NCBI GenBank assembly: GCA_963723855.1
Contig: CAVRSI010000038.1
Coordinates: 4,282-68,281, forward strand
Source: an uncultured Actinomycetes bacterium
GTDB taxonomy: Bacteria; Actinomycetota; UBA4738; HRBIN12
Direction of reading: 5' to 3'
DNA length: 64,000 nt
Under the pieces are notes generated by a model. That model worked only from the letters and a program-made list of their open reading frames with translations. It did no database searches and had not been told where the DNA came from. Numbering within the stretch: the stretch's first letter is position 1; the number at the start of each line of letters is the position of its first letter. The translations under genes and the position numbers were made by a program. Below, in pieces: positions 1-64,000 of this stretch.

Positions 1-7
1 CGCCCGC

Positions 8-529
8 CTACGGCCGGCCGAACGTCGCGACGCGGTCGATCCGGCAGATGAACAGCACGCGGCGCTCGTCGATCGAGGGATCGCGCAGACCGTACGGTGG
101 ATCGGCACCCGTGTACTTCGTCCACGCGGCGTCGATCGTCTCGGTCGCGAGGTGACCTTCGTTGGGGTCATCCTCCTTGATCTCCTTCTCGACGGTCACC
201 TTCAGGCTGACCCAGTGGTACGGGTTCGCGGGATTCAGGAGCATGAGCGTGAGCTGCGGATGAGCCCGGACCCACCCGGTCTTCTTGCGATGCTCCGCGA
301 AGTTCAGGAGCACCTTGTCCGACGAGTGGCCGAACCAGACCGGCGTGAGGTTGGTACGGCCGTCGCCGCCCTGCACGGCCAGGATCGCCGTGACCGGCTC
401 GTCGAGCAGTTGCTGGTAGATCGGGTCGAGATCGTCGAGCGACGATACCTCGCTGCGAGAGCCGACCATGAACTGGCCCTCCTGGACTCCGTCGGCGACG
501 TCGAGGAACTTCGCGACCGTGAACCCCAT
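8..529 (-). CDS. PPOX-class FMN/F420-binding split-barrel protein (pyridoxamine 5'-phosphate oxidase family)
   Basis: Inner ATG at 529 of ORF 8..772, preceded by a GGAG Shine-Dalgarno. The product (MGFTVAKFLD...TNLTPVWFGH...VSLKVTVEKE) looks like the PPOX/F420-binding family. The 81 codons upstream are Arg/Pro-rich and look non-coding. Confidence 0.65.
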   Translation of the reverse strand: MGFTVAKFLDVADGVQEGQFMVGSRSEVSSLDDLDPIYQQLLDEPVTAILAVQGGDGRTNLTPVWFGHSSDKVLLNFAEHRKKTGWVRAHPQLTLMLLNPANPYHWVSLKVTVEKEIKEDDPNEGHLATETIDAAWTKYTGADPPYGLRDPSIDERRVLFICRIDRVATFGRP

Positions 530-594
530 GGATGTCTCCTTCGTTCGGCCGGCGATGCGGAGGGATCTATCGTGCCATGACGGCGCGCGACGCG

Positions 595-966
595 CTATCC
601 GAGGAGCTCGACGGTGACGAACCGGAGCAGTGTCTCGCCGACGTTCTCGAGGTCGTGGAGCATCGGCGCCTCGGGCGAGTGCTCCGAGTAGACCGTGTCC
701 CCGACGGCGTATCGCAGGAGCTTCATCGTCCCGTCCGCGTAGCGCTGTCGACCGACGCCGCCATCGACGCATGTCCAGAAGTACCGAACCGTATGCGCGT
801 GGAACGGCGTCCGCTCACCCGGCGCCAGCCGGACCTCCCACACGCGGATCCGGTCGTTCTCGAACGATCGGGACGTGCCGACCGAGAGGTTGTGGGGCGC
901 TGCGGCGAGCTCCTCCGCGAACGACGCGACGTCGTACACGCCCTCCTCGATCGTCTCTACGGTCAT
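595..966 (-). CDS. cupin domain protein
   Basis: Inner ATG at 966 of ORF 595..1203. The 123-aa product carries cupin-like motifs (PGERTPFHAH ... GDTVYSEHSPEAPMLHDLENVG). Confidence 0.65.
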   Translation of the reverse strand: MTVETIEEGVYDVASFAEELAAAPHNLSVGTSRSFENDRIRVWEVRLAPGERTPFHAHTVRYFWTCVDGGVGRQRYADGTMKLLRYAVGDTVYSEHSPEAPMLHDLENVGETLLRFVTVELLG

Positions 967-1065
967 CGTCGACGAGTCTAGAGCCAGGATGGGCGGGAGG
1001 TTCCGAAAAATGGCGATCCGGAGCGATCGCGAGGAGCGACTCACCGGCGGCCCCGGGTTCCCGCT

Positions 1066-1527
1066 ATGGTGGGGGTGATGACCGAGCCCGGATGGATCGA
1101 AGAGCTGGTCACCACCGTCGGCGAGACGCACGGCGAGCAAGCTGCCACGACCACGCGGATGTTGATCGACGCGACGTCGTCGATGCGTCTGCGGTCCACG
1201 CACCAGCCGCCGAACACGTCGGGCGCGGCGTTCGTGTCCGTGATCCCCGGCATGGTGAACGACGTCGAGCTCTTCGCGCTCTTCTCCAAGGGCGGCCGGG
1301 TGGCCGTGCAGCTGAAGACGCTCCGTCGGATCAACCCGTTCAGGATCGCGGAGCAGGAGGAGACGCTCCGGCGCCGGCTCGGTGGCATCACGGGATTCAA
1401 GCTGGACAAGCCGGACTACCCCGACATCACGCTCGCGAAGCTCTCCGTCCCCGAGGCGCGGGAATCGTTCGTGGAGACCATGCGGTGGACGGTGGAGCGG
1501 GTCCGCAAGAGCAACGGTCTCAGCTGA
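1066..1527 (+). CDS. hypothetical protein
   Basis: 153-aa ORF divergent from the cupin gene, with an alternative ATG at 1078. The second half looks coding (VELFALFSKGGRVAVQLKTLRRINPF). No family recognised. Confidence 0.4.
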   Translation: MVGVMTEPGWIEELVTTVGETHGEQAATTTRMLIDATSSMRLRSTHQPPNTSGAAFVSVIPGMVNDVELFALFSKGGRVAVQLKTLRRINPFRIAEQEETLRRRLGGITGFKLDKPDYPDITLAKLSVPEARESFVETMRWTVERVRKSNGLS

Positions 1528-1536
1528 ACGGCGGCC

Positions 1537-2406
1537 TCACACCGAACCGCTGAACGTGTCACAGGCGCTCGGATCCCCCGACGTGAAGCCCGTCCGGAAC
1601 CACCGTTGCCGCTCGGCGGACGAACCGTGCGTCCACGTCTCGCGGTTCACCCGGCCCTGGGTCTCGCGCTGGATCCGGTCGTCCCCCACTGCGGCGGCGG
1701 CATCGAGCGCGTCGGCAACGTCTTGGTCAGTGATGTTCGTGATGAACCCCGTCTGCACGGCGTTCGCCGCCCAGACTCCCGCGTAGCAGTCCGCCTGCAG
1801 CTCGGTCCGGACCGATCCGCCCTGGGGTCCCTGACCGCTCGTGCCTCCCCGGGCGAACAGTCCGAGGAGGTCCTGGACGTGATGACCGTACTCATGCGCC
1901 AGGACGTACGCCTCGGCGAGCGGGCCTCCCTTCGCACCGAACCGGTCCGTCAGCTCCTGGAAGAACCCGAGGTCGATGTAGACGTTGCCGTCCGATGGGC
2001 AATAGAACGGGCCGGAGTCCGTGGTCGCCTGGCCGCACGCGCTTGAGGTCTGGCCGGTGAAGAACACGGTCGGCGCATCCCGGTAGTGCCGGACCGTCCC
2101 GCTCCAGTAGTCCTGGATGCTGTTGACGTACGCGACGATCCGGCAATCCTCGCTGTTCTGCGCATCGGCGCCCGTCTGGCAGTGGCTCAGGTCGGCCGAG
2201 GACGAACCGTTGCCGACCGTGACGCCGGAGAGGTCCTGCAGGACCGAGTTCGTGTTCCCCCCACCGAGGGCGCTGATGACGACGAACACGATCGCCACGA
2301 TGAGGCCGAGGCCTCCGCCGCCGACGGCCAGACCGGTGCCGCCGGACATGCCGCGACGATCCTGGATCTGCGACGGATCGAGCCGAGCGCGACGACGGAC
2401 CTTCAT
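1537..2406 (-). CDS. YpfJ-family putative neutral zinc metallopeptidase
   Basis: 289-aa ORF with an N-terminal TM segment ([15 protein letters not shown]), the zinc motif HEYGHH and a conserved tail ([10 protein letters not shown]). This matches YpfJ/PF04228-type architecture. Confidence 0.85.
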
Positions 2407-2524
2407 CCGGCGACCCTACCCACATCCGCCGTTGCCGAACCCGCTCCTCAGCTCCTGGCGAGCTCCCTGGAAGGGCGCACGTTACCGCAAGCTCTTCGGA
2501 GACGGCCGCCCTACGCTTCGGCGC

Positions 2525-2938
2525 ATGGGACCCGACGCGCTCGACTTCTGGCTCGGCACGTGGACCGCGACGTGGGAGGGCGGCGGCGGTTCCAACACCA
2601 TCACGCGCGAGCTGGACGGCGCCGTCATCGTCGAGCGGTTCGAAGCCGGCCCGCCGGAGCCCTGGTCGGGCATGAGCGTCTCCGTCCACGACCCCCAGGC
2701 CGACTCGTGGCAGCAGACGTGGGTCGACTCGAACGGGAGCTACTGGCACTTCGTCGGAACACACACGGAGGAAGGCACGATCTTCGCCACACCGGATCCC
2801 GTCGATGAGGATCGGCTCTTCAAGCGCATGGTCTTCAGCGACATCGAGCCCGACGCGTTCCACTGGCGCTGGGAGTCCTCGCCGGACAACACCACGTGGG
2901 TCGAGCGGTGGGCGATCGACTACCGCCGGACGACGTGA
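2525..2938 (+). CDS. hypothetical conserved protein (about 137 aa)
   Basis: Inner ATG at 2525 of ORF 2117..2938. The downstream part is Trp/Asp-rich and globular (FWLGTWTATWEGGG...WRWESSPDNTTWVERW). The upstream part is low-complexity. Confidence 0.5.
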   Translation: MGPDALDFWLGTWTATWEGGGGSNTITRELDGAVIVERFEAGPPEPWSGMSVSVHDPQADSWQQTWVDSNGSYWHFVGTHTEEGTIFATPDPVDEDRLFKRMVFSDIEPDAFHWRWESSPDNTTWVERWAIDYRRTT

Positions 2939-2964
2939 CCAGCGCCCGACCGTAGACTCCGGCG

Positions 2965-4008
2965 GTGACCGAGCGGACCCTGACCGAACGCGAGCTGAAC
3001 CGTGCCCTGTTGGCTCGGCAGATGCTGCTGGAACGCGCGCGCACGCCGCTCACGAGGGCGATCGAGCGGATGGGCGGGGTGCAATCGCAGTACGCGCCGT
3101 CGTCCTACATCGGGTTGTGGACACGGCTCGAAGGCTTCGAACGCCCGCAGCTGACGAAGACGCTCGAGCGGCGAACGATCGTCCAGGGAACACTGATGCG
3201 CGGCACGATCCACCTGGTCACGGCTCGCGACTACTGGCCGCTCGCGGCGGGCATCCGCCAAGACAGTCGCACGTGGTGGCTGGGCGCGACCCGACACCAG
3301 ATCTCCGAGCGCGAGGTGGCGGCCGTCGCGCGACGCGCTCGTTCGCTGCTGGCCGATGGGCCTCGCCGGCGGAAGGACCTGGTCGCGGAGCTCGGCGTGA
3401 CGTCGACGGTATGGAACGGCGTCGGCGGGTGGCTCAACCTCCTGCGCGTTCCCCCGTCGGGGACCTGGGAGCGGCGTTCGGCCGACCTGTATGCCGTCGC
3501 GGAGGACTGGATGAGGAGCGCGCCCGACGCGACGCTCGACGAAGGGCTCGAACTGCTCGTCCGGCGCTACCTCGGCGGATTCGGTCCGGCATCGCGGAAG
3601 GACATCGCGAGCTGGGCTGGGATCTCGGTGACGACGCTCGCGCCCGCGCTGGAGGGGATGCCGTTGCGGCGGTTCCGCGACGAGCGCGGTGGAGAGCTGT
3701 TCGATCTTCCGCGAGCGACGCTCCCGGCCGCCGACGCCCCCGCGCCCGTGCGGTTCCTTCCGACGTGGGACGCCACGCTGCTCGTGCACGCGCGCCGGAC
3801 GCAGATCCTGCCGGAACGGTTCCGACCGATGCTGTTCGACATCAAGACCCCCCACTCGTCCCCCAGCTTCCTGGTGGATGGACAGGTCGCGGGCACGTGG
3901 AAGCACCAGGGCGGTCGGGTCGTCGCGTCGCCGTTCGAGCCGTTGCCGCGAGCCGCGCGACGGGAGGTCGACGACGAGGCGCAGCGGCTCGCGGCCTGGC
4001 TCACGTGA
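2965..4008 (+). CDS. winged-helix DNA-binding domain protein, YcaQ-like (DNA crosslink-repair glycosylase family)
   Basis: 347-aa ORF with a GTG start. Family-typical strings are present: LNRALLARQMLLER, GGVQSQYAPSSYIGLW, GTIHLVTARDYW, RFLPTWDATLL. Confidence 0.75.
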   Translation: MTERTLTERELNRALLARQMLLERARTPLTRAIERMGGVQSQYAPSSYIGLWTRLEGFERPQLTKTLERRTIVQGTLMRGTIHLVTARDYWPLAAGIRQDSRTWWLGATRHQISEREVAAVARRARSLLADGPRRRKDLVAELGVTSTVWNGVGGWLNLLRVPPSGTWERRSADLYAVAEDWMRSAPDATLDEGLELLVRRYLGGFGPASRKDIASWAGISVTTLAPALEGMPLRRFRDERGGELFDLPRATLPAADAPAPVRFLPTWDATLLVHARRTQILPERFRPMLFDIKTPHSSPSFLVDGQVAGTWKHQGGRVVASPFEPLPRAARREVDDEAQRLAAWLT

Positions 4009-4011
4009 CGG

Positions 4012-4419
4012 TCAGAAGTCGCGGCGGCCGTCGAAGTGCCCGGCGGCCTCCGGCCGCGTGAGCTGATACAGCGCAACGCGATGCCCTCCCGGCGTGACGA
4101 ACGAACAACACGGCCCATGCGGGATGTCGAAGGTGCGCTCGCGGACCCAGCCCGCGGCCTCCTGTTGCGCGAGCGTCGCCATGAGATCCGCCACCCGGTA
4201 CACCAGGATCGCGCGGTCCCCCGACACGTGATCGGTGAGCAGGACGACGGGTGGACCGGAGGTCAGCTCGATCGCCGCGACCCGCGTGCCCATCGCCTCG
4301 ATCGCGAAGAGGATGTGGCCCCCGAGCACATCGGTGAAGTACCCCATGTCGGCGGCCACGTCGCGGCTGGGTGTGTAGAGGAAGTCGAGCTGCTCGAACG
4401 GCGGCGCCGGCCGTGCCAC
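4012..4419 (-). CDS. VOC (glyoxalase/bleomycin-resistance/dioxygenase) family protein
   Basis: 135-aa ORF with a GTG start at 4419, lying 8 nt downstream of the preceding gene's stop. It has the size and pattern of a single VOC module (FLYTPSRDVAADMGYF ... GGHRVALYQ). Confidence 0.65.
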   Translation of the reverse strand: MARPAPPFEQLDFLYTPSRDVAADMGYFTDVLGGHILFAIEAMGTRVAAIELTSGPPVVLLTDHVSGDRAILVYRVADLMATLAQQEAAGWVRERTFDIPHGPCCSFVTPGGHRVALYQLTRPEAAGHFDGRRDF

Positions 4420-4426
4420 GGTCTGT

Positions 4427-7400
4427 CTACCGCCCGGCGGTGGTGCTCGCGAGCAGCGCCTCGACCTCGGGCAGGTAGATCACGGCGTCGCACGCGACGA
4501 GCAGGTCACGCGCCTGCTCCAGCACCGCCCGAGGATCCTGCCCGGTCCCGGCGAGCGCCTCGCCCAGGTCGGCGAGCACGCGCGCCTGCATGATGCGGAG
4601 CCCCAGCCGCTCGAACTCGTTCGCCGCGGCCCGCAGGCGATCGATCGATCCCTCCGGCTCAACCTCCAGGAGTCCTTCGATCGCGTGGGCGTACGCGTTC
4701 GTCGCGGGGGCCCGGCCGCTCCCGGACAGATCACGGTATCCCTCGGCTTCGGTGCGATCGCCCGTTCGGAGGAGCAGCCGGACCAGCTCGTAGAAGAGCA
4801 GCGGCGCCTGGTCGACCGTGTACCCGCGCGACAGCTCGACCCCGCGCCGGAGGTGCTCGAGCGCCTCCTCCACGCGACCCCGCGCGAGCGCGATCGCTCC
4901 CTCGGTCACGAAGACGTACACGTCGGCCTGCGGCTCTCGGTTCGTTCCCAGGATCTCGATGGCCCCGCGCTGGAGCTCCTCGGCCTCCTCGACCCTCCCC
5001 CGCTGGAAGACGACCCAGGCGAGCCCGTTCATCCTGATCCCCCGGAGCGGTTCGTCGCCCGACTCCTCGGCGAGCGCGAGGGCACGTCGTTCCGTCCGCT
5101 CCGTCTCCTCCAGGTCGCCCAGCTCCACGGTGCTGTCGGAAAGCGTTCCCATCAGCCACGCGAGGTTGCCGACCGCGCCGGCTCGCTCGGCCAGTTCGAT
5201 CCCCTCCCGGAGCACCTCGATCGCCCGCCGATGATCGGACCCGAACCCCGACACGATCGAGGGGTAGTTGTTGTACACGCGCAGCAGCACCGCCACATCG
5301 CCCACCTGCTTCGCCAGGCGGTACGCCTCCTCGATCGTCTCCATGGCTTCCTCGGTTCGACCCTGCTGTGACAGCGTCATCGCCAGCGTCTGCGTCGCGT
5401 CGGCGACGACCACGGGCGCATCGACGCGCTCAGCCATGGCGAGCGCACGCCTGACGATCGGCTCTCCCTCCTCGTCGCGGCCGCGCCGAACCAGGTACTG
5501 CGAGAGCGTCTGCAGCGCGACGGCGAGCGCCTCGCTCTCCCCGAGGGGCTCGAGTCGCGCGATGGCCGCGAGGGCCTCGGTGTGCGCCTCCTCATCCCTC
5601 CCCAGCCGGAAGAGCGCGAACGAGAGCTGCGCCTGCGCCCATCCGGCGTTCGGCTCGTCGCCGAGCGACGTGTAGAGATCGAGGGCGAGACGGGCGGCGT
5701 CCGCGTTGCTGCCGGCCGATTCGGTGGCCAGACCGACCGCCGTCAGCCGCCGTGCGAGCGACGCGCGATCGGCCGTCGTCGCTCCGACCGCCTCCGACGA
5801 TGCAAGCGCATCGCGGTACCAATGCACCGCCTCCGCGCGCTGCCAGAGCGCCGCGGTGCGGTCGCCGGCGGCGCAGGCCCATCGGTACCCCTCCTCGTCG
5901 ATCGACGCACGCTCCCCGCCGGTGACGCCGAGCTCATCCAGGTACCGGCGTGCCTCGAGGTAGTGGGTGGCGATGAGCTCCGCGATCTCCTCGGCGCGGT
6001 CGCCCGCCCGCTCCTGCGCCCACCGGCCCACCCGCGCATGCTTCTCCGCACGGAGCGCCTTCGGCAGCGAGTCGTACGCGCCATCGCGGATCAGGTTGTG
6101 GCGGAACGCGAACTCCTGCTCGTCGGAGAAGCTCGAGGGCTCGTGCGGGAGCACCAGCTCCTTGACGCGCAGCCGGGCGAGGGCGTCGCGAGACACCGCG
6201 CGATCCATCCCGGCGAGCGTGGCGACCGCCCCGGTCCAGAAGACCCGGCCCACCACGGCCGCGTCCTGCAGGAACGTCTTCTCGTCATCCGGGAAGCCCG
6301 TCGAGCCTGGCGGCGATCAGCCCTTGGATCGATCGCGGCACCTCGACGTCCGCGACGGGTCGCGCGACCTCCCATCGAGACGCCTCGGTCGCTCGAAGGA
6401 CGCCGCCGTCGATCAGCATGCGGACGATCTCCTCCACGTACAGCGGGTTGCCCTCGCTGCGCTCGACGATCAGGTCGCGCACGTCCGCCGGAGAGATCGG
6501 AGCCGAGCAGATCCGCCAGCATCGCACCGCCCTCGTCGGACGAGAGCGGATCGAGGTAGATGGAGGCGGCATTGCGTTTCCCACCGCCCCACCCCGCCCG
6601 CGTCTCGAAGAGCTCCGGGCGGGCGAGCGTGAGCAGCATGATCGGACCTTGCGCGAGATCGGCGGCGTACTCGACGAAATCGAGGAGTCCCTCGTCCGCC
6701 CAGTGCACGTCCTCGAGCATGACGACGAGCGGGTAGCGCGCCGCCAACCGCTCCAGGAAGCGGCGCCACGCATCGAAGAGATCGTCGCGGCTGAACGATC
6801 GTTCCTCGCCGGCACCCACGAGGGCGCGGATGTGGGGCGCGAGATCGTCGTCGCCGAACAGCTCGCGGACCACGGCGGTGGCTTTGTTCGTCGCAACGTC
6901 GGCCGGATCGTCGTCCAGGATCTCGCACTGCGCCTTGATGGCGTCGGCCAGCCCCGAGTACGACGTGTTCCCGTACGCGAGGCAACGCCCACGGCGCCAG
7001 TAGACGAACTCCGGCAAGCCCTCCACATAGCGCTCCAGCTCGTGGACCAGTCGCGACTTCCCGACCCCTGCCGGACCCACGACCGTCACCAGCGCCGGTC
7101 GCCCTTCCGTCTGCACGCGGCGCAGCGTCTGCTTCAACACGGCGAGCTCTTCGTCGCGGCCGACCATCCGCGCCTCCATCCCGAGGCTCGGTCGTTCGCC
7201 ACGATGCTGCGCCTTGATACGCAGCGCCTCCCACGCGATCACGGACTCGGCCTTCCCCTTGAGGTCGAGCGGCGGGAGCTCGCGGTACATGATCACGTCC
7301 TTCGTTGCGGCGTAGACGGCCGGGCCGACCACGATGCGCCCCGGCTCCGCGGCTCCCTGCAAGCGCGCGGCCGTGTTCACCGCGTCGCCCGTAAGCATGC

Positions 7401-7869
7401 GATCGCGAGGACCGCTCGCTCGTTCCTGATCGACCAGCACCTCGCCGGCCTCCACACCGATCCGCATCGCCAGCTGCGGCTTGCCCTCGGAGGCGAACCC
7501 GTGGTTCAGCTCAGACAGGACCGCCTGCATCTCGATCGCGGTGCGCACGGCGCGCTCCGCGTCGTCTTCGTGCGCGCGCGGCACGCCGAACACGGCCAGC
7601 ACGGCATCGCCCATGAACTTCTCCAGGAACCCCTCGTAGCGCCGGATCTCCTCGGACAGCCGGTCGAACGTCCGGCCGACCACGGACTGGACCACCTCGG
7701 GATCCTCGCGTTCGGCGAGCGACGTTGACCCGACGAGGTCGGCGAAGAGGGCGGTCGCGTACTTCCGCTCCTTCCGTCGTGGCTCCGCTTCCACGATCGG
7801 GCTCGCGCAGTGCAGGCAGAACTTCGCGTTGTCCGGGTTCTCACCACCACAGCTCGGGCAGACGACCAT
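4427..7869 (-). pseudogene. zinc-ribbon / class III adenylate-guanylate cyclase / AAA(STAND) ATPase / TPR protein, frame-broken twice
   Basis: The N-terminal 2/3 lies in ORF 6091..7869 (CPSCGGENPDNAKFCLHC, FADLVGST, GDAVNTAARL, Walker A GPAGVGKS). After ...LLGSDL the conserved text continues in ORF 6285..7028 (SPADVRDLIVERSEGNPLYVEEIVRML...RLDGLPG), with a break near 6495. It then continues in ORF 4427..6256 (DDEKTFLQDAAVVGRVFW..., TPR-like), with a break near 6295. It is collinear with the intact paralog at 44777..47968. Confidence 0.8.
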
Positions 7870-7901
7870 GGCCGCAGCCTACGGCGACCCGAGGCGTGCG
7901 C

Positions 7902-8945
7902 CTACGGTCGCTCGTCGTGCGAGGGCCGAGCCCACAGGTTGACGCCACCCTCCTGCGCCTGGCCCTCGATCGCGGTCAGCTCCTCGGGCGCGAACTCCAG
8001 GTTGTCCAGCGCGGCCACGTTCTCGCTCACCTGCTCCGGACGGCTCGCGCCGATCAGCGCGGACGTCACCCGCGGATCCCGGAGCGCCCACGCGAGCGCC
8101 ATCTGCGCGAGGGTCTGCCCCCGCGCCTTCGCGATCTCGTTCAGCGCGCGAACGCGTTCGATGTTTTCGTCGCGGAGATGCGACGGCTGCAGCGAGTCGC
8201 CGCCCGGCCGGTTGATACGCGAGTCCTCCGGCACTCCATCGAGGTACTTGTCGGTCAGGACGCCCTGCGCGAGTGGCGAGAACGCGATGCAGCCCATCCC
8301 CTCCTCGACCAGGGCATCGAGCAGCTCCTCCTCGATCCAGCGATTCAGCATGTTGTAGGAGGGCTGGTGGATCAGCAGGGGCACCTGGAGCTCGCGCATG
8401 ATGCGCGCCGCCTCCCGCGTCATACCCGGCGAGTACGACGAGATCCCGGCGTACAGCGCCTTGCCCTGATGCACCGCCGTGGCGAGCGCGCCCATCGTCT
8501 CCTCGAGGGGCGAGTCCGGGTCGAAGCGATGCGAGTAGAAGATGTCGACGTAGTCGAGTCCCATGCGCTCCAGGCTCTGGTCGAGGCTCGCGAGCAGGTA
8601 CTTGCGCGAACCACCGCCTTGGCCGTAGGGGCCGGGCCACATGTCCCACCCGGCCTTCGTCGAGATGAGCAGCTCGTCCCGGTACGCGGCGAAGTCCTTC
8701 TTGAGGATCTTGCCGAAGTTCTTCTCGGCGGACCCGTACGGCGGTCCGTAGTTGTTCGCCAGGTCGAAGTGCGTGATCCCGAGGTCGAACGCGGTGCGCA
8801 GGATCGCGCGCTGGGTTTCACCCGGGGTGGCGTCCCCGAAGTTGTGCCACAACCCGAGCGCGAGCGCCGGAAGGGCCAGCCCGCTCCGGCCGCAGAAGCG
8901 GTACACCATCCGGTCGTAGCGTTCCTCGGCGGCGATGTAGCTCAT
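7902..8945 (-). CDS. aldo/keto reductase (L-glyceraldehyde-3-phosphate reductase YghZ-like)
   Basis: ATG at 8945 preceded by GGAGG. The product MSYIAAEERYDRMVYRFCGRSGL...FDLANNYGPPYGSAEKNFG...IGASRPEQV is a typical AKR. Confidence 0.85.
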   Translation of the reverse strand: MSYIAAEERYDRMVYRFCGRSGLALPALALGLWHNFGDATPGETQRAILRTAFDLGITHFDLANNYGPPYGSAEKNFGKILKKDFAAYRDELLISTKAGWDMWPGPYGQGGGSRKYLLASLDQSLERMGLDYVDIFYSHRFDPDSPLEETMGALATAVHQGKALYAGISSYSPGMTREAARIMRELQVPLLIHQPSYNMLNRWIEEELLDALVEEGMGCIAFSPLAQGVLTDKYLDGVPEDSRINRPGGDSLQPSHLRDENIERVRALNEIAKARGQTLAQMALAWALRDPRVTSALIGASRPEQVSENVAALDNLEFAPEELTAIEGQAQEGGVNLWARPSHDERP

Positions 8946-9066
8946 GGGCGGCTCCTCCCGGATGCGCTCCACGGACCCGACCGAGTCAGCCTATACAGTC
9001 CCGTCCGAGAGGTTTGCCGGTGATACGTTCCGGCGACATGATGGGAAGGACGAAGGAGGCCCGACC

Positions 9067-9393
9067 GTGACCTACACCATCGCTGAGCCCTGCATCGACG
9101 TGAAGGACCGCGCGTGCGTGGACGAATGCCCGGTCGATTGCATCTACGAAGGACCACGGATGCTGTACATCCAACCGGACGAGTGCGTGGACTGCGCCGC
9201 GTGCGAACCGGTCTGTCCCGTGACCGCGATCTTCTACGAGGACGACGTCCCACCCGAATGGAAGCAGTTCACGCCCATCAACGCCGAGTTCTTCACCGAC
9301 GCGGTGAGCGGACTGGGCGCGCCCGGCGGCGCGGCGTCGGTCGGTGTCGTCGCGGTCGACCATCCCGTGGTCGCGGGCTGGGCGACGGTATGA
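9067..9393 (+). CDS. fdxA: ferredoxin, 7Fe-type (FdxA-like)
   Basis: GTG at 9067 follows GAAGGAGG. The product TYTIAEPCIDVKDRACVDECPVDCIY...CVDCAACEPVCPV has the CxxxxxxCxxxCP plus CxxCxxCxxxCP cysteine pattern. Confidence 0.85.
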   Translation: MTYTIAEPCIDVKDRACVDECPVDCIYEGPRMLYIQPDECVDCAACEPVCPVTAIFYEDDVPPEWKQFTPINAEFFTDAVSGLGAPGGAASVGVVAVDHPVVAGWATV

Positions 9394-9426
9394 CGTTGGC
9401 GTCGTAAGCCGATCTCGGAGGTCGAC

Positions 9427-9876
9427 ATGGATGAAGCGGGTGGTGGGTTCGCAGCTGCCGTGGAATTCCCGTCAGACGCGAACGTGAACCGATCGGTCGT
9501 CGGAGTCGTGAAGGCGCGCGACGTGCATCTGACCGGCTCGGGCGCGGGCTTGGTCGCCGCAGAGGGCAACTTCTCGATCCTCAATGGTGGGGCGGGCCCC
9601 GTGCTCGCCAACGGCAGCGTCACGATCCGCAACGGCGGGTGTGGGCCGCTGGTCGCGAACGGCGACGTCTCGATCGAGAACGGCGGCGCGCAGACCGTCA
9701 TCGCATCCGGCGGAGCGCGGATCGGCCCGCGGGCGTTCGTGGGCGTCGTCGTCTCGCCGAACGTCACCGTCGAGGAGGGCGGCCGGGTCCTGACGGCGTC
9801 GCCGTTCGCACTCGCGGCCGGCGCCGGCGTGGGGATCGCGATCGGCCTGCTCGCACGCCTCGGCCGACAGAAGTAA
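9427..9876 (+). CDS. hypothetical tail-anchored protein with six 16-residue Gly/Asn-rich (beta-helix-like) repeats
   Basis: ATG preceded by GGAGG. Repeat units include EGNFSILNGGAGPVLA, NGSVTIRNGGCGPLVA and NGDVSIENGGAQTVIA. The C-terminus is hydrophobic (PFALAAGAGVGIAIGLLARL). Confidence 0.55.
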   Translation: MDEAGGGFAAAVEFPSDANVNRSVVGVVKARDVHLTGSGAGLVAAEGNFSILNGGAGPVLANGSVTIRNGGCGPLVANGDVSIENGGAQTVIASGGARIGPRAFVGVVVSPNVTVEEGGRVLTASPFALAAGAGVGIAIGLLARLGRQK

Positions 9877-9963
9877 CGACGTCGATCGCTCAGGCGGACT
9901 TCGTCGTGGAACGAGGGAACGTTCGCGTCCGCCGGTAAGGAGGGCCCCGCTATAGTCCGGCGC

Positions 9964-11553
9964 GTGGCGATCGACGGCGCGCTGGCGGAGGTGGATCGGC
10001 TCGTCGACGGGTTCGTCGCCAAGGAGCCCGTGCCCGGCGTCGCGTACGGCGTGATCGTCGACGGCGCGCTCGTCCATACGCGGGGCGTCGGAACCGCGAC
10101 GGTTGGACGGGACGCTCGCCCGACCGCCGACACCGTGTTCCGCATCGCCTCGATGACCAAGAGCTTCACGGCAGCCACGGTGCTCCTGCTCCGCGACGAA
10201 GGACATCTCCGTCTCGACGACGCGGCCGCGGACCATGTCCCCGAACTGCAGGGGCAGCGCCCCTCCCATCCGGGAGCGCCGGCGATCACCCTTCGGCACC
10301 TCCTGTCGATGTCCGCGGGGTTCCCGGGCGACGACCCGTGGGGCGATCGCCAGCAGGACCTCGACCTCGAGCGGTTCACCGCGTTCCTCGAGGGGGGCCA
10401 GTCGTTCGCGTGGATGCCCGGCACCGAGTTCGAGTACTCGAACCTCGGGTACGCGATCCTCGGACGCGTCATCACCAACGTCGCGGGGCAGGAGTATCGC
10501 GACGTCGTACGGTCACGACTGCTCGAACCGCTGGGCATGGGCTTCACCGTCTACGACGCGGCCGAGGTCCCCGCCGAGCGACTCGCGATCGGGTACGTCC
10601 GGCGCGACGATGCGTTCGTCGAGGAACCGTTCGCCGGCTACGGGGCGTTCGCGTCGATGGGCGGCCTCTTCAGCTCGGTGCGCGACCTGGCCCGATGGGT
10701 CGACGGCTTCGCGCGCGCGTTCTCCGCAAGCGCCGAGGCGGACGACCATCCGCTCTCGCGTGCGTCGCGCCTCGAGATGCAGCAGGTGCATCGTTCGATC
10801 GCGCCGGAGCTCACGTGGACGTCGATCGCCGAACCACCGACCGCGGTCGTGACCGGTTACGGCTTCGGAACGTTCGTGCGATCGGATCTGGAGCTGGGGA
10901 CGGTCGTGGGCCACAGCGGCGGCTATCCGGGGTTCGGGTCGCACATGCGCTGGCATCCCGCATCGGGGCTCGGCGTCGTCGTGCTGGGGAACCGGACGTA
11001 CTTCCCCGCGCTGAAGATCGGCGAACAGATGCTCTCCGCGCTCGTCCGCGCGGACGCTGCTCCGATCCGCCGGCTCAGGCCCGCGCCGGCGCTCGAGGCC
11101 GCGCGGGACGCGGTCGAACGGTTGCTCGGGTCATGGGACGACGACCTCGCCGCGGCCACGTTCTCGATGAACGTCGACATGGACGAGCCGATGGAACATC
11201 GGCGTGCCGCGATCGAACGGCTGCGCGAGACGCATGGCGCGTTGCGCCGCTCCGACGAGGCGCCGGCATCCGACACGCCGTTCCACGCGGCGTGGTGGCT
11301 CGAAGGTGAGCCCGGGCGCGGCCGCGTGAAGGTGGAGATCACGCTGGACCCGCAACCCGTGCCGAAGGTGCAATGGCTCGAGCTGACGTCGGTGCCGGAA
11401 CCCGATGCTCGACTTCCGGCAACAGCGGAAGCGCTCGTCTCCTCGGCGAACGGGAGCCGACGCGAGCTGCCCCGCTCGCCGATATCGTCGATCGCACCTC
11501 GCTCGAACGGGACCTCGTCCTGGTGCGGACGTTGTTCGGCCAGGGCCGTCTGA
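9964..11553 (+). CDS. serine hydrolase (beta-lactamase/transpeptidase-like, class C type)
   Basis: 529-aa ORF with the SxxK motif (SMTKSF) and a YSN motif (FEYSNLGY). The last ~35 codons become Ser/Arg-rich. A more protein-like continuation (APLADIVDRTSLERDLVLVRTLFG...LSARWTP) lies in ORF 11373..11711. A frame break near 11440-11465 is therefore possible, and the true end may be 11711. Confidence 0.7.
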   Translation: MAIDGALAEVDRLVDGFVAKEPVPGVAYGVIVDGALVHTRGVGTATVGRDARPTADTVFRIASMTKSFTAATVLLLRDEGHLRLDDAAADHVPELQGQRPSHPGAPAITLRHLLSMSAGFPGDDPWGDRQQDLDLERFTAFLEGGQSFAWMPGTEFEYSNLGYAILGRVITNVAGQEYRDVVRSRLLEPLGMGFTVYDAAEVPAERLAIGYVRRDDAFVEEPFAGYGAFASMGGLFSSVRDLARWVDGFARAFSASAEADDHPLSRASRLEMQQVHRSIAPELTWTSIAEPPTAVVTGYGFGTFVRSDLELGTVVGHSGGYPGFGSHMRWHPASGLGVVVLGNRTYFPALKIGEQMLSALVRADAAPIRRLRPAPALEAARDAVERLLGSWDDDLAAATFSMNVDMDEPMEHRRAAIERLRETHGALRRSDEAPASDTPFHAAWWLEGEPGRGRVKVEITLDPQPVPKVQWLELTSVPEPDARLPATAEALVSSANGSRRELPRSPISSIAPRSNGTSSWCGRCSARAV

Positions 11554-11901
11554 GCGCTCCGATCGCCGGCGGCGGCTCGAGCATGACGTTCGGGGTCGTC
11601 GCCCAACGCGGAACGTTGGACCTCGCCGTGTCGATCGACGCCATGGGCCGGCTCCTCAGCGCCAGGTGGACTCCGCGTCCCGTCACCCCGTCCCGCTTCG
11701 ACGTCCGCTGACCTGTGGACATCGACACCGATGTCGACCTTCAGGCGCTGGCAAACGGCCTAGGGAACCCTAGACATTCGTGACCCCGAAATGGCCGACA
11801 GGCCCATAGGTTGGGTGGGTGGTCGGTCGCTACGTTGGCTTCACGAGCGACGACGCACATGCGTCGGGGGACATCGCCGGATACCGAGGAGGAGACCGCC
11901 G

Positions 11902-12093
11902 ATGGCAACGCTCGGGGATGACATCCCGATCCGAAGATCCGTCAACGACCCTAACGAGGCGCTGCGCATCCGGTTGTCGGGGCGGGCTCTGCCCGAGCCG
12001 CTCTGCTATGGACGCCGAGTTGCGACGGTCGTCCTGCACCGGCTGAACCCTCCGCGTACCTCGCACGAGAAGAGGGGAGTTCGGCATGGGTAG
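11902..12093 (+). CDS. small hypothetical ORF (63 aa)
   Basis: ATG at 11902 follows GAGGAGGAG. Its stop overlaps the start of the next ORF (ATGGGTAG). No family recognised. Confidence 0.25.
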   Translation: MATLGDDIPIRRSVNDPNEALRIRLSGRALPEPLCYGRRVATVVLHRLNPPRTSHEKRGVRHG

Positions 12094-12352
12094 GTATATG
12101 AACGCCAAGGTGAAGGCGACCGCCACGCTGGAACGCCTTGACAGGCAAGCGGTCACGCTGGAACGCCTGGACATCCTGGCCCAGAAAGGGCTCCGTCTCT
12201 CGCAGGCCGGCGTCACATATGCCGCCATCGCGGCGAGACGGAACGACGCGAACGCGAACGCTGAAGACGGCGTCCACTACGACTTCAACGACGCGCTCGA
12301 ACTGCTCTACGACGAGACGTTCGGCGCCGCAACCATGGAGGGGCGGAGATGA
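12086..12352 (+). CDS. hypothetical protein (88 aa)
   Basis: ATG preceded by AGAGGGGAG, with an ATGA stop/start overlap onto the TadE-like gene. It contains the internal repeat ATLERLDRQ / VTLERLDIL. Confidence 0.45.
   Translation: MGRYMNAKVKATATLERLDRQAVTLERLDILAQKGLRLSQAGVTYAAIAARRNDANANAEDGVHYDFNDALELLYDETFGAATMEGRR
12125..12174 (+). repeat. 20-bp direct repeat, two copies with 30-bp period
   Basis: CACGCTGGAACGCCTTGACA (12125-12144) and CACGCTGGAACGCCTGGACA (12155-12174), one mismatch, inside ORF 12086..12352. Confidence 0.6.
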
Positions 12353-12750
12353 GAACGCTCCGTGGACAGCGAGGTGCGTCGGCGGTGGAGTTCGCACTCA
12401 TCGCGCCCGTGCTCTTCATGATCATCTTCGCGATCCTCGGGTTCGGGATCGCGTTCATGCAGCTCCAGACCATCCGCGGCGCCGTGCGTGAAGGCGCGAG
12501 GATCTCCGCCGGTGGGCGCCACCGTCGCCCAGGTCCAGCAGAAGGTCGCCGACGCCTCAACCGGCATCGTTCCGTGCCGGGCAAGTGACCGTGACCGCCA
12601 TGCCCCGGACAGGACACCACGGTCGACACGACCGCGACGTTCAACACCGCACAGATGAACGGCGGCAAGGGCATCGTCGTGACGATCCCGTTGCTCCCGG
12701 ATATCCACCTGACGCCGATCGTCTCCGCACAGTTCAGGTGTGAGATATGA
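12349..12750 (+). pseudogene. TadE-like pilus-assembly (pseudopilin) protein, multiply frame-broken
   Basis: The N-terminus RGASAVEFALIAPVLFMIIFAILGFG is the TadE signature. After REGARISA the sensible text jumps frames at least three times (VGATVAQVQQKVADASTGIVP / GQVTVTA / GQDTTVDTTATFNTAQMNGGKGIVVTIPLLPDIHLTPIVSAQFRCEI) and ends at TGA 12748-12750. Confidence 0.6.
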
Positions 12751-13745
12751 GAGCGCGAGGAGGGCGTCGTTGCGATCGTGGTGGCGATCAGTCTCGTCGT
12801 CTTGATGGGGGCCGTGGCTCTCACCCTGGACGTGGGCGGGCTCCTCTACCGGCGACGCGAGATGGTGAACGGAGCGGACGCCGCGGCACTTGCGGCGGCG
12901 ATGGAATGCTCGAAGGGCAACGGGTTGGTGGCGGCAACGGCGGCGGCCAACCACGAGTTCGAGGGCGACTCCCCCGGTTCCAAGGCCTCCGGATACTCGC
13001 TCGACTCCATCGCGGCCAGCCCGGCGTGCGGCGGGACGGCGGGCCACATCACCGTCAGTACACCACCCAGCAACCGCTCTACTTCGCGCCGGTCCTGGGG
13101 TTGTCGGATCACCACGCGGTCACCACCGAGGCGACCGCGTCGTGGGGTCCCGCCGGCCCGTTCCCGATCGCGGTCAATCTCGGGCCGCCGGACGCGTTCA
13201 AGACCTGCTCCATCAACGCCACGCCCGGAACCGACTGCTACTACCTGTTCGACAACAACCAGAACGGGAACGGGGACTTCGGGTTCCTGAACCTGGCGCG
13301 ATGGGGACAGCCGAGCGACCAGGGCTGCAACGGCGGTGGCGGAGCGAACCTGCTGAGCGGCGAGATCACCGGGACCGTTGGCTATTCGCAGTACGTGTTC
13401 AAGATCCCGGACTACGTCTGTCAGATCAGCGGGCTCAAGGGTAAGGACTGGAACCAGGCGTTGGCCTCGATGGTGGGCCAGACTCGCTCGTTCCCCATCA
13501 ACGATCCCACGAAGACGACGGCGAAGCGCTGGTACATCGTGGGATTCGCGCGGATGACCATCGTCAGCGTCGACCAGAACGCCAAGTCGTGCAGCGGCCT
13601 CGCGATCGACGGCCAAGAGCGAGACGTGCGTTCACCTGACGTGGGTCGGAGGCGGCGTGGGCATCGGGACGACGCAACTCGAGACCGTCGGCCTGTGCGA
13701 CCTCCAGTACGGCACGGACCCCGTCAAGGGCACGTGCCTTGGCTA
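12747..13745 (+). pseudogene. TadG-like (Flp pilus-assembly TadE/G-like N-terminal domain) protein, frame-broken
   Basis: ATGA overlap with the previous gene. The text GVVAIVVAISLVVLMGAVALTLDVGGLLYRRREMVNGADAAALAAAME is TadG-like. Breaks lie near 12762, 13055 and 13612. The last segment (TCVHLTWVGGGVGIGTTQLETVGLCDLQYGTDPVKGTCLG) ends at 13745. Confidence 0.6.
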
Positions 13746-13780
13746 GTCCTGGCGATCGTCGTCCACGACGTCCGGAGGAG

Positions 13781-14488
13781 CTAGTCGTACCGGTCGTGGT
13801 GTCGGACCCATGCCTGCGAGTCGGGTGAGCGCGTCCTCGTCACGACCCTCGGCATCAGGTCGAGGAAGTTGTAGGCACCATTGAGGATGTCGATCCCGCG
13901 CGCGTAGCACGAATAGGTGTGGAAGACGGAGCCGGCCGTCGTCCTTGATAGAAGACGCTACACCCTCGCGGTCGGCGGGACCGGGGTTCGTCTCGGACGT
14001 AGTTGTAGAAGGCCGTCCCGCTCTCGCGCTCCTCCGGCGTGAACGACACGTGGTAGTCGAAGTTGAACTCGCTCCCGAACGACGAGACCCACGTGAAGCG
14101 CCACCCCATCCGCTCCTTGAACGCGCTCGATCTTCGCGAGCGGCGCGCGCGAGACGGCGAGGAACGTCACGTCGCGATGGTGCAGGTGCACGTCGATCCC
14201 GTCGAAGTTGTCGGCCCAGAACGAGCAATGCGGGCACCCCTCGTCCCACTCGGGACTCGAACATGAAGTGGTAGACGCGAGCTGGCTCCGGCCGTCGAAG
14301 AGCTCGGCCAGCGTGCTTTCGCCGTCCGGTGTCTCGAATAGGTACGGGGCGTCGACCAGCACCCACGGCAGCTCGCGCCGCTGGCGACTCAGCTCGTCCC
14401 GCAGTCGCGTGAACTCCTTCTCCTTCGCCAACAACGACGTCCGCGCGGACAGCCACTCGTCGCGCGACACGATCGGGTGGTCGGTCAT
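13781..14488 (-). pseudogene. DUF899 thioredoxin-like family protein, at least 5 frame breaks
   Basis: ATG at 14488 follows GGAGGTGGAAG. Conserved DUF899 strings are scattered over all three minus frames: MTDHPIVSRDEWLSARTSLLAKEKEFTRLRDELSRQRRELPW; VYHFMF; PEWDEGCPHCSFWADNFDGIDVHLHHRDVTFLAVSRAPLAKIER; MGWRFTWVSSFGSEFNFDYHVSF; FHTYSCYARGIDILNGAYNFLDL; AWVRHHDRYD-stop. Confidence 0.7.
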
Positions 14489-14508
14489 CTTCCACCTCCA
14501 TGGAGGGC

Positions 14509-14573
14509 AACGTTCAACAGTGTTGTGTAATATCACCGCGAGCGAGGAAAGGTCAACACGATGGTTGAACGTT
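14509..14573. promoter_or_regulatory. candidate ArsR-type operator region (inverted repeats in divergent promoter)
   Basis: AACGTTCAAC (14509-14518) and GTTGAACGTT (14564-14573) are perfect reverse complements. A nested palindrome CAACAGTGTTG sits at 14515-14525. The region lies between the DUF899 start (14488) and the arsR-family start (14561). Confidence 0.3.
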
Positions 14574-14896
14574 CCCGGACCCTGGACCGCACGTACGCGG
14601 CGCTCGCGGATCCCACCCGCCGCGCGCTGCTCGTCGCGCTGCAGGCGGGAGACGCACGCATCAGCGACCTGGCAGACCCACTGCCGATGACGTTCGCCGG
14701 CGTGTCGCGCCACGTCGCGGTGCTCGAGTCCGCAGGCCTCATCCGGCGCGACGTGCGCGGCCGGGAACATTGGTTATCGATCCGTCCCGAGGGTCTGCGC
14801 CAGGCGGAGCACTGGATCGGCGAACAGACGGCCTTCTGGTCCACGAGGGCCGACGCGCTCGCGAAGCGCCTCGAGCGCGAACGGCGTCCTTCGTGA
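14561..14896 (+). CDS. ArsR/SmtB family transcriptional regulator
   Basis: 111-aa ORF. LADPTRRALLVALQAGDARISDLADPLPMTFAGVSRHVAVLESAGLI is a typical ArsR winged helix-turn-helix. Confidence 0.85.
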   Translation: MVERSRTLDRTYAALADPTRRALLVALQAGDARISDLADPLPMTFAGVSRHVAVLESAGLIRRDVRGREHWLSIRPEGLRQAEHWIGEQTAFWSTRADALAKRLERERRPS

Positions 14897-15323
14897 GCGC
14901 CGCACGAGGGGCGGTCGTCACGCGCGTGATGCCCGCGCCCCCGAAGCGGTGTACGACGAGTGGCTCGATCAGACCGCGCTCGCCGAGTTCATGTGCCCGT
15001 CACCGGACACGCGCGCCACGATCATCGCGTGCGATCCCCGGATCGGCGGCAAGCTCACCATCGTGATGGGCGATACCGCGGGCGACGTCCACATCTCCGG
15101 CGAGTACGTGACGCTCGAACGTCCCCGGCTCCTCAGCTTCACGTGGCGACACGAGGGCGGCGTCGACAGCGTGGTCACGATCACGTTCGAGCCTCACGGC
15201 GAAGATCAGACGCTCATGACGATCGACCACGTCCAGCTCCCGCCGCACCTGGTGCCCGGTCACGAGGCGGGATGGAGCAGCATCGCCGAGCATCTCGAGA
15301 CGAGGCTCAAGCCGCGTCACTGA
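14893..15323 (+). pseudogene. SRPBCC/AHSA1-domain protein, one frame break
   Basis: GTG at 14893 overlaps the arsR stop (GTGA). VSAARGAVVTRVMPAPP is in one frame and EAVYDEWLDQTALAEFM... (ORF 14949..15323) is in the next. The break falls in the C5 run GCGCCCCCGAAG near 14938. Confidence 0.7.
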
Positions 15324-15354
15324 GCAAGGCTCAGTCGCGGACCCGCGGCTCGTC

Positions 15355-15941
15355 TCAGCCGAGGGACCAGGTCATCGTCACGCTTACGGAGCCGAAGTAC
15401 TGAACCGGAGCGGGCTCCATCCGCCGGTGCCCGACGATCCGGGTGACGATCCCGATGTGCCCGTGCCCGTTCCTGACGTCGCTCCCGCCATCGGCATCGG
15501 GTAGTAGGAGGGCATCGCCGAGACCTGCATGTCGATGATGGGGCCGAGCGTGATACCGGCGGCACCCGCGGCGACCGTCGCCTGTGCGGTCGCATCCTTC
15601 ACGGCGGCCGCGATGGCAGCGTCGCGAGCGGTCTGACCTTGGCCGTCCATGTTCGCCTGCCCGTAGGTCGTCAAACCGGGAACGGATCCCGTCGATCCAC
15701 AACACCACGCGGGAGCGGCGATGCCGGAGCTCACGGCGACGTCCGGTCTCCCGACCGTCACGGTTCCGGGCACCGCGACACCCATCGAACCGGAGCTGCC
15801 GGATACCACTCCTCCGCCGGAGGCGTGACCTGACGGGCCGGAACCCTGGCCGAACGCGGCGGCCGCTCCGATCACCAGGACCAGGGCGGCGGCGGCGAGC
15901 GTCAGGACGAGACGGGCCGGGTACCTACGAGACGCGTTCAT
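15355..15941 (-). CDS. secreted SIMPL/DUF541-like protein (possible frame break near 15420)
   Basis: ATG at 15941 follows GGGAG. A signal peptide is present (RRYPARLVLTLAAAALVLVIGAAAAFG). The central text TARDAAIAAAVKDATAQATVAAGAAGITLGPIIDMQVS is SIMPL-like. The family-typical ending PVQYFGSVSVTMTWSLG-stop is in a different frame (ORF 15355..15708). Confidence 0.45.
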
Positions 15942-16064
15942 GGCGTGCTCCCTTCCGGGGGTAGAAGTCCGTTCCTGGACGGCCCCGAAGGGGGGTGAGG
16001 TTCCCATGATTCGGATCCCGAAGGGTGGGTATGCCCGGGTCGAGACCGAGCACGGGAGGTCGAC

Positions 16065-16274
16065 ATGGCTGATCTCGACACGGCGGAGCGCCGCAAGCTA
16101 GCCGATGAGGGCAAGGCGCTCCCCGATGGGTCGTTCCCGATCCGCGATCGCGAGGACTTGATGGATGCGATCCGGTCCTACGGACGGGCGAACGACAAGG
16201 CCGAGGCCAAACGATGGATCAAACGTCGCGCGCGCGAGTTGAACGCCGAGAAGGACCTGCCCGAAGACTGGTAG
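16065..16274 (+). CDS. small hypothetical protein (69 aa)
   Basis: ATG follows GGGAGG. The product is charged and helical (MADLDTAERRKLADEGKALPDGSFPIRDREDLMDAIRSYGR...). Confidence 0.5.
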   Translation: MADLDTAERRKLADEGKALPDGSFPIRDREDLMDAIRSYGRANDKAEAKRWIKRRARELNAEKDLPEDW

Positions 16275-16280
16275 GTGCGT

Positions 16281-16727
16281 TCAATCGTCGTCGTCGGGAC
16301 GACGGAGCCGCTTGATCTTCGCGCGGCGACGCTTCTCGGCGAGCCGCCGTTCCGTCGAAGCCCGCGTTGCCCGCGTGGGGCGGCGGCGGGGCGGTGGCGG
16401 CGCGACGGCGGCGGCCAATATGTCGGCCAGCCGCTTACGGGCGATCTCGCGATTGCGGAGTTGCGCACGCTCCTCTTGTGCGGAGACCGTGAGCGTCCCA
16501 TCGACCAGGCGGTCGGCCAGGCGTTCCAGCGCTCGGGCCCGTTGCACGGGCCCGAGCGCGGTCGTCGTCGCGACATCCAGGGTCAACTCCACCCGTGAGT
16601 CGGCCGTGTTGACCGACTGACCGCCGGGTCCAGAGGATCGGCTGAACCGCCACTTGAGCTCCCGCTCCGGGATCACGATCGAACGCGATACGCGGAGCGG
16701 CCCCGCAACTGAGCCGCGATCAGACAT
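16281..16727 (-). CDS. arfB: alternative ribosome-rescue factor ArfB (class I release-factor-like peptidyl-tRNA hydrolase)
   Basis: Inner ATG at 16727. The product has the GGQ motif (SSGPGGQSVNT) and a basic C-terminal tail (RRLAEKRRRAKIKRLRR). Confidence 0.85.
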   Translation of the reverse strand: MSDRGSVAGPLRVSRSIVIPERELKWRFSRSSGPGGQSVNTADSRVELTLDVATTTALGPVQRARALERLADRLVDGTLTVSAQEERAQLRNREIARKRLADILAAAVAPPPPRRRPTRATRASTERRLAEKRRRAKIKRLRRPDDDD

Positions 16728-16806
16728 CCTTCGGATGCTAGCGGCCGGACCCGGCGGAAGGTCGCTCGCGAGGAGCCTATGCTGACGCGAGTCGATCGGA
16801 GGGGCG

Positions 16807-17283
16807 ATGGCCGACACCGGCGGACCCATGACGGGCATGGCGGATCAGACCGCGGTCCTGGCCGCGGAGGAGACCGCCTGGAGCGAGATCCGCTCGCTGA
16901 TCGATCAACTCACCCCCGAACAGGTGATACGACCCGGGTACTACCAGGAGGGCTGGTCGGCGAAGGATCTGCTCGCGCACGTCGGCGCCTGGCTCGCCGA
17001 GGCGGGTGTGCTGCTCGAACGGATCGCTGCCGGTTCGTATCGCCGGGAGGACATCGATGTCGACGACGTGAACCGGCTGTCGCTCGACGCCATGCGTGAC
17101 ATCCCGTTCCCGACGGTCAAGGCGCAGGCGACCGCTGCCCGAGCGCGGATGCGAGGGGCGTTGCTCGGGCTCCGCGAGCCGTCCCCGGACGCCGCGTGGT
17201 GGATCTCCAAAGCGGGCCCGGAGCACTACGCGGAGCATCTTCCGCGGCTCCGAGCCTGGGTCGCGGAGTTGCGGTCGACCTAG
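16807..17283 (+). CDS. DinB-superfamily / maleylpyruvate-isomerase-N-terminal-like four-helix-bundle protein
   Basis: 158-aa ORF. WSAKDLLAHVGAWLAE ... GPEHYAEHLPRL resembles the DinB/ClbS-like fold. The start is uncertain (ATG 16807 or 16828). Confidence 0.55.
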   Translation: MADTGGPMTGMADQTAVLAAEETAWSEIRSLIDQLTPEQVIRPGYYQEGWSAKDLLAHVGAWLAEAGVLLERIAAGSYRREDIDVDDVNRLSLDAMRDIPFPTVKAQATAARARMRGALLGLREPSPDAAWWISKAGPEHYAEHLPRLRAWVAELRST

Positions 17284-17288
17284 CGGTC

Positions 17289-17644
17289 TCAGCCGTCGCT
17301 GGGCGGGGGCGGTGGAGGAGGCGGCGGGGTCGAGGAGCCGCCCTTCGAGCGGATCGCCGCGGTGGCCTCATTGACCGTCGCGGTGATGGCGTCGCCGAGC
17401 GCGTTCACGGCCTCGGACAACTCCCGCTTGGCCTCGTCATCTTTGAACGTCGCTCCGACGGCCGTTACCCGCGCGAGAGCTCGTCGAAGAGGTCCTTCAT
17501 CGCGCGCTTCAGTTCGCGCTCCGCCTCGTCCGCGTCGGCAGTCTCGGTTGATCCCGACTGGTGGTACCGGTCGGCCACGCGTCGTCCCCACGAGGAGAAC
17601 TTCTCTCCGACCTCACCCCATGCCTGCTTCGCGTTCTCGGTCAT
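17289..17644 (-). CDS. hypothetical protein with poly-Pro tail (possible frame break near 17467)
   Basis: ATG at 17644 follows GGAGG and reads MTENAKQAWGEVGEKFSSWGRRVADRYHQSG...LFDELSRG-stop. A similar KRELxxA-type text continues in ORF 17289..17591 (TFKDDEAKRELSEAVNALGDAITATVNEATAAIRSKGG...PPPPPPPPP). Confidence 0.4.
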
Positions 17645-17687
17645 CCGAACCTCCTCGAAGTCGTCCGTGGACCCACCCTAGCGCGCG

Positions 17688-18341
17688 TCAGCGACCGCCG
17701 AGCAGGAGCTCGGACATGGTCTCGGTGTACCAGCGTTCGAACCGTTCCGGGGACCAGCCCCGGTCGACGGTGAGGAGCCGGAAGGTCTCGGGGCTCCCGA
17801 TCGCGAAGAGCATGTTCGCGGCGACGTCCATAGACAGGCCTATCCGAAGGGCTCCCCCGCCGGCCAGGATCCGGACCAGTTCGCGCTGGCCGGCGAAGCG
17901 TTGCGACGAGTATCGCTCCCCCAGCTCGGCGATCCGCGGATCGGAAGCGGCGGCGCCGTGCAACACCTCGTAGATCGGACCGATGCGTTCGAGGATGATC
18001 CGTCCGTTCCTCGTGAGGATCCGCAACCGGCGCTGCGGGTCGGGCTCGTCGCGCATCCTCTGGACCCACGCACGCTGTAGGAGCGGCACGGGCTCGTCGT
18101 CGCCGGCGATCGAGACGTCGACCACCGCGGACAGGAGCGACCGCTTGCTCCGGAACGTCGCGTACACGGTCTCCGGCGAGACGCCCGCCCGATCCGCGAT
18201 CGCCTGGATGGTCGAGGCGACGAACCCCCGCTCCACGAACAGGTCCCGTGCCGCATCGAGGACGGCGACGCGGGTCGCACGCGCCTGCTCCGTGCGCCGG
18301 GGCGATTCGTAGCTCCGGCGGGGCTTGACAGATCTCGGCAC
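17688..18341 (-). CDS. TetR/AcrR family transcriptional regulator
   Basis: 217-aa ORF with an N-terminal HTH (RVAVLDAARDLFVERGFVASTIQAIADRAGVSPETVYATFRSK). Confidence 0.85.
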   Translation of the reverse strand: MPRSVKPRRSYESPRRTEQARATRVAVLDAARDLFVERGFVASTIQAIADRAGVSPETVYATFRSKRSLLSAVVDVSIAGDDEPVPLLQRAWVQRMRDEPDPQRRLRILTRNGRIILERIGPIYEVLHGAAASDPRIAELGERYSSQRFAGQRELVRILAGGGALRIGLSMDVAANMLFAIGSPETFRLLTVDRGWSPERFERWYTETMSELLLGGR

Positions 18342-18361
18342 TCGGCTACAGTACCACCGTA

Positions 18362-18386
18362 TTCGATACAGATTTACTGTATCGAA
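18362..18386. promoter_or_regulatory. candidate TetR operator (perfect 10-5-10 palindrome)
   Basis: TTCGATACAG-ATTTA-CTGTATCGAA lies in the 65-nt divergent intergenic region between tetR (start 18341) and the ORF starting at 18407. Confidence 0.55.
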
Positions 18387-18406
18387 CTAGCCCCGAGGAG
18401 GTCGGC

Positions 18407-18706
18407 ATGATCGTCGTACGGATCGAGCATCCCGTTGCGGACTACGAGGCCTGGAAGGGTGCGTTCGACGCCGATCCCGCCGATCGCCACGGATCCGGCG
18501 TCCGTCGGCACCGTATCTTCCGCGCCAAGGACGATCCGAACTCCGTCATGCTCGATCTCGAGTTCGACACCGAGTCCGAGGCCGAGGCCGTGCTCGCATC
18601 GCTTCGGGCGGTATGGGATCGGGTGCAGGGCACACTCATCCTTGACCCGCGCGCGCAGGTCATGGAAGTCGTGGAGACGCAGGAGTACGCGGGTTCGAGC
18701 CGTTGA
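18407..18706 (+). CDS. small alpha/beta-barrel-like hypothetical protein (99 aa)
   Basis: ATG follows GAGGAGG. It is divergent from tetR and is the likely regulated target. No firm family assignment. Confidence 0.5.
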   Translation: MIVVRIEHPVADYEAWKGAFDADPADRHGSGVRRHRIFRAKDDPNSVMLDLEFDTESEAEAVLASLRAVWDRVQGTLILDPRAQVMEVVETQEYAGSSR

Positions 18707-18713
18707 AGCCCGC

Positions 18714-19848
18714 TCAGCCTCCGAACCAGCGAGCTCGCCGGCTGGCAGCGAAGTCGGCCTTCTCCGCCGCCATCTCTACCGACGGCGCGACGAACGTGCC
18801 GGTCGGGTGGCCGGGGGTCGAGTAGAAGTCCACGTCGACGCGTCCGACCTCGTGATCGCCGAACTCGACGTAGCAGGTGCCGGTGCCGTCGTATCCCGGT
18901 GGCGCGCTCGCACCGCGGATCCGCGCGATCAGGTGGTCGGCCACCACGCTCGCCTGCCGCTCAGCGAACACGCCGGCCTTGGGCGTCCCCACGCTCGTGA
19001 CGTCCCCGACCGCGTAGACCCCGGGGAACCGGGTGGCCAACGTTCGCGGGTCGACCGGGATCCAGCCGTTCTCCGTCAGACCGGCGTCCTCGACGACGGC
19101 GGGCGCCCGGTGAACCGGGATGCCCAGGAACAGGTCGAACGGCAGGCGGCGGCCGTCGTCGAGGATCGCCTCGCTCGTGGCGGTGTCGAGCGAGGCCACT
19201 CGGCGATCGGGCACGAACACGATGTCGCGTTCGGCGAACGCCGCGAGGATCGCGTCGGACGTTGCCGGCGACGGAGGGATCGGCGTTCCGAACGGGATCA
19301 CGACCTGGATCGAGACGTCGTCGCGCGCGCCGGTCGCACGAGGAACTCGTCCAGCAGGAACGCCGCCTCGCTCGGCGCCGGCGGGCACTTGAACGGCGCT
19401 CCGCACACGCCGACGATCGCCGCGCCCACCACGAATGCGGGAGCAGTCCCGCGAACGACCTCGGCGCCCGCGACCGAGTAGAACTCGTTGCCGGCTTCGA
19501 CGAGCCCGGGGTCGCGTCGAAGTCGTAGTCGGCCCCCAGCGCGATGACCAGGACGTCGGCCTCGTAGCTGTCGAGATCCGTCACCACCTGCCGCCGGGCG
19601 GGATCGATCGCGGTGATCGTTTCCTGACGGAACCGGACGTGTGGCCTCGTGAGGTCGCGGTAGTGCAGCCGGACGGCCTCGGGCGTCCGCTTGCCGAACA
19701 TCACGTCGAGCTTCGAGAAACCGAACACGAACGAATCGGCCCGGTCGATCAGCGTGACGTCGACCTGATCGCCGAGCTCCTCCGACAGCCGGGTCGACAG
19801 TTCCAGCCCACCGAAGCCGGCTCCGAGGACGAGCACGGATGTCGACAT
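18714..19848 (-). pseudogene. NAD(P)/FAD-dependent oxidoreductase, sulfide:quinone-oxidoreductase-like, two frame breaks
   Basis: MSTSVLVLGAGFGGLELS...ALGADYDFDATPG is in ORF 18961..19935. LVEAGNEFYSV...GAPFKCPPAPSEAAFLLDEFL is in ORF 19298..20065. GARDDVSIQVVIPFG...VYAVGDV...ARWFGG is in ORF 18714..19406. Breaks lie near 19508 (CCCGGGG run) and near 19340. Confidence 0.75.
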
Positions 19849-19919
19849 CGCCCCAGGATAGTTCTGACTCACGAAGAGTCGTCGACGAGCGGGCTGACGC
19901 CACGCGTAGACTGCGCGCG

Positions 19920-20693
19920 ATGAGCGCCATCCCATCGGCCTCGGACGGGTTCCGTGCCATCTGTGATCCGATCTGGCGTGCGCTGCACGAGCACCCGTTC
20001 ATCACGGAGCTCGCGGCGGGAACGTTGCCGCTCGAGAAGTTCCGCTTCTTCCTCGAACAGGACAACTTCTACCTGGAGGAGTACGCGCGCTGTCTGGCGA
20101 TGGGCGCGGCGAAGTCGCGCACCGAGGCCGAGCTCCGCTACTTCACGACCGATCTGAACCAGGTCCTGGACGCGGAGCTTCCGAGCAACCGGGCGTTGCT
20201 CGAACGGGTGATCGAGATGGGAGCGGCGGACCGCGGAGGCTCGCTCGCGATGGCCCCGGCCAACGTCGCGTACACGAGCTACATGCACTCGCTCGCGCTG
20301 CGCGGCGGTCCGCTCGAGATCATGGCGTCGCTCCTCCCCTGCGCGTGGAGCTACGTCGAGATCGCTGCCGATCTGCGGGAACGCACCGATCTCGAACACC
20401 CCGCCTACGGCGGATGGATCGCCTACTTCAGCCTTCCGTCGAACGTCGAGATGGTCGATGCGATGCGTCGGGACTTCGACGCGCTCGTCGCCGAGGAGGT
20501 CACCACCGACGCCCGGCGCGACGACATCGGCCGGATCTTCGCCACGAGCTCCCGGCTCGAGCGGTCGTTCTGGGACATGGCGTACACGCTCGAGCGGTGG
20601 CCCGACCTCTCGCCGAACCGTAGCCGCCACGGCTGCCTTGACCGCGTCGCGTCCACCGATGTACGGTCGCGCCCTTCGCGATGTGATGCCTGA
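19920..20693 (+). CDS. tenA: TenA-family aminopyrimidine aminohydrolase (thiaminase II)
   Basis: Inner ATG at 19920. HPFITELAAGTLPLEKFRFFLEQDNFYLEEYAR is TenA-like, the catalytic-Cys motif LLPCAWSYVEI is present, and the tail has SFWDMAY. The last ~30 codons look non-conserved. Confidence 0.8.
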   Translation: MSAIPSASDGFRAICDPIWRALHEHPFITELAAGTLPLEKFRFFLEQDNFYLEEYARCLAMGAAKSRTEAELRYFTTDLNQVLDAELPSNRALLERVIEMGAADRGGSLAMAPANVAYTSYMHSLALRGGPLEIMASLLPCAWSYVEIAADLRERTDLEHPAYGGWIAYFSLPSNVEMVDAMRRDFDALVAEEVTTDARRDDIGRIFATSSRLERSFWDMAYTLERWPDLSPNRSRHGCLDRVASTDVRSRPSRCDA

Positions 20694-20720
20694 GATATCA
20701 GATACCAAGCAGGGGGGTCC

Positions 20721-21529
20721 GTGGGAGGTCGCGCACCGATCGACACGAGCCCGACGCCCGCCCCCAACCCCGACAACCAGGACATCGGGATCGCGTTCAC
20801 GCGGGTCCGCAAGGCGTTCGGCGAGGTGCTCGCGCTCGAGGACGTGACGTTCGAGATCGAGCGACACGCCCGGATCGGGATCGTCGGCCCGAGCGGCGGC
20901 GGGAAATCGACCCTGCTCCAGCTGACGGCCGGGTTGCTCGAGCCCGACGGCGGCGTCATCAACGTCGAGGGCGAGACCGAGCGCGACCGGCCGGCTCGCG
21001 CGCTGCGCGATGATGCCCCAACGCGACCTGCTGCTGCCGTGGCGGACCGCGTTGGACAACGCGATGATCGCGCTGCAGAACCGCGGCGTCGTCGCGGAAC
21101 GAGGCGCGCGCGAAGACGCGCCCGTACTTCGAGCACTTCGGTCTGGCGGAGTTCGAGGACGTGCTTCCGGCCAAGCTCTCCGGCGGCATGCGGCAGCGGG
21201 TCAGCTTCCTGCGGACGCTCATGGCCGAGAAGGACGTCCTGCTGCTCGACGAGCCGTTCGGCGCGCTGGACTCGATCACGCGCGCGCAGATGCAGGAGTG
21301 GCTGTTGCGCGCGCTGAGCGACGTCCCGCGCACGGTGCTGCTCGTCACGCACGACGTGGAGGAGGCGCTCGTGCTCAGCCGCACCGTCGTCGTGATGTCG
21401 GCGCGGCCGGGGCGCGTGGTGAAGGTGATCGACTCGGACCTGCAGACGGCCGGCCGCTCCCGGCGCGAGATCGTGACGAGCCCGGACTTCGTGTCGCTCA
21501 AGGAAGCGGCGCTCGAGGCGCTCGAATGA
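20721..21529 (+). pseudogene. ABC transporter ATP-binding protein (NitT/TauT family, ThiZ-like), two frame breaks
   Basis: Walker A is GPSGGGKST. After ...GETERDRPARA the text continues in a second frame (MPQRDLLLPWRTALDNAMIAL), with a break near 21000. It then moves to a third frame (PYFEHFGLAEFEDVLPAKLSGGMRQRVSF...LLLDEPFGALD), with a break near 21120. Confidence 0.75.
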
Positions 21530-22374
21530 ACACCGAGGCTCCTCCCCAGCCGTCGGCGGACGCCGCGACGATCCCCGACCGCGCTCCCGCGCGCAAGCGC
21601 TCCGGGTGGGCTCGGTTCTGGCGGGCGTACGGCCTCGCGGTCCTCTTCTCCCTGATCATGCTCGGGATCTGGGAGTTCGCCATCTGGGTGTTCCACGTCC
21701 CGAAGTACCTGTTGCCGTCGCCGTCCCAGATCGCCATCTCGCTCAAGAACGATTGGGGGCCGTACCTGGCTCCCGCCACGTGGGTGACGCTCCGCGAGGT
21801 GCTGATCGGGTTCCTGATCGCCGCGGTCGCCGGCGTGGGGCTGGCGATCGTGCTGCACATGTTCACCCCGCTCCGGCGGGCCGTGTACCCGCTGCTGATC
21901 GGGTCGCAGACGATCCCCATCGTCGTGCTGGCCCCGATCCTGGTGATCCTCTTCGGCTACGGGATCCTGCCCAAGCTCGTGATCGTCGCGCTGATCTGCT
22001 TCTTCCCCATCGTCGTGAACGGCCTCGACGGGCTCCGCCAGGTGGACGACGACTTCCTCCGGATGATGAAGACGCTCGACGCGAACCGCTGGGCGATCTT
22101 CCGACGGGTCGAGTTCCCCGGCGCGCTCCCGTCGATCTTCTCGGGCATGCGGATCGCGGCCACGTTCGCGGCGATCGGCGCCATCTTCGGCGAGTGGGCG
22201 GGTGCGAGCGCGGGCCTCGGATACGTGATCCTGCAGGCCACGCCGAACCTCCAGACCGCGCGGATCTTCGCCGCGATCTTGATCCTGACGCTGATCGCGA
22301 TGGCGCTGTTCGGACTGGTGTCGCTCCTGGAGCGGATCTTCGTTCCGTGGGCGCCGAAGGGGGCAGGGATGTAG
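21526..22374 (+). CDS. ABC transporter permease (NitT/TauT family, ThiX-like)
   Basis: ATGA overlap with the ATPase gene. The product is a multi-TM protein with an EAA-like loop (MKTLDANRWAIFRRVEFPGALPSIFSGMRIA). Confidence 0.85.
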   Translation: MNTEAPPQPSADAATIPDRAPARKRSGWARFWRAYGLAVLFSLIMLGIWEFAIWVFHVPKYLLPSPSQIAISLKNDWGPYLAPATWVTLREVLIGFLIAAVAGVGLAIVLHMFTPLRRAVYPLLIGSQTIPIVVLAPILVILFGYGILPKLVIVALICFFPIVVNGLDGLRQVDDDFLRMMKTLDANRWAIFRRVEFPGALPSIFSGMRIAATFAAIGAIFGEWAGASAGLGYVILQATPNLQTARIFAAILILTLIAMALFGLVSLLERIFVPWAPKGAGM

Positions 22375-22453
22375 GGGCCATGTGGCGTCGGAGCTGGGGA
22401 GGGACGGCCGCGTGGACAGCCCCGCGAGCCGGAGCGAGAAAGGACGGGAGCAG

Positions 22454-23532
22454 ATGGGTCGAGAATCGCAAGACGGTTCTCCGCCGTCGCCGCGCTGGCG
22501 TTCGTCGCCATCGTCGCCGCGGCGTGCAGCAACTCGTCGGACAACAGCGGGAACTCGTCGCCGTCGGCCTCGACGGCGACGACGGGCGCGACGGGCAGCG
22601 CCGCCCCGGCGCCCGCGTCGCTCACCGTGGAGCTCGACTGGGTGCCGAACCCGGACCACGTGGGCCTGTACTACGCCCAGGACAAGGGGTACTTCAGCGA
22701 CGCGGGCCTGACGATCGACCTGCGGTCTCCGTCCAACGCCGCCGACCCGATCAAGCTCGTCGGCCTCAACAAGGTGGACCTGTCGATCACGTACCAACCC
22801 GAGATGTTCTACGGCCAGCAGAACGATCTGCCGGTCATGGCGGTCGCCACCGTGGTCCCGGTGCCGCTGAACTCGATGATCGTCAGCCCCAGCCAGACGG
22901 TGACGTCGCTCGACCAGATCAGCGGCAAGTCCGTGGGCGTGACGGGTATCCCGAGCGACGACGCGTTCTACACGACGATGCTGAAGACGGCCGGCCTCAC
23001 CGCCGGCGACGTCACGAAGGTCAACGTCGGCTTCAACCTGGTGCCCTCGATCCTGTCCGACAAGGTCGACGCGATCATCGGCGGCTACCGCAACGTCGAA
23101 GCGATCCAGATCGAGCAGGAGACCGGGAAGAAGCCGACCGTCTTCCCGGCGGACCAGTTGGGCGTGCCGAGCTACGCCGAGCTCGTGGTGGCCGCGAACT
23201 CGGACCGGCTGCAGTCCGACGCCGCGTACGCGGACGCCGTGACCCGGTTCGTCGCGGCGCTCGTCAAGGGGACCGACGGCGCCATCGCCGACCCCACCGG
23301 CGCGACGGAGATCATGAAGAAGGCAACCCAGTACGACCCGAAGTTCCTGGACGAGAGCGTGCCGTACACGCTGACCCTGCTGACGCCGGCCTCCGGCACG
23401 AAGACGGGCTGCATCGACGTCGCGAACTGGCAGAGCTACGGCGACTGGATGCAGACGAACCAGCTCATCACCGGCACGCCCGACGCGAGCGCGATCGCGA
23501 CCGATCAGTACATGCCGTACAGCTGCACGTGA
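22454..23532 (+). CDS. ABC substrate-binding lipoprotein, NMT1/THI5-like (ThiY-like)
   Basis: The mature part reads ELDWVPNPDHVGLYYAQDKGYFSDAGL (NMT1/THI5 type). The same frame is open upstream and encodes a lipoprotein signal (SRIARRFSAVAALAFVAIVAAAC) but has no start codon. The only ATG with an SD (22454) is one nucleotide out of phase, so a 1-nt indel right after the start is suspected. Confidence 0.7.
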
Positions 23533-23563
23533 GCGGAGCCGGAGGGACCGAAGGGGAGCCGAG

Positions 23564-24779
23564 GTGGATGTAGGGACCGGATCGACGTTCGTCGCGGAGA
23601 GCGTGCTGCGCGCGCTCGACCTCGGGCGGGCGGTGGACCTCGTGCAGGAGGTCTGCCGCATCCCGAGCGTCCTCGGCGAGGAGGGCGACCTGGCTGCGTT
23701 CCTCGCGTCGGTGATGCGCGAGTCCGCGTTCGACGACGTGGAGCTGCAACCGGTGGTGGAGGACCGCCCCAACGCCGTCGGGCACGTCTCGCTCGGAGAC
23801 GGCCCGACGGTGGTCCTCACCGGCCACATGGACACGAAGCCGGTGTCCCACGGGTGGAGCGTGACCGAGCCGTTCTCGGGAGCGCTGATCGACGGGGCGG
23901 TGTACGGCCACGGCGTGATGGACATGAAGGCGGCGCTCGCCTGTCAGATCGTCGCGATCGAAGCCGTTCGCGCGTCGGGCCTGCCGGCTCACGGCCGGCT
24001 GGCCATGGCGGCCGTCTCCGACCACATGGGCGATCAGCTGGGATCGATCGCGTACTTCGACACGCATCCGGCCGACCTCTGCGTGCTCGGCGAGCTCACC
24101 GACAACCAGGTGTGCCTGGGGCATCGCGGTCGGTACTACTTCGACGTCACGACCCGCGGTCGCTCGGCGCACACGTGCCACAAGCCGCAGGCGATCAACG
24201 CGAACGTGCTGGCGGCGCAGGCGGTCCTGGCGCTGGACGCGTCGAAGTACGAGCCCGATCTGGAGCCGTGGGTCGTGGACCTGTTCGGTGCGGAGACCTA
24301 CGTGGTGCCGGGCCGCATCTACGGCGGTCTCGCACCCGGCGGCCCCTCGATGATCCCGGACGAGTGCGTGATCCGCGTGGACTGCCGGCCGCAGCCTGGC
24401 GTGACGATCGAGGAGGTCCGCGCGGAGATCGATCGCTGCCTGGCGGTCGCGGCGGAGGCCGACCCCCGCTTCGAGGCCGACGTCGAGCTCGCCGACGTGA
24501 AGTCGGGCTACCTGGCCGATCCGGGCGACGAGGTCGTCCGGCTCATGCGGGATGCCGTTCGCGAGGTGCGCGGGGGCGAGGAACCGCCGCTCGTCGTCGA
24601 GAACTGGCTCGGCGACACGGCGAGCTTCGGCATCGAAGGTGCCGACGGTGATCTTCGGGCCCGGCGGACCTCCCGTGTACTGCCCCGACGAGCACCTCAC
24701 CGTCGCGGACATCGAAGAAGCGACGAAGGTCTACGCGGTGTTCGCCGCGCTCGCGCTGACGTCCGGGGAAGGGGCATGA
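23564..24779 (+). pseudogene. M20 family metallohydrolase (ArgE/DapE/YlmB-like), one frame break near the C-terminus
   Basis: The text GPTVVLTGHMDTKPV, GHGVMDMKAALA and LGHRGRYYFDVTTRGRSAH is M20-like. After ...GDTASFGI the conserved ending VPTVIFGPGGPPVYCPDEHLTVADIEEATKVYAVFAALAL continues in ORF 24552..24779, with a break near 24635. Confidence 0.7.
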
Positions 24780-24785
24780 AGCCGG

Positions 24786-25749
24786 ATGCAGGGTGAGGTC
24801 GGGTTCGCCAACGTGCTCGACCGCTGTCTGGCCGTGCGTGAGGGCGAACAGGTCGTCCTGCTGACCGACGAGGGGACCGACCCCGCCGTGGTCGCAGGGT
24901 TGGTCGCGGGGATCGAGCATCGTCGAGGCGTGCCCGTGGTCTCGACGATGCCGGTCCCCGCGCTTCCCGGTGCGGAGCCGCCGAACGATGTGGCGGCTCA
25001 GATGCGCGGAGCCGGCGCGGTGATCGAGCTCACGAGCCTGTTCATCGGGTCGAGCGCCGCCCGCAGGGAGGCGACGGCGATCGGCGTCCGGTACCTCGCG
25101 ATGCCGGGCGTCCGGCTCGAGACGTTCCGCGACGACGGTCCGCTCGCGGTGGACTTCGACCGGATCCGTGGCGACGCCGAGCGCATCGGCGACGCGTGGG
25201 GCTGCGGCGTCGAGGTTCCGACTGACCACACCGGCCGGCACCGACCTGCGTGGATCGGTCGAGGGCCGGCCGGGACGCGTGCTCCACGGTCTCGCGCGCG
25301 AGGACGGCGCGTACATGGCCCCGCCCGACATCGAGGCGGGCACGGCGCCGGTCGAGTCCTCGAGCTCCGGGGTCGTGGTGGTCGACGCCGACCTGCTGTT
25401 CATGGGCGAAGGGCCGCTGCCGTCGCCGGTCGTGCTCCACATCGCCGACGGCGCGATGGTCGGCGTGGAGGGCGACGAAGCGGGCCGGCTGGAAGAGATG
25501 CTCGCCCGGTGCGACGACGACCGGATGTCGAACCTGGCCGAGGTCTCGATGGCGTTCAACCCGTCGGGACGCGTGTGCGGCGTGGCGATGGAGACCGAAT
25601 CGGCGCTCGGCACCGCGCACATCGCGCTCGGCAACTCGATCGCGTACGGCGGCACCGTCGACGCGATCGCGCACCTGGACTGCGTGATGAAGGACGCGAC
25701 GCTCGAGCTGGACGGGCGTCCGGTCATGGTCGCCGGGGTGCTGGTGTGA
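24786..25749 (+). pseudogene. M29 aminopeptidase-T / NicX-like fold protein, one frame break
   Basis: The N-terminal half is in ORF 24786.. (VLLTDEGTDPAVVAGLV...IELTSLFIGSSAARREA). The C-terminal half is in ORF 25168..25749 (RLTTPAGTDLRGSVEGRPG...GTAHIALGNSIAYGGTVDAIAHLDCVM). The break falls in the GGGG run near 25198. Confidence 0.6.
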
Positions 25750-26153
25750 GCCCGGCGCGCGTGCTGCTGGCGAAGCCCGGTCTCGACGGGCACGACCGTG
25801 GGATCAAGGTCATCGCGATGGCGCTGCGCGACGCCGGCGCCGAGGTCATCTACCTCGGCATCCGCCGGAGCGTCGACGAGATCCTGCAGGCGGCGATCGA
25901 CGACGACGTCGACGCGATCGGGATCTCGATGCTGTCCGGCGCCCACCTCCCGTTGGTCCGCGAGCTCATCACACGTCGCGCCGAGCTCGGCCTGGACACA
26001 CCGGTCGTCCTCGGCGGCACCATCCCCGCCGCCGACGTGGCGACCCTCCTCGAGATCGGCGTGGCGGCGGTCTATCCGGCCGGCACGGATCTTCGCGACG
26101 TCGTGAACGGGATCCTCGCCGCAGCCGGGTCCCGGGAGCGGGTCGGATCGTGA
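25746..26153 (+). CDS. cobalamin-binding small subunit of a split acyl-CoA mutase
   Basis: GTG at 25746 overlaps the previous stop (GTGA). LLAKPGLDGHDRGIKVIAMALRDAGAEVIYLG contains the B12 DxHxxG motif. Confidence 0.85.
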   Translation: MSPARVLLAKPGLDGHDRGIKVIAMALRDAGAEVIYLGIRRSVDEILQAAIDDDVDAIGISMLSGAHLPLVRELITRRAELGLDTPVVLGGTIPAADVATLLEIGVAAVYPAGTDLRDVVNGILAAAGSRERVGS

Positions 26154-27754
26154 GCGGCCCCACGTCCGCGAGGTCACCACCGATGCCGGCATCCCGGTGC
26201 GCGAGACGTACACGGCCGCCGACGTCGCCGAGCGGGCTCGCCGATCGCCTCGGCGCGCCGGGGGAACCGCCGTTCACGCGCGGACCCTACCCGTCGATGT
26301 ACCGCGGGCAGCTGTGGACGATGCGGCAGTTCGCGGGGTTCGGATCGCCCGAGGAGGCGAACGAGCGATTCCGGTTCCTGCTCGACCGCGGCCAGACGGC
26401 GCTCTCCGTCGCCTTCGACCTGCCGACGCAGCTCGGCTACGACTCGGGTCACCCGACCGCCCTGGCCGAGGTCGGGCGGGTCGGCGTCGCGATCGACACG
26501 GCCGACGACATGGCGGACCTGTTCGCCGGGCTGCCGCTCGACGAGGTCTCCGTCAACTTCACGATCAACGCGACCGCCCCGATCATCCTGGCGATGTACC
26601 TGGTGGCGGCCGAGCGGCAGGGGGTGGCGCCCGAGCGCCTCGCCGGCACGCTGCAGAACGACATCCTGAAGGAGTTCCTCGCCCGCAAGACGTACGTCTT
26701 CCCGCCCGAGCCCTCGATGCGGCTGTCGTGCGACGTGATCGAGTTCGCGTCGCAGAACCTCCCACGGTTCAACCCGATCTCGATCACCGGCTACCACGCG
26801 CGCGAGGCCGGATGCGACGCGATCCAGGAGCTCGCGCTCACGTTGGCGTCCGCGATCGCGTACTCGGAGGCGCTGATCGCGCGCGGGCTCGCGTTCGACA
26901 CGTTCGCCCCACGGCTCTCCTTCCACTTCGCCACCACCATGGATCTGTTCGAGGAGGTGGCGAAGCTCCGCGCCGCACGGCGCATGTGGTACCGGATCGC
27001 GACCGAGCGCTTCGGCGCGAAGGACGCGAACTCCGGCCGGCTCCGGTTCTTCTCCGGGAACTCCGGCACCACGCTCACGGCGCAGCAACCGCTGAACAAC
27101 CTCATCCGGTCCACCGTGCAATGCCTGGGCGCGGTGCTCGGCGGCGCGCAGTCGATCCACGTCATGGGCTACGACGAGGCGTTCCAGATCCCGTCGGAGG
27201 AGGCCGTGACGCTGTCGCTGCGCACCCAGCAGATCGTCGCGCTCGAGTCCGGCGTCCCGCGCACCGCCGACCCGCTCGCCGGCTCGTACTTCGTCGAGCA
27301 CCTCACCGACGAGCTCGAGGCGCGGGCGAACGACGTGCTCGACGAGATCGACGCGCTCGGCGGCGCGGTCGCCGCGATCGAGCGCGGCGTCCCGCAGCGA
27401 TGGATCGCCGAGTCCGCCTATCGGATCGAACGGGCCGTCGGCGACGGCACGCGGCCGCGCGTCGGGGTGAACGTGCACGCCGATCCCGACGAGGCTCCGG
27501 TCGAGCTTCCCGAGGCGTTCGTCCTCGACCCCGGCGTCGTCGAGCGGCAGGTCGCGCGCACCGCGGCCCGGGTCCGTGCGCGCGACGGTGCCGCGTGCTC
27601 CGACGCGATCGCGGCCGTCGACGCGGCGGCGCGCGAAGGGCGAAACGTCATGCCCGTGCTCGTGGACGCCGCGCGCGTGGGTGCGACGCTCGGCGAGCTG
27701 TCGGACGCGTTCCGCGGCGTGTTCGGCGAGTTCCGGGAGCCGGACCCGTGGTAG
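26150..27754 (+). CDS. methylmalonyl-CoA-mutase-family large (catalytic, TIM-barrel) subunit
   Basis: GTGA overlap with the small subunit. The text FTRGPYPSMYRGQLWTMRQFAGFG, LSVAFDLPTQLGYDS, GTLQNDILKEFLARKTYVFPP and ISITGYHAREAG is mutase-like. Codons ~4-28 read better in another frame (HVREVTTDAGIPVRETYTAADVAE), so two compensating breaks near 26160 and 26233 are possible. Confidence 0.85.
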   Translation: MSGPTSARSPPMPASRCARRTRPPTSPSGLADRLGAPGEPPFTRGPYPSMYRGQLWTMRQFAGFGSPEEANERFRFLLDRGQTALSVAFDLPTQLGYDSGHPTALAEVGRVGVAIDTADDMADLFAGLPLDEVSVNFTINATAPIILAMYLVAAERQGVAPERLAGTLQNDILKEFLARKTYVFPPEPSMRLSCDVIEFASQNLPRFNPISITGYHAREAGCDAIQELALTLASAIAYSEALIARGLAFDTFAPRLSFHFATTMDLFEEVAKLRAARRMWYRIATERFGAKDANSGRLRFFSGNSGTTLTAQQPLNNLIRSTVQCLGAVLGGAQSIHVMGYDEAFQIPSEEAVTLSLRTQQIVALESGVPRTADPLAGSYFVEHLTDELEARANDVLDEIDALGGAVAAIERGVPQRWIAESAYRIERAVGDGTRPRVGVNVHADPDEAPVELPEAFVLDPGVVERQVARTAARVRARDGAACSDAIAAVDAAAREGRNVMPVLVDAARVGATLGELSDAFRGVFGEFREPDPW

Positions 27755-28948
27755 CGCCGCTCGACGGCCTCCGGGTGCTCGACCTGACGCGGTTCGTCGC
27801 CGGCTCGCAGGCGACCGCGCTCCTCGCGGCGCTCGGCGCCGACGTCGATCAAGCTGGAGGTCCCGCCGGCCGGCGATCCCTACCGGGTCCAGGGAACCGA
27901 ACGGCTCGGCGACCAATCGGTGCTGTTCCTGTCGCTCAACTCGGGCAAGCGGAGCGTCGCGATCGACTTCCGATCGCCGTCGGCCGCCGACGCCGTCGAT
28001 CGGCTGCTCGCCTCGGCGGACTTCGTCGTGGAGAACGCGCGGCCCGGGAGCCTCGCGCCGTACGGCCTGGACTGGGAGCAGGTCCACGCCCGGTACCCGT
28101 CGATCGTGTACGGATCGATCTCCGGCTACGGCGACGTGGGTCCCCACGCGTCGCGCGGCGGGTTCGACCTGATCCTTCAGGCCGAGAGCGGCGTGATGAG
28201 CGTGACGGGGAGCGAGGCGTCGGGACCGGTCAAGGTCGGCGCGCCGGTGCTCGACGTGGGCGCCGGCATCAGCTGCGCGTTCGGGCTCCTGGCCGCACAT
28301 CTCGAGCGGCTGCGGACCGGCGTGGGACGGCAGGTGTCCTCCTCGTTGCTGGAGTTCGCCCTCACGAGCCTCGGGACGCTGGCGGCGAGCACGTTCGTCT
28401 CCGGCGAGGTGCCCGGGCTGCTCGGAACGCACTCGCCGACGTTCGCTCCGTACGGCGGCTTCCGCACGGCCGACGGATGGATCGTGCTCGCGGGCGCCGG
28501 CTCCGAGGAACTGTGGGTCCGGTGCTGCAAGGTCCTGGGCGCCGACGCGCTCATCGACGATCCCCGGTTCGTGGACAACGCGTCCCGCGTGCGGAACCGC
28601 GACGAGCTGACCCACGCGTTCGAGTCGGTGCTCGGGCGGGAGCCGAGCGCGCACTGGCTCGAGCTGCTCGCCGCCGAGGGCGTGCCGGCGGCGGAGGTGC
28701 GCGACATCGATCGGGTCTTCGCGGACGCGCAGACCGCGGCGCTCGGCGCCGTCCAGACGCTCCACCATCCGGATGCGGGCGACTATCGCGTGGTCGGCGT
28801 CCCGGTTCGGTTCGATCGCGCGCCGTTCCCGTATCCGTCGCCCGCGCCCGCGCTCGGCGCGCATACCCGCGAGGTCCTGACGGATGTCGGACTGAGTGCA
28901 GACGCGGTCGACGAGCTCGTGTCCGCTGGGGTGGCGATCGCGCCGTGA
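27748..28948 (+). pseudogene. family III CoA-transferase (CaiB/BaiF-like), one frame break
   Basis: GTG at 27748 overlaps the mutase stop. VAPLDGLRVLDLTRFVAGSQATALLAALGADV is followed by IKLEVPPAGDPYRVQG...SVLFLSLNSGKRSVAIDF... (ORF 27920..28948). An extra base near 27847 separates them. Confidence 0.8.
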
Positions 28949-30030
28949 GGAGCGGAACGGTGGCGGACGTCGTGCTGCGGCGCACGATCGAGCTCGCGGA
29001 GCTGCCGGCTCCGACGGGGTTCGAGGCCAACCGCGCGGCGTTGGTTCGGTCGTGGTGGGACGCCGATGGGCTGCGCGACGTGCGCGTGGACGAGACCGGG
29101 AACGTGTGGGCCCGCGCGCGCCGGGGCGACGGGACGGCCGTGATCCTGTGCGCGCATATCGACACGGTGTTCGGCCCGGGCATGTCGCACCGGACGCGTT
29201 CGGATGGTCCTCGGCTCTGCGGACCGGGCGTCGGGGACGACGCCGTCGGGGTCGCGTCCCTCTCGGCCGCGGCCGGCCTGCTCGGTGGAGCGGGGAGGCC
29301 GGTCTGGCTGCTCGCGTCGGTCGGCGAGGAGGGCCTCGGGAACCTGTGCGGCGTATCGGCCGCGCTCGACGCCCCTCCGGAGCCCGTCGGAGCGTTCATC
29401 GCGGTGGAGGGCAACTACCTCGGACGGGTCTCGGCCGTCGGCGTCGGTTCGGTCCGTCGCCGCATCACGGTGACGGGCCCGGGAGGCCACGCCTGGGAGG
29501 CGCCGGAGGCTCCCAGCGCCATCCACGCGGTGGCCGGCCTCGTCTCGGAGATCGCGTCCATGTCGCCGATCGACGGCACGTCCGTGAACGCCGGACGGAT
29601 CGGCGGCGGCGAGGGCATCAACATGCGTGCCCGCGAAGCGTGGTTCGAGCTGGACCTGCGGGCCGACGATCCCCGGACGCTCGCCGCGCTCGCGCACGAC
29701 GTCGACGCGATCGTCGCGCGGATCGACGAACCGCTCCGCGTCGAGCGAACGGTGCTCGGCGACCGGCCGGCGGGGCGCCTGGACCCGTCGCATCCCCTGG
29801 TGCGAGCGGCCGGCGACGCGCTGCGCGAGGCCGGGATCGAGGTCCGGCCGGCCGCGACCAGCACCGACGCGAACGCCGCGCACGCGAGAGGGATCCCCGC
29901 GATCGCGATCGGTATCACGACGGGCTCGGGCGAGCACACGCCGCAGGAGTGGATCGACACCGCGCCCATCGGGAACGGCGTGCGTGCGCTCGCTCGCACG
30001 GTGGCGCGCTTCGAGGAGCTGTCGGCATGA
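28945..30030 (+). CDS. M20/M25/M40 family metallohydrolase
   Basis: GTGA overlap with the CoA-transferase gene. The text LCAHIDTVF, GPGVGDDAVGVASL, SVGEEGLGNL and TSTDANAAHARGIPAIAIG is family-typical. It is read from the in-frame tail of ORF 26197..30030. Confidence 0.75.
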   Translation: MRSGTVADVVLRRTIELAELPAPTGFEANRAALVRSWWDADGLRDVRVDETGNVWARARRGDGTAVILCAHIDTVFGPGMSHRTRSDGPRLCGPGVGDDAVGVASLSAAAGLLGGAGRPVWLLASVGEEGLGNLCGVSAALDAPPEPVGAFIAVEGNYLGRVSAVGVGSVRRRITVTGPGGHAWEAPEAPSAIHAVAGLVSEIASMSPIDGTSVNAGRIGGGEGINMRAREAWFELDLRADDPRTLAALAHDVDAIVARIDEPLRVERTVLGDRPAGRLDPSHPLVRAAGDALREAGIEVRPAATSTDANAAHARGIPAIAIGITTGSGEHTPQEWIDTAPIGNGVRALARTVARFEELSA

Positions 30031-31037
30031 GCGGCCCGCTGTCGGGCGTCGTGCTCCAGGGTGCCTACCCGCCCGCGGAGTTCGAGGGCATGGTCGAACG
30101 GATCGACGCGCTCGGCTTCGAACACCTGTGGCTCACGGATTCGTCCCTGCACGCCCGCAACTCCTACGCGTACCTGACGCTCGCGGCGAAGGCCTCGCCT
30201 CGGTTGCGTCTGGGCACGGCCGTCACGAACCCGCTCACGAGGCATCCCGCCATCACCGCGGCCGCCGCCGCGACCGTGGACGAGATCTCGGGCGGACGGA
30301 TGGTCCTGGGGATCGGCGCGGGCGACCGGCCGCTGCTCGCGCTCGGGATGAAGCCCAGCCCGCTCACCTCCCTCCGAACCTCGATCGCGGCGATCCGCGA
30401 GCTCTGGTCGGGAGCGAACGTGTCGGTCGAGGACCGGGCGTTCTCGTTGCACGACGCTCACCTGCGCTTCGCCGCGCGGGCGGATATCCCCGTCTACATC
30501 TCGGCGAGCGGACCGAAGACGCTCGAGCTCGCGGGCGAGGTCGCGGACGGGGTGATCCTCCTCGTCGGCCTGTTCCCCGAAGCGCTCGCGTGGGCCCTTG
30601 AGCACGTCGACCGAGGAGCGGCGAAGGCCGGGAGGACGCGCCCGCACGTCGCGGTGTTCGCCTACGGCGCGATCGGCGACGACGAGCATGCCGCGATGGC
30701 GTCGGCGCGCTCGATCGCCGCGTGGTTCCCGCAGACGGCGCCGGCGATCTGCGAGCTGGCCGGTGTGCCCGCCACGCTCGTCGACGAGGTCCGCGCACGC
30801 TACGCGGGCGGGGAGTTCCAGGAGGCGGAGGAGGCGGCCCGGCTGCTCCCGGACGACTTCGTGCGGTCGGTGGCGCTGGCCGGCGACGCGGCGCACGCGC
30901 GCGGCCGGATCGCGGCGGCGATCGACGCCGGCGCGAACTCCGTCCACGTGTTCCCGCTCGGCGCGAACCGCATGGACACCGTCGAGGCGTTCGCCGGGTG
31001 CTTCGCCGATGTCGTCGGAGGAGGGGTGCGGCGATGA
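30027..31037 (+). CDS. LLM-class (luciferase-like) flavin/F420-dependent oxidoreductase
   Basis: ATGA overlap with the previous gene. FEHLWLTDSSLHARNSYAYLTLAA...LGTAVTNPLTRHPAITAAAAATVDEISGGRMVLGIGAGD is LLM-like. Confidence 0.8.
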   Translation: MSGPLSGVVLQGAYPPAEFEGMVERIDALGFEHLWLTDSSLHARNSYAYLTLAAKASPRLRLGTAVTNPLTRHPAITAAAAATVDEISGGRMVLGIGAGDRPLLALGMKPSPLTSLRTSIAAIRELWSGANVSVEDRAFSLHDAHLRFAARADIPVYISASGPKTLELAGEVADGVILLVGLFPEALAWALEHVDRGAAKAGRTRPHVAVFAYGAIGDDEHAAMASARSIAAWFPQTAPAICELAGVPATLVDEVRARYAGGEFQEAEEAARLLPDDFVRSVALAGDAAHARGRIAAAIDAGANSVHVFPLGANRMDTVEAFAGCFADVVGGGVRR

Positions 31038-31456
31038 GCTGGCACGTCACCTCGCTGCACCACGTCGCGATCGCCCACGGGGACGACCCGGTGTGCGAAG
31101 ACGCGATGACGATGTTCCTCGGCGCGCCCGCGCACGCGGAGCACGGACCCGGCTTCCTCGAGCGGATGTATCCGGCGGGCGGCGCGTACGTGCAGACGTT
31201 GGAGGCCGAGGGCGACGGGTCGGTGCAGCGGTTCCTGGACCGGCGCGGACCGGGGTTGCATCACGTGGCGTTCGCGGTCGACACGATCGACGCCGCGCTC
31301 GCCGACCTGGACGCACGCGGCGTGTCGTTGATCGACCGCGAGGCGCGGCCGGGAGGCATGGGGACGCGGATCGCGTTCCTGCACCCGTCGGCGACGGGCG
31401 GGGTGCTCGTCGAGCTCGTGGAGGAACCCGAGGAGACAGGGGAACGCGATGGATAA
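31034..31456 (+). CDS. VOC family protein, methylmalonyl-CoA-epimerase-like
   Basis: ATGA overlap with the previous gene. LHHVAIAHGD...RRGPGLHHVAFAVDTIDAALADLDARGV...IAFLHPSATGGVLVELVE is epimerase-like. Confidence 0.75.
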   Translation: MSWHVTSLHHVAIAHGDDPVCEDAMTMFLGAPAHAEHGPGFLERMYPAGGAYVQTLEAEGDGSVQRFLDRRGPGLHHVAFAVDTIDAALADLDARGVSLIDREARPGGMGTRIAFLHPSATGGVLVELVEEPEETGERDG

Positions 31457-32189
31457 CGAGCCGCTCGATACCGCGCAGGCCGACCAGGTGTTCACCGGGC
31501 AGCACGACCGGCGCAAGGTGACCGATTGGGTGTGCGAGGAGATCCGCGAGGCGATCATCGATCTGCGGCTGCATCCCGGCGAGCCGCTGCGCGAGGCGGC
31601 GATCGCCCAACAGCTCGGCGTGAGCAAGACGCCGATCCGCGAGGCGCTCGCCCGGCTCGAGCAGGAAGGGCTGGTCGAGGCGACGTCGTTCAAAGGTGCG
31701 GTGGTGAGCGGCTACTCGCCGCGCGACCTGGAGGAGATCTACGAGCTCCGGAGCATCCTGGAGGGCGCCGCGGTCCGCGGCGTGGCCCTCGACGCGTCCG
31801 AGGAGGCGCGCGCGGAGCTCTTCGAGGTCATCGCGCGCAGCCGAGAGCTCCGCGATGCCGGCGAGCTGACCGAGCTCGCGGCCCTCCTCGGGCGTTTCGA
31901 CCAGATCATCTACGACCAGGTCACGAACCGGCGGATCCGCGCGTTGATCGACAACCTCCGCGCCCACCTGACCCGGATCGGCAAGCTCACCGAGGGCATC
32001 CCCGGCCGGGTGGAAGCGTCGGTCGAGGAGCACGCCGTCATCGTCGAGGCGATCATGGGGCGCCGGGCCGACGAGGCCGAACGGCTGATGCGCGCGCACA
32101 TCGAGAGCGTGCTGGGCGACCAGCTGGCGGGCACGCCGACGCCCGCGACGGCGGACGAGGTCGGACTGTCCGGGGCACCGCATGTCTGA
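31449..32189 (+). CDS. GntR family transcriptional regulator (FadR/FCD-type C-terminal domain)
   Basis: 8-nt overlap with the previous gene. LHPGEPLREAAIAQQLGVSKTPIREALARLEQEGLV is the GntR HTH, and the C-terminus is helical and FCD-like. Confidence 0.85.
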   Translation: MDNEPLDTAQADQVFTGQHDRRKVTDWVCEEIREAIIDLRLHPGEPLREAAIAQQLGVSKTPIREALARLEQEGLVEATSFKGAVVSGYSPRDLEEIYELRSILEGAAVRGVALDASEEARAELFEVIARSRELRDAGELTELAALLGRFDQIIYDQVTNRRIRALIDNLRAHLTRIGKLTEGIPGRVEASVEEHAVIVEAIMGRRADEAERLMRAHIESVLGDQLAGTPTPATADEVGLSGAPHV

Positions 32190-32907
32190 TGGAGCGCGAG
32201 CCATGTCGCAGGCGCCCGCGCGTGTGTCGGCGATCCTGCACGAAGCGGGGGCGGATGCGTGGGCCGCGGCGGTCACGCATCCGATGGTGCGCGCGATCGC
32301 GGACGGGTCGCTCCCCCACGAGACGTTCCGCCGTTACTTCATACAGAACGTCCTGTATCTGGAGGGATACGCCCGCGCGATCGGGCTCATCGTGGCCAAG
32401 GCGCCGGACCGGGATGCGATCACCACGCTCTCGCGGTTCCAGTCGCAGATCGTCGAGACCGAGATCCCGGCGAACCTGGCGTTCCTCGAACGGCTCGGCG
32501 GAGACGAGGCGACCGCCGACGGCCGCGGGACGATGCTGCCGACCACGTACGCCTACACCCGCCACCTGCTCTCGACCTGCCTGCTGGGCGATTGCGCCGA
32601 CGGGCTCACCGCCGTGCTGCCGTGTCAGTGGAGCTACGGCGAGCTCGCGCGGCCGCTCACGGCGAACCCGCCCGCCGATCCGATCTACGCGGACTGGATC
32701 GCGATGTTCGGCAACGACGCGTACGACCGCCTGGTCGCGGAGACCACCGCGCTGCTCGACCGGCTCGTCGATCCCGCCGACCGGACCAGGATCGCGGCGC
32801 TCTCGCCGATCTTCGAACGTTCGACCCGATATGAAGCGGAGTTCTGGGATATGGCCTACGGGAACCCCCGGCCGGCCGGTCTCCCCGACGAAGGAGGAAC
32901 CCCCTAG
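32182..32907 (+). CDS. TenA-family protein (second copy)
   Basis: 8-nt overlap with gntR, with an alternative ATG at 32203. HPMVRAIADGSLPHETFRRYFIQNVLYLEGYAR, the catalytic-Cys motif VLPCQWSYGEL and EFWDMAY are present. Confidence 0.75.
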   Translation: MSDGARAMSQAPARVSAILHEAGADAWAAAVTHPMVRAIADGSLPHETFRRYFIQNVLYLEGYARAIGLIVAKAPDRDAITTLSRFQSQIVETEIPANLAFLERLGGDEATADGRGTMLPTTYAYTRHLLSTCLLGDCADGLTAVLPCQWSYGELARPLTANPPADPIYADWIAMFGNDAYDRLVAETTALLDRLVDPADRTRIAALSPIFERSTRYEAEFWDMAYGNPRPAGLPDEGGTP

Positions 32908-33933
32908 ATGCGTGCCGTGCGGATCCACGACGATCTCTCGCTCCGTGTGGACGAGATCGACGACCTCGCGCCCGGGCCGGGCGAGGTGCTCGTGCGTGTC
33001 CACGCCGCCGGCGTGTGCGGGACCGACCTGCACATCCTCGACGGCATGATCAAGCCGGACCCGTATCCGATGACGCTCGGCCACGAGGCGGCGGGGATCG
33101 TCGAGGCGGCGGGCGACGGCGCGTCGCTCGCTTCGGGGACGCCGGTCGCGATCTACAACAAGATCTTCTGCGGCCGGTGCGAGCAATGCCTGAAAGGTCG
33201 CACGAACATCTGCGACAACGAGCCCGACCAGCTCGGCTTCAACCGCGACGGCGGCGACGCGGAGTACGTGGTGGTCCCCGAGCAGAACGCCGTGCCGATC
33301 CCCGACGGCGTCGACCTCGCGACCGCGGCGGTCCTCACATGCGCCGGCATGACGGCCATGCACGCGACCAAGCTGTCGGGCCTTCGGCTGGGCGACACGG
33401 CGGTCGTCGACGGGATCGGCGGCGTCGGGATCCTGGTGGTCCAGGCCGCGGCACATGCCGGCGCGCGCGTGATCGCGATCGGCGACTCCGAGGACAAGCT
33501 GTCGCTCGCCGCCGATCACGGAGCATCCGACGGCATCCTGGTCGACACCGCCGACGGCTACGACACGGTGGCCGACCGGATCCGGGCGCTGACGGGGGGC
33601 CGGGGCACCGACGTGTTCTTCGAGCTGGTGGGGACCACGCAGACGATGACCGCCGGCATCCGGTCCCTGGCGAAAGGCGGCCGGTTCGTGTCGACCGGCT
33701 ACACCGACCAGTCGATCGACATCCACCCGATCGAGTTCATCCTGCCCGAGACGTCGCTGATATCGACCGTCGCGGCGACGCGGCTGGACCTGCAGGACGC
33801 GATGAGCCTGTCCGCGGCAGGCGCGATGACCGTCCCGATCGCCGGCCGGTACCCGATGGAGGGCATCGACGACGCGCTCGGCGCGCTGCGCAAGCGCGCG
33901 GTGCTCGGCCGTCAGGTGCTCGAGCTCGCCTGA
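32908..33933 (+). CDS. zinc-dependent medium-chain alcohol dehydrogenase
   Basis: The ATG directly abuts the previous TAG. GVCGTDLHILDG, GHEAAGIV, CGRCEQCLKGRTNIC and GIGGVGILVVQ are MDR signatures. Confidence 0.85.
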   Translation: MRAVRIHDDLSLRVDEIDDLAPGPGEVLVRVHAAGVCGTDLHILDGMIKPDPYPMTLGHEAAGIVEAAGDGASLASGTPVAIYNKIFCGRCEQCLKGRTNICDNEPDQLGFNRDGGDAEYVVVPEQNAVPIPDGVDLATAAVLTCAGMTAMHATKLSGLRLGDTAVVDGIGGVGILVVQAAAHAGARVIAIGDSEDKLSLAADHGASDGILVDTADGYDTVADRIRALTGGRGTDVFFELVGTTQTMTAGIRSLAKGGRFVSTGYTDQSIDIHPIEFILPETSLISTVAATRLDLQDAMSLSAAGAMTVPIAGRYPMEGIDDALGALRKRAVLGRQVLELA

Positions 33934-33956
33934 CCACCCCTTCGAAGGAGGAACGC

Positions 33957-35468
33957 ATGGCATCGACGATCACGGAGCCGCCGGTCGGCTTCCTGGGCGA
34001 ACCGCTCCGCCTCTACATCGACGGGGCGTTCGTGGAGACCGAGGGGAGCCTCGCCACGGTGAACCCGGCGACCGGGCGGACGCTCGCCGAGGCGCCGCTC
34101 GCGACCGAGCGCGAGGTCGGCGCCGCGGTGACCGCGGCCGCGCGCGCGTTCGACGTATGGCGCTTCACACCGCCCACGCAACGCGCGCGACTGATGTGGC
34201 ACCTCGCCGATCTGCTCGAGGCGAACAAGGACGAGTTCGCGACGCTGGAAGTGCTCGACAACGGCAAGCCGATGTGGGAGGCGCAGGCCGTCGACATCGC
34301 GCTCACGATCGAGCTGCTGCGCTACTACGCCGGGTGGACCACCAAGATCGAGGGCAAGGTCCTGCCGAACTCGATCCCCGGGATGTTCACCGTCGCGAAG
34401 CGCGAACCGGTCGGCGTGGTCGCGGCGATCACCCCGTGGAACTTCCCGCTGCTCGAGGTCGGCTACAAGCTCGGCCCGGCGCTCGCGGCGGGCTGCACGA
34501 TCGTGATCAAGCCGTCGGAGCTCGCTCCCCTGTCCACGCTGCGCCTGATGCAGCTGGTGGACGAGGCCGGGTTCCCGCCCGGGGTCGTGAACGTGGTGAT
34601 CGGCGGGCCCGACGTCGGCGCCGCGCTCGTGCGGCATCCGGGCGTGCGGAAGGTCGCGTTCACCGGACAGACCGCCACCGGCAAGGAGATCATGCGGACC
34701 GCCGTCGACGGGTTGAAGCGCGTCACGCTCGAACTCGGCGGGAAGAGCCCGAACATCGTGTTCGCCGACGCCGACCTCGATGCCGCCGCGGGCGGGGCGT
34801 TCGGGGGGATCTTCTTCAACCAGGGGCAGGCCTGCGTCGCCGGCTCACGCCTGTTCGTCGAGGCGCCGGTGGCCGACGAGCTGGCCGATCGGGTCGCCGC
34901 GCAGGCGGGAACGATCCGCCTCGGCTCGGGCCTGGACCCCGAGACGCAGATGGGGCCGCTGATCTCCGCGGCGCACCGCACGCGTGTGCGCGGCTACGTC
35001 GACTCCGCGCGCGAGCAGGGCGCCGAGGTCGCCGTCGGCGGCGGCGATGCCTCGGTGCAGGGGTTCGAGGGCGGGTTCTTCCTGGAGCCCACCGTGCTCC
35101 GGCACGTGCGCAACGACATGAAGGTGGCCCAGGAGGAGATCTTCGGTCCGGTGCTGTCGGTGATCCCGTTCGCCGACGAGGACGAGCTGCTGACGCTCGC
35201 GAACGCGAACGACTACGGCCTGGCGTCCGGGATCTGGACGTCCGACGTGAACAAGGCGCTCCGCGTGGCCGACCGGCTGGACGCGGGGACCGTGTGGATC
35301 AACACGTACGGGATGTTCGACGTGTCCGTCCCGTTCGGCGGGCGCAAGCACTCCGGGTTCGGCAAGGAGCTCGGCGAGGAAGCGCTGGAGCCGTACCTGC
35401 ACTCGAAGTCCGTCTGGGTGGACCTCACCGCGGCGGTGCCGCAGTCCGGGCAAGGGATCTCGCGATAG
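33957..35468 (+). CDS. NAD(P)-dependent aldehyde dehydrogenase
   Basis: ATG follows GAAGGAGG. VAAITPWNFPL, ELGGKSPNIVF, FFNQGQACVAGSR and EEIFGPV are ALDH signatures. Confidence 0.9.
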   Translation: MASTITEPPVGFLGEPLRLYIDGAFVETEGSLATVNPATGRTLAEAPLATEREVGAAVTAAARAFDVWRFTPPTQRARLMWHLADLLEANKDEFATLEVLDNGKPMWEAQAVDIALTIELLRYYAGWTTKIEGKVLPNSIPGMFTVAKREPVGVVAAITPWNFPLLEVGYKLGPALAAGCTIVIKPSELAPLSTLRLMQLVDEAGFPPGVVNVVIGGPDVGAALVRHPGVRKVAFTGQTATGKEIMRTAVDGLKRVTLELGGKSPNIVFADADLDAAAGGAFGGIFFNQGQACVAGSRLFVEAPVADELADRVAAQAGTIRLGSGLDPETQMGPLISAAHRTRVRGYVDSAREQGAEVAVGGGDASVQGFEGGFFLEPTVLRHVRNDMKVAQEEIFGPVLSVIPFADEDELLTLANANDYGLASGIWTSDVNKALRVADRLDAGTVWINTYGMFDVSVPFGGRKHSGFGKELGEEALEPYLHSKSVWVDLTAAVPQSGQGISR

Positions 35469-35485
35469 CGAAGGGGGGACGCACG

Positions 35486-36811
35486 ATGAGCGACCGGATC
35501 ATCATCAAGAACGGCACCGTCGTCACCATGAACGACGCCGACGACGTGATCTTCGGCGGGACCGTGGTGATCGAGGACGACCGCATCACGGACGTCGGCA
35601 CCACGGCCGACGTCGCGGGACGGACCGACGAGAGCGGCGCGACCGTGATCGACGCCACCGACAAGGCGGTGATGCCGGGACTGGTTGACCTGCACTACCA
35701 CACCGCCGTCGGCAAGGGCTGGAGCGACCACCTGCCGCTCTGGGAGTACCTGGACACCTGCTGGTACCCGATGATCCGCGCGCTCAACCCGGAGGAGGCC
35801 TACTGGGCGGCGCTCGCGAGCTACAGCGAGTCCATCAAGTGCGGTGTCACCACGGTGAACGACATGTACCGGCAGCTCGGCGGGCTGGCGAAGGCCGCCG
35901 AAGAGATCGGGATCCGCGCCGTCTTGTCCAACGACGTGGCCGACGACGAGCACGACCTGGACACGCTCGACGACAACAAGCTCGCGTACGAGCAGTCGAA
36001 CGGCGCGGCGAACGGACGCATCGAGGTCTACATCGGCATCGAATGGCTGCCGCTCGCCTCGGAGGGATTGTTGAAGGAGACCCGCGCGCTCGCGGACGAC
36101 CTCAACACCGGCATCCACATCCACCTGAACGAATCGCTCACCGAGGTGGAGAACTCCAAGCAGCGGTTCGGCCGTCGCCCGACGGAGGTGGCCTACGACT
36201 GCGGCATCCTCTTCGACCGGTGTATCGCGGCGCACTGCGTCTGGCTCTCCGACGTCGAGATCGCGCTCATGCGCGAGACCGGGACGCAGATCTCGCACAA
36301 CCCGTCGTCCAACGCGAAGCTCGGCAACGGCATCGCGCGGGTGCCCGAGATGCTCGCGGCCGGGCTGAACGTCGGGCTCGGGCACGACGCCGCCGAGTGC
36401 AACAACAGCCTGGACATGTTCGAGGTGATGAAGTTCGCGTCGTTGATGCACCGCGCCAGCCGCGTGGACCCGAGCCTGCAGCAGGCGCCGGACGTCGTGC
36501 GGATGGCGACGCGCAACGGCTCCGCGGCGCTTCAGCACGAGACCGGAGAGGTCGGCGTCGGCAAGAAGGCCGACGTCATCGTGATCGACCTGGCGAACCA
36601 GATGTTCACGCCGCTCTACCCGGAGTCGAAGGCCCACATCTACTCGCACCTCGTCTTCGCGGCGAACGGGAGCGCGGTGAACACGACGATCGTGGACGGC
36701 AAGATCCTGTACCGCGATCACGCGTTCACGACGATCGACGAGCCCAAGGTGCTGCACGAGGCGAACGTCGCGTTCCAGGCCGTGCTCGAGCGCATGGTCG
36801 TTCCCACGTAG
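35486..36811 (+). CDS. amidohydrolase (TRZ/ATZ - cytosine/guanine-deaminase-like chlorohydrolase/aminohydrolase family)
   Basis: IIIKNGTVVTMND, PGLVDLHYHTA, IHIHLNES and SHNPSSNAKLGNG are family-typical. It is read from the in-frame tail of ORF 34157..36811. Confidence 0.85.
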   Translation: MSDRIIIKNGTVVTMNDADDVIFGGTVVIEDDRITDVGTTADVAGRTDESGATVIDATDKAVMPGLVDLHYHTAVGKGWSDHLPLWEYLDTCWYPMIRALNPEEAYWAALASYSESIKCGVTTVNDMYRQLGGLAKAAEEIGIRAVLSNDVADDEHDLDTLDDNKLAYEQSNGAANGRIEVYIGIEWLPLASEGLLKETRALADDLNTGIHIHLNESLTEVENSKQRFGRRPTEVAYDCGILFDRCIAAHCVWLSDVEIALMRETGTQISHNPSSNAKLGNGIARVPEMLAAGLNVGLGHDAAECNNSLDMFEVMKFASLMHRASRVDPSLQQAPDVVRMATRNGSAALQHETGEVGVGKKADVIVIDLANQMFTPLYPESKAHIYSHLVFAANGSAVNTTIVDGKILYRDHAFTTIDEPKVLHEANVAFQAVLERMVVPT

Positions 36812-36820
36812 GAGGCGCGC

Positions 36821-38371
36821 GTGCGCACGCTCGTCCTCGGCGACCCGGTCGTCGCGCTCGGCGACCGGACGCTGATCCCGGACGGCGCGCTCATCGTCGA
36901 GGGGCCGGCGATCGTCGCCGCCGGCCCGCGCGCGGAGCTCGAGGAGCGGGGACCGTTCGACCGGGTGCTCGGCTCCGGCGCGCACTTCGTGCTGCCGGGC
37001 TTCGTCAACGCGCACTACCACTCGGAGCTCGCGATCGGGCCCGGCCTGTACCAGTTCATCTTCGAGCGTGCGAACGTCTTCATGCAGGGCGGCGTCGGCG
37101 ACGTCGAGGAGGACGACCTGTACGCGGGCGTGCTCTGGGGCCTGGTCAACGCGATCAAGGGCGGGCAGACCGCGACCGTCGACATGTACTACGGCCGTCC
37201 GGGGATGACCGACTTCGGATGCCGGCCGGCGTTGCAGGCCTACGAGGACGTCGGGATACGCACGGCGTTCGGGCTGGTCAGCCGCGACGAGAACATCTAC
37301 GTGCACGAGCCGAACGAGCGGTTCCTGTCACGGTTGCCCACCGACCTCGCCGACGAGGTGCGCCGCTCCCCCATGGGCTACGCGTGGCCGGTCGAGGACG
37401 TGATGGGGGCCTTCGAGCGGCTCTCGGCGGACTGGCACGGCCGAAGCGACCGGATCCGCATCGTCACCGCGCCGGACTGGACGCCGGCGTGCTCCGACGA
37501 GCTGTACCGACGCTGCCGCCGCGTGGCGGACGAGCACGCGACCGGCATGATCACGCACGTCCTGGAGACTCGCTCGGAGATGCTCTACAACCTGGAGCGC
37601 TACGGGAAGCCGGCGCTCCGGCGCCTCGTCGACATCGGCGTGCTCACGACGCAGACCGTGCTCGAGCACTTCGTCTGGGTCACGGACGAGGAGCTGGCGA
37701 TCTTCGCGGAGTCGGGCGCGGTGGCCTCGAACAACCCGGGGTCGAACCTGCGCCTCTCCAGCGGGATCTGCCGCGTGCGCGACATCATGGACACCGGTGG
37801 CCGGATCGCGTTCGGCACGGACGGGATCTCGTTCTCCGATCGCGAGGACTTCTTCCAGGAGCTCCGCCTCGCGTGCTACCTGCAGCGGTTCCCGCGGACG
37901 TTCGAGCGGCAGCGGCTGGACAGCGAGGCCGTGTTCCGCGCCGCGGCGGCGAACGGCGCGCGGGCGCTCGGGTTGGAGGATCGTCTGGGATCGCTCGAGC
38001 CCGGTCGCTACGCCGACCTGTTGATCGTCGAGAAGGAACGGATCCTGTTCCCGCCGGGGCGCTACGACGCAGAGCCGTTCCTCGACGTCGTGATCGACCG
38101 TGCCGACTCCTCCGACATCGACACGGTCATGGTGCACGGGCGCGTCCTGATGGAAGGCAAGCGGGTCACCGTGGTCGATGAGGACGCCGTGAAGGCTCGG
38201 TTCGCGGAAGCGGTGCACCGCAGGATGTACCGCCTGCCGGAGCACGTGCGGCGGTGGGCCGCGCTCGGGCCGCTCGTCGAACCGTACGTCATCGACTTCT
38301 ACCAGCGCTGGTACGACACGCCGATCGAGCCCGCATACGGATACAACGCGCAGGTCCCGCCGGTCGTGTGA
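36821..38371 (+). CDS. amidohydrolase family protein (second, divergent, 516 aa)
   Basis: GTG start. LPGFVNAHYHSE, ITHVLETRSE and SNNPGSNLRLSSG are family-typical. A long C-terminal extension is present. Confidence 0.8.
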   Translation: MRTLVLGDPVVALGDRTLIPDGALIVEGPAIVAAGPRAELEERGPFDRVLGSGAHFVLPGFVNAHYHSELAIGPGLYQFIFERANVFMQGGVGDVEEDDLYAGVLWGLVNAIKGGQTATVDMYYGRPGMTDFGCRPALQAYEDVGIRTAFGLVSRDENIYVHEPNERFLSRLPTDLADEVRRSPMGYAWPVEDVMGAFERLSADWHGRSDRIRIVTAPDWTPACSDELYRRCRRVADEHATGMITHVLETRSEMLYNLERYGKPALRRLVDIGVLTTQTVLEHFVWVTDEELAIFAESGAVASNNPGSNLRLSSGICRVRDIMDTGGRIAFGTDGISFSDREDFFQELRLACYLQRFPRTFERQRLDSEAVFRAAAANGARALGLEDRLGSLEPGRYADLLIVEKERILFPPGRYDAEPFLDVVIDRADSSDIDTVMVHGRVLMEGKRVTVVDEDAVKARFAEAVHRRMYRLPEHVRRWAALGPLVEPYVIDFYQRWYDTPIEPAYGYNAQVPPVV

Positions 38372-38384
38372 GCGCAGGGCCTTT

Positions 38385-39255
38385 TCAGCGGGGCGCATCG
38401 AACACGTATCGCAACGACCGTGACAGGCTCAGCGCCGGTCCGGTCTCGTGGTATTCGCCAGGGAGGACTTCGTGATCGATCTCGAGACTCGGATACACAC
38501 GACCACGCAACAGTTCGACCATCCGCTCGACATCGGCCACCCTGTCGCTCGGAGGTTCCGCCTCGTCCTCGGCTTCGGCTTTGGCTCGCGCATCGGCGTC
38601 GAGCTGTTCGCGGAGGCGCTTGCTGCCCGCCGGGTTCTCATACCCGCCAACAGACAGGTACACCTTCGCCGGAAGGTCGACATGCGTGCGCGCGTATGCC
38701 GCCTCATGGTCGAACACCAAGCCTGAGTCCCACCAATACGAGGGGCTGCCGATGCCGAAGCGCCGGAACGTGGCGGGTTCGTTCAGGAGGACATACGTCG
38801 CGAACAACCCACCGAGCGAATACCCGAAGAACATCGCGTCATCCGGATCGACGTCGTACCCCGCCCTCACCCAAGGCTTGAGCTCATCCCGGATGAACGC
38901 AAGGAAGCGGCCGGCGCCGGCCATCGTGGCCGGGTCGTCGTCCGCATAGCGTGGGTCGACGGTCGGGGTGAAGTCGCGAAGATCGCAGATCGAGGATCTC
39001 ATCGTTGTTCGCCGTGCGATATCCGATGCCGACAACGAGCATCGAGGGAAGGCGCTCGAAGATGTTCAGGAGCCGGACCATCTCTACCGCGGTACCGAAC
39101 TGGAGACTGGGGTCGCCGAGGTACAACACCGGTCGCGGGGAGGATCCCGGCGAGCCGCAGTGACCAACATGGATCTTGAACTCGTCGCCTACATGCTCTG
39201 AGCGGAGGTAATGCACTTCGGTATCGGTCAGAGGTGAGTCGTCGTTACTGATCAT
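38385..39255 (-). pseudogene. alpha/beta-hydrolase esterase (IroE/enterochelin-esterase-like family), one frame break
   Basis: ATG at 39255 follows GAGGGAG. MISNDDSPLTDTEVHYLRSEHVGDEFKIHV...GIGYRTANNDEILDLRS is followed by RDFTPTVDP...FFGYSLGGLFATYVL (GxSxG motif) in ORF 38385..39035. The break lies near 38980. Hand-counted GC is about 58-63 %. Confidence 0.7.
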
Positions 39256-39418
39256 GGGACGCGCTCCCTCTGCAGGATCGAGCATCGCTCGTCGGCGGAT
39301 GCTATCAGGGTCCCGGCCGTACCTCGGTCGAACGGCCCTTTGCGGCCGGGACGATGGAGCCTTCCGCCATCGAGGCAGACCGAGGCAGGCTACACACAGA
39401 GAGATCTGAGGCTCGGCG

Positions 39419-40315
39419 ATGCTTGAGATCCGCGATCTGACGAAGCGTTACGGGGACCTCGTGGCCCTGGACGGGGTCTCGTTCGACGTCGCCCCGGGCC
39501 GGATCCTCGGGTTCCTCGGTCCGAACGGCGCCGGCAAGACCACCACGATGCGAGCCATCTTCGGCCTCGTGCGGCCCGATCGCGGCGAGGTCCGGTGGAG
39601 GGGCAAGCCGGTCGGGCCTACGGAGCGGGCCCGGTTCGGCTACATGCCGGAGGAACGCGGGCTCTATCCCAAGATGAAGGTCGGTGCGCAACTCACCTAC
39701 CTGGCCGAGCTGTCGGGGTTGAGCGGAGCGGCGGCGAGCGAGGCGGCAACCGGGTGGCTCGAACGCCTCGGCCTGGCCGAACGGGCGGGCGCGCGGCTCG
39801 AGGAGCTCTCCCACGGCAACCAGCAGCGGGTGCAGCTGGCCGCGGCGATCGTGCATGACCCGGAGCTCGCGGTGCTCGACGAGCCGTTCAGCGGGCTGGA
39901 TCCCCTGGGGGTCGGATCCCTCGCCGAGCTGCTGGTGCAGACCGCCGCCATGGGCATGGCCGTCGTGTTCTCCAGCCACCAGCTCGACCTGGTCGAGGAC
40001 GTGTGCCAGGACGTCGTGATCATCGACCACGGGCACATCGTGCAGGCCGGCGTGGTCGAGGAGCTGAAGGCCGCCTCGCCCTACCGTTCGCTCGAGGTCA
40101 GCGTGAACGGCCAGCCGTGGGTACCGACGCTGCCGACCGGCGCCGTCACGAGCAAGCGGGACGGCCGGACGCGCGTCCTGGTCGACACCGGCGTCGACCT
40201 GGACGAGATCCTGGCCGACGCGCGCCGGGCCGGCGAGGTCACGGCGTTCAGCTTCGAGCCGCCGTCGCTGACCGACCTGTTCCTCGAGGCCGTATCGGAA
40301 GGAGGTGACGCATGA
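39419..40315 (+). CDS. ABC-2-type transporter ATP-binding protein
   Basis: GPNGAGKTT, LSHGNQQRVQL and LDEPFSGLD are the ABC motifs. The C-terminal domain is DUF4162-like. Confidence 0.85.
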   Translation: MLEIRDLTKRYGDLVALDGVSFDVAPGRILGFLGPNGAGKTTTMRAIFGLVRPDRGEVRWRGKPVGPTERARFGYMPEERGLYPKMKVGAQLTYLAELSGLSGAAASEAATGWLERLGLAERAGARLEELSHGNQQRVQLAAAIVHDPELAVLDEPFSGLDPLGVGSLAELLVQTAAMGMAVVFSSHQLDLVEDVCQDVVIIDHGHIVQAGVVEELKAASPYRSLEVSVNGQPWVPTLPTGAVTSKRDGRTRVLVDTGVDLDEILADARRAGEVTAFSFEPPSLTDLFLEAVSEGGDA

Positions 40316-41499
40316 GCGGCGGTTGGAGGCGCGTGGGGCTGGTGGCTCGGCGCGAGTGGGACCAGCGCGCCCGCACGACCGCGTTCCGGATCTCCACGCT
40401 CATCTCCATCCTGATCGTGGTCGCCATCATCGTGGTGCCCGAGATGTACGGCGGAGGCGTGGAACCGACGAGGACCGTCGGATTGGTCGGCCGGAGCTCC
40501 CCGCAGCTCCCCGCGCTCCTTCGCGCCTCCGGCGAGCAGCTCGGTGTCACCGTGGAGACGCGGGGATTCGCCGACGAGGCCGCCGGGCGGGCGGCCCTCC
40601 GCTCGGACGACGTGTCGGTGCTGCTGGTGGACGAGGGGCAGCTCGTGTGGAACGCGGACGTCGACGACCAGCTGCGGACCATCGTCGCCTCGGCGGTGAC
40701 CGTCGCGACGCAGCGGCAGATGGTGAGCGAGCTCGGTCTCACCGCGGATCAGGCGCAGACGCTGCTGCAACCCCCCGCCCTGCCGTCCCGGAGCCTGGAG
40801 CCCGCTTCGAAGGAGCGCGACGCGCGGGTCGCGCTGGCCGTGGTGGGATTGGCGCTGCTGTTCACCGCCATCGCCTTCTACGGGGGCTTCGTGCTGGTCG
40901 GCGCCATCGAGGAGAAGTCCAGCCGTGTGGTCGAGGTGCTGCTCTCCCGGCTCCGGCCGACGGAGCTCTTGACCGGCAAGATCGTCGGGATCGGGCTGGT
41001 CGGATTGGCACAGTTCACGCTGGTGGCGGCGTCCGCGCTGGTAGCGCTGAAGCTGTCGGGGAACACCGTGGCCCCGACAACGACGCCGAGCACGATCGGG
41101 TGGATCCTGTTCTGGTTCATCCTGGCGTACGCGTTCTACGCGGTGCTGTACGCGGCAGCCGGCTCGCTGGTCTCGCGTCAGGAGGAGGCGCAGAGCATCC
41201 AGGTCCCGATCACGGCGATCCTGCTCGTCGGGTACATCTTCGCGCTTCAGGCTGCGCAGTCGCCCGACGGCGTCGCGGCGGTCTTCGGCTCGTTGTTCCC
41301 CCCGACGGCCCCGATGGTGATGACCGTCCGCATGGCGGTGGGCGGGGTCCCGGTGTGGCAGATCGTGCTGTCGGTGGCGCTGATGGTCGTCACGATCTAC
41401 GGCATGGTGCAGCTGGCCGGACGCATCTACTCGGGCTCGGTGCTCCGGATCGGTCCGCGGATCCGGTTGCGCGAGGCATGGCAGGCTCGCGAGGCGTGA
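40312..41499 (+). CDS. ABC-2 family transporter permease
   Basis: ATGA overlap with the ATPase gene. One N-terminal TM segment is followed by a large loop and then 5 TM segments. Confidence 0.8.
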   Translation: MSGGWRRVGLVARREWDQRARTTAFRISTLISILIVVAIIVVPEMYGGGVEPTRTVGLVGRSSPQLPALLRASGEQLGVTVETRGFADEAAGRAALRSDDVSVLLVDEGQLVWNADVDDQLRTIVASAVTVATQRQMVSELGLTADQAQTLLQPPALPSRSLEPASKERDARVALAVVGLALLFTAIAFYGGFVLVGAIEEKSSRVVEVLLSRLRPTELLTGKIVGIGLVGLAQFTLVAASALVALKLSGNTVAPTTTPSTIGWILFWFILAYAFYAVLYAAAGSLVSRQEEAQSIQVPITAILLVGYIFALQAAQSPDGVAAVFGSLFPPTAPMVMTVRMAVGGVPVWQIVLSVALMVVTIYGMVQLAGRIYSGSVLRIGPRIRLREAWQAREA

Positions 41500-41514
41500 C
41501 CTGGGCCGGACGAT

Positions 41515-42526
41515 TCAGTCGGGGAGCAGCCCCAGCATCCGCGCGAAATTGTCGCCCATGATGCCGTCGATCTTGGCTTGCGGGATCTCGGGCAGGTGCA
41601 CGAGCGGCGCCTCCTCGTTCACGGTGCGGAGCTTGTCGAGGAGCTTCACCGGGTCGTAGAGGAACCCCGGATAGTCGGTGCCGAAGAACAGCTTCTCGAG
41701 CGGGACGAACATCGGTTCGCACCGCGAGAGCAGCAGGAAGAGGTCGCGGCGCGTGAGGGTCGCGATCAGGTACGAGAGCTCCGTGTAGAAGTTCGGATGC
41801 TTCGTGAGCAGGAACAACGCCTCGTCGACCCACGGGAGCCCGCAGTGCGCGACGATCACGCGCAGGTCGCGGAACTCGCGGCCGATGTCGTCGAGCATCG
41901 CCGGACGGCCGAGCTCCAGCTTCGCGTCGATCCGCGTCGAGCCGGCCTGGTGGATCATCACGGGGATCCCCAGGTCCTGCGCCGCCTGATAGAGAGGGAA
42001 CGCCAGATCGGGATCGTTCGCCGCCCAGTGCTGGTACATCGGGTAGAGCTTCACGCCCGCCAGCCCGAGCTCCGTCACCGCGCGTCCCAGCTCCTCGACA
42101 GCCGGGCCGACGCCTCCGTACGCAGGGTTCACCGAGGCGAAGCCGATGAACCGCTCGGGGTCGGCTCGCACGACCGCCGCCACGTAGTCGTTGCAGCGAT
42201 CGGGGTGCATCGGCTCGCCGAGCCCGAGCGCGCCGGTGGTGTCGACGGTGCCGATCAACCGGCCATCGAGCCATCTGCGGCGAGATCGCGAGGACGACGA
42301 CCTTGTCGAAGCCCGGGTGATCGCGCAGCGACTCTGACGGCCCGATCACCGGCCAGCCCTTGCGCGTGTAGCCGCTCGCCTCCCACTCGTCCTCGGTCGG
42401 CATCCGGTGCGACGGAAGCAGCCCCATGCTCCGGTAGATGCAGAGCGACCCCTCACGACCGTACTCCAGGGTGAGCTCCGGGTCCTCGGCGAGGCTCAGG
42501 ATGTGGCTGTGCGCGTCGACGATCAC
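41515..42526 (-). pseudogene. amidohydrolase-2 (ACMSD/TIM-barrel metal-dependent hydrolase) family protein, one frame break
   Basis: MIVDAHSHILS...FDKVVVLAISPQ is in ORF 41390..42526. LDGRLIGTVDTTGALGLGEP...VMIHQAGS...FGTDYPGF is in ORF 41515..42258. The break lies near 42275. Confidence 0.7.
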
Positions 42527-42586
42527 GGCGAGACCCCTCCGACCGAGCCCGGCGGGACGCTCGGCCGCTAGAGGATACGCTCGCGA

Positions 42587-43111
42587 TCAGTAGTGGTAGC
42601 CGCCGCCCCCGCTCGAGCCGGAAGTCGCCGCGGCACCCGCAGCAGACGCGACCGAGAAGCCGGCCACGCCCTGACCCGTCGCCTGGCCCGGAGCCGTGTC
42701 GCCGACCCAGAGGTAGAGCGGCATCCCGGCGTACGTCACCTGGGTGCCGCCGTCGGGCCGATCGATCGTGCCGAGCTTGCTCGCATCGACGCCGGATCCC
42801 GCCGTCGCCGCGGTCTCGCCGCCCGTCAGGAGCACCGGGGGCCAGCTCTGTGCGCAGGAACCGGTGCACTTGATCGTTCCGGACGACTCGGTACCCAACG
42901 TGTAGAGCGTCATCCCGTTCCCGTCGACCAGCACCTTCCCCACACCCGACACGGTCGCCGTCGAGATGGTCGTTCCACCACTGGACGCGGTGCTGCCGGT
43001 GCTGCCTGTGTTGCCGCTCCCGCTCGTGGTCGAGTCGTTCGCGCAGGCCGCCAGGAGCAGCGCCGCCGCCACGAACATCGGTCCGATCCACGCCACACGT
43101 CTGTTCGTCAT
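42587..43111 (-). CDS. lipoprotein with Yx(FWY)xxD repeats (COG4315-type)
   Basis: The signal ends in the lipobox LLLAAC. Repeats include [11 protein letters not shown] and [21 protein letters not shown]. Confidence 0.75.
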
Positions 43112-43229
43112 CGTTCCTCCCGAGGATGATCGTCGTTCCGGAGGGCATACGGCCGGCGGGTCCGAGCGGCTTGAAGGAGGACGCCGGTCGACGTTGCGTT
43201 CCTGTGTCGACCGGTCTGCCAGCTCCTCG

Positions 43230-43871
43230 CTACGCGGGAGGCGTCGGCTTCTTCCCCGGCAGCTGATCGACCTCGGTCTCGTCCCAGACCGTGCTGTCCT
43301 TGCCGAGCGACATGACGTTGAACTGGTAGTCGAACACCAGCGAGCCGCCGTAGGTCGCGCCGTACGCCACGAGTCCGCCCGCCAGTACCGAGAGGATCAT
43401 CGTCGGCAGCTGCGCGGCGTGTCGGTCGAACTGCACCAGCCGCAGCGCGATGTCGACGGCGACGATCAGCGTGACCGTGACCATCACGGCCATGTGCCAG
43501 TTCGCGGTCCGCCAGACCTGTGTGTGATGGGCCTGACCCAGCGGTCCGGTCTTGCGGCGCGCCTGCCCCTTCCACCAGTCCCAGAAGCCGGTGGTGGCGG
43601 TCGCCAGCGAGACGAGGCCGCCTGCGATCAGGACGATCGTGCCCGCGACGAAGAAGTCGTGCGCGACCGCGCCCGGCTGCCCGGACGGGTTGCCGCGCGC
43701 GGCCACGTAGGAGACGACGTCCATCGCCGCGACCAGCACGTAGCTGGCGATCGGGATGTCCGTCAGGGGCGGGTGGGTCGGCTTGCCGGCCCACCCGCGG
43801 ATCCCCATGAACCTCCGGCCCTTGAGCGTGATGCCCGGCCGGATCGAGAAGAGCCGATTCCCTCGTGCCAT
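43230..43871 (-). CDS. DUF2231-like integral membrane protein
   Basis: Inner ATG at 43871. [14 protein letters not shown] is followed by four TM segments. Confidence 0.65.
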
Positions 43872-43930
43872 CGACGGAAAGCGTAGTCGCCCGTGACGAA
43901 ACGCGTCGGGTTTCGAACCGGTCCGAGGCT

Positions 43931-44560
43931 CTACGCCAAGGCGTCGAGCCAGCGGTGCCCGGGATGGACGCTCGCCAGCGCGTCCGCCAGCCACGCCCGT
44001 CGTTGCAGGCTCAAGAGCGGCAGGATGCCTGCGAAGTCCGCGTCGTCCTTCGGGCGGGAGTGCTTCGCCTTGAAGAGCAGCACGATCTCCGGCACCAGGT
44101 ACGGGACGCCGTCGGCGGTCGTCCCGATGATCCGCTCGTACGGCAGACGGATGCGCTCGTCACGGCGGCAGATCCACACATCGCCGTCGTGTGGCTCGCG
44201 GAAGACGTCGAGCCGGTAGACGCCGGTGTCCGGCTCGCGGACCCACGTCTGGTGCATGACGTCGAACGCCGTGCTCTCGAGCGGCCACCGGTGTCCCGAG
44301 CCGACGACGTCGAACGCGAACCCGTCCAGCGCCGCACGGATCGCATCGAAGCGCCCGATCGGCACCGCGATCTCAAGATCCTCGTGCTCCCGCGTCGTCT
44401 CGCCGCGGAAGAGGTCGAGCGCCCACCCCGCCGCCACGCACCACGGGACGTCGACGCCGGCGAGCCGCTCCGTGACCTCGACCGGGTGCCACGCGTCCCA
44501 CGGCGGGTCCTCCCCCACCTCGATCCCGCCGGGTGGGAGCTCCTCCTCGGCCGGATCCAC
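43931..44560 (-). CDS. nucleotidyltransferase-fold protein (aminoglycoside 2-double-prime adenylyltransferase-like family)
   Basis: VPWCVAAGWALDLFRGETTREHEDLEIAVP resembles the ANT(2'')-type G-G-W-A-x-D ... D-x-D catalytic core. The substrate cannot be inferred. Confidence 0.6.
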   Translation of the reverse strand: MDPAEEELPPGGIEVGEDPPWDAWHPVEVTERLAGVDVPWCVAAGWALDLFRGETTREHEDLEIAVPIGRFDAIRAALDGFAFDVVGSGHRWPLESTAFDVMHQTWVREPDTGVYRLDVFREPHDGDVWICRRDERIRLPYERIIGTTADGVPYLVPEIVLLFKAKHSRPKDDADFAGILPLLSLQRRAWLADALASVHPGHRWLDALA

Positions 44561-44573
44561 GGGCGAACGTCCG

Positions 44574-44690
44574 TCAGGCTTCGAGCGACGGCTGTTGCGC
44601 GAACTCCTGCCTCACCCGCTGGAGGGCCTTGTAGGCGCTGAAGAGCGCGAGGGCGAGACCGATCAACGCGGTGATCTGTTTGAACGTCAT
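44574..44690 (-). CDS. possible 38-aa single-TM peptide
   Basis: My own translation gives MTFKQITALIGLALALFSAYKALQRVRQEFAQQPSLEA. The SD is weak. It lies between the cyclase gene and the nucleotidyltransferase gene. Confidence 0.2.
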   Translation of the reverse strand: MTFKQITALIGLALALFSAYKALQRVRQEFAQQPSLEA

Positions 44691-44776
44691 GCTCGGATGC
44701 TAGACGGTCCCGCTCGAACCCGACGGCGGGACCTGGCCGACGCGATCGCTGGGGATCCGCCCGACACGCCTTCCGG

Positions 44777-47700
44777 TTACCGGGCTTCGACCTCGGCGAT
44801 GCGAGCGCTGAGTGTGTGCAGACGGACCAGCACACCCTTGCGTTCGAAGAGATCCAGAGCGATATGAAGATGCTCGAGTCCTTCGTCGCGTTCATCCTTC
44901 GCGATCAGGATCTCGCCCAACTCCTGATGCGAAGCACCTTTCTCATAGAGGTAGTCGGTCGTTTCCCCGGCCGCGATCGCCTCCCGCGCGTACGGCTCGG
45001 CTTCGTCGAGGCGTCCCTGCCGTCGCATGATCTTCGCGCGGATACGTCGGATCCCGATCACCGTCACGGCGTCGTCCACGGCCGCCTGCTCCTCGGCTTC
45101 CCTCAGCGTCGTCTCTGCTTCGTCGGGCCGACCCTGCGACACGATCGCGTCGGCGAGATAGATCAACGAAGTGGAGAGGTACCCACGCTCTCCCATGTCA
45201 CGAAGCTGCTCGATGCCTTCCCTCGCTACCCGCTCCGTCTCCGCGTAGCGCTCGAGCAATAGCCCGGCCTCGAGGTATGCATGAGCCGCCGCGAGATGCA
45301 GACGCTCTCCGAGCTCACGGGCGCGCGTCACGGAGATCGAGAACCTCTCGTCCGCGAGGTCGGTCTCACCCCGCATCGCATGAGCGACCGCGAGCGACTG
45401 ACTGAGCTCGTACGAGGAGCTCCCCAGCGTCTCGATCTCCGCGATGAGCTCGCTCGCCCTCGTCACCACCTCATCAGCGGGAACCGGTCCCCAGACGAAT
45501 GGGCCGAGCAATTCGTTGGACGTGATCCGCATGAGCCGCTCGGATCCGGCGCGCTCGGCATGCACGTGCGCACGTTCGAGAGCTTCCAGGGACCCTGCAC
45601 CGTCGCCGAGCCAGAATCGGAACGCGCCTACGACCGCCCACCCCTCGGCTAAACCCAGGTCATCGCCCTCGGCGGCGAGCGGCGCCATCCGGCTCTCGAC
45701 CTCCGCCAATGCCGGCCGCATCGCGAACTCCGGGTCGAGGTGGTTCAGCAGCAAGGTTCGTTGGATCGCGACGCGCGCGACCACCGTGTCGGCGCCTGCA
45801 TCCGCCGCCCGGACGGACGCTCCCTCGAGGAACTCGAGCGCTCGTTCGAGCTGACCGCCGTAATACAGCGCCTGTCCGAGGGACGGCAGCGCCGAGAGGG
45901 CGCGGGGGTCGTCGGCGGGCAGCAGCTCCATCGCGCGGCGCAGGAGCCGTTCGGCTGCCGCGACGTCGCCCCGTCCCAGCGCACGCTCTCCGGCCGCGAG
46001 TAGATGCGTGCCCGCACGGGCGGCGATCGCGCGTCCGGCGTCGTCGACGGGACCGAGCTCTTCCCGGTACCGGTACGACTGCTCGAGGTGATAGCCCACG
46101 AACTCATCCAGCTCCCCAGCTGACCGGGCTTCGCGCCCGAGCCAACCCGCGAACCCCTCGTGCAACGCTGCGCGGAGTTCCTTCGGTATCGCGTCATACA
46201 CGGCATCCCGGACCAGCAGATGCCGGAACCGATACGAGTCTTCTTCGCCGAGGTCTCCACGATCCGGGCGGATCAGGTCCTTCCGAAGGAGGGCCCTGAT
46301 CCCGTCGTTGACCTTGCCGGATTGCTCGTCGCTCACGAGGGATCTGATCGAGGAGCCTGCGAACACCTTTCCGATGATCGCGGCGCACTCCAGTACCACG
46401 CGCTCGATCGGGGCCAATCGGTCGAGCCGGGCCGCGATCAATGCATGGACCGTGGGTGGCACCTTCACTTCCGACAGATCACCGGCAGCGATCCATCGGT
46501 GGTCCTCTCGCACGAGATACCCATCGTCGATCAGCATCGCGACCATCTCTTCGACGAACAGGGGGTTGCCTTCGGCGGCCTCGGCCACGCGCGCCGACAC
46601 CTCGCCGGCGACCTCCGAGTCACCGATCAGATCGGCGACGAGCTCCACCGTCTCGGCTCGCGTCAACGGCTCCAACAGGATCGAGGTCGCGTTCGCGACG
46701 CCGCCACCCCAGCCGGGCCGGTCATCTCGAAGCTCGGGCCGCGCCTGCGCGAGGACCAGGATCGGGGCGTCCCGGGACCACTCGGCGACGTGCTCCACGA
46801 GATCGAGGAACGTCGACTCGGCCCACTGGAGATCGTCGAGGAGCAGGAGGAGCGGTCGATCGGCGGCCAGGATCTCGAGGAATCGCCGCAGCGCCCAGAA
46901 CGATTCCTCGACAGGCGCTTGCGTCTCCGAGAGGCCGACGAGGCACGCCACGAGGTCGGCGACACGCTCCGAGCGCTCTCCCGGCCCGATCACGTCGAGC
47001 AGTTTCCTCTGCGCGTCCCCGGGATGGTCCAGGATCGAGAGCCCGGCCGCTTGACCCACGAGCTCGACGACCGGCCAGAACGTGATGCCTTCGCCGTAGG
47101 CGAGGCATCGTCCACGGAGGACGGTCGCGTCCGCATCGACCTGGGCGGCGAACTCCTCCACCAGCCGCGTCTTTCCGGCACCTGCCGTTCCCACGATCGT
47201 GAAGAGCTGACAGGCGCGATCCGTCGTTACGCGCTCGAACGCTTGTCCGAGCAGCGCCAACTCGCGGTCACGACCGACCATCGGCGCGTCCAGTCGGCGG
47301 GTGTGTCCGACGGCACCGGCCGTGACGTCCTCGAGTCGATACGCGGAGATCGGCTCCGCCTTCCCTTTCGCCGCGATCGGATCCGCCGGCTCCGCCCTGA
47401 CCGCGTCGCGTGTCAGGCGATAGGTCTCTTCACCGATCAGGATCTCGCCAGGAGCGGCCGCCTGCTCCAAGCGGGCTGCGGTGTTGACGGCATCCCCGGT
47501 CACGAGCGCTTGCCCGGTCGTTGGATCGCCCGCGACGACCTCGCCGGTGTTCACGCCGATCCTCGAGGCGAGCGTGACGCCGTGATCGCGCTCCAGCTCC
47601 TTGTTGAGGTCGAGCAACCCCTCTCGCATCTCCACCGCAGCCCTGGCCGCGCGCAGAGCGTCGTCCTCGTGCACATGAGGGATCCCGAACACTGCCATCA

Positions 47701-47968
47701 CCGCATCCCCGATGAACTTCTCCACGGTGCCGCCGTGATGCTCGATCGCGATCTTCATGGTGTCGAAGTAGCGAGTCATCACGCGCCGGAGGGCCTCCGG
47801 GTCGAGCAGTTCGCCAAGCGCCGTCGAGCCGGTGACATCACAGAAGACGACGGTGACGGACTTGCGGACCTCGTGGCTCCGTGCCGGCTCGGCCAGCGGC
47901 GAGGCGCACGCCATGCAGAAGCGAGCTTCGTCGGGGCTCTCGGCGCCGCAGCTGGGGCAGACCCGCAT
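44777..47968 (-). CDS. zinc-ribbon / class III adenylate-guanylate cyclase / AAA(STAND) ATPase / TPR signalling protein
   Basis: Intact 1063-aa ORF. CPSCGAESPDEARFCMAC, FCDVTGST, EKFIGDAVMAVFG, GDAVNTAARLE and Walker A GTAGAGKT are present, followed by a long TPR-like C-terminus. Confidence 0.9.
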   Translation of the reverse strand: MRVCPSCGAESPDEARFCMACASPLAEPARSHEVRKSVTVVFCDVTGSTALGELLDPEALRRVMTRYFDTMKIAIEHHGGTVEKFIGDAVMAVFGIPHVHEDDALRAARAAVEMREGLLDLNKELERDHGVTLASRIGVNTGEVVAGDPTTGQALVTGDAVNTAARLEQAAAPGEILIGEETYRLTRDAVRAEPADPIAAKGKAEPISAYRLEDVTAGAVGHTRRLDAPMVGRDRELALLGQAFERVTTDRACQLFTIVGTAGAGKTRLVEEFAAQVDADATVLRGRCLAYGEGITFWPVVELVGQAAGLSILDHPGDAQRKLLDVIGPGERSERVADLVACLVGLSETQAPVEESFWALRRFLEILAADRPLLLLLDDLQWAESTFLDLVEHVAEWSRDAPILVLAQARPELRDDRPGWGGGVANATSILLEPLTRAETVELVADLIGDSEVAGEVSARVAEAAEGNPLFVEEMVAMLIDDGYLVREDHRWIAAGDLSEVKVPPTVHALIAARLDRLAPIERVVLECAAIIGKVFAGSSIRSLVSDEQSGKVNDGIRALLRKDLIRPDRGDLGEEDSYRFRHLLVRDAVYDAIPKELRAALHEGFAGWLGREARSAGELDEFVGYHLEQSYRYREELGPVDDAGRAIAARAGTHLLAAGERALGRGDVAAAERLLRRAMELLPADDPRALSALPSLGQALYYGGQLERALEFLEGASVRAADAGADTVVARVAIQRTLLLNHLDPEFAMRPALAEVESRMAPLAAEGDDLGLAEGWAVVGAFRFWLGDGAGSLEALERAHVHAERAGSERLMRITSNELLGPFVWGPVPADEVVTRASELIAEIETLGSSSYELSQSLAVAHAMRGETDLADERFSISVTRARELGERLHLAAAHAYLEAGLLLERYAETERVAREGIEQLRDMGERGYLSTSLIYLADAIVSQGRPDEAETTLREAEEQAAVDDAVTVIGIRRIRAKIMRRQGRLDEAEPYAREAIAAGETTDYLYEKGASHQELGEILIAKDERDEGLEHLHIALDLFERKGVLVRLHTLSARIAEVEAR

Positions 47969-47977
47969 GCCGCGAGT

Positions 47978-49370
47978 CTAGGCCGGGCCGAGCTGGGCGA
48001 GCGCGTCGTACGCGGCGTACTTGAAGGTCTCGCCGAGCGTCGGGTGGTTGAAGACCATCTCGATGAACGTCTCGACCGTGCCGTTCAACACGATGATCGC
48101 CTGCCCCACGTGCACGAGCTCGGACGCGCGTTCGCCGATGCAGTGGCAGCCGATCAGCCGGCGCGACCAACGGTCGAACACGAGCTTCACCATGCCGTCG
48201 CGGTCGTTCATGATCTGTCCGCGGACGTTGTCGCGGTAGAAGGCTCGCCCCGCCACCACGTCGAGCCCCCGGCGCGCCGCCTCCTCCTCACTCAGGCCGA
48301 CGCAGCTCACCTCCGGGATCGTGTACACGCCGTACGGCAGGACGTCGGACACCTGCCGTTTGTACGTGAACCCGAACGCGTGGCACACCGCGACCCGGCC
48401 CTGCTCCATGGAGACGCTCGCGAGCGCGGGGAAGCCGACGACGTCACCGGCCGCGTAGATGCTCGGGACCGCGGTGCGGAAGTCCTCGTCGACCTTGACG
48501 TTTCCTCGCGCGTCCACCTCGACCCCGATCGAGGCGAGCCCGAGGCCATCGGTGTTGCCCTGACGGCCGGCCGCCACCATCACCGTCTCCACCACGAGCG
48601 GCTCGCCCGTCGAGAGCGTGCACGTCGAGTCCATCGGCTCCACGCACGACGTGCTCGAACGTCCGCTCCAGGTGGAGGGTGACACCGAGCGCCCGCATCG
48701 CGTCCGCGAGCCGCTCGCCCATCTCGAGATCGAGGAACGGGAGCAGGCCGGGGCGCGGGTCGATCAGATGCACCTGCACGCCGAGCGCCGCGAACATGCA
48801 CGCGTACTCGCAACCGATGACGCCGCCGCCGATCACCGCCATCGACCGCGGGAGCCGATGGATGCGAAGGATCCCGTCGGCGTCGTGGACGTCGTCGTCG
48901 CCGTAGGGGATGCCGGGCGGGCGGTACGGAGACGACCCGGTCGCGATCAGGACCACCGCGGCGTGGACCTGCATCACGCCGTCCGACGACGTCACCTCGA
49001 CGGTATGCGCATCCACGAGCCGTCCCTCGCCCCGCAGCAGATCGATCCCGTGCCGTTCCAGGTTCGTGTGGATCCGATCGACCTCCAGGTGGCGGACCGC
49101 GTCCTTGCGATCGAGGAGCCTCGTGACCGTGAGCTCCGGATCAAGGTCGACCAACACGCCGTCGAGCTGCCGCTGTCGGTAGCCCGACAGGAACAGCGCG
49201 GTCTCGCGCAGCGTCTTGGAGGGCAGCGTGCCCGTGTGGACGGCGGCGCCCCCGGGCTCGGGTTGCCGTTCGACGATCGCGACGCGCTTGCCGAAATAGG
49301 CGGCCTGCGCGGCGCCCCGCTCTCCGGCGGGACCGCCGCCGATCACCACCAGGTCGTACTCGCCGCTCAC
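47978..49370 (-). pseudogene. sthA: Si-specific NAD(P)+ transhydrogenase SthA-like flavoprotein, one frame break
   Basis: GTG at 49370 overlaps the upstream stop (GTGA). YDLVVIGGGPAGERGAAQAAYFGKRVAIVE...GGAAVHTGTLPSKTLRE has no redox-active CxxxxC. After ...LERTFEHVV the text continues in ORF 47978..48685 (VEPMDSTCTL...IYAAGDV...HPTLGE). The break lies near 48643. Confidence 0.8.
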
Positions 49371-50101
49371 TCCCAGTCGACCGTCACGATCTCGATCGGC
49401 TCGGACGTGCCCCGCAGGGTCACGGTCCGTGGCTCCGAGATGGGATAGCGGCCGTCCGCGGCGGTGGCCCGGCTCGCCACGATCTGGTCGCCGTCCGCGA
49501 GCGCGGCGATCCGCGCGGCTTCGTGAACGCCCTTGCCCGAGAAGTCCCGCCCGACCTGCGTGGCGCCCGACGCGTGCAGCCCGATCCGCACCTTCGGCGC
49601 GAAGCCCGCCGAGCGCCGGTGCTCGGTTAGCCGGCGCTGGATCGCGACGGCGCACGCGAGCGCCTCATCCGGGGAGTCGAACCCCACGAAGAACCCGTCG
49701 CCTGTAGAGACGACCTCCTCGCCCTTGTGCTCGGCGAACAGCGACCGCAGCGCTTCGTTGTGCCACCGAAGCACGCCCTGCCAGACCTCGTCGCCGAGCG
49801 CGTCGACCAGGTTGGTCGAGCTCTCGATGTCGGTGAACATGAACGTCTTCTCGACGCGACGGGGGCCCTCCTTGCCGCGGAGCTGCCACGGCAGCAGCTC
49901 CTCGACGTCCTCGATCGTGATCGCACCGGTCGGACAGGCCAGCGCGGCCTCCCGCAGCACCTCGTCGTCGACGCTCGCCGCATCCACCACGCCGGCCTTC
50001 GCGAAGTCGCCCTTGTACCAGTCGAACGCGGTGGGCGCGATCGTGATGCACGTCCCGGCGCCGACGCACCGGTGCCGGTCCACCCGCGGCCGGAGCGTCA
50101 T
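49367..50101 (-). CDS. ferredoxin (CxxAxxC...CP, 3Fe-4S-type) fused to a class III nucleotidyl-cyclase domain
   Basis: Inner ATG at 50101. The N-terminus reads VDRHRCVGAGTCITIAPTAF...ACPTGAITIE. The cyclase domain reads KTFMFTDIESST...VVSTGDGFFVGF...GKGVHEAARIA. Confidence 0.8.
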   Translation of the reverse strand: MTLRPRVDRHRCVGAGTCITIAPTAFDWYKGDFAKAGVVDAASVDDEVLREAALACPTGAITIEDVEELLPWQLRGKEGPRRVEKTFMFTDIESSTNLVDALGDEVWQGVLRWHNEALRSLFAEHKGEEVVSTGDGFFVGFDSPDEALACAVAIQRRLTEHRRSAGFAPKVRIGLHASGATQVGRDFSGKGVHEAARIAALADGDQIVASRATAADGRYPISEPRTVTLRGTSEPIEIVTVDWE

Positions 50102-50117
50102 CGGTGCACCCGCGCGT

Positions 50118-53100
50118 TCACAGGACCCGCTCCCGGAACGCGAACGCGGTGGCGTCCGCGCGCGACGACGCGCCGATCGACGCGAAGAGCTGACCGAGCC
50201 GTCGCTCGACGGCCGGCTCGTCGATCCCGAGCTCGCCGGCGATCTCGGCGTTCGTCTTGCCCTGGACGAGGCTCTGCAGCAGCAGCGAATCGCCGTCGGC
50301 GGGCGCACCGCCGTCGCCGCCGGACGCCGTGATCGCGTCGATGGGCCCGGCGAGCGCGACCATCTCGCTGCCGAGCGGTCCCCGGAGCCAGCGGACCCGC
50401 ACGTCCTCGTCGATCGTGCGCTGCGCGACCATGGCGAGCGAGACCTGGACGTACGGGCGCACGCCCTCCTCCCACTCGGGAGCGCCGGTCTCCATCAGGA
50501 CCCGCGCGCACGGCAGCAGGACCTCGAGGTGCAGGTCCTCGTGCATCGCGGCCTGGAGCGCGCCCGCCGCGCCGCGTGCGAACGTCATCGCTTCCTCGGC
50601 CTGGCCGCGGGCGAGTGCGACGCTCGCCCGCGCTGCGTCGGCCTGCGCGCCCCACGGGGAGTGGCCGGGGAGCGTCGCGGACAGCTCCGACGCCTCCATC
50701 GCCGACCGGTCGGCCAACGCCATCAGCTCCTCGTCGCCGAGCCGCACCCCCAGCCGCGCGGACTCGATCGCGAGGCGAGCGAGCGCCTCGCATCGTGCGG
50801 CGGGCAGGCCCGAGTCGGTCGCCTGCTGCACGGCACGCTCCAGATGTGTGCGCAAACCTGCGGCATCGCCCGCCGCTCCATCCGCGATCCCCCTCCAGGT
50901 CTCCAGCCGGCGCGCGCGGAGCGGACTCGGATGCTCGGTGGCGACCATGGCGGCGCGATCGATCCATGCCCGTGCCTCGTCGACATCGCCGAGGTCGAGG
51001 ACGGCCATCGCGGTCCCTCCGGCAGCCAGGAACTCGAGGTTCGGATCGCCGATCTCCTTCGCGTACCGGTGGGCCTCCCGCCCCTTCGCGAGCGCCAGGT
51101 CGGGGATCACCTTCGCACGCCCGAACACGTGCGAGCCGTAAAGCATCTGCGCCTCGAACGCCGCGCGCTCGCTCTCGTTCGTGAACGCCTTCATCCGGGA
51201 GGTGAGCCGGCGGATCTCCTCGATGTGCCGGGCCGCGCTCGTACCGAAGTGGATGTCGGCAGCCCAGTTCAGGTAGGCGAGCGCGATGATCGTGGACATC
51301 GCGCCGCGCCGGTCCCCGAGCTGGTCGAAGAGCTCGAGCGCATGGTGGAGGAGCCCGAACGTCTCCATGAACACCGGCGCGATCGGCAGCTCCGGCATGA
51401 TGTCCTCCAGGACCTCGCCCGCCGCCACTCGTTGCACGAGCGGCAGGTGCAGGCCGAGCTCGAGCTGCTCGATGAACCAGGCGCGAACCCGGCCGAGCTG
51501 GATGACCCCGAGCTCACGGCTGGCGGCCGCCTCGGCGCCCACGTCGCCGAGCTCGTGCGCCAGCTCCTTCGCGCGACGGAACGCCTCGTCGCACGCATCC
51601 AGGTCGACCTCTTTCGCCGCCGGGGTGTAGGACTCGCCCGCCGTCGCATGCATGACGTCCTGACCGAGCTCCATGCAGGCGGCGAGCTCGCCCTCGCGGT
51701 CGCCCCGCTCCACGGCCATATCCCGCACCTCGCGCGCGAGCTCTGCCGCGCGATCGTGTTCCTCGGCGGTCCGCATGGCCGCCGCTCGGCGCAGCCGCAC
51801 GTCGATCCCCAGGCGCGTGTCGCCGAGCGCCTCGGCCAGCGCGGCCAGCTCGGCGAGCCCCTGCATCCGGTCCCCCGGCCGCCGCAGCATGTCGAGCGCC
51901 CGGTCACGCGCGTCGAGGAGCCCCACGCGCTGCTCCGGCGTCGAGGCCGATGGCAGCGCCAGCTCGACCACGCGCAAGACCTCCTCCGGCGCGTTGGCGG
52001 CGAGCGCGTTCCGGCTCGCCTCGACCGAGAACCGGACGCACACGGCCCCGTCCCCCGCCGACTTCGCGTGACGGGCGATCAGGGGCAGGCTGGCGGCCGA
52101 GGGCTCGCCGGACATCAGCAGCGCGACGATCGCCGCATGGATCGCCCGGCGCGCGGCCGACGTGAGCGTCGCGGCCGCGAACTCGCGGACCTGCTCGTGC
52201 TGGAAGCTGTAGTCGGCGGCCGAGGCCTCCTCGTGCTCGATCAACAGCCCCGCCGTGACGGCCGGCGCCAGGGTCTCGGCGAGCTCCTCCGGCTCGGGCG
52301 CCGACCCGTCCACGCGGAGCTGGATCTCCCGCAGGTCCTTCAGGCTGAACCGCCTGCCCAGGATCGCCGCGACGGCCAGCAACGCCTTCGTCGGCTCGGG
52401 CAGCTTCGTCGCCCGCCGCGAGATCAGCGTCTTCACCGCGGACGGCACCAGCCGCTCGGCGTTGCCGGCCAGCGTCCAGACACCGTCGATCTCCTGGATC
52501 ATCCCGTTCTCGCGGTAGGTGAACGCCATCTCCTCGACGATGAACGGGACGCCTTCGGCCTGCGCGTGCATGACCGCCGCGCCGGACGCGTCGACCGGAC
52601 CGCCGAGCACCTGCGCCAGGAACTCGCGCGTCGCCGCCGGCGAGAAGCGTTCGAGCTTCAGGCGGCGGACGACGCCCATGCGGCCCATGTCGGCGACCAG
52701 GTTCACGGCCTCGTTGACGACCGCGAACTCCTCGGGACGGATCGCGAACATCAGGAAGATCGGGCTCGCGCCGTCGGTTCGGATCACGTAGCGCAACAGA
52801 CGGAGGCTGTCCTCGTCCGACCACTGGAGGTCGTCGACGAGGATCGCGAGCGGCCGCTCGGCGGCGAGGGCACGGAACGCGACCGCGCCCAGATCGAACG
52901 TCCGGAGCAGCCGGCTGTCGGGAGCGAGCGTGGCGAGCCCGGGGTCGTCCTGGCCCGACATCGAGTCCAGGCATCGGGCGATCGCCTCGGCGGCCTGGGG
53001 GCCGGCCGCACTGAAGGCCTCGGGCGAACCGAGGATCGAGCGGGCGACCAGGAACGGGCCGCGGAGCTCCTCGTCGGCCGTGACGGCGATCGCGGTGAAG

Positions 53101-53378
53101 CCGTCGGCCGTCGCCCGCTCGGCCGCGGCGACGAGCAGCCGCGTCTTGCCGATCCCGGGCTCACCCTCCACGGTGAGACCGACGAGCCGGCCGGCGCCGG
53201 CCGTCGCGAGCTCCTGGGCGATCGACTGGAGCTCGGCCGATCTCCCGACCACGTCGCCGGTCGCCCGGTGAACGTCGAGTGCCATCGGCGAGAACGGCAG
53301 CGGTTGGTCGTCGTCCGTGATCACGTGGTCTCCGGAAGGTCGGGATGTGAGGGTAGCCCGGACCCGGCGCTCCGGCAC
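50118..53378 (-). CDS. LAL-type (large ATP-binding) LuxR family transcriptional regulator
   Basis: 1086-aa ORF with Walker A GEPGIGKTRLL, a long TPR-like middle and a C-terminal LuxR HTH (GKTNAEIAGELGIDEPAVERRLGQLFASIG). An alternative start is ATG 53285 (MALDVHR). Confidence 0.85.
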   Translation of the reverse strand: MPERRVRATLTSRPSGDHVITDDDQPLPFSPMALDVHRATGDVVGRSAELQSIAQELATAGAGRLVGLTVEGEPGIGKTRLLVAAAERATADGFTAIAVTADEELRGPFLVARSILGSPEAFSAAGPQAAEAIARCLDSMSGQDDPGLATLAPDSRLLRTFDLGAVAFRALAAERPLAILVDDLQWSDEDSLRLLRYVIRTDGASPIFLMFAIRPEEFAVVNEAVNLVADMGRMGVVRRLKLERFSPAATREFLAQVLGGPVDASGAAVMHAQAEGVPFIVEEMAFTYRENGMIQEIDGVWTLAGNAERLVPSAVKTLISRRATKLPEPTKALLAVAAILGRRFSLKDLREIQLRVDGSAPEPEELAETLAPAVTAGLLIEHEEASAADYSFQHEQVREFAAATLTSAARRAIHAAIVALLMSGEPSAASLPLIARHAKSAGDGAVCVRFSVEASRNALAANAPEEVLRVVELALPSASTPEQRVGLLDARDRALDMLRRPGDRMQGLAELAALAEALGDTRLGIDVRLRRAAAMRTAEEHDRAAELAREVRDMAVERGDREGELAACMELGQDVMHATAGESYTPAAKEVDLDACDEAFRRAKELAHELGDVGAEAAASRELGVIQLGRVRAWFIEQLELGLHLPLVQRVAAGEVLEDIMPELPIAPVFMETFGLLHHALELFDQLGDRRGAMSTIIALAYLNWAADIHFGTSAARHIEEIRRLTSRMKAFTNESERAAFEAQMLYGSHVFGRAKVIPDLALAKGREAHRYAKEIGDPNLEFLAAGGTAMAVLDLGDVDEARAWIDRAAMVATEHPSPLRARRLETWRGIADGAAGDAAGLRTHLERAVQQATDSGLPAARCEALARLAIESARLGVRLGDEELMALADRSAMEASELSATLPGHSPWGAQADAARASVALARGQAEEAMTFARGAAGALQAAMHEDLHLEVLLPCARVLMETGAPEWEEGVRPYVQVSLAMVAQRTIDEDVRVRWLRGPLGSEMVALAGPIDAITASGGDGGAPADGDSLLLQSLVQGKTNAEIAGELGIDEPAVERRLGQLFASIGASSRADATAFAFRERVL

Positions 53379-53391
53379 CCTCCGAGCTGGA

Positions 53392-54435
53392 TCACACGAG
53401 GATGCAGGCTGCCCGGTGCGGCTCGCCCATCGCGTTGCCCACCTTGTGGAGCTGAGGGTCCGTCAACGTGCAGCGGTCTTCCGCCAGCGGGCAGCGGGGG
53501 TGGAACCGGCAGCCGGCGGGGATGTCGATCGGGTTCGGGGTCTCACCCAGCAGGATCCGGGGCTCGGTGCGATCGCGTGGATCGCGCTTGGGCACCACTG
53601 ACATCAACGCCTTCGTGTAGGGATGCTCGGGATCGCGGACGACCTCGCGCGCAGCGCCTTCCTCGACGATCCGTCCCAGGTACATCACCGCGATGCGGTC
53701 GGCGAAGTGCGCGGCGGTCGACAGGTCGTGCGTGATCATCAGGATCCCCATGTCGCCGTCGCGGCGCAGCCGGTCGAGCAGCGTCAGGATCCCCGCGCGC
53801 ACCGACACGTCGAGCATGGACACCGGCTCGTCGGCGAGCAGCAGCTTCGGCTCGAGCACCAAGCTCGCGGCGATCGCCACACGTTGCCGCTGGCCGCCCG
53901 AGAGCTCGTGCGGATACCGGTCGATGAACAGATCCGCCGGAGACAGCTCCACCCGCTCGAGCGCCTCGACGACCAACTGCTCGCGCTCCCGCCTCGAGCC
54001 GCCGATGCCGTGGATCACCATGGGCTCCTCGACCGCTCGCCGAACCCGGAACCGGGGGTCGAGCGACTCGTAGGGGTCCTGGTAGACCATCTGCATCGAG
54101 CGGCGGACGGCGCGAAGGTCCGCGCCGGTCAGGCCGGTGATGTCCCGCCCGTCCACTTCGATCGTGCCGGACGTCGGCTCGACCATCCGCAGGATCGCCT
54201 GGGCCGTCGACGTCTTCCCGCAGCCGGACTCCCCCACGACGGCGAGCATCTCGCCGGCTCGGACCGAGAGTGAGACGCCGTCGACGGCCCGCACCCACGC
54301 GCGCGGCACCCGGCGCACCGCGTCCGACATGGTGCGTCGCACGGAGTATCGGACGACCAGATCGCGAACGTCGAGCAGCGCGCCACCCGCGCGATCCGGC
54401 GCGGACGCGGGTGCGGCGACCGTGGCGTCGCTCAT
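53392..54435 (-). CDS. peptide/nickel (Opp/Dpp-type) ABC transporter ATP-binding protein (F-type)
   Basis: GESGCGKTS, LSGGQRQRVAIA and LLADEPVSMLD are the ABC motifs. The C-terminal oligopeptide-type extension has CRFHPRCP. Confidence 0.85.
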   Translation of the reverse strand: MSDATVAAPASAPDRAGGALLDVRDLVVRYSVRRTMSDAVRRVPRAWVRAVDGVSLSVRAGEMLAVVGESGCGKTSTAQAILRMVEPTSGTIEVDGRDITGLTGADLRAVRRSMQMVYQDPYESLDPRFRVRRAVEEPMVIHGIGGSRREREQLVVEALERVELSPADLFIDRYPHELSGGQRQRVAIAASLVLEPKLLLADEPVSMLDVSVRAGILTLLDRLRRDGDMGILMITHDLSTAAHFADRIAVMYLGRIVEEGAAREVVRDPEHPYTKALMSVVPKRDPRDRTEPRILLGETPNPIDIPAGCRFHPRCPLAEDRCTLTDPQLHKVGNAMGEPHRAACILV

Positions 54436-55427
54436 CCTGCCCGCTCCGCCTCGGGCACGGGACCGTCCACTGCATCGGTGTCGTTCAGATGGCAGGCGGC
54501 CTCATGCGACCGGGCCACGGAGATCAGCTCGGGCGCCTCGACCTTGCAGCGATCGAAGGCACGGTCGCAACGAGGCTCGAACGGACAGCCGACGATCGGG
54601 CGATCGAGGCGTGGCGGTGCCCCGGGGATCGACACGACGTCGACGTCGCCGGTCAGGTCGGGCGTGGCCTCGAACAGCAGCCGTGTGTACGGATGCCGGG
54701 GGTCGTGGAAGAGCGTGTCGACCGGACCGGCTTCGGCGACACGGCCCGCGTACATCACCACCGCGCGCTCACAGACCTGCGTGACGAGCGGCAGGTCGTG
54801 CGTGACCAGGATCAGCGCGAGACCCAGGTCGACCGTGAGCGACTCCAGCAGCTGGAGGATCTGCGCCTGCACCATCACGTCCAACGCCGTGGTGGGCTCA
54901 TCGGCCAGCAGCACCTTGGGGTTGCACGCCAGGGCCATCGCGATCGCCGCACGCTGACGCATGCCTCCGGAGAACTCATGCGGGTACCGCGCCGCTCCGG
55001 ACGCGGGGATCCCGACCAGCTGGAGGAGGTCGCCGGCTTGCTTCTTGGCTGCGGCGCCGCTCGCGGTCCCGTGGAACTCCATCGGTTCGACGATCTGCGA
55101 ACCGATCGTCCTGACCGGGTTGAGCGCGTTCATCGCCCCCTGGAAGATCATCGCGATGTCGGTCCACCGGTACGGACGCATCGAATCCTCCCCGCCCGCC
55201 AGGATGTCGGTCCCGTTGACCGAGACGCTCCCGGCGACCTCCGCGTTCGGCGGCAGGAGCCCCATCAGGGCCAGCAGCGCCGTCGTCTTGCCGCACCCGG
55301 ACTCACCGACCAAGCCGAGCCGTTCGCCCTCCTCTAGGTCGAAGCGCACCCCCTGCACCGCATGGAGCCGGCCGCCGTGCGGCAGGTCGAACCAGACCTG
55401 GAGATCCCGCACCGACAGCAGGCTCAC
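54432..55427 (-). CDS. peptide/nickel (Opp/Dpp-type) ABC transporter ATP-binding protein (D-type)
   Basis: This is the last 331 codons of the artefactual ORF 54432..58994. GTG at 55427 overlaps the permease stop (GTGA). GESGCGKTT, FSGGMRQRAAIA and LLADEPTTALD are present. Confidence 0.85.
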   Translation of the reverse strand: MSLLSVRDLQVWFDLPHGGRLHAVQGVRFDLEEGERLGLVGESGCGKTTALLALMGLLPPNAEVAGSVSVNGTDILAGGEDSMRPYRWTDIAMIFQGAMNALNPVRTIGSQIVEPMEFHGTASGAAAKKQAGDLLQLVGIPASGAARYPHEFSGGMRQRAAIAMALACNPKVLLADEPTTALDVMVQAQILQLLESLTVDLGLALILVTHDLPLVTQVCERAVVMYAGRVAEAGPVDTLFHDPRHPYTRLLFEATPDLTGDVDVVSIPGAPPRLDRPIVGCPFEPRCDRAFDRCKVEAPELISVARSHEAACHLNDTDAVDGPVPEAERAG

Positions 55428-56387
55428 GGGCTGGGTGCCTCGGCCCTCGTCGGGGCGGTGGCACGGAAGCGCCAGCTGTGGATGGACAGGTGCGCGACGC
55501 GCAGGCGCGGGTTGAGCGCGTCCTCGATCGCCTGACCCATCAGGTAACAGCCGATGACGACAAGTCCGATCGAGAGACCGGGAGGCACGAACGCCCACCA
55601 CGCGCCCTGGGTCATCGCCGTGCGTTCGAAGGCGTGCTCGAGCATCGTCCCCCACGAGATGCCGGGCACGCCGACGCCGAGGAAGGCCAGCGCCGACTCG
55701 TCGAAGATCGCGTACGCGATCGTGAGGACCGTCGTCGCGATCAGCAGCGGCGCCACCTGGGGCAGGACGTGTTGCGCGACGATCCGCCGATGGCTCGCGC
55801 CGAGCGATCGCGCCCGCTTCACATAGACGCGCTCGCGGATGCTCTTCACCTGGGCACGCACGATGCGCGCCGTCGTGGTCCACAAGAGCAGACCGATCAC
55901 CAGGATCACGTGCGACAGGCTCGGACCGAACACGGTCGCGACGACGATCATCAGCACCAGGTCGGGGATGACCAGGAAGTAGTCGGTGATCCGCATCAGC
56001 GCCACGTCGGTCCCGCCGCCGCGGTAGCCGGCGAGCAGTCCGATGCCGCCGCCGACGAGCATCGCCACGAGCGCGGCCGCGAACCCGACGATCATCGACG
56101 TCCGGCCTCCGTACATCAGCTCGCTCAACACGTCGACCCCGCTGTCGTCGGTGCCGAGCCAGTGTTGCGCCGAGGGCGGCGCGTAGACCGGGACCCGATT
56201 GCCGCGTCGGGCTGTACGGGGCCAGGGCCGGGCCGAAGATCGCCATCGCGACGAAGAACCCCACGATGAACAGCCCGAGCAACGCGGACCGGCGCTCGCG
56301 CAGGACCTGGAGGACGGGGTTGCCGCCCTTCGACGGCCGCGCCTCCAACGCCGTGTCCTCGGCGAGCGCCGGATCGACGGTCTTCAT
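55424..56387 (-). pseudogene. Opp/Dpp-type ABC permease (C-type), one frame break
   Basis: ATG at 56387 overlaps the upstream stop (ATGA). MKTVDPALAED...LGLFIVGFFVAMAIFGPALAPYSP is followed by PVYAPPSAQHWLGTDDSGVDVLSELMYGGR... in ORF 55424..56131. The break lies near 56190 (GGG/CCC runs). Confidence 0.8.
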
Positions 56388-57358
56388 TCGGTGATCCTCG
56401 GGTCCAGCTTGAAGTAGATGAGATCGGCGATGAAGTTGAAGAACACGACCGACACCGTGAGGATCAGGAACGCGCCCTGCAGCATCGGGTAGTCGCGCTT
56501 GGAGACCGCCGCGTAGATCGCCTGACCGATCCCCGGCCAGGAGAAGATGATCTCGACCAGGATCGCGCCGGCGACGATGAACCCCAGCGACAACGCCACG
56601 AGCGTGACGATGGGCAGCATCGCGTTCCGCAGCGCGTGCGAGACGACGATCCTCCGCTGCGGCAGTCCTTTCGCGCGTGCGGTCAACACGTAGTCCTCGC
56701 CGAGCGTCTCCAGCATCGACGAGCGCACGATCAGCGTGTACTCGCCGAACAGGGTGAGCGCCAGCGTGAACGCGGGCAGCAGCATGTGCAGCCCGATGTC
56801 CTTCAGGTTCGACAGGGTGTCCCCCGGCGAGAAGAAGTTGTTGACCTCGTTCCGCATGCCGGCCGTCGGCAGGGTTCCCGCGAACAGCAGGATCAACATC
56901 ATCCCGATGAACTGCGTCGGAAGGGCATAGAAGACGATCGCCGCGTTCGTGCTGACCTTGTCCACGATGCCGCTCCGCCGCCACGCGGACAGGAAGCCGG
57001 TCACGATGCCGATCGCGATCGCGAGGAAGGTGCCGATCATCACCATCGGGATCGTGTTCTTCAGCTTGTCGGTCAGCTCCGACGTGACCGGCTGGGAATC
57101 GGCGAACGAGACCCCCATGTTCGCGTGGAACACGAGCTGGTCGAGGTACAGGACGTATTGCGTCCACAGCGGCTTGTCCAGGCCGAACTCGTGCGTGAGC
57201 GCCGCCCGGAGCTGTGGGGACGCGTGAGGAGCACGGGCCAGGTCCGCGACCGCGTTGCCGGGGAGCGCTCGGAACAGCACGAAGTTGATCGTGATCGCGA
57301 CGAACACCGTCATCACCGCGAACGCGAGTCGCTTGACGACGTACTCGGCGCGGTGCAA
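56384..57358 (-). CDS. Opp/Dpp-type ABC permease (B-type)
   Basis: TTG start at 57358, 5 nt after GGGAGGAG. The 324-aa product has 6 TM segments and the loop ARAKGLPQRRIVVSHALRNAMLP. Confidence 0.85.
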   Translation of the reverse strand: MHRAEYVVKRLAFAVMTVFVAITINFVLFRALPGNAVADLARAPHASPQLRAALTHEFGLDKPLWTQYVLYLDQLVFHANMGVSFADSQPVTSELTDKLKNTIPMVMIGTFLAIAIGIVTGFLSAWRRSGIVDKVSTNAAIVFYALPTQFIGMMLILLFAGTLPTAGMRNEVNNFFSPGDTLSNLKDIGLHMLLPAFTLALTLFGEYTLIVRSSMLETLGEDYVLTARAKGLPQRRIVVSHALRNAMLPIVTLVALSLGFIVAGAILVEIIFSWPGIGQAIYAAVSKRDYPMLQGAFLILTVSVVFFNFIADLIYFKLDPRITE

Positions 57359-57382
57359 GTCGTCTCCTCCCGCTCGGTGCGT

Positions 57383-59053
57383 CTACACGTGGTGGACCTG
57401 GGTGAAGCTCTCCTTGGACAGGTTGCTGAACAGCCCGAGCGAGGACTCGACGAACCCGGTCCAGTCGTTGGACCAGGCGTTCAGTTGATCGTCGTAGCTG
57501 AGGACGATATAGGGCCGATCCTTGTCGATCATCTGCTGCATCGCGTAGACGATCTTCACGCGGTTGGACTGGTCGAGCGCGACCTGCTGCGCGTCGTACA
57601 TCTTGTCGTACGTCTTGTTGCAGTAACCCGTGTCGCTCCAACCCCCGAACTGCGAGCACTGGAGCACCGACAGGATGAAGTCGGGGACGGGACAGCACGG
57701 ATACCAGTCCCACATCGCCAGGTCGAACGTGTTGTACGTGTTGTTGTCGCCCAAGATCGCGGTGTTGACGGCGTCGTTGTCCATCTTCCGCTGCGTGACG
57801 TCGATCCCGATCTGCTGGAACCCGTTCTGGATGATCCGGAACGCGGCGTCGCCCGCGCCCGACTCGTCCGCCGCGAACAGCACCGTGTAGGTCATCGGAT
57901 GGCCGTTCGCGACACGGATCCCGTCGGGCCCCCGCGTGTAGCCGGCCGCATCGAGGATGGCGTTCGCCTTGACGATGTCGAACGGCAGCGGTTGGACCTG
58001 CGGGTCGCTCCAGACTCCGGCCCCCGGAGGCACGATCGAGGCCCCCGGCTTCGCGTATCCGAGCCAGGCCGTCTGCGCGATCGCGTTCCGGTCGATCGCG
58101 TACTCCATGGCCATGCGCACGTCGGGTTGCAGCAGCTCGAGATTGGTCGTCTTGTGGGGGCTCGAGTTGATGATGAAGTCGCGCAACTGCAACCCTTGCC
58201 CGTTGTATGCGGTGATGTCCGGGTTCTGCTTCAGCGTCGCCATCGCGGTCGGCGGCACGTTGATCGCCGCCTGGATCTGCCCGCTCTGCAACGCCGCCAC
58301 CATGGCGTCGTCGTTCGAGAAGTACTGCAGGCCGAACCCATCGATCGCCGGCTTGGGCCCGTAGAAGTTCGGATTCGCCTGGAAGATCGTGACCTCGTCC
58401 TTCTTGTACTCGGCGATCTCGAACGGGCCACCGCTCACGAGCGGCTGGCCTTCGGTCGGCACGTTGGGGAACGTACGCAGGCCCTTCCCGTCGCCCGTCG
58501 CGTACTGCTCCCACACGTGTTGCGGGAGGATCGAGATCGCCTGGAGCTGGGGGAGGGTGTTCGCGACCGCGGTGGAGTACGTGACGACGAGGGTATTGTC
58601 GTCCGTTGCCTCGACCGTCTTCACGAAACCGAGCGACCCGATCAGGTTGCCGGCCGGCCCGTCGCCGTACTTGAGGATGGTGTTCATCGTCCACGCCGCA
58701 TCGTTCGCGGTCAGCGGCTGGCCGTCGGACCATTTCGCGTTCGGCACGGTGTGGAACGTCCACGTGAGGCCGTCGGTAGAGGTCTCCCACGACTGGGCGA
58801 AGTCGGGCGTGAGCTCGAACGTCTGCGAGTTGTACTGCACCAGCTGCGGGTAGATGTACTCGAACGCCGCGTACGAGTTCTGCTGGAACGTCACGAACGG
58901 GTTCAGGGTGTCGATGTTCGACGTGCTCCCCAGGATCAGGTGGCCGCCCGAGGTCGGACTGCTGCTGTTGGCGCTCCCGCCACCGCTCGTGCACGCGACG
59001 CCGAACACAACCATCGCCGAACAGAGCGCCACCACCTTGACCGACATGCGCAT
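57383..59053 (-). CDS. ABC substrate-binding protein, family 5 (peptide/nickel), lipoprotein-like
   Basis: ATG at 59053 follows GGGGGAGGA. The signal is MRMSVKVVALCSAMVVFGVAC. The mature part is typical of SBP family 5. Confidence 0.85.
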   Translation of the reverse strand: MRMSVKVVALCSAMVVFGVACTSGGGSANSSSPTSGGHLILGSTSNIDTLNPFVTFQQNSYAAFEYIYPQLVQYNSQTFELTPDFAQSWETSTDGLTWTFHTVPNAKWSDGQPLTANDAAWTMNTILKYGDGPAGNLIGSLGFVKTVEATDDNTLVVTYSTAVANTLPQLQAISILPQHVWEQYATGDGKGLRTFPNVPTEGQPLVSGGPFEIAEYKKDEVTIFQANPNFYGPKPAIDGFGLQYFSNDDAMVAALQSGQIQAAINVPPTAMATLKQNPDITAYNGQGLQLRDFIINSSPHKTTNLELLQPDVRMAMEYAIDRNAIAQTAWLGYAKPGASIVPPGAGVWSDPQVQPLPFDIVKANAILDAAGYTRGPDGIRVANGHPMTYTVLFAADESGAGDAAFRIIQNGFQQIGIDVTQRKMDNDAVNTAILGDNNTYNTFDLAMWDWYPCCPVPDFILSVLQCSQFGGWSDTGYCNKTYDKMYDAQQVALDQSNRVKIVYAMQQMIDKDRPYIVLSYDDQLNAWSNDWTGFVESSLGLFSNLSKESFTQVHHV

Positions 59054-59125
59054 GCGCGTCCTCCCCCTCAGGTCAGCGTGAGGATACGCATTCCCCTCTC
59101 CCGCCGCTAGGTCGCGGTATGTCCG

Positions 59126-59176
59126 GCCGTCACACGGACGGCACGTTGCGGGTCGTTCAACCGGGTTTGAACCCGG
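59126..59176 (-). terminator. two GC-rich hairpins after the redoxin gene (candidate intrinsic terminator without U-tract)
   Basis: CCGGGTT-TG-AACCCGG lies at 59161-59176 and overlaps the redoxin stop region. GCCGTC-ACACG-GACGGC lies at 59126-59142, upstream of the opp operon. Confidence 0.25.
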
Positions 59177-59603
59177 GGAGGCCGTCGTCGGCCTCCGAGA
59201 CGACGACCGGCTCCGCATGCAGCAGGCCCGCCAGGGTCGAGGACACCCGGTTCACGCCCTCCCGGTCCCACGACTCGACGACGTCGGCGACGCGGCCCTC
59301 CCCGTCGACCACGACCACGGTCGGCGCCGACACGATGCCGTATCCGTCGGAGGCCGTGTACGGCGCCAGGTCCGGGACCTGCGGGAACCGCCACCCGTAC
59401 GTAGCGGCGAACGCCGCGAGGTCCTCGGCTGGATCCTGGCCCACGCCCGCGACGGCTCCCGGGTATGCGTCGCCCAGACGTGACAGCGGTGGCCCGGCCA
59501 GCTGTGTCGTCGAGCACGTCGCCTTGTAGAAGACGAGTGCATGCGGACCGCTGATCGCCACGCCGTCGACCGCGGGGGCGACGGATCCGACCTGGATGAC
59601 CAT
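59157..59603 (-). CDS. thioredoxin-fold redoxin (TlpA/AhpC-TSA-like) with a single-Cys CxxT site
   Basis: 148-aa ORF. ALVFYKATCSTTQLAGPPLSRL sits where relatives carry CPTCQ. DGYGIVSAPTVVVVDGEGRV is typical of the thioredoxin fold. Confidence 0.65.
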   Translation of the reverse strand: MVIQVGSVAPAVDGVAISGPHALVFYKATCSTTQLAGPPLSRLGDAYPGAVAGVGQDPAEDLAAFAATYGWRFPQVPDLAPYTASDGYGIVSAPTVVVVDGEGRVADVVESWDREGVNRVSSTLAGLLHAEPVVVSEADDGLPGFKPG

Positions 59604-59613
59604 GCGGGCAACG

Positions 59614-61770
59614 CTAGTCCGGTTCAGGATGGAACGCGACCGCGGGGATCCGGCCGGTGACCGACGTGCCTTCGCCCGGTGCCGACCGGATCTCGAGCAC
59701 GCCGCCGATCGCCTCGACCCGGTCCGCCATCCCTCGCAGGCCCGTTCCGTAGCTCGTCCGGGCGCTGTCGAAGCCCGCGCCGTCGTCGGAGACCTCGAAC
59801 GTGAGATCGCCGTTCGTCTGCGCCAGTCGCACCTGGGCGCCGCTCGCTCCCGAGTACTTCGCCACGTTGTTGAGCGCCTCGAGCGCGCAGAAGTAGACCG
59901 CCGCCTCCACCTGCTGCGGGTACCGCGCGACGTTCTCCGCCTCCACCGATGTGGCGACCGAACCCTTGCGCGCCTGCGCCTCCAGCGCCGCGACCAATCC
60001 CTTGTCCGCGAGGAGCGGCGGGTAGATCCCGCGGGCGAGGTCGCGGAGGTCCTCGATCGCCTGCGTCGTCTCCGTCTGGAGGTCGGCGAGCATCGACTTC
60101 GTCTTCTCGGAGTCGCGGTCGACGAGCCCTTCGGCGAGTCGGAGCTTCACGGACAGGGCGACCAACTGCTGCTGCGCGCCGTCGTGCAGGTTCCGTTCGA
60201 GCTTGCGCCGCTCCTCGTCCTGCGCGTGCACGAGCCGTTGGCGCGACGCGCGGAGCTGTTCGATATGGTCCATCAGCTGCTCGGTCAACGCGACGTTCCG
60301 CATCACCAGCCCAGCTTGCCCTGCCAGGTCGCGGACGAGCTTGTCCTCCGTGGGAGTGATCGACTCCCCGGGCCGCTTCACGATCGACAGCGCACCGAGC
60401 AGCTCGCCCTGGTGCCGGATCGGCTCGCGCATCTCGGTCGCGGACACCTCGCCGGCGTCGTCGTCGGTCGCGGCGATCGGCGGGAGCGCCTCGGCGTCCT
60501 GCGGCCACCGGCCCTCGGAGACGAGCTGGTCCCCGATGCGGACCCACACGTCGGCGCGGACCGCTCCGGTGCCTCCGGCGAGCGCGCGCGCCATCCGCGG
60601 CAGCAGGTCCTCGTTCGCGTACGCGTTGCCGAGCCGCTCGGAGAACTCCGACAGCACCTCGTACGGGGCGGCGCGTTCCCCGTAGACCAGCCGGTCGGCG
60701 AACCGCTGGGCACGCCTGCGAACCGGCTGGAACGCCAGCGCGACGATCGCAGCCGCCGCGGCCGACAGGATCGGATCCGCGCGGCTCCCGACCAGCGCAC
60801 CCACGCCGACGACGATCGCGACGTACACGACGGTGATGAAGACCGCGAGCGCGCCGACCAGCAGCGCGCGGTTGATCACGACGTCGATGTCGAACAGGTG
60901 GTATCGCAGCACCGATACGCCGATCGCGATGGGGATCAAACCGAAGGAGAAGACGGCGATGTTCTGGAGGAGCGTCATCCAGGCCGGTTGATCGTTCGCG
61001 GCCCACGCGCCGGTGAACCCGATCAGGAGAGCGACGGTGTACAGGATCGCCACGATCGACGCCGCGGTCACCAGCCATCGCAGCTGGAGCCGCTCGATCC
61101 CTGCGGATCGGCGGTACCGCTGCACCAGCGCGACGAGCGATCCGATCACCCCGATGGGGAGGATGGCGAGGCTCGCGACCGCGACCGTGAGCACGGGGCG
61201 CAGCGACTCGATGCCGAGCGGGTTCCGATAGTCCGCGAAGGCGGCGACATCTGCGCCGAACTTCCCGGGGGTCAGCACGATGGTCAGGAAGACGACCACC
61301 AGGCTGGCGGCAACGATCCGTGCGAACCATCGCCACCGCGGAGACGGGAGATGTCCGTCCGGGAACAGCAGGAGCAGGAACGTCACGGGCAGCGCCACGA
61401 CCGGCACCCACATCGGATTGTTCAACGACACCGCGATGAGCCCGGCCTCGCGACCGCCGACGCCCCCGTGCACGGCGTAGCCGCCGTACGACCCGAGGAA
61501 GGCGCCGAGCCCGATCGCCGCCCCGATCCCGAGCATGAGCCAGCTGAGCGAGTTGTCCGGGCGACGGGTCGCCATCAGGTACCCGACGAACGGGAACAAT
61601 GCGAAGGCCAGCAAGAGCCCCATATCGGTGGGCTCCCGGTCGACGGTGGAGAGCCACAGGCCGGCGGCGGTCGACACGATCGTGAACCCGGTGATGACGC
61701 GCGCCAGCAGGATCAAACGCCTGCGGCGCGCGGCCGGCATGGCCTCAGCTCCGTCGGTCCGATCCACCAT
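59614..61770 (-). CDS. sensor histidine kinase (polytopic membrane N-terminus, GAF-like, HisKA_3, HATPase_c)
   Basis: 718-aa ORF with about 10 TM segments in the first ~330 aa. AQDEERRKLERNLHDGAQQQLVALSV is the NarL-type H-box. NNVAKYSGA ... DDGAGF ... GTGLRGMADR are the N/G boxes. An alternative start is ATG 61740. Confidence 0.85.
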   Translation of the reverse strand: MVDRTDGAEAMPAARRRRLILLARVITGFTIVSTAAGLWLSTVDREPTDMGLLLAFALFPFVGYLMATRRPDNSLSWLMLGIGAAIGLGAFLGSYGGYAVHGGVGGREAGLIAVSLNNPMWVPVVALPVTFLLLLFPDGHLPSPRWRWFARIVAASLVVVFLTIVLTPGKFGADVAAFADYRNPLGIESLRPVLTVAVASLAILPIGVIGSLVALVQRYRRSAGIERLQLRWLVTAASIVAILYTVALLIGFTGAWAANDQPAWMTLLQNIAVFSFGLIPIAIGVSVLRYHLFDIDVVINRALLVGALAVFITVVYVAIVVGVGALVGSRADPILSAAAAAIVALAFQPVRRRAQRFADRLVYGERAAPYEVLSEFSERLGNAYANEDLLPRMARALAGGTGAVRADVWVRIGDQLVSEGRWPQDAEALPPIAATDDDAGEVSATEMREPIRHQGELLGALSIVKRPGESITPTEDKLVRDLAGQAGLVMRNVALTEQLMDHIEQLRASRQRLVHAQDEERRKLERNLHDGAQQQLVALSVKLRLAEGLVDRDSEKTKSMLADLQTETTQAIEDLRDLARGIYPPLLADKGLVAALEAQARKGSVATSVEAENVARYPQQVEAAVYFCALEALNNVAKYSGASGAQVRLAQTNGDLTFEVSDDGAGFDSARTSYGTGLRGMADRVEAIGGVLEIRSAPGEGTSVTGRIPAVAFHPEPD

Positions 61771-61939
61771 GGGGGCATGGTCGCACCCCGGCCACGCCGG
61801 GCCAAGGGCGAAGCCCGGTGGATCCGACCCGGGGAATCACCCGGAACCGCTGGGGTGCTACCACTCCACGGTCTCCGGCGAGTGGCGGAGTAGACCGACG
61901 CCAGCGTAGGGTCGCACCCGGACCAGAAGGGGGCCGTTC

Positions 61940-64000
61940 TTGGCCGAGGTGCGACGATCCGAGCGGGTGCTGGCCTCGGTCACCGCCGGCGTGTTGATCG
62001 GCGTCGTCGAGGTCGTCCTCGCGATCTCGTTCGCCGCTCTGGTGTACGGCGGCTACCTGGCGCAGTTCCTGCCGGACGGCATCGGCCTGTTCCTGGTGGC
62101 AGCCGCGATCTCGCTCGCGATCCTCGCGTGGAGGTCGGGCTCTCGCGGCGTGGTGGGCGGCGTGCAAGCCGCGGTGGTCGCCGTGCTCGCCATCGTCGCC
62201 ACGACCACCGCGCAGCACACGTTCGGGAGCTCCAACCGGGCCTTCGTCACCGTCGTCGCGGCGACCATGGTCGTGACGATCCTGACGGGCATCACGTTCC
62301 TGGTGATGGGCACGTTCAAGCGCGGCAACCTGATCCGGTTCGTCCCGTATCCGGTCGTCGGCGGCTTCCTCGCCGGTACCGGATGGCTCCTCCTGAAGGG
62401 CGGCCTGTACGTCGCCTCGGGCGTGGAGGTGCACCTCGGCACGTTCGGATCCATGGCGGAGCGGGAGACGCTCACGCACTGGCTCCCCGCCCTCGTGTTC
62501 GGCGTGATCATGTTCCTCGCCGTCCGGCTGGTGAAGGCGCCGCTGGTCATCCCGATCGTGCTCGCGGCCGGGCTCGCGCTGTTCGCGATCGGCATGCTCG
62601 TGACCGGCTCCTCGATCGACGATGCGCGAACGGGCCTCTGGATGGTCGGACCGTACCGATCCGGTTGGCTCTTCCAGCCGTGGACCTACCGCGCCCTCAC
62701 CGACTGCCGACTGGTGGGCGGTGCTCGGGCAGGCCGCAGGCATCGCCACCGTGATGCTCGTCGCCGTGATCGGGGTCCTGTTCAACGTCAGTGGCACCGA
62801 GCTCGTGCTGCGCCGCGACCTCGACACGGATGAAGAGCTCCGCAACGCCGGTCTCCTCAACGTCGTCTCCGGCGCGTTCGGCGGTGTCCCGGGGTATCAC
62901 TCGCTGAGCATGACGGCCCTCGCGGAGCGCATGAACGTCAACGCGCGGGCCGCGGGACTCATCGCTGCGCTCGTCCCGCTCGCCGCCCTCGTGTTCGGCG
63001 CGGCCATGATCGAGCTGATCCCGCGCGTGATCGTCGGGGGCGTGCTGGTCTTCCTCGGCGCTGTCGTTCATCGTCGATTGGGTTTGGGACAAGCGGAGGA
63101 CGCTCCCGAAGGTCGAGTACGTCGTCGTCCTGGTGATCCTGGCGGGGATCATCGTCAAGGGGTTCCTCCCCGGCGTGGTGATCGGCTTGATCATGGCCGT
63201 CGTCCTGTTCGCGGTCAGCTACGGGCGGATCGAACTGGTGCACGAGGTCGCGTTCGGCGACGTCCTCCGCAGCAACGTCGACCGCCCGCCCACCGAACGA
63301 GCCGCCTTGCGGACGATGGGCGAGCGGGTGCAGATCCTGCGCGTGCGCGGGTTCGTGTTCTTCGGATCGGCCAGCGGCCTGCTCGAGCGGATCCACGAGC
63401 GGGTGGAGACGGCACCTCCGCGATGCCTGCTGATGGACCTCCGGCAGGTGACGGGCGTGGACGCCTCGGCGGTGATGTCCTTCGTCAAGGTGATCAACCT
63501 GGCGGAGACGAACGGGTTCGAGCTCGTGCTCGCGGGCGCCTCGGATCCGGTGCGCCGGCAGCTCGAACGAGGCGGCGTGGTCACCTCCGAAGGGGTCGTC
63601 CGGTTCGAGCAGGATCTGGATCACGGCCTCCAGCGGTGCGAGGACGTCATCCTTGCGGAGGGCCAGGCCGAGCGGCGTCTCGGACGATCAGGGCGACGCG
63701 CTCGACGGGATGCCGCCGGGCCTTCGCGCCTACCTCGAGCGCGTGGCGCTCGAGGAGGGAGCCGTGCTGATCCGCCAGGACGAGCCGCCCGGCGACGTGT
63801 TCGTGCTGGAGTCGGGCCGGCTCCGCGTGGAGATGGTGACGCAGGAGGGCACGCGGATGCGATTGCGCACGGTGCGTCCGGGCGTCGTGGTCGGCGAGAT
63901 CGCGATGTACTCCGGCGTGTCGCGCACGGCGGACGTGGTGGCCGAGACGCCGAGCGTGGTGCTGCGGCTCAGCCGTGCGTCGATCGAGCGGATGGAGGCC
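61940..64000 (+). pseudogene. SulP-family anion transporter fused to STAS and cyclic-nucleotide-binding domains; three frame breaks; 3' end beyond window
   Basis: TTG start at 61940 follows GAAGGGGG. The TM core is split between ORF 61940..62833 and ORF 62622..63770, with a break near 62700. LSFIVDWVWDKRR...ILRVRGFVFFGSASGL...LMDLRQVTGVDASAV (STAS) is in a third phase, with a break near 63060. GAVLIRQDEPPGDVFVLESGRLRV...VVGEIAMYSGVSRTADVVA (cNMP-binding) follows a break near 63675. The frame is still open at 64000. Confidence 0.8.

Follow-up and report, generated by a model that had tools for sequence, protein, structure and literature searches.

Bacillus-type salvage of base-degraded thiamine, as Jenkins et al. 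reportedly described in 2007, is said to combine ThiXYZ import of formylaminopyrimidine with the deformylase YlmB and the hydrolase TenA. The window in the present study, a stretch of 64,000 nt from an uncultured Actinomycetes bacterium, contains a gene cluster that resembles this system in its canonical TenA (TenA1), in the layout of its ABC importer, the binding protein of which has the FAMP-binding ThiY as its nearest solved relative, and in the M20 hydrolase (M20a) that follows. In contrast to the Bacillus system, no TPP riboswitch was found in the window, M20a cannot be shown to be an orthologue of YlmB and lies in a core with a mutase, fourteen further conserved genes are present, including a second TenA (TenA2) in which Asp44 is replaced by Asn, and an NCS1 permease replaces the ABC importer in other genomes.

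Known pyrimidine catabolic routes are the reductive (PydABC), Rut (RutA-G) and URC routes and, in fungi, that of thymine-7-hydroxylase and iso-orotate decarboxylase. The reactions that may be assigned to the cluster share deamination, ring reduction, hydrolytic opening and N-acyl removal by an M20-type enzyme with the former, and the conversion of a one-carbon C5 substituent to a carboxylate, together with an Amidohydro_2 protein at the operon end, with the fungal pair; however, the candidate reductase is an F420-dependent LLM protein, neither PydA nor RutA, and the amidohydrolases belong to the deaminase subtype and are not dihydropyrimidinases. To our knowledge, TenA, CoA-transferases and B12 mutases, all three of which are found in the cluster, are absent from the known pyrimidine routes.

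The indoleacetate (iaa) pathway pairs a mutase with a CoA-transferase. Its mutase is encoded in the iaa operon (PMC8360864), and a family III CoA-transferase likewise adjoins the mutase in our cluster. A precedent for split mutases and an epimerase acting on 2-substituted malonyl-CoA is provided by the "HCM-subclass" mutases ActD and MatB-MatQ (PMC5719088), which the cluster resembles in its separate subunits, in HcmA as the nearest structure, in an adjacent MCE-like epimerase and in the conservation of Arg207. The cluster mutase differs from these and from the iaa mutases in its invariant signature (F89, F328, G330, N331, V365, M366), and its surroundings differ in the lack of crotonyl-CoA carboxylase/reductase and NRPS genes and in a context of hydrolases and deaminases instead of biosynthesis. 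The formation of a pyrimidine carboxylic acid (PCA) by microbes has also been reported, its fate being unknown (PMC11223231). The alcohol and aldehyde dehydrogenases (ADH and ALDH) next to TenA in the cluster would yield this acid from HMP, whereas the reported formation is known without genes or later steps, which makes a sequence comparison impossible, and from a cultured organism, not from uncultured Actinomycetota. A literature search found no publication describing such a cluster.

Gene content and reading frames

A tight train of genes on the plus strand occupies positions 19920-38371 (Table 1), as delineated by frame analysis using GC3 (third-codon-position G+C) and by Pfam and NCBIfam matches. 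All of the families named in an earlier note on this DNA were found in the order that it gave, from TenA to the two Amidohydro_1 proteins; however, the genes number 18 and not 19 as claimed, and the note's own list also gives 18. The nineteenth conserved member of the cluster is an Amidohydro_2 gene (AH2), displaced beyond this interval. AH2 is 84-92% identical to a gene in L083 that overlaps the stop codon of Amh2 by 4 nt, and the two genes likewise adjoin in L084-L086 and in a dozen further loci. Start and stop codons overlap among the core genes. The claim that no gap exceeds approximately 30 nt fails in two places: 79 nt precede the binding-protein gene, the true ATG of which is followed by a lipobox, and approximately 100 nt separate TenA1 from the ATPase gene after correction of a C-terminal frameshift in TenA1 (native stop at ~20621-23).

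Table 1. Positions of cluster features in the window and the matches that identify them.
Feature	Position	Strand	Match or basis
TenA1, canonical thiaminase II / aminopyrimidine aminohydrolase	19920..20693	+	PF03070
Part of TenA1-ATPase spacer (really ~20624-20720)	20694..20720		PWM scan of window
ABC transporter ATPase, ThiZ-like	20721..21529	+	ABC_tran on both fragments
ABC transporter permease, ThiX-like	21526..22374	+	BPD_transp_1
Lipoprotein substrate-binding protein, NMT1/THI5 (ThiY) type	22454..23532	+	PF09084, 1e-56
M20a, ArgE/DapE-type metallohydrolase, first gene of invariant core	23564..24779	+	Peptidase_M20 + M20_dimer
NicX-like metalloprotein	24786..25749	+	Precomputed PF26233:NicX on orthologues
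B12-binding small subunit of acyl-CoA mutase	25746..26153	+	PF02310; TIGR00640 on L002 orthologue
Acyl-CoA mutase large subunit, new subclade	26150..27754	+	PF01642 (MM_CoA_mutase), 9e-191
Family III CoA-transferase, GTG start 27748	27748..28948	+	CoA_transf_3, 9e-92
M20b, second M20 metallohydrolase, distantly related	28960..30030	+	Peptidase_M20 + M20_dimer
F420-dependent luciferase-like oxidoreductase (LLM, Mer-like)	30027..31037	+	Bac_luciferase, 1.4e-52
VOC / methylmalonyl-CoA-epimerase-like protein	31034..31456	+	Glyoxalase_4
GntR-family regulator with FCD effector domain	31449..32189	+	PF00392 + PF07729
TenA2, cluster-specific TenA subfamily, Asn replacing Asp44	32182..32907	+	PF03070
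Zn-dependent alcohol dehydrogenase (ADH)	32908..33933	+	ADH_N + ADH_zinc_N
NAD(P)-dependent aldehyde dehydrogenase (ALDH)	33957..35468	+	Aldedh, 3e-178
Amh1, deaminase/chlorohydrolase-type amidohydrolase	35486..36811	+	Amidohydro_1, 4e-60
Amh2, second amidohydrolase, same superfamily subtype, 516 aa	36821..38371	+	Amidohydro_1, 7e-46
AH2 (Amidohydro_2), displaced last cluster gene, frameshift near 42274	41515..42526	-	PF04909

Although the gene calls of the earlier note were correct at the family level, the frameshifts had been overlooked: the sequence as given encodes no intact copies of seven train genes, and eight genes in total, these and AH2, carry 1-2-nt indels. Mapping against L001, a locus with 95.6% identity, placed the train indels in TenA1 (a 2-nt insertion at 20607-8, which lengthens the ORF), the ATPase (1-nt insertions at 20979 and 21091, so that the gene is read in three frames), the binding protein (1-nt insertions at 22462 and 22470), M20a (1-nt insertion at 24632), the NicX-like gene (insertion at 25202), the mutase (deletion at 26165, insertion at 26228) and the CoA-transferase (1-nt insertion at 27848). 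The removal of the extra bases regained a full-length ORF in six of the seven genes, with 233 aa for TenA1, 268 aa without stops for the ATPase, 358 aa with an AAAC lipobox for the binding protein, 320 aa for the NicX-like protein and 399 aa for the CoA-transferase. The pair in the mutase compensates itself, and only ~21 N-terminal codons are garbled, as judged from the indel mapping.

The accumulation of these lesions is what would be expected if the upstream half (20.6-27.9 kb) were a decaying pseudogene array and the cluster non-functional in its host. We regard this as extremely improbable because the train lesions are all private to the assembly of the window, L001 carries different ones (in M20a, NicX, TenA2 and Amh1), and the genes are restored to full-length, stop-free ORFs or compensate themselves as described above. 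Codon position 3 takes 65-90% of the substitutions relative to L001 in broken and intact genes alike (68-86% in the seven broken genes, 83% in the ATPase), while the short gene for the B12-binding subunit shows 50% with only 12 substitutions. Many loci from long-read "MFD" MAGs are broken at random in a comparable manner, and the indels look like assembly errors rather than decay.

Conservation across genomes and putative regulation

The order M20a, NicX-like, B12 subunit, mutase, CoA-transferase, M20b, F420-LLM, VOC, GntR, TenA2, ADH, ALDH, two amidohydrolases and Amidohydro_2 was found again in 58 fetched loci, which all originate from uncultured Actinomycetota of soil and sponge, with no cultured carrier among the fetched genomes; together with the window, these make 59 loci (L001 and L002 from an exact-protein look-up, L003-L058 from a genome scan). 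The loci span Actinomycetes, Acidimicrobiia and sponge symbionts; L002 has the complete cluster in intact form, and the cluster is widespread and abundant in soil metagenomes. Every locus with a mutase that is at least 64% identical carries the cluster (L001-L058), and the 24 loci with ICM-type mutases of the next mutase clade (~52% identity) have essentially none of its neighbors. The sponge-symbiont loci have neither TenA2 nor Amh genes near the mutase module.

Homologues of the genes at 24786-38371 are syntenic with tenA/thiXYZ-like genes in approximately 24 of the 59 loci (window counted), which carry TenA1 and the ThiY-type ABC importer; these are missing from more than half of the loci, and in L002, L004-L006 and L011 their orientation is opposite to that of the core. 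A CytX-like NCS1 nucleobase permease fills the position of the ABC importer in 14 of the loci without one. M20a, on the other hand, is present in 54/59 loci and always adjoins the NicX-like and mutase genes, even where TenA1 or the ABC importer is missing, and TenA2 lies within the core in 48/59. The variable uptake or salvage-type module consists of TenA1 and the ABC genes only; the proposed division into five genes of a known salvage route and fourteen others was wrong because M20a belongs to the invariant core.

In 23 loci of relatives, one and the same palindrome of the CATATAAGATCTTATATC type (up to two mismatches) stands before the transporter, the operon of M20a and TenA2. Searches for TATNAGATCTNATA with up to two mismatches gave 36 matches in 23 cluster loci, nearly all of which lie before M20a, TenA2, additional copies of Amh or one of the transporters (ABC or NCS1), versus 3 matches in non-cluster loci. 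In the relatives, the motif is an operator-like element shared by these genes. The combination of a GntR/FCD regulator and an effector-independent palindrome is typical of catabolic operons. No full palindrome was found in the window. A PWM scan detected GATATCAGATACC at 20694-20706, which on the opposite strand includes TCTGATATC and thereby the right half of the cluster palindrome. This string is also present in L011, and L020, L022 and L057 have full palindromes at the corresponding site, which weakly suggests that the half-site is part of the palindrome system. A TPP riboswitch was absent from five of the six relatives' loci scanned; in L011, one is followed by a thiamine pyrophosphokinase-like (thiN-like) ORF, read by eye, directly before TenA1.

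Each of the families is individually common in Actinomycetota, and TenA1 and the ABC genes are inverted in some loci and missing from many, as would be the case if a thiamine salvage operon lay by chance beside ordinary propionate/methylmalonyl-CoA metabolism and unrelated hydrolases. This is most improbable and already contradicted by the synteny, the palindrome and the mutase: the gene order is kept in 58 loci of the three groups above, start and stop codons overlap along a core that includes TenA2 and GntR, the transporter, M20a and TenA2 all have the same palindrome in front of them, the mutase lacks the signature of a methylmalonyl-CoA mutase (MCM), and no MeaB-type gene family recurs in the neighborhoods of the loci. 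Considering the synteny, the NCS1 replacement, the common palindrome and the non-MCM mutase, the prediction made earlier that a single unit under GntR control acts on an imported compound resembling an aminopyrimidine withstood the refutation tests proposed with it and has good support from comparative genomics, while the substrate and every step assignment are what we infer from sequence.

Features of the encoded enzymes

HcmA (4R3U) and MCMs are the PDB entries nearest to the mutase. Among 54 orthologues, the signature F89/R207/Y243/H244/F328/G330/N331/V365/M366 is invariant except for F89 (53/54) and N331 (52/54). Judging from these residues, the active site retains the carboxylate-binding Arg207 and yet differs from those of MCM, ICM and HCM, and the combination of Phe89, Arg207, Phe328, Gly330 and Met366 fits no characterized class. 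The models nearest to the CoA-transferase in NCBIfam are dicarboxylate CoA-transferases, all below cutoff, and the VOC protein reached 90.9 bits on TIGR03081 (cutoff 114.95) in its L002 orthologue. The LLM protein, previously left as F420 or FMN type, may be specified as F420-type from its many F420 LLM matches in NCBIfam, led by Mer (below cutoff); RutA was not among them.

Regarding the TenA proteins, TenA1 scored 154 bits on TIGR04306 (salvage_TenA, the thiaminase II equivalog; cutoff 130) and its Asp44/Cys135/Glu205 set is retained in 18/19 orthologues. TenA2 scored 120.8, below the cutoff, and position 44 is Asn in 40/40 orthologues and in all representatives that are at least 48% identical and cover this position; Cys135, Glu205, Tyr47 and Tyr112 are invariant, and Tyr163 is present in 36/40. 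The mutase and TenA2 are most likely new enzyme subtypes.

M20a has ArgE, DapE and NaaA as PDB relatives and matched only generic deacylase models in NCBIfam, all below cutoff; its assignment to M20 was confirmed, but YlmB orthology was not demonstrable on this basis. M20b shows only local similarity to M20a. The M29/NicX fold claimed for the next protein holds weakly: a local Pfam search gave no match, and the only PDB match was NicX, a 2,5-dihydroxypyridine 5,6-dioxygenase (7CN3; E 2.7e-5 with a single sequence, 5.7e-8 with a profile), limited to the C-terminal half. His296 and Asp298, the equivalents of NicX His318 and Asp320, are invariant, whereas the first iron ligand of NicX, His265, aligns with an invariant Glu252; a role as a dioxygenase is not established because of this replacement and the restricted similarity. 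The ALDH is closest to BADH, StyD and aminobutyraldehyde-dehydrogenase models, and the CoA-acylating MMSDH model is far weaker. Deaminases are the nearest models for Amh1, which has the HxH, HxxE, His and Asp motifs; Amh2 also has the catalytic motifs, and its orthologues hold the same cluster position.

A possible route of pyrimidine breakdown

The reading that we favor, to which we give an even chance, is that of one catabolic unit under GntR/FCD control, which would import a thiamine-type 4-aminopyrimidine and degrade it, with ammonia, small acids and the acyl-CoA of a dicarboxylic acid as products; the dedicated B12 mutase would then rearrange this acyl-CoA to a central metabolite. Candidate substrates are HMP, its aminomethyl or N-formyl-aminomethyl forms, and possibly thiamine itself. 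After import, an M20 enzyme would take off an N-formyl or N-acyl group, and TenA1 or TenA2 would exchange the group on the C5-methylene carbon for OH to give HMP, the hydroxymethyl group of which ADH and ALDH would convert to the 5-carboxylate (PCA). Amh1 may then remove the 4-amino group, the F420H2-dependent LLM protein reduce the ring, and the NicX-like or Amidohydro_2 protein open (or decarboxylate) it; the resulting acetamidine would be hydrolyzed by Amh2, as HutF acts on a formimino group, and the acetyl group removed by M20b. The branched four-carbon unit, consisting of C4, C6 and C5 together with the C7 attached to it, would be a 2-substituted malonate, which the family III CoA-transferase would activate, the VOC protein epimerize as the acyl-CoA, and the mutase rearrange to a succinyl-CoA-type product that hands its CoA back to the next substrate molecule. 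Should the Amidohydro_2 protein be an iso-orotate-decarboxylase-like enzyme, it would remove the C5 branch and leave the mutase without an obvious substrate. If true, this scheme represents an undescribed pathway for the pyrimidine moiety of vitamin B1 or for a closely analogous compound.

The link to thiamine pyrimidines is suggested because TenA1 scores above the cutoff of the thiaminase II equivalog and retains the Asp/Cys/Glu set, because the best solved relative of the binding protein is the FAMP-binding ThiY (3IX1, E 2.1e-38) and the alternative transporter is NCS1/CytX-like, and because a TPP riboswitch and the thiN-like ORF precede TenA1 in L011. The conservation of a 19-gene pathway in two classes is surprising in view of the scarcity of thiamine-derived pyrimidines in soil. 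Other observations that do not favor HMP breakdown are the lack of a TPP riboswitch and a full operator site in the window, the many loci without TenA1 and the importer, the sponge-symbiont variant, the generic matches of M20a, and the presence of two or three amidohydrolases of the deaminase type where a single 4-amino group would call for fewer.

A possible, although on balance doubtful, alternative is that the same architecture and logic serve a different, more abundant N-heterocycle, to which TenA2 and the ThiY-like protein were recruited; candidates include other 5-substituted pyrimidines (5-methylcytosine/thymine, 5-hydroxymethylcytosine or bacimethrin-like antimetabolites), a poly-amino pyrimidine and a pyridine. 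The departure of TenA2 at the residue contacting ring N1 points in this direction, as do the number of amidohydrolases, the NicX-like protein, the abundance of the cluster in soil, the scarcity of riboswitches and the sponge variant without TenA. However, three independent protein families linked to the thiamine pyrimidine co-occur (TenA twice, the ThiY-type binding protein and the CytX-like NCS1 permease), L011 has its riboswitch and thiN-like ORF beside TenA1, and TenA chemistry, by its established mechanism, requires a leaving group on the C5 methylene of a 4-aminopyrimidine.

The salvage-type character of TenA1 and its importer and the arrangement in L011 are also consistent with salvage or detoxification, in which damaged or oxidized thiamine pyrimidines are returned to usable HMP, or toxic antivitamins are destroyed, with little gain of carbon or nitrogen; according to the literature, it is unknown what becomes of orphan products of thiamine damage. 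We consider this unlikely because the CoA-transferase, the epimerase-like protein and the B12 mutase have no role in HMP regeneration, a ThiD kinase was not found among the cluster genes, and the regulator and palindrome are of the kind generally found with catabolic operons. A reductive role for the ALDH is also unlikely since it groups with ordinary aldehyde-oxidizing enzymes of the BADH/StyD type and far less with the CoA-acylating MMSDH.

Gene content and integrity of the train

Since the window is approximately 70% G+C, raw longest-ORF lists were swamped by spurious frames, and genes were therefore called by a frame analysis of third-codon-position G+C (GC3) with Pfam and NCBIfam searches. 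This analysis identified 18 plus-strand genes, which are listed in order in the table. The family assignments and gene order of the earlier note were correct; its count of nineteen genes was wrong, and its own list contains 18 entries. Gaps of no more than about 30 nt, as it described, were found at most junctions, with overlaps of 4-8 nt or intervals of up to 31 nt, but not at two longer spacers: one of approximately 100 nt between the genes for TenA1 and the ABC ATPase once a frameshift is corrected, and another of 79 nt preceding the binding-protein gene (ATG at 22454). A promoter and terminator scan was uninformative because matches were no more common than in shuffled sequence.

Several genes change frame midway in the GC3/Pfam reading of the window. 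In a comparison with L001, the closest relative found (95.6% nucleotide identity over 21 kb), genes across the train carried 1-2-nt indels that are private to the window, and the removal of the extra bases regained full-length ORFs in six of them. Private indels of L001 itself were located elsewhere, in its M20a, NicX-like, TenA2, and Amh1 genes. Between 65 and 90% of the substitutions separating the two sequences were at codon position 3, in broken and intact genes alike; the value was 50% in the short gene for the B12-binding subunit, in which there were 12 substitutions. Pseudogene decay was rejected because the indels are private, the sister assembly has different ones, the ORFs are mostly restorable, and substitutions favor codon position 3. 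We conclude from these comparisons that the indels in the train are most plausibly assembly errors in genes under purifying selection. Many loci of long-read "MFD" MAGs showed comparable random breaks. Genes beyond the cluster, for example that for Pyr_redox_2, are likewise interrupted by single-base indels, and only short, fragmentary coding frames were found at 11500-19900, both of which are consistent with an error-prone long-read assembly.

Genes of the train and displaced or split neighbors in the window, with indels (those of the train genes private to the window relative to L001), lengths of repaired products, and presence in 59 loci (window included; neighborhoods of approximately 10-kb flanks)
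Gene or feature	Coordinates	Strand	Indel or frameshift	Repaired product	Presence
Pyr_redox_2 gene	18714-19847	minus	split by single-base indels		
Whole train (18 genes)	19920-38371	plus			
TenA1		plus	20607-8	233 aa	18/59
ABC ATPase		plus	20979, 21091	268 aa	
ABC permease		plus			
NMT1/THI5-type binding protein		plus	22462, 22470	358 aa, lipoprotein signal	24/59
M20a hydrolase		plus	24632	about 404 aa	54/59
NicX-like protein		plus	25202	320 aa	47/59
B12-binding small subunit		plus			56/59
MM_CoA_mutase large subunit		plus	26165, 26228		59/59
Family III CoA-transferase		plus	27848	399 aa	58/59
M20b hydrolase		plus			49/59
F420-type LLM oxidoreductase		plus			54/59
Glyoxalase_4/methylmalonyl-CoA-epimerase-like VOC protein		plus			40/59
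GntR+FCD regulator		plus			48/59
TenA2		plus			48/59
Zn-dependent ADH		plus			43/59
ALDH		plus			36/59
Amh1 (Amidohydro_1, deaminase/chlorohydrolase type)		plus			46/59
Amh2 (Amidohydro_1, deaminase/chlorohydrolase type)		plus			28/59; 10-kb flank often ends before Amh2
Esterase-like fragments	38385-39285	minus			
DrrA-type ABC-2 exporter	39419-41499	plus			
Amidohydro_2 orthologue (84-92% identical)	41515-42526	minus	near 42274		

The window outside the cluster holds ordinary accessory genes. The split Pyr_redox_2 gene, a TetR gene, and an MDMPI_N gene form the upstream flank, and the other flanking genes encode an ABC-2 exporter, a DUF2231 protein, an Opp/Dpp-type peptide importer, an AAA_16 protein, a histidine kinase, a beta-lactamase-fold protein, and an AlkZ-like glycosylase. 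Differences in context delimit the cluster: the sequence immediately upstream of TenA1 differs between the window and the relative L002, and that past the Amidohydro_2 gene varies among loci.

Conservation and candidate operator of the cluster

On comparative evidence, the cluster forms a single unit that is conserved and co-regulated. Thousands of metagenomic relatives were found for the mutase large subunit. Two loci, L001 and L002, came from an exact-protein look-up, and 80 more (L003-L082) from a scan in which each GTDB species was represented by one genome. The recurrence of the gene order in other genomes, which had been proposed as a check, was borne out: cluster genes were present in L001-L058 wherever the contig was long enough, with mutases that were 64-98% identical, and were essentially lacking in L059-L082, the mutases of which are approximately 52% identical. 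L002, the mutase of which is 86% identical, has the complete cluster in intact form, with the ABC genes inverted. All carriers are uncultured and comprise Actinomycetes, MAGs labeled Streptosporangiaceae, Acidimicrobiia, and the sponge-associated Candidatus Spongiisociaceae. In the sponge-symbiont loci, the ADH and ALDH genes are followed, after a short gap, by those for M20a, the NicX-like protein, the mutase subunits, the CoA-transferase, M20b, LLM, and the VOC protein, with neither TenA2 nor Amh genes nearby.

Regarding uptake, the module is variable: TenA1 and the ABC importer occur in about 24 loci, and 14 other loci have an NCS1 permease gene directly upstream of M20a. This permease belongs to Pfam Transp_cyt_pur and matches the NCBIfam models for NCS1 and the putative HMP transporter CytX, both below cutoff. 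Since M20a is part of the invariant core and always adjoins the NicX-like and mutase genes, the first five genes do not form the separable salvage set that they had been taken for. Besides NCS1, Amidohydro_2, and a third Amh, no other gene family recurred within approximately ±10 kb in the 58 loci or at 14-46 kb of the window, and no recurring gene for a MeaB/ArgK-type G-protein chaperone was found near the mutase in the same regions.

The Amidohydro_2 gene is the 19th gene of the cluster. It directly follows Amh2 and overlaps its stop codon by 4 nt in the additional loci L083-L086, and is also located right after Amh2 in a dozen loci of the genome scan. In the window, the two genes are on opposite strands and separated by 3.1 kb containing the esterase-like fragments and the exporter gene; this displacement (38372-42526) looks like a local rearrangement, inversion or insertion.

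The TPP-riboswitch control of the thiamine-pyrimidine salvage system (TenA/ThiXYZ/YlmB) is absent from the window, in which neither a TPP riboswitch nor any other Rfam match was obtained at the gathering score; upstream of TenA1 (18900-20200), there was none at E ≤ 1. Among the seven sequences scanned, namely, the window and six relatives, a TPP riboswitch was detected in L011 only (54.7 bits, narrowly exceeding the gathering score), in which it is followed by a frameshifted ORF and then TenA1 (2700-4344). Read by eye, a GDxDS-type motif and the C-terminal region of this ORF give it the appearance of a thiamine pyrophosphokinase-like (thiN-like) gene.

The encoded regulator combines an N-terminal GntR winged helix (PF00392, 5e-18) with a C-terminal FCD domain (PF07729, 2e-24), which places it in the FadR/FCD subfamily. 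The cluster intergenic regions of L014-L057 contain a palindrome of 16-18 bp, CATATAAGATCTTATATC, the AT-rich consensus of which, CATAT[A/C]AGATCT[G/T]ATATC, is conspicuous in these G+C-rich genomes; examples are L021 7182-7197 and L020 5522-5537 and 14365-14378. With up to two mismatches to TATNAGATCTNATA, 36 matches were found in 23 cluster loci versus 3 in 24 non-cluster loci. Nearly all matches were intergenic, and were positioned 5' of M20a, the ABC ATPase or NCS1 gene, or extra Amh copies, or between GntR and TenA2. This distribution is good evidence that the transporter, core, and TenA2 operon form a single predicted regulon in the palindrome-bearing lineages, and the GntR/FCD protein of the cluster presumably acts at this candidate operator. 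As a full site, the palindrome is absent from the lineage of the window; in the window itself, none was found with up to three mismatches, and a half-site only, GATATCAGATACC, is located at 20694-20706 in the spacer between TenA1 and the ATPase gene, and the identical string is present in L011.

Enzyme signatures and the predicted substrate

The mutase possesses both the catalytic (PF01642, 9e-191) and B12-binding (PF02310, 6e-26) domains, and among proteins of solved structure is closest to HcmA (4R3U) and several methylmalonyl-CoA mutases (MCMs). Active-site positions were assigned by motif in P. shermanii MCM numbering across 54 orthologues. Arg207, Tyr243, and His244 are retained; Tyr89 is replaced by Phe (53/54), His328 by Phe, Gln330 by Gly, and Asn366 by Met (each in all 54), Thr331 by Asn (52/54), and Thr365 by Val. 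An MCM identity was rejected due to the replacement of Tyr89, His328, Gln330, and Asn366, and an isobutyryl-CoA mutase (ICM) identity because, of its Phe/Gln pair, the Phe alone is found, with Arg invariably (54/54) in place of Gln at position 207. The ICM pair Phe/Gln does occur in the neighboring clade of L059-L082. The split-subunit layout is shared with 2-hydroxyisobutyryl-CoA mutase (HCM), and the best PDB score was to 4R3U (E about 1e-149 to 1e-156); however, this identity was also rejected, since Phe and Ala occupy the positions of its Ile (Tyr89 in MCM) and of Asp117, which contacts the substrate hydroxyl. The residue signature thus fits none of the three classes, although the carboxylate-binding Arg is kept, and appears to define a new, sharply delimited subclade of acyl-CoA mutases with an invariant active site.

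Split mutases of the HCM subclass, ActD and MatB/MatQ, act with an epimerase on 2-substituted malonyl-CoA (PMC5719088). The VOC protein of the cluster matches Pfam Glyoxalase_4 and scores 90.9 bits against TIGR03081 (cutoff 114.95). A biosynthetic gene cluster, for which the actinonin and matlystatin mutases would be the precedent, was set aside due to the presence of importers, deaminases, and a GntR/FCD regulator and the absence of CCR, NRPS, and PKS genes.

The two TenA proteins differ in their active sites (B. subtilis numbering). TenA1 scores 154 bits against the thiaminase II equivalog TIGR04306 (cutoff 130) and conserves Asp44 (18/19), Cys135 (18/19), and Glu205 (19/19) among orthologues, and its predicted identity is that of a canonical TenA. 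TenA2 scores 120.8, below the same cutoff, and lacks the catalytic Asp44, which is Asn in all 40 orthologues; Cys135, Glu205, Tyr47, and Tyr112 are retained, and Tyr163 is in 36 of 40. Among 1.8 billion representatives searched, Asn was found in every relative at least 48% identical to TenA2 that covered this position, and more distant TenAs were mostly D-C-E. Since nine distant full-length representatives are also N-C-E (P0261, P0262, P0280, P0294, P0308, P0314, P0319, P0322, and P0358; only 33-39% identical to TenA2), the Asn variant is not confined to this cluster. On residue conservation, TenA2 may be taken to define a TenA subfamily in which Asn replaces the catalytic Asp.

Regarding the remaining proteins, the binding protein has an NMT1/THI5 domain (1e-56), and is most similar among solved structures to ThiY, which binds FAMP (3IX1, E 2.1e-38). 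M20a matches generic ArgE/DapE NCBIfam models only, all below cutoff, and its structural relatives are ArgE, DapE, and the aromatic aminohydrolase NaaA. LLM matches many F420-dependent NCBIfam models, with Mer on top (below cutoff), and does not match the RutA model at E ≤ 1e-5; a role similar to that of RutA, which is FMN-dependent, was accordingly rejected. In both Amh1 and Amh2, the motifs typical of deaminase-type amidohydrolases (HxH, HxxE, His, and Asp) are retained. For the NicX-like protein, to which an M29/NicX fold had been ascribed, a relationship to M29 aminopeptidases was rejected: NicX was the sole match in a PDB profile search, and Pfam gave no hit. The alignment with NicX covers the C-terminal half only; the equivalents of His318 and Asp320 (His296 and Asp298) are invariant, whereas the Fe(II) ligand His265 is replaced by an invariant Glu252. 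On both counts, the protein departs from NicX, a 2,5-dihydroxypyridine dioxygenase. The Amidohydro_2 protein (PF04909, 1e-33) is closest among solved structures to the uncharacterised BB4693 (E 2.5e-11), followed by LigJ hydratase, LigW, and ACMSD (E 1e-6 to 1e-4), and could be a decarboxylase, hydratase, or hydrolase.

The unit combines two transporter types tied to pyrimidine/HMP uptake and two TenA proteins with an ADH/ALDH pair, an F420 reductase, a CoA-transferase/epimerase-like/B12-mutase trio, and seven enzymes of hydrolase type, namely, M20a, M20b, the putative hydrolase NicX-like, Amh1, Amh2, Amidohydro_2, and a further Amh in Acidimicrobiia. We infer that the cluster encodes a catabolic route for HMP-type 4-aminopyrimidines. 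This chemistry is suggested because the number of hydrolases matches that of the C-N bonds of formylaminopyrimidine, and because ADH and ALDH would convert HMP into the pyrimidine-5-carboxylic acid PCA, a known microbial product that was described in 2024 as an orphan, formed by microbes and of unknown fate (PMC11223231). It is also suggested because the C4-C5(C7)-C6 fragment, a branched C4 unit, would be a 2-substituted malonate, which suits a mutase that binds a carboxylate and works alongside a CoA-transferase and an epimerase, and because the 2-methyl amidine portion would call for a HutF-like deiminase and an N-acetyl hydrolase. As the substrate, another heterocycle of a related kind is a serious rival, since HMP-type compounds are scarce in soil, the deaminases outnumber what HMP requires, the role of Amidohydro_2 is ambiguous, and TenA is missing from the sponge-symbiont variant.

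A more specific form of the HMP-type reading, which we consider rather improbable, is that the mutase represents a new coenzyme-B12 class acting on heteroatom-substituted malonyl-CoA from the C4-C5(C7)-C6 fragment of the thiamine pyrimidine, and the 19 genes a fourth pyrimidine catabolic route, dependent on F420 and B12. The mutase may then convert, for example, (aminomethyl)malonyl-CoA to aspartyl-CoA or (hydroxymethyl)malonyl-CoA to malyl-CoA, and HMP-type compounds would yield aspartate or malate with acetate and ammonia. If so, it would supply the pathway, long missing, that determines the fate of the vitamin B1 pyrimidine in the environment. In our literature search, neither this cluster nor any gene for the catabolism of HMP or PCA was found to have been described, nor was an aminomethyl- or hydroxymethyl-malonyl-CoA mutase.

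The enzyme families are without exception known ones, and catabolic operons under GntR control are familiar systems; judged by sequence, two enzyme subfamilies (the mutase and TenA2) are new, and the pyrimidine catabolic route is possibly new. No genes have been attached to the environmental fate of the thiamine pyrimidine since the bacterial oxidation of HMP to PCA was reported in the 1960s, and the cluster supplies a concrete, conserved set of 19 candidates that is open to heterologous expression. Whatever the substrate, the mutase subclade and the Asn-type TenA subfamily stand out through this cluster. The cluster also connects F420 and B12 chemistry with the predicted degradation of N-heterocycles by uncultured Actinomycetota that are abundant in soil, a connection relevant to the cycling of vitamin B1 and to cross-feeding in soils and sponges.

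Variation at the edges of individual loci

Nine Acidimicrobiia loci (L030, L032, L035, L037, L040, L045, and L053-L055) have no NicX-like gene and carry a third deaminase-type amidohydrolase approximately 29% identical to Amh1; in L037, L045, and L053-L055, the second amidohydrolase past Amh1 matches Amh1 better than Amh2. Carboxyl-transferase genes are located near the sponge-symbiont clusters (L041 18661-20301 and L047 19053-20630), and transposase genes (rve_3 and DDE_3) cut the cluster off after LLM or VOC in L040 (15728-16807) and L044 (15335-16438).

Genes for two-domain rhodaneses (sulfurtransferases) adjoin the cluster in L021 (5308-6255), L044 (6428-7330), and L056 (3912-4793); a link to sulfur, perhaps thiazole, chemistry would be speculative. 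An AurF-like di-iron oxygenase gene is present just upstream of the NCS1 permease gene in L027 (2522-5487), with equivalents in L031, L033, and L038, as is a GH1 beta-glucosidase gene in at least L027 and L033; from these neighbors, the substrate might be glycosylated or N-oxygenated, unless their presence is coincidental.

Follow-up and report, generated by a model that had tools for sequence, protein, structure and literature searches.

Do four closely spaced genes on one strand of an uncultured actinomycete genome form a single signaling system? The window analyzed here is a 64,000-nucleotide stretch of DNA (GCA_963723855.1, CAVRSI010000038.1:4282-68281). An earlier note on it had grouped, at positions 44777 to 53378, an LAL-LuxR regulator, a ferredoxin-cyclase fusion (Fd-CHD, with a ferredoxin and a cyclase homology domain), the transhydrogenase SthA, and a zinc-ribbon cyclase-STAND-TPR protein into one redox-responsive unit. 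Pfam searches confirmed four minus-strand reading frames with the domains first described (Table 1), and the packing was as tight as reported: a 16-nt gap between LAL and Fd-CHD, a GTGA overlap of Fd-CHD with sthA at 49367-49370, and a 9-nt gap between sthA and the zinc-ribbon gene. The frames and spacings stand, but sthA is frameshifted and a different start is preferred for LAL. A cNMP-binding SulP transporter proposed from 61940 onward was also found, with Sulfate_transp, STAS, and cNMP_binding domains. The four-gene stretch is not isolated: an Opp ABC operon on the same strand terminates 67 nt upstream of LAL, with the oppF stop at 53392.

Table 1. Features of the locus, in window coordinates.
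Feature	Position	Strand	Basis
Putative promoter element of the LAL-Fd-CHD module	53350..53378	(-)	Block comparison upstream of LAL
LAL regulator	50118..53324 (longest ORF from 53378)	(-)	Pfam AAA_16 + GerE/LuxR
Ferredoxin-cyclase fusion Fd-CHD, 244 aa	49367..50101	(-)	Pfam Fer4_13 + Guanylate_cyc
sthA, soluble pyridine nucleotide transhydrogenase type, frameshifted	47978..49370	(-)	Pyr_redox_2 + Pyr_redox_dim
Zinc-ribbon cyclase-STAND-TPR gene, 1063 aa	44777..47968	(-)	Zinc ribbon + Guanylate_cyc + AAA_16 + TPR

We compared 83 related loci from ~80 species-level genomes, all of them Actinomycetota and Chloroflexota MAGs; 82 loci were informative for LAL. LAL lies directly upstream of Fd-CHD, on the same strand, at every one of these 82 loci (LAL identity, 51 to 97%), and the distance from the LAL stop to the Fd-CHD start is -4 to +22 nt at 81 of them. 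Apart from LAL, no gene family is conserved around Fd-CHD in the loci compared, and only these two genes always occur together. The expected adjacency in related genomes therefore holds for LAL and Fd-CHD but not for sthA (13/83 loci) or the variable large cyclase; besides the window, just two loci, L004 and L005, have all four genes side by side, which speaks against a conserved four-gene system. Judged by synteny, the functional unit is in all probability a two-gene operon, LAL -> Fd-CHD, in which Fd-CHD is predicted to be translationally coupled to LAL. The pair is widespread in uncultured soil bacteria, and relatives of Fd-CHD are encoded by 450 species-level genomes.

The coupled pair appears to be preceded by its own promoter. 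A GTG at 53324, with the ribosome-binding site GGAG at 53330-53333, opens a 1068-aa LAL frame. The first-proposed GTG at 53378 falls inside a -35-like hexamer, and since a conserved -10-like TACCCT also precedes the GGAG, 53324 is the more likely start. The promoter-like block, between the oppF stop and the LAL start, consists of GTGCCG (-35-like, 53373-53378), a 17-nt spacer, and TACCCT (-10-like, 53350-53355). Its sequence, GGCTACCCTC, is kept upstream of LAL in ~20 of 25 diverse loci despite differing upstream genes. Actinobacterial -10 elements follow the pattern TANNNT, to which TACCCT conforms; a scan for E. coli-type consensus promoters gave no match.

The LAL protein begins with a conserved N-terminal peptide, PLPFSPMALDVHR, and has the hallmarks of its family, namely, a P-loop ATPase with Walker motifs, a LuxR helix-turn-helix (HTH), and a length (1068 to 1086 aa) within the typical ~900 to 1100 aa. 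The AAA_16 STAND ATPase (Pfam E value, 4e-17) contains Walker A GEPGIGKT (53142-53165) and Walker B ILVDDLQW (52821-52844), and a long helical region separates it from the C-terminal LuxR/GerE HTH (GerE, 25.5 bits versus a cutoff of 23.5). No Pfam TPR family, TPR_MalT included, matched LAL at an E value of 0.01, its ~800-aa middle region has no family assignment, and a search of LAL against PDB sequences returned no homolog.

The sthA stretch, at 1,393 nt, is not a multiple of three, its Pfam matches are split over two frames, and tblastn recovers it in two pieces, 49370-48618 and 48616-47981; alignment with the intact genes of L003, L004, L005, and L007 places a 1-nt insertion at about 48627-48630. 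Apparent frameshifts also affect oppC, SulP, and a second cyclase-STAND paralog elsewhere in the window, and sister assemblies contain comparably fragmented genes. Because of this shared breakage, the sthA frameshift is more likely a sequencing or assembly error than the mark of a true pseudogene; all module members come from MAGs, several of them with frameshift errors. Once its frame is repaired, the protein scores as an SthA equivalog (NCBIfam NF003585, 536 bits versus a cutoff of 465), and its N-terminal motif, GGAAVHTGTLPSK, lacks, as read from the sequence, the CxxxxC redox disulfide.

The 13 loci with sthA no more than 10 kb from Fd-CHD represent at least four separate clades and at least five arrangements, and one is in a Chloroflexota genome; by our estimate for a 3- to 5-Mb genome, a single-copy gene would fall this close by chance in about 0.5% of genomes. 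Such a gene could still be a housekeeping transhydrogenase linked by happenstance, with no electron-transfer relation to the ferredoxin domain. The standard equivalog score fits that account, as do the shifting position and orientation of sthA (upstream, downstream, or convergent) and its absence from the neighborhood at about 85% of loci. It sits less easily with a linkage that recurs across these separate clades, with sthA being the sole recurrent third neighbor of the module across 66 nonredundant loci, and with the overlap of the sthA start and the Fd-CHD stop codon in the window clade. We rate happenstance at somewhat under an even chance. Given its absence at ~85% of loci, the module must be able to do without sthA, which we regard as an optional accessory; in the minority of genomes with the SthA linkage, an NAD(P)H-to-ferredoxin input would fit.

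What Fd-CHD might sense is suggested by its ferredoxin domain (Fer4_13, PF13370; 34.6 bits versus a cutoff of 24.5). It has three Cys ligands, C12 (50066-50068), C18 (50048-50050), and C56 (49934-49936), in the motif CxxAxxC...CP, and the position of the fourth ligand is Ala15, which aligns with the second Cys of Thermotoga maritima ferredoxin and with Asp14 of Pyrococcus furiosus ferredoxin. Because there are three Cys ligands, the domain is predicted to hold a [3Fe-4S]-type site. PDB matches of the protein are Ma1120, Rv1900c, and single-cluster ferredoxins. Seventy-one residues are invariant across 79 orthologs, among them C12, A15, C18, C56, P57, D91, D135, R172, H193, R197, and the LPWQ linker that connects the ferredoxin and cyclase homology domains; identity across phyla is 68 to 98%, a pattern indicative of strong purifying selection. 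A monomer structure prediction was poor (pLDDT, 53.8) and lends no support to domain contacts.

The cyclase domain (Guanylate_cyc, PF00211; 33 bits versus a gathering score of 21.9) has Ma1120 (E value, 7e-27) and Rv1900c (E value, 9e-22) as its closest PDB relatives when searched with a family profile. Both metal-binding Asp residues (D91 and D135) and both phosphate/transition-state Arg residues (R172 and R197) are present; among the 150 representative clusters of the subtype that are closest to Fd-CHD, at least 145 have these Asp and Arg residues. The canonical transition-state Asn and the Lys/Asp substrate pair are not retained in Fd-CHD: the Asn column holds the invariant His193 (His in 133/150 clusters of the subtype), the substrate-specifying Lys column, which varies across the subtype, holds Val131, and, among the 79 orthologs, the substrate Asp column has Asn 56 times and Asp 22 times. 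These non-canonical Asn and Lys columns lower the odds of catalysis but would leave it possible, because Rv1900c, which we take to be an active cyclase without the canonical Asn, has the same His (in a VHxxAR motif common to both proteins) and Ma1120 is active with an Ala. Ma1120 has been described as an active adenylyl cyclase despite this Ala in the Asn column (PMC4215837).

With Val131 and His193 in these columns, the domain may have weak activity, may act on a different nucleotide, or may not catalyze at all. If the last, Fd-CHD would be a pseudo-cyclase that makes no cyclic nucleotide and whose cyclase-like domain, by mediating dimerization or docking, lets the Fe-S domain directly switch LAL on or off. 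It would then be a redox-sensing co-regulator comparable to MalK, MalY, and Aes, which act on MalT. The replacement of the substrate Lys by Val and of the canonical Asn by His is what such a protein might be expected to show; the fusion partners of the subtype are, moreover, mostly transcription regulators and not classical sensor domains, and strict one-to-one pairing with translational coupling would suit a stoichiometric complex. On similar grounds, a regulatory rather than a cyclase role has been proposed for Mclx2 and Mclx3 of Mycobacterium tuberculosis (PMC4452763). However, the two Asp and two Arg residues show no variation in 79 orthologs and almost none in 150 divergent clusters, which would be unexpected had catalysis been lost, and active Asn-less enzymes such as Ma1120 (PMC4215837) show that such substitutions are tolerated. 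In our estimate, the pseudo-cyclase reading is less likely than not.

The zinc-ribbon gene can be set apart from the module. Its cyclase domain, of the canonical class III kind, resembles CyaB and Cya2 and retains the D, K, D, N, and R residues. The gene comes after sthA in the window and otherwise just in L004 and L005, two assemblies at 92 to 95% nucleotide identity to it, and window positions 44717-47977 are missing as a clean, single-gene indel of 3.26 kb from L002, L003, and L007, which are as close to the window as the relatives that have the gene. Its GC3 is 0.81, versus 0.92 to 0.94 in its neighbors. Paralogs, of which one lies in the window at about 5834-7869, occur at a background density of 1 per 62 kb and are not denser near Fd-cyclase genes. 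These features point firmly to a recent, lineage-specific insertion unrelated to the conserved module. With the gene variable and its paralogs at background density, the heterodimer of the two cyclases envisaged in the note is not part of a conserved design. That all four genes form one system, with an SthA/Fe-S redox input, cooperating cyclases (possibly as a heterodimer), and a STAND output, is accordingly very unlikely and largely refuted by synteny: contiguity on one strand, with spacings of 16, -4, and 9 nt, may permit cotranscription in the strains of the window, L004, and L005, and Fd-CHD retains the Asp pair for metal binding and the large cyclase the full residue set, but that large cyclase is lost by the indel in equally close relatives, is not at this position elsewhere, and deviates in GC3 with paralogs at background density, SthA is missing at most loci, and the conserved module has one cyclase domain.

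We favor, at a probability of about 0.55, a two-gene operon in which a three-Cys Fe-S sensor controls the cyclase partner of LAL, SthA being an occasional addition and the zinc-ribbon gene an insertion. Two proteins would be expressed from the operon's own promoter, LAL, with its STAND ATPase, helical sensor, and LuxR output, and the coupled Fd-CHD. Whether the Fe-S cluster is oxidized, reduced, or intact would be relayed through the linker to dimerization or activity of the cyclase domain, which in turn could cooperate with LAL either by binding it or by way of the nucleotide that it makes. In this manner, a signal from electrons, oxygen, or iron would reach LuxR-dependent transcription, probably along with a cyclic-nucleotide signal; the chain from redox state through cyclic nucleotide to LuxR suggested in the note is likewise one that we infer. 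In a minority of lineages, including that of the window, SthA may set the redox state of the ferredoxin from the NAD(P)H pool. More tentatively, the pair might be an undescribed Fe-S sensing module whose [3Fe-4S]/[4Fe-4S] ferredoxin reports redox, oxygen, NO, or iron and gates a soluble class III cyclase complexed with the STAND-LuxR protein, with SthA wiring in NAD(P)H in some lineages. If true, this would make Fd-CHD the first class III cyclase that is both soluble and regulated by Fe-S and would offer a functional explanation for many fusions of cyclase domains to STAND regulators, including the mycobacterial Mclx proteins.

How does the pair relate to known systems? The note did not recognize the combination of genes as a described system. 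For the LAL and Fd-CHD pair, we likewise found no description in the literature accessible to search. The pair appears to be a variation on already known cyclase/LuxR signaling. The same cyclase subtype occurs at the C terminus of AAA_16-(TPR)-GerE proteins (P0128 and P0194) and of AAA_16-TPR, MalT-like TPR, and SARP/BTAD proteins. P0128, P0194, P0177, P0129, P0126, and P0161 share it at 180 to 230 bits, with the Asp, Asp, Arg, His, and Arg residues. In these single-chain fusions, for which we found no published description, the regulator comes first and the cyclase last, as in the gene order LAL -> Fd-CHD, but there is one polypeptide and no ferredoxin domain. Fusion of one subtype to LAL, TPR, and SARP regulators suggests a functional link between LAL and Fd-CHD; identity between the window LAL and the LAL portions of these fusions is only 25 to 28%, and the argument therefore holds for domain families, not orthologs. 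LAL and Fd-CHD might be the split form of such proteins, with a ferredoxin added as input.

The Mclx proteins (Rv0386, Rv1358, and Rv2488c) similarly join a class III cyclase homology domain to an LAL-type regulator, within a single polypeptide that includes an AAA ATPase, TPR, and LuxR, and some members are without canonical cyclase residues (PMC4452763, PMC3466318). They have the cyclase domain at the N terminus and lack an Fe-S domain, whereas Fd-CHD is ferredoxin fused, of the Rv1900c/Ma1120-like subtype, and a separate polypeptide downstream of LAL (a separate gene in 82/82 loci). The split of M. tuberculosis Rv0890c/Rv0891c is recorded among interrupted coding sequences rather than as a designed pair (PMC2277376). 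Ma1120 of Mycobacterium avium and Rv1900c (LipJ) of M. tuberculosis are alike in their non-canonical transition-state column, Ala and His, respectively, and the N-terminal IEELADW of Ma1120 aligns with the Fd-CHD linker VEELLPW. Ma1120 differs in keeping the substrate Lys and Asp and in having no sensor domain, Rv1900c in its alpha/beta-hydrolase domain; a ferredoxin domain is absent from both, and we know of no LAL gene paired with either. With the MalT/LAL STAND activators, the window LAL shares the P-loop STAND ATPase, a putative helical sensor region, the LuxR HTH, and a size of about 1,000 aa, but it has no TPR_MalT match in Pfam and its obligate partner is the gene for a protein with Fe-S and cyclase domains. 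A ferredoxin module directly N-terminal to a class III cyclase, as in Fd-CHD, is found in membrane-anchored class IIIb cyclases of alpha- and betaproteobacteria (e.g., Rhodopseudomonas palustris Q132R4), for which redox control has been predicted (PMC4821796). Those enzymes have a six-helix, cytochrome-b-like, heme-binding membrane anchor and a class IIIb domain, whereas Fd-CHD is a soluble protein of 244 aa with a three-Cys, single-cluster ferredoxin and is always paired with LAL.

The block of four minus-strand genes at 44777-53378 of the window, which has a G+C content of ∼70%, combines a LAL regulator (large AAA_16 plus LuxR/GerE protein), a fusion of a ferredoxin with a class III cyclase homology domain (Fd-CHD), the soluble pyridine nucleotide transhydrogenase SthA, and a large zinc-ribbon cyclase-STAND-TPR protein. 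An earlier note proposed that these genes form one redox/cyclic-nucleotide/LuxR signaling unit. Our Pfam search agrees with it on the four open reading frames and their domains, and the spacings it listed (a 16-nt gap, a GTGA overlap, and a 9-nt gap) are all correct; what did not stand are the frame of sthA, the LAL start, and the isolation of the block from an Opp/Dpp ABC transporter operon, which extends to 53392 in the same orientation. Since the LAL/Fd-CHD pair is constant, SthA is linked to it in a minority of loci, and the large cyclase gene is variable among close relatives, we conclude that the block is a mosaic in which an optional accessory gene and a recently inserted paralog adjoin a conserved pair. 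The practical lesson for genome scans is that genes packed closely on one strand of a single genome can have such a mixed makeup.

Features of the four-gene block and of the region upstream of LAL
Feature	Position	Strand	Domains or remarks
LAL-type regulator	50118-53378 (longest ORF)	-	AAA_16 + GerE/LuxR HTH (Pfam)
Fd-CHD, 244 aa	49367-50101	-	Fer4_13 + Guanylate_cyc (Pfam)
sthA	47978-49370	-	Pyridine-nucleotide-disulfide oxidoreductase domains (Pfam)
Large cyclase, 1063 aa	44777-47968	-	Zinc ribbon + Guanylate_cyc + AAA_16 + TPR (Pfam)
-35-like GTGCCG	53373-53378	-	Upstream of LAL, part of conserved block
Spacer, 17 nt	Between -35-like GTGCCG and TACCCT	-	Upstream of LAL
TACCCT	53350-53355	-	Upstream of LAL, part of conserved block
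GGAG, ribosome-binding site type	53330-53333	-	5' of LAL
LAL start codon GTG	53324	-	Preferred start

Fd-CHD has 2673 database relatives, and such a relative is encoded by 450 species-level genomes. The best 120 of the 2673 are 82 to 99% identical, contain the same two domains, and, except for one 383-aa miscall, are 238 to 252 aa long. We searched 83 of the loci by tblastn with the window proteins; the best 80 are all from metagenome-assembled genomes, mostly labeled Actinomycetota, with some Chloroflexota/Dehalococcoidia, Gaiellaceae, Solirubrobacterales, or Nitriliruptorales. A LAL ortholog (51 to 97% identity) lies directly 5' of Fd-CHD on the same strand in 82 of the 83 loci, the remaining one being without upstream DNA, and the distance from the LAL stop to the Fd-CHD start is -4 to +22 nt in 81 of these 82. 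Clustering of all ORFs in the 83 loci revealed no further conserved family around the pair. In a Pfam census of 66 nonredundant loci, the sole recurrent family encoded by the nearest gene 3' of Fd-CHD was of the SthA type (5 loci). As candidates for a third conserved gene, the clustering and the downstream census together returned only generic ABC ATPases, shadow ORFs, and SthA (11 to 13 loci), besides cyclase-STAND paralogs (7 loci) and small cNMP-binding proteins (7 loci). As the comparison of gene order and spacing shows, LAL and Fd-CHD form a strictly conserved unit of two genes that are translationally coupled and have a promoter-like element of their own. Across hundreds of uncultured soil species, very strong purifying selection acts on this pair.

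In two loci, a small stand-alone cNMP-binding protein (∼140 aa, PF00027) is encoded 40 to 46 nt 3' of Fd-CHD (L013, 10775-11275, minus strand; L065, 9251-9679, plus strand), and five other loci have one within 10 kb. This protein could be a receiver of a cyclic-nucleotide product, but it occurs too seldom for a firm assignment. Another signaling gene nearby in the window, for a GAF-containing HisKA_3 histidine kinase (59614-61770, minus strand), separates the Opp operon from the gene for the cNMP-binding SulP transporter and has no evident link to the LAL/Fd-CHD module.

The promoter-like element emerged from a k-mer search upstream of LAL, in which the GGCTACCCTC block alone proved noncoding. 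This block, followed by a GGAG-type ribosome-binding site and then GTG, is common to ∼20 of 25 diverse loci, and the genes upstream of it differ among them. The longest-ORF start of LAL at 53378, adopted earlier, fits less well than the GTG at 53324. We rejected Met32 (ATG 53285) as the start because the peptide N-terminal to it is conserved and Leu replaces Met in many orthologs. The top k-mer motif, TTCTCGCCGATG, considered as a regulator binding site, turned out to be coding sequence for a conserved FSPM peptide, and the k-mer search found no convincing palindromic operator upstream of LAL. Scans of 43800-53700 for E. coli-type signals gave no promoters and two terminator-like sites, which equals the shuffle expectation, both on the opposite (plus) strand; we judge such scans uninformative for sequence of ∼70% G+C. 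A hairpin 3' of the large cyclase gene was dropped as an operon terminator because its folding energy is indistinguishable from that of shuffles (z = -0.63).

All four genes are adjacent outside the window only in L004 and L005, where the large cyclase gene directly follows sthA; both loci are collinear with the window at 92 to 95% nucleotide identity. In the equally close L002, L003, and L007, window positions 44717-47977, comprising the large cyclase gene, 9 nt upstream, and ∼60 nt downstream, are missing as one clean block. This distribution speaks against a four-gene system, and the suggested cooperation of the two cyclases is left unsupported. The GC3 of the large cyclase gene is 0.81, versus 0.92 to 0.94 in its neighbors. 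Its product is 42 to 46% identical to a second zinc-ribbon/cyclase/AAA_16 paralog at ∼4427-7878 on the minus strand (match at ∼5834-7869); zinc-ribbon cyclase-STAND genes are multicopy in the window genome. Similar cyclase domains occur around Fd-CHD loci once per 62 kb, which is the background density of the window. The CHD of the large cyclase is similar to CyaB and Cya2, and its canonical D, K, D, N, and R residues are all retained. On the other side of the module, L002 (2507-5943) and L003 (1217-5292) carry a 4.2-kb block between oppF and LAL, with Amidohydro_2, amino acid permease, and glutamine synthetase-like genes on the opposite strand; it is absent from the window (53392/53378), L004, and L005. 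With indels at both its 3' and its 5' ends, the module is flanked by indel hotspots.

The sthA gene spans 1393 nt and is divided over two frames. Alignment to four relatives places one extra base at ∼48627-48630, where the window reads GATGGACTCGACG and the relatives GATGG-GTTGACG and similar; the frame-repaired SthA scores 536 bits against an NCBIfam equivalog cutoff of 465. At least three further genes of the window are apparently frameshifted, which suggests an error-prone long-read assembly: oppC (55424-56383) has its N-terminal and permease domains in different frames, the SulP-STAS-cNMP_binding transporter gene (61940-64000) runs over three frames, and the second cyclase-STAND paralog (∼5834-7869) is in three pieces. 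Because of these, and because the LAL gene is broken at other places in sister assemblies, we read the sthA frameshift as a probable assembly error rather than a true pseudogene. The 383-aa protein P0012, in which Fd-CHD residues 1 to 220 (99% identical) are joined to the SthA start, is probably a frameshift or gene-calling artifact of a sister assembly and not a real Fd-CHD/SthA fusion.

Thirteen of the 83 loci have sthA within 10 kb of Fd-CHD, in several arrangements: overlapping or just 3' of Fd-CHD on the same strand (window clade and L037), directly 5' of LAL (L006), 6.7 kb upstream (L013), or convergent (L033, L058, and L076). The linked loci are spread over at least four distinct clades, including one of Chloroflexota, in a tree of 79 Fd-CHD sequences. 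By our estimate, chance would bring a single-copy gene this close in ∼0.5% of genomes a few megabases in size, far below the observed frequency. The linkage is a minority feature, and SthA is an optional accessory. The complete 3.13-Mb chromosome L001 has no linked sthA; 1.4 kb 5' of its LAL gene is one for a 795-aa NAD(P)H-flavin/Fe-S oxidoreductase (DHODB_Fe-S_bind, Fer4_20, and Pyr_redox_2; 2951-5338, minus strand), whose presence there may point to an alternative redox partner or may be coincidental.

The ferredoxin domain of Fd-CHD aligns with the single-cluster ferredoxins of T. maritima, P. furiosus, and D. africanus. C12, C18, and C56-P57 are invariant, and an invariant Ala stands at the second ligand position, where T. 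maritima has Cys and P. furiosus Asp; these residues indicate a predicted three-Cys, [3Fe-4S]-type site. The linker EELLPWQLRG, with an invariant LPWQ core, aligns with the N-terminal segment of Ma1120, which together with Rv1900c/LipJ is also closest to the cyclase domain. Val131 occupies the substrate Lys column of this domain, and an invariant His193 occupies the canonical Asn column. The VHxxAR motif is also present in aligned Rv1900c, in which the His and Asn (N342/H402) substitutions are reportedly dispensable for activity. Ma1120 has Ala in the canonical Asn column and is an active adenylyl cyclase (PMC4215837). The main rival explanation is that the cyclase-like domain is noncatalytic and merely a docking module for a redox-sensing coregulator; that the catalytic Asp and Arg residues (D91, D135, R172, and R197) never vary makes it less likely. 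Overall, the alignments show strong constraint on the three predicted Cys ligands, the linker, and the putative metal- and phosphate-binding residues. An AlphaFold2 monomer from a 22-sequence alignment, which is too shallow, was not used because of its low confidence (mean pLDDT, 53.8) and unmodeled ferredoxin domain. LAL has Walker A and Walker B motifs and a LuxR HTH; no Pfam profile matched a TPR in it, and a sequence search of the PDB gave no LAL relatives.

In a profile search of 1.84 billion representative proteins with Fd-CHD, the complete architecture was confined to two or three clusters at 50% identity. The same CHD subtype, at 180 to 230 bits, forms the C terminus of many multidomain proteins, with the Pfam architectures AAA_16-GerE-CHD (P0128, 1158 aa; P0194, 1220 aa), AAA_16-TPR-CHD, MalT-like TPR-CHD (a large group of ∼650 aa), BTAD/SARP-CHD, BTAD-AAA_16-CHD, and protein kinase-STAND-CHD. 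Among the 88 closest clusters, TPR_12 occurs in 27, TPR_MalT in 19, AAA_16 in 14, GerE in 8, and BTAD in 7, and the Asp, Asp, Arg, His, Arg pattern is near universal in the subtype. These domain combinations show a systematic association of this CHD subtype with STAND/TPR/HTH regulators. Because the domain is C-terminal in the fusions, in the same order as the genes, the window pair resembles a LAL-CHD protein that has been split and carries a ferredoxin ahead of its cyclase domain. The LAL parts of the fusions are only 25 to 28% identical to the window LAL, so the argument concerns domain families, not orthologs. Proteins P0126 to P0269 make up a large, apparently undescribed set of regulators with a C-terminal His-type cyclase domain, which also includes AAA_16-TPR-GerE-CHD proteins and one protoglobin-CHD.

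The idea of redox input to a cyclase and a LuxR regulator fits the conserved pair and the presence of SthA in some lineages; its four-gene form is not supported. We propose that the Fe-S domain would sense redox state or cluster integrity and act through the linker on a cyclase dimer, and that the cyclase domain and LAL would jointly control LuxR-dependent transcription, by direct contact or through the cyclase product. Where linked, SthA may reduce or oxidize the ferredoxin from the NAD(P)H pool. The two-gene form separates cyclase from regulator and adds a recognizable input domain, a small Fe-S ferredoxin; with very strong purifying selection as well, this makes LAL/Fd-CHD a tractable model. 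If the Fe-S cluster controls output, the pair would represent both a new sensory input to class III cyclase signaling and a new kind of redox-responsive transcription switch.

Actinomycetota commonly encode proteins in which a CHD is joined to a STAND ATPase or LuxR regulator, M. tuberculosis Mclx being an example. Our search of open-access full-text literature yielded no account of a LAL regulator paired with a soluble ferredoxin-cyclase. Proteobacteria have ferredoxin-containing class IIIb cyclases (PMC4821796), but these are membrane anchored, whereas Fd-CHD is soluble and paired with LAL. The M. tuberculosis Rv0890c/Rv0891c split is catalogued as an interrupted coding sequence (PMC2277376). 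In L010 (6151-6714) and L082 (5892-6431), another cyclase homology domain directly 5' of LAL on the same strand could represent either an Mclx-like N-terminal cyclase or a gene of its own. MalT-type LAL activators are also among the described systems nearest to the pair. The mycobacterial Mclx proteins are single chains of CHD, AAA, TPR, and LuxR, the cyclase being N-terminal (PMC4452763, PMC3466318); in the window pair, by contrast, cyclase and LuxR regulator are two separate partners, and a ferredoxin is added as the input domain.

Follow-up and report, generated by a model that had tools for sequence, protein, structure and literature searches.

A ferredoxin-class III cyclase fusion encoded with a STAND/LuxR regulator in uncultured Actinomycetota

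Class III nucleotidyl cyclases are controlled through haem, flavin, light, bicarbonate, GAF and PAS ligands, and membrane anchors. A redox- or gas-reactive cofactor also controls signalling output in H-NOX/haem soluble guanylyl cyclase, the globin-coupled cyclases, FNR, the WhiB-like proteins, and SoxR; to our knowledge, none of these joins an iron-sulfur ferredoxin domain to a class III cyclase, and we found no description in the literature of control of a class III cyclase by such a domain. Here we describe a ferredoxin-cyclase fusion, Fd-CHD (P0001), encoded at 49367..50101 on the reverse strand of the window, by which we mean the whole 64,000-nucleotide stretch of DNA that was analyzed. 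The cofactor-gated cyclases and iron-sulfur sensors listed above are functional analogies to Fd-CHD only, with no homology to it.

The described protein closest to the Fd-CHD cyclase by both sequence and structure is Ma1120 of Mycobacterium avium (PDB 4wp3, 4wp8, and 5d0e), likewise a small, soluble enzyme whose N-terminal segment is short, but with the canonical Lys-Asp pair, no Fe-S domain, and Ala opposite H193 of Fd-CHD. Rv1900c (LipJ) of M. tuberculosis, whose solved structures (PDB 1ybt and 1ybu) were deposited as adenylyl cyclase, shares the fold at about 32% identity, but has an N-terminal alpha/beta-hydrolase domain where Fd-CHD has a ferredoxin, and no paired LuxR regulator. Two of its active-site residues, N342 and H402, are reportedly dispensable, and the enzyme is said to make cAMP, with guanylyl cyclase activity as a minor side reaction. 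The mycobacterial LAL-cyclases Rv0386, Rv1358, and Rv2488c unite in one chain (cyclase-AAA-TPR-LuxR) the same set of modules as the cassette that contains Fd-CHD. In the Rv0386 type, however, the cyclase is N-terminal in a single polypeptide that also holds the NTPase and the HTH, whereas Fd-CHD is a separate chain, encoded after its regulator and carrying a ferredoxin domain. The specificity pair of Rv0386 is reportedly noncanonical, as is that of Fd-CHD. Rv0386 has been described as a cyclase with a terminal HTH regulator (PMC9552081). The ferredoxin half of Fd-CHD has its Pfam families and its three-Cys/Ala...CP motif in common with the electron-carrier ferredoxins of P450 systems, although these are free-standing and the Fd-CHD ferredoxin is covalently attached to a signalling enzyme.

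The Fd-CHD open reading frame runs from an ATG at 50101 to a TGA at 49367 (stop codon included) and encodes 244 amino acids. The ferredoxin domain (residues 1 to 68; 49898..50101) matches Fer4_13 (residues 7 to 62; 34.6 bits against a cut-off of 24.5, E 3.2e-8) and Fer4_15 (residues 6 to 63; 29.8 bits against 22.4), and the cyclase homology domain (residues 85 to 244; 49370..49849), delimited from Pfam, phmmer, model, and conservation evidence, matches Guanylate_cyc (PF00211; residues 86 to 218; 33 bits against 21.9, E 5.9e-8). The fusion had been proposed in a preliminary description of this DNA, and its reading frame, coordinates, and both domains prove to be real: all three Pfam families named there score above their cut-offs, and every residue that had been assigned by eye falls in the same register, with no shift, in HMMER profile alignments. 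Conservation was assessed in 61 species-level orthologues (59 to 98% identical), which have the start position in common. Nine motif and active-site residues (C12, A15, C18, C56, P57, D91, D135, H193, and R197) are invariant in all 61, so the pattern is not a chance one. The linker that joins the two domains (residues 69 to 84, LLPWQLRGK..PRRVEK; 49850..49897) is also conserved, with L69, L70, P71, P80, R81, R82, and V83 at 90% or more, and from K85 onwards there is invariance. In the AlphaFold model, the cyclase part has pLDDT values above 90, while those of the ferredoxin domain and linker are 40 to 60, and we therefore leave the modelled orientation and contact of the domains uninterpreted.

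Fd-CHD has both the sequence profile and the fold of a class III cyclase. Foldseek aligns the cyclase model to Ma1120 with TM scores of 0.90 to 0.93 and to Rv1900c with 0.88, and phmmer finds the same two proteins (E 2.5e-22 and 1.3e-15, respectively). The best NCBIfam match is the LipJ/Rv1900c equivalog NF058673, yet it reaches 90.2 bits against a cut-off of 800 and spans only profile positions 274 to 416, the cyclase part, such that Fd-CHD does not have the lipase-plus-cyclase architecture of that family. D91 (49831-49829) and D135 (49699-49697) are the metal-binding aspartates, as had been suggested. The earlier placement of a Lys-to-Val and an Asn-to-His substitution is likewise correct: V131 (49711-49709) occupies the substrate-lysine position, opposite the lysine of Ma1120 and N342 of Rv1900c, and H193 (49525-49523) occupies that of the transition-state asparagine, opposite H402 of Rv1900c. 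The Asn-Arg transition-state pair is thus incomplete, with R197 (49513-49511) kept and the asparagine replaced by a histidine that never varies in the family. The pair that specifies the base (Lys-Asp for ATP; Glu-Cys/Gly for GTP) is also noncanonical, being V131/D186 (D186 at 49546-49544); position 131 is V, S, A, T, or G across the family, and position 186 is Asn in 40 of the 61 orthologues and Asp in 21, giving Val/Asp in the window protein and Val/Asn in most orthologues. D186 and R197 align with D395 and R406 of Rv1900c, which therefore shares the whole active-site pattern of a non-Lys residue, Asp, His, and Arg.

Two readings of these substitutions would deny Fd-CHD an independent activity. 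The preliminary description raised the possibility of a regulatory half-site, in which Val and His cripple the homodimer and the protein is active or regulatory only together with a canonical cyclase, such as the one encoded at 44777..47968. The canonical Lys and Asn are indeed missing, the gene at 44777..47968, two genes downstream, encodes a Zn-ribbon-CHD-AAA_16-TPR protein with a canonical-looking cyclase, and the source genome has several further cyclase-domain paralogues. Nonetheless, a single Fd-CHD chain retains both halves of the site: D91 and D135 lie on one face, and D186, H193, and R197, together with R172 and R230-G231, on the other, so that a homodimer can complete its sites. Moreover, His stands at the transition-state Asn position in 127 of 136 relatives of the wider clade, and because the Val/His pattern recurs in Rv1900c and the His is the clade norm, the substitutions are no sign of a dead half-site. 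The gene suggested as partner occupies its position in only two of 78 loci, those of the two closest genomes (L001 and L002). We thus consider the half-site reading very unlikely.

The second reading, that the cyclase domain is a pseudo-enzyme that binds nucleotide or dimerises and makes no cNMP, but acts with the LuxR-type regulator encoded next to it as an Fe-S-dependent co-regulator, draws on the noncanonical and variable base-recognition residues and on the tight coupling of the gene to that of a transcription factor. It fits poorly with the metal- and phosphate-binding residues, which are invariant or nearly so in the 61 orthologues and 136 clade relatives: R172 is invariant in a 64-sequence alignment and in all 136 relatives, conservation at position 230 is 90% or more among the orthologues, and 131 of the 136 relatives have Lys or Arg there, and G231 is invariant in the 61 orthologues. 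Such constancy is hard to explain without catalysis, and we regard a pseudo-enzyme as quite unlikely. The best explanation, we infer, is that Fd-CHD belongs with Rv1900c and Ma1120 among the class III nucleotidyl cyclases and that it is soluble, competent for catalysis, and most likely a homodimer. Its product is probably cAMP, although the specificity pair, Val/Asp in this protein but Val/Asn in most orthologues, makes the choice of base uncertain; with the canonical Lys and Asn gone and the specificity Asp changed to Asn in 40 of the 61, low activity or an unusual product is possible.

The ferredoxin domain carries the cluster motif CxxAxxC(x)37CP, formed by C12 (50068-50066), A15, C18 (50050-50048), and C56-P57 (49936-49931). 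In HMMER alignments, these residues fall on the four cluster-ligand positions in the ferredoxins of Thermotoga maritima (CIGCGVC...CP) and Pyrococcus furiosus (CIGDAIC...CP). In the alignment to the single-cluster ferredoxins 1rof, 1siz, 2z8q, and 1dax, A15 takes the second-ligand position, and C12, C18, and C56-P57 match the ligand residues of 1rof, 1siz, and 1dax. Fd-CHD thereby combines a profile score above cut-off with the CxxXxxC...CP ligand motif of single-cluster ferredoxins, and an Ala or Gly at the second ligand, here the invariant A15, is the mark of the [3Fe-4S] subtype: CXXA/GXXC(X)nCP has been described as the [3Fe-4S] ferredoxin motif (PMC6237146). The three-cysteine, 3Fe-4S-type motif recognized earlier is borne out by this alignment and by its invariance among the orthologues, and with just three cysteine ligands, the domain would most probably bind a [3Fe-4S] cluster. 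According to PMC6237146, [3Fe-4S] ferredoxins of this motif type carry electrons and are stable to O2, a property that speaks against an O2-labile switch such as FNR.

The same stability raises the question as to whether the ferredoxin is a sensor at all. An active cyclase could be regulated by the neighboring STAND regulator only, with the ferredoxin acting as a structural cluster, a docking module, or an electron-transfer module whose donor might be a flavoprotein. Proteins with this motif are normally stable carriers, and the cyclase domains of fused relatives work without any ferredoxin domain. A candidate donor also lies adjacent: the gene at 47978..49370 on the same strand encodes an SthA-like flavoprotein (Si-specific NAD(P)+ transhydrogenase family; NCBIfam PRK05249, which matches its two halves with 244.6 and 274.3 bits), and its GTG overlaps the Fd-CHD stop codon (GTGA), so that in the lineage of the window the two are translationally coupled. 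(In the window, the frame of this gene is broken near 48627-48630 by one extra base relative to the intact copies in L001, L002, and L004.) The flavoprotein gene, however, follows Fd-CHD in only seven loci (L001, L002, L004, L005, L007, L034, and L059), Pfam finds no redox-enzyme domain in the Fd-CHD protein that could use electrons, and the ferredoxin motif and linker are conserved as strictly as the catalytic residues. A non-sensor role is thus unlikely in our judgement. More broadly, downstream genes are heterogeneous across loci, which rules out either the flavoprotein or the second cyclase as a conserved downstream partner, and no P450 or reductase was found as a conserved neighbor of Fd-CHD.

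The conserved partner of Fd-CHD is instead the gene directly upstream, which the preliminary description had missed. It encodes a LAL-type STAND regulator (50118..53324, reverse strand) with an N-terminal AAA_16 NTPase (residues 43 to 209, E 4e-17; Walker A GEPGIGKT) and a C-terminal GerE/LuxR helix-turn-helix (residues 1033 to 1080; 25.5 bits against a cut-off of 23.5), the two end domains expected of LAL/MalT-type proteins. They are separated by a long middle region, the place of a TPR or superhelical sensor in such proteins; no TPR family reaches a Pfam E value of 1 or lower in the regulator, a PDB sequence search gave no match, and Pfam detects no cNMP-binding domain. The listed reading frame extends to a GTG at 53378, but the conserved PFSPMAL N terminus and start analysis point to the GTG at 53324 as the probable start, and the stop codon lies 14 nt ahead of the Fd-CHD ATG. 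An AAA_16...GerE gene is present directly upstream and on the same strand in essentially all loci with enough upstream DNA, including Chloroflexota loci at 51 to 52% identity, and in nearly all loci with intact reading frames its end falls in the range from 26 nt ahead of the Fd-CHD match to 4 nt inside it. The two genes form a conserved cassette, with that of the large, ATP-dependent transcription regulator first and Fd-CHD second. Transcription of the cassette seems to start from a promoter of its own, with a putative promoter/leader at 53330..53355 (reverse strand) consisting of a -10-like TACCCT (53355-53350) and a GGAG (53333-53330) ahead of the GTG at 53324; in 37 of 56 loci, TAC[CG]CT lies 35 to 150 nt ahead of the conserved Met codon, whereas 1.1% of random 115-nt windows contain it. 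A scan of the cassette with an E. coli-type promoter consensus gave no match.

Regulator and Fd-CHD are separate reading frames in all loci examined, and there is no proven in-frame fusion of the two among them. Apparent fusions at two loci (L038, 1,373 amino acids; L041, 1,323 amino acids) are GC-rich open-frame artefacts, since the regulator there lies in another frame and ends 5 to 23 nt before the cyclase. Four gene calls resembling GerE-Fd-CHD proteins (P0123, P0125, P0132, and P0158) contain frame-shifted, Arg-rich stretches and are not trusted.

Among 294 genomes of the class, 123 carry the Fd-CHD family, which also occurs in some Chloroflexota; the carriers within the class are uncultured soil Actinomycetota. 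Roughly half of the high-quality genomes in the class have the cassette, and all positives fall within one order. The architecture is common in soil metagenomes, and although the preliminary description had allowed that it might prove to be both common and already characterized, the first holds, and we found no paper describing or characterizing a ferredoxin or Fe-S class III cyclase. The nearest relatives of the cyclase domain (about 45 to 65% identity) are C-terminal in AAA_16-TPR-GerE-CHD, AAA_16-TPR-CHD, BTAD-AAA_16-CHD, and TPR_MalT-CHD proteins. TPR_12 or TPR_MalT is seen in fused relatives, and where GerE is present the cyclase lies behind it, in contrast to the N-terminal cyclase of the Rv0386 type. 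We examined whether Fd-CHD arose by fission of a GerE-CHD fusion; in the tree it falls outside a well-supported clade of 130 relatives, mostly C-terminal cyclase domains, and not within a fusion clade, and the GerE-CHD fusions require at least four label changes.

A cyclase encoded beside a STAND NTPase also calls to mind anti-phage defence, either as a Pycsar-like cyclase or as an Avs-like STAND system, and the cyclase domain does have weak matches to PycC (best E 2.5e-5). These are no better than expected from general cyclase-domain homology, however, and PADLOC gives no match for the regulator, whose C-terminal domain is a LuxR helix-turn-helix. An effector gene is lacking, as is any effector-like conserved neighbor, and the cassette, unlike defence islands, is usually single-copy, occurs in roughly half of the high-quality genomes in the class, and is very strongly conserved. 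We give a defence role hardly any credence, and membership of Fd-CHD in Pycsar is rejected given the weak PycC matches and the lack of an adjoining cNMP-activated effector.

We therefore lean, if only slightly, towards an active cyclase that carries an Fe-S cluster and works, as part of the two-gene cassette, with the STAND/LuxR regulator. Putative Fe-S-dependent (redox) control of cNMP synthesis is the most economical reading. Most likely, the oxidation state or integrity of the cluster would act through the LLPWQLRGK linker on the cyclase dimer and so set cNMP output. Fd-CHD may dock on the regulator, in the manner of the fused relatives, which carry a cyclase of this clade behind the LuxR helix-turn-helix; oligomerisation of the regulator could then pair two cyclase domains. 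Alternatively, cNMP made by Fd-CHD could feed the many cNMP-binding proteins of the genome, which has 20 cNMP_binding matches.

A bolder version, which we put forward tentatively as something that may well not hold, is that Fd-CHD represents the founding family of Fe-S-gated nucleotidyl cyclases, run as a split LAL-cyclase machine gated by the redox state of a [3Fe-4S] cluster. The regulator would oligomerise on its own ligand and ATP and scaffold two Fd-CHD chains, and the redox state of the [3Fe-4S] domain would decide whether the assembled dimer fires. One cassette would thus translate a metabolic ligand and redox state into two outputs, a diffusible cNMP and transcription; the product of such a machine may not be cAMP, in view of the Val/Asn specificity pair.

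Because Fd-CHD is short (244 amino acids), soluble, strongly conserved, and widespread, its expression and assay should be straightforward. That Fd-CHD is so strictly paired with a LAL-type regulator, and that its cyclase clade has repeatedly been fused to such regulators, also bears on the role of the cyclase domains in Rv0386-like STAND proteins. The fusion and its gene pairing suggest a pathway in which redox state would be passed to a second messenger and on to gene control. If cluster gating is correct, it would provide bacterial second-messenger signalling with a direct redox-to-cNMP input, and a widespread cassette of as yet unculturable organisms would gain a function.

The ferredoxin-cyclase fusion gene (Fd-cyclase; 49367..50101, minus strand) has 244 codons, from the ATG at 50101 to the TGA at 49367, and begins 14 nt past the stop of a far larger same-strand gene; the start position is common to orthologues in other genomes, where the first residue is M, V, or L. 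The fusion claimed in the preliminary description is confirmed by a Pfam search that matches both domains above the cut-offs, with Fer4_13 at residues 7-62 (34.6 bits; cut-off 24.5), Fer4_15 at residues 6-63, and Guanylate_cyc at residues 86-218 (33 bits; cut-off 21.9). In an AlphaFold2 model built from 64 family sequences, pLDDT exceeds 90 in the cyclase part and is only 40-60 in the ferredoxin part and linker. Of the protein's four cysteines, C150 belongs to the cyclase part and the other three (C12, C18, and C56) to the ferredoxin part. HMMER alignments with solved single-cluster ferredoxins (Thermotoga maritima 1rof, E 1.5e-7; Pyrococcus furiosus 1siz/2z8q; Desulfovibrio 1dax) place C12, C18, and C56-P57 at cluster-ligand positions, and A15 at that of the second ligand, where T. 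maritima has Cys and P. furiosus has Asp. According to a paper on ferredoxins of actinobacteria, CXXA/GXXC(X)nCP is the [3Fe-4S] motif, and related three-ligand ferredoxins are O2-tolerant and isolated as [3Fe-4S] forms (PMC6237146). At the sequence level, the alignment and this motif show the earlier reading of the domain as a predicted three-cysteine, 3Fe-4S-type site to be right. Because ferredoxins with such a motif are typically O2-stable one-electron carriers, an FNR-like O2-labile switch seems to us less likely than a sensor of redox poise or of cluster integrity; a rival reading is that the domain does not sense, and is a docking or electron-transfer module.

The top solved relatives of Fd-cyclase are Mycobacterium avium Ma1120 (E 2.5e-22) and the cyclase domain of M. 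tuberculosis Rv1900c/LipJ (E 1.3e-15), with the cyclase part of LipJ likewise the top NCBIfam match, and the model resembles both in fold (Foldseek TM 0.90-0.93 and 0.88, respectively). Alignment with these two proteins upholds all of the residue assignments previously made by eye: the metal-binding aspartates are D91 (FTDIESST) and D135 (GDGF), V131 lies opposite the Ma1120 substrate lysine and Rv1900c N342, and D186, H193, and R197 pair with Rv1900c D395, H402, and R406. The substitutions had raised the idea of a heterodimeric half-site needing a partner such as the cyclase encoded at 44777..47968, but several observations argue against a dead half-site. First, the single chain holds both class III site faces, one with the metal aspartates and the other with D186, H193, R197, R172, and R230-G231. 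Second, its Val/His combination matches the active-site pattern of Rv1900c, whose structures are deposited as adenylyl cyclase with a substrate analogue bound; Sinha et al. 2005 reportedly found that Rv1900c activity requires neither N342 nor H402. Third, His occupies the H193 position in 127 of the 136 sequences that represent the wider cyclase clade, which points to a clade norm rather than a lesion, and D91, D135, R172, and R197 vary little or not at all in them. Variability falls instead on base-reading positions 131 (V, S, A, T, or G in 61 orthologues) and 186 (N in 40, D in 21), and the pairs D/G, K/D, and N/D are each common in the wider clade. For these reasons the substitutions do not indicate a dead half-site, and Fd-cyclase is probably active as an enzyme, with uncertain nucleotide preference; a rival reading takes the domain as a pseudo-enzyme co-regulator. 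We note that the window carries the minority form, Asp, at the dimorphic specificity-Asp position 186, and that position 131 is never Lys in the orthologues.

When the window's neighboring proteins were searched by tblastn against 78 Fd-cyclase loci, the conserved partner proved to be the STAND/LuxR (LAL-type) regulator, listed as an ORF of 1086 codons at 50118..53378 (minus strand), in which Pfam detects AAA_16 (residues 43-209) and a GerE/LuxR helix-turn-helix (1033-1080). It directly precedes Fd-cyclase, in the same orientation, in essentially all loci with a full-length Fd-cyclase and sufficient upstream DNA, the Chloroflexota loci included (51-52% identity), and in nearly all intact-ORF loci its stop falls from 26 nt before to 4 nt inside the start of the ferredoxin-cyclase match. 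Genes downstream differ by lineage and are unrelated; the proposed partner cyclase is found at its position in only two of the 78 loci (L001 and L002), and is not a conserved cassette neighbor. That gene (44777-47968, minus strand) encodes a 1063-aa Zn-ribbon, class III cyclase, AAA_16, and TPR protein without a helix-turn-helix, with canonical metal Asp, Lys, and Asn-Arg motifs and apparently Leu at the specificity-Asp position.

The regulator probably starts at GTG 53324, which is preceded by GGAG (53333-53330, minus strand), with conservation beginning at 'PFSPMAL'; the listed GTG 53378 appears too far upstream. Within this start region (53285-53378, minus strand), the listed GTG is 13 nt past the stop of an ABC-ATPase gene. 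A -10-like TACCCT (53355-53350, minus strand) belongs to a conserved TAC[CG]CT hexamer that 37/56 loci have 35-150 nt ahead of the conserved Met codon, compared to 1.1% of random windows; GTGACC often stands before the hexamer, with ~17-19 nt between them. The region looks like a putative high-GC sigma-A-type promoter of the cassette itself; a scan with the E. coli-type consensus is silent at the hexamer site.

Immediately downstream, and translationally coupled to Fd-cyclase, an SthA-like flavoprotein gene (47978-49370, minus strand) has a start overlapping the Fd-cyclase stop (GTGA), and both of its halves match the Si-specific NAD(P)+ transhydrogenase model. Compared with the intact L001, L002, and L004 copies, it has one extra base near 48627-48630 that breaks it into two frames, the sign of either pseudogenization or an indel in the assembly. 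The arrangement also occurs in L005, L007, L034, and L059 and is absent elsewhere among the loci. The SthA-like gene is outside the conserved unit; its presence is a hint that cluster state could be set by NAD(P)H-linked reduction in the lineages that carry it. A public gene call, P0013 (383 aa, 99% identity over residues 1-220), joins Fd-cyclase to the SthA-like N-terminus through a frame change near residue 220, and indel errors or variants at this junction therefore recur in assemblies of the lineage.

The closest relatives of the Fd-cyclase cyclase homology domain (CHD; ~45-65% identity) are found at the C-termini of regulators of several types: AAA_16-TPR-GerE-CHD (P0138, P0187, P0231), AAA_16-TPR-CHD, BTAD-AAA_16-CHD, Trans_reg_C-BTAD-CHD, and many TPR_MalT-CHD proteins of ~650 aa. 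Where GerE and CHD are fused, 15-35 residues separate the helix-turn-helix from the cyclase behind it, and the domain order is that of the regulator and Fd-cyclase genes. On a maximum-likelihood tree the GerE-CHD label changes at least four times, and the association has therefore been gained or lost repeatedly; the ferredoxin-CHD sequences lie outside the well-supported main clade. Long open frames at L038 and L041 were considered as in-frame regulator-cyclase fusions and rejected as GC artefacts by frame analysis.

A word-indexed protein search with Fd-cyclase gave 2673 matches, the best 120 of which have the same two domains, at least 82% identity, and lengths of 238-252 aa (except one 383-aa gene call), and at their most specific are named 'class 3 adenylate cyclase', 'ferredoxin', or '4Fe-4S domain-containing protein'. 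With clustering at 50%, the architecture occupies only a handful of clusters, whereas relatives of the cyclase domain by itself number in the thousands. The 78 loci in species-representative genomes are nearly all from uncultured soil Actinomycetota, with a few Chloroflexota (59-68% identity). Within the window's class, Fd-cyclase is present in 123/294 genomes (54/109 high-quality genomes, 43/78 genera), all of one order and usually as a single copy, as in the window's own genome, a 3.3-Mb MAG that is 76% complete. The architecture is thus common, although not, as the preliminary description had allowed, already characterized: targeted literature searches found no paper on a ferredoxin-cyclase protein of this kind. 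One MAG (CAVQUN01) has two complete cassettes (L037 and L038; 82-83% identity to the window protein), and the cassette is therefore able to duplicate as a unit. One locus with 91% identity and the same regulator upstream (JBLMXP010000016.1) comes from a MAG labeled Planctomycetaceae; it probably reflects mis-binning of an actinobacterial contig and not a real Planctomycetota occurrence.

On balance, we lean modestly toward an active, homodimeric Fe-S class III cyclase whose output would be set by the state of its [3Fe-4S]-type cluster, and which would work jointly with the presumably co-transcribed LAL-type regulator; a rival reading takes the system as anti-phage defense. No cNMP-binding domain was found in the regulator by Pfam, and the proteins behind the 20 cNMP_binding matches in the window's genome could be readers of the signal. 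Together with at least five cyclase-domain genes, these matches make an unusually dense cNMP signaling repertoire, and the window itself includes one cNMP-binding gene, at its far end (about 63743-63994, plus strand; C38:68024-68275). The closest cyclase-domain paralogue (L080, G000:C30:223143-224003; 53% identity) is the C-terminus of a 677-aa open frame and lies ~90 nt from a divergent gene whose 989-aa open frame contains a cNMP_binding domain; the two could be a local producer-reader pair.

From the earlier interpretation, the fusion, the 3Fe-4S-type motif, and the residue register stand, and the half-site needing the 44777..47968 cyclase is not supported. Judged by its sequence, Fd-cyclase belongs to the class III cyclases and has a predicted Fe-S input domain of a kind not described before; it is part of a split LAL-cyclase cassette that is common in uncultured soil bacteria, uncharacterized, and readily testable at the bench.
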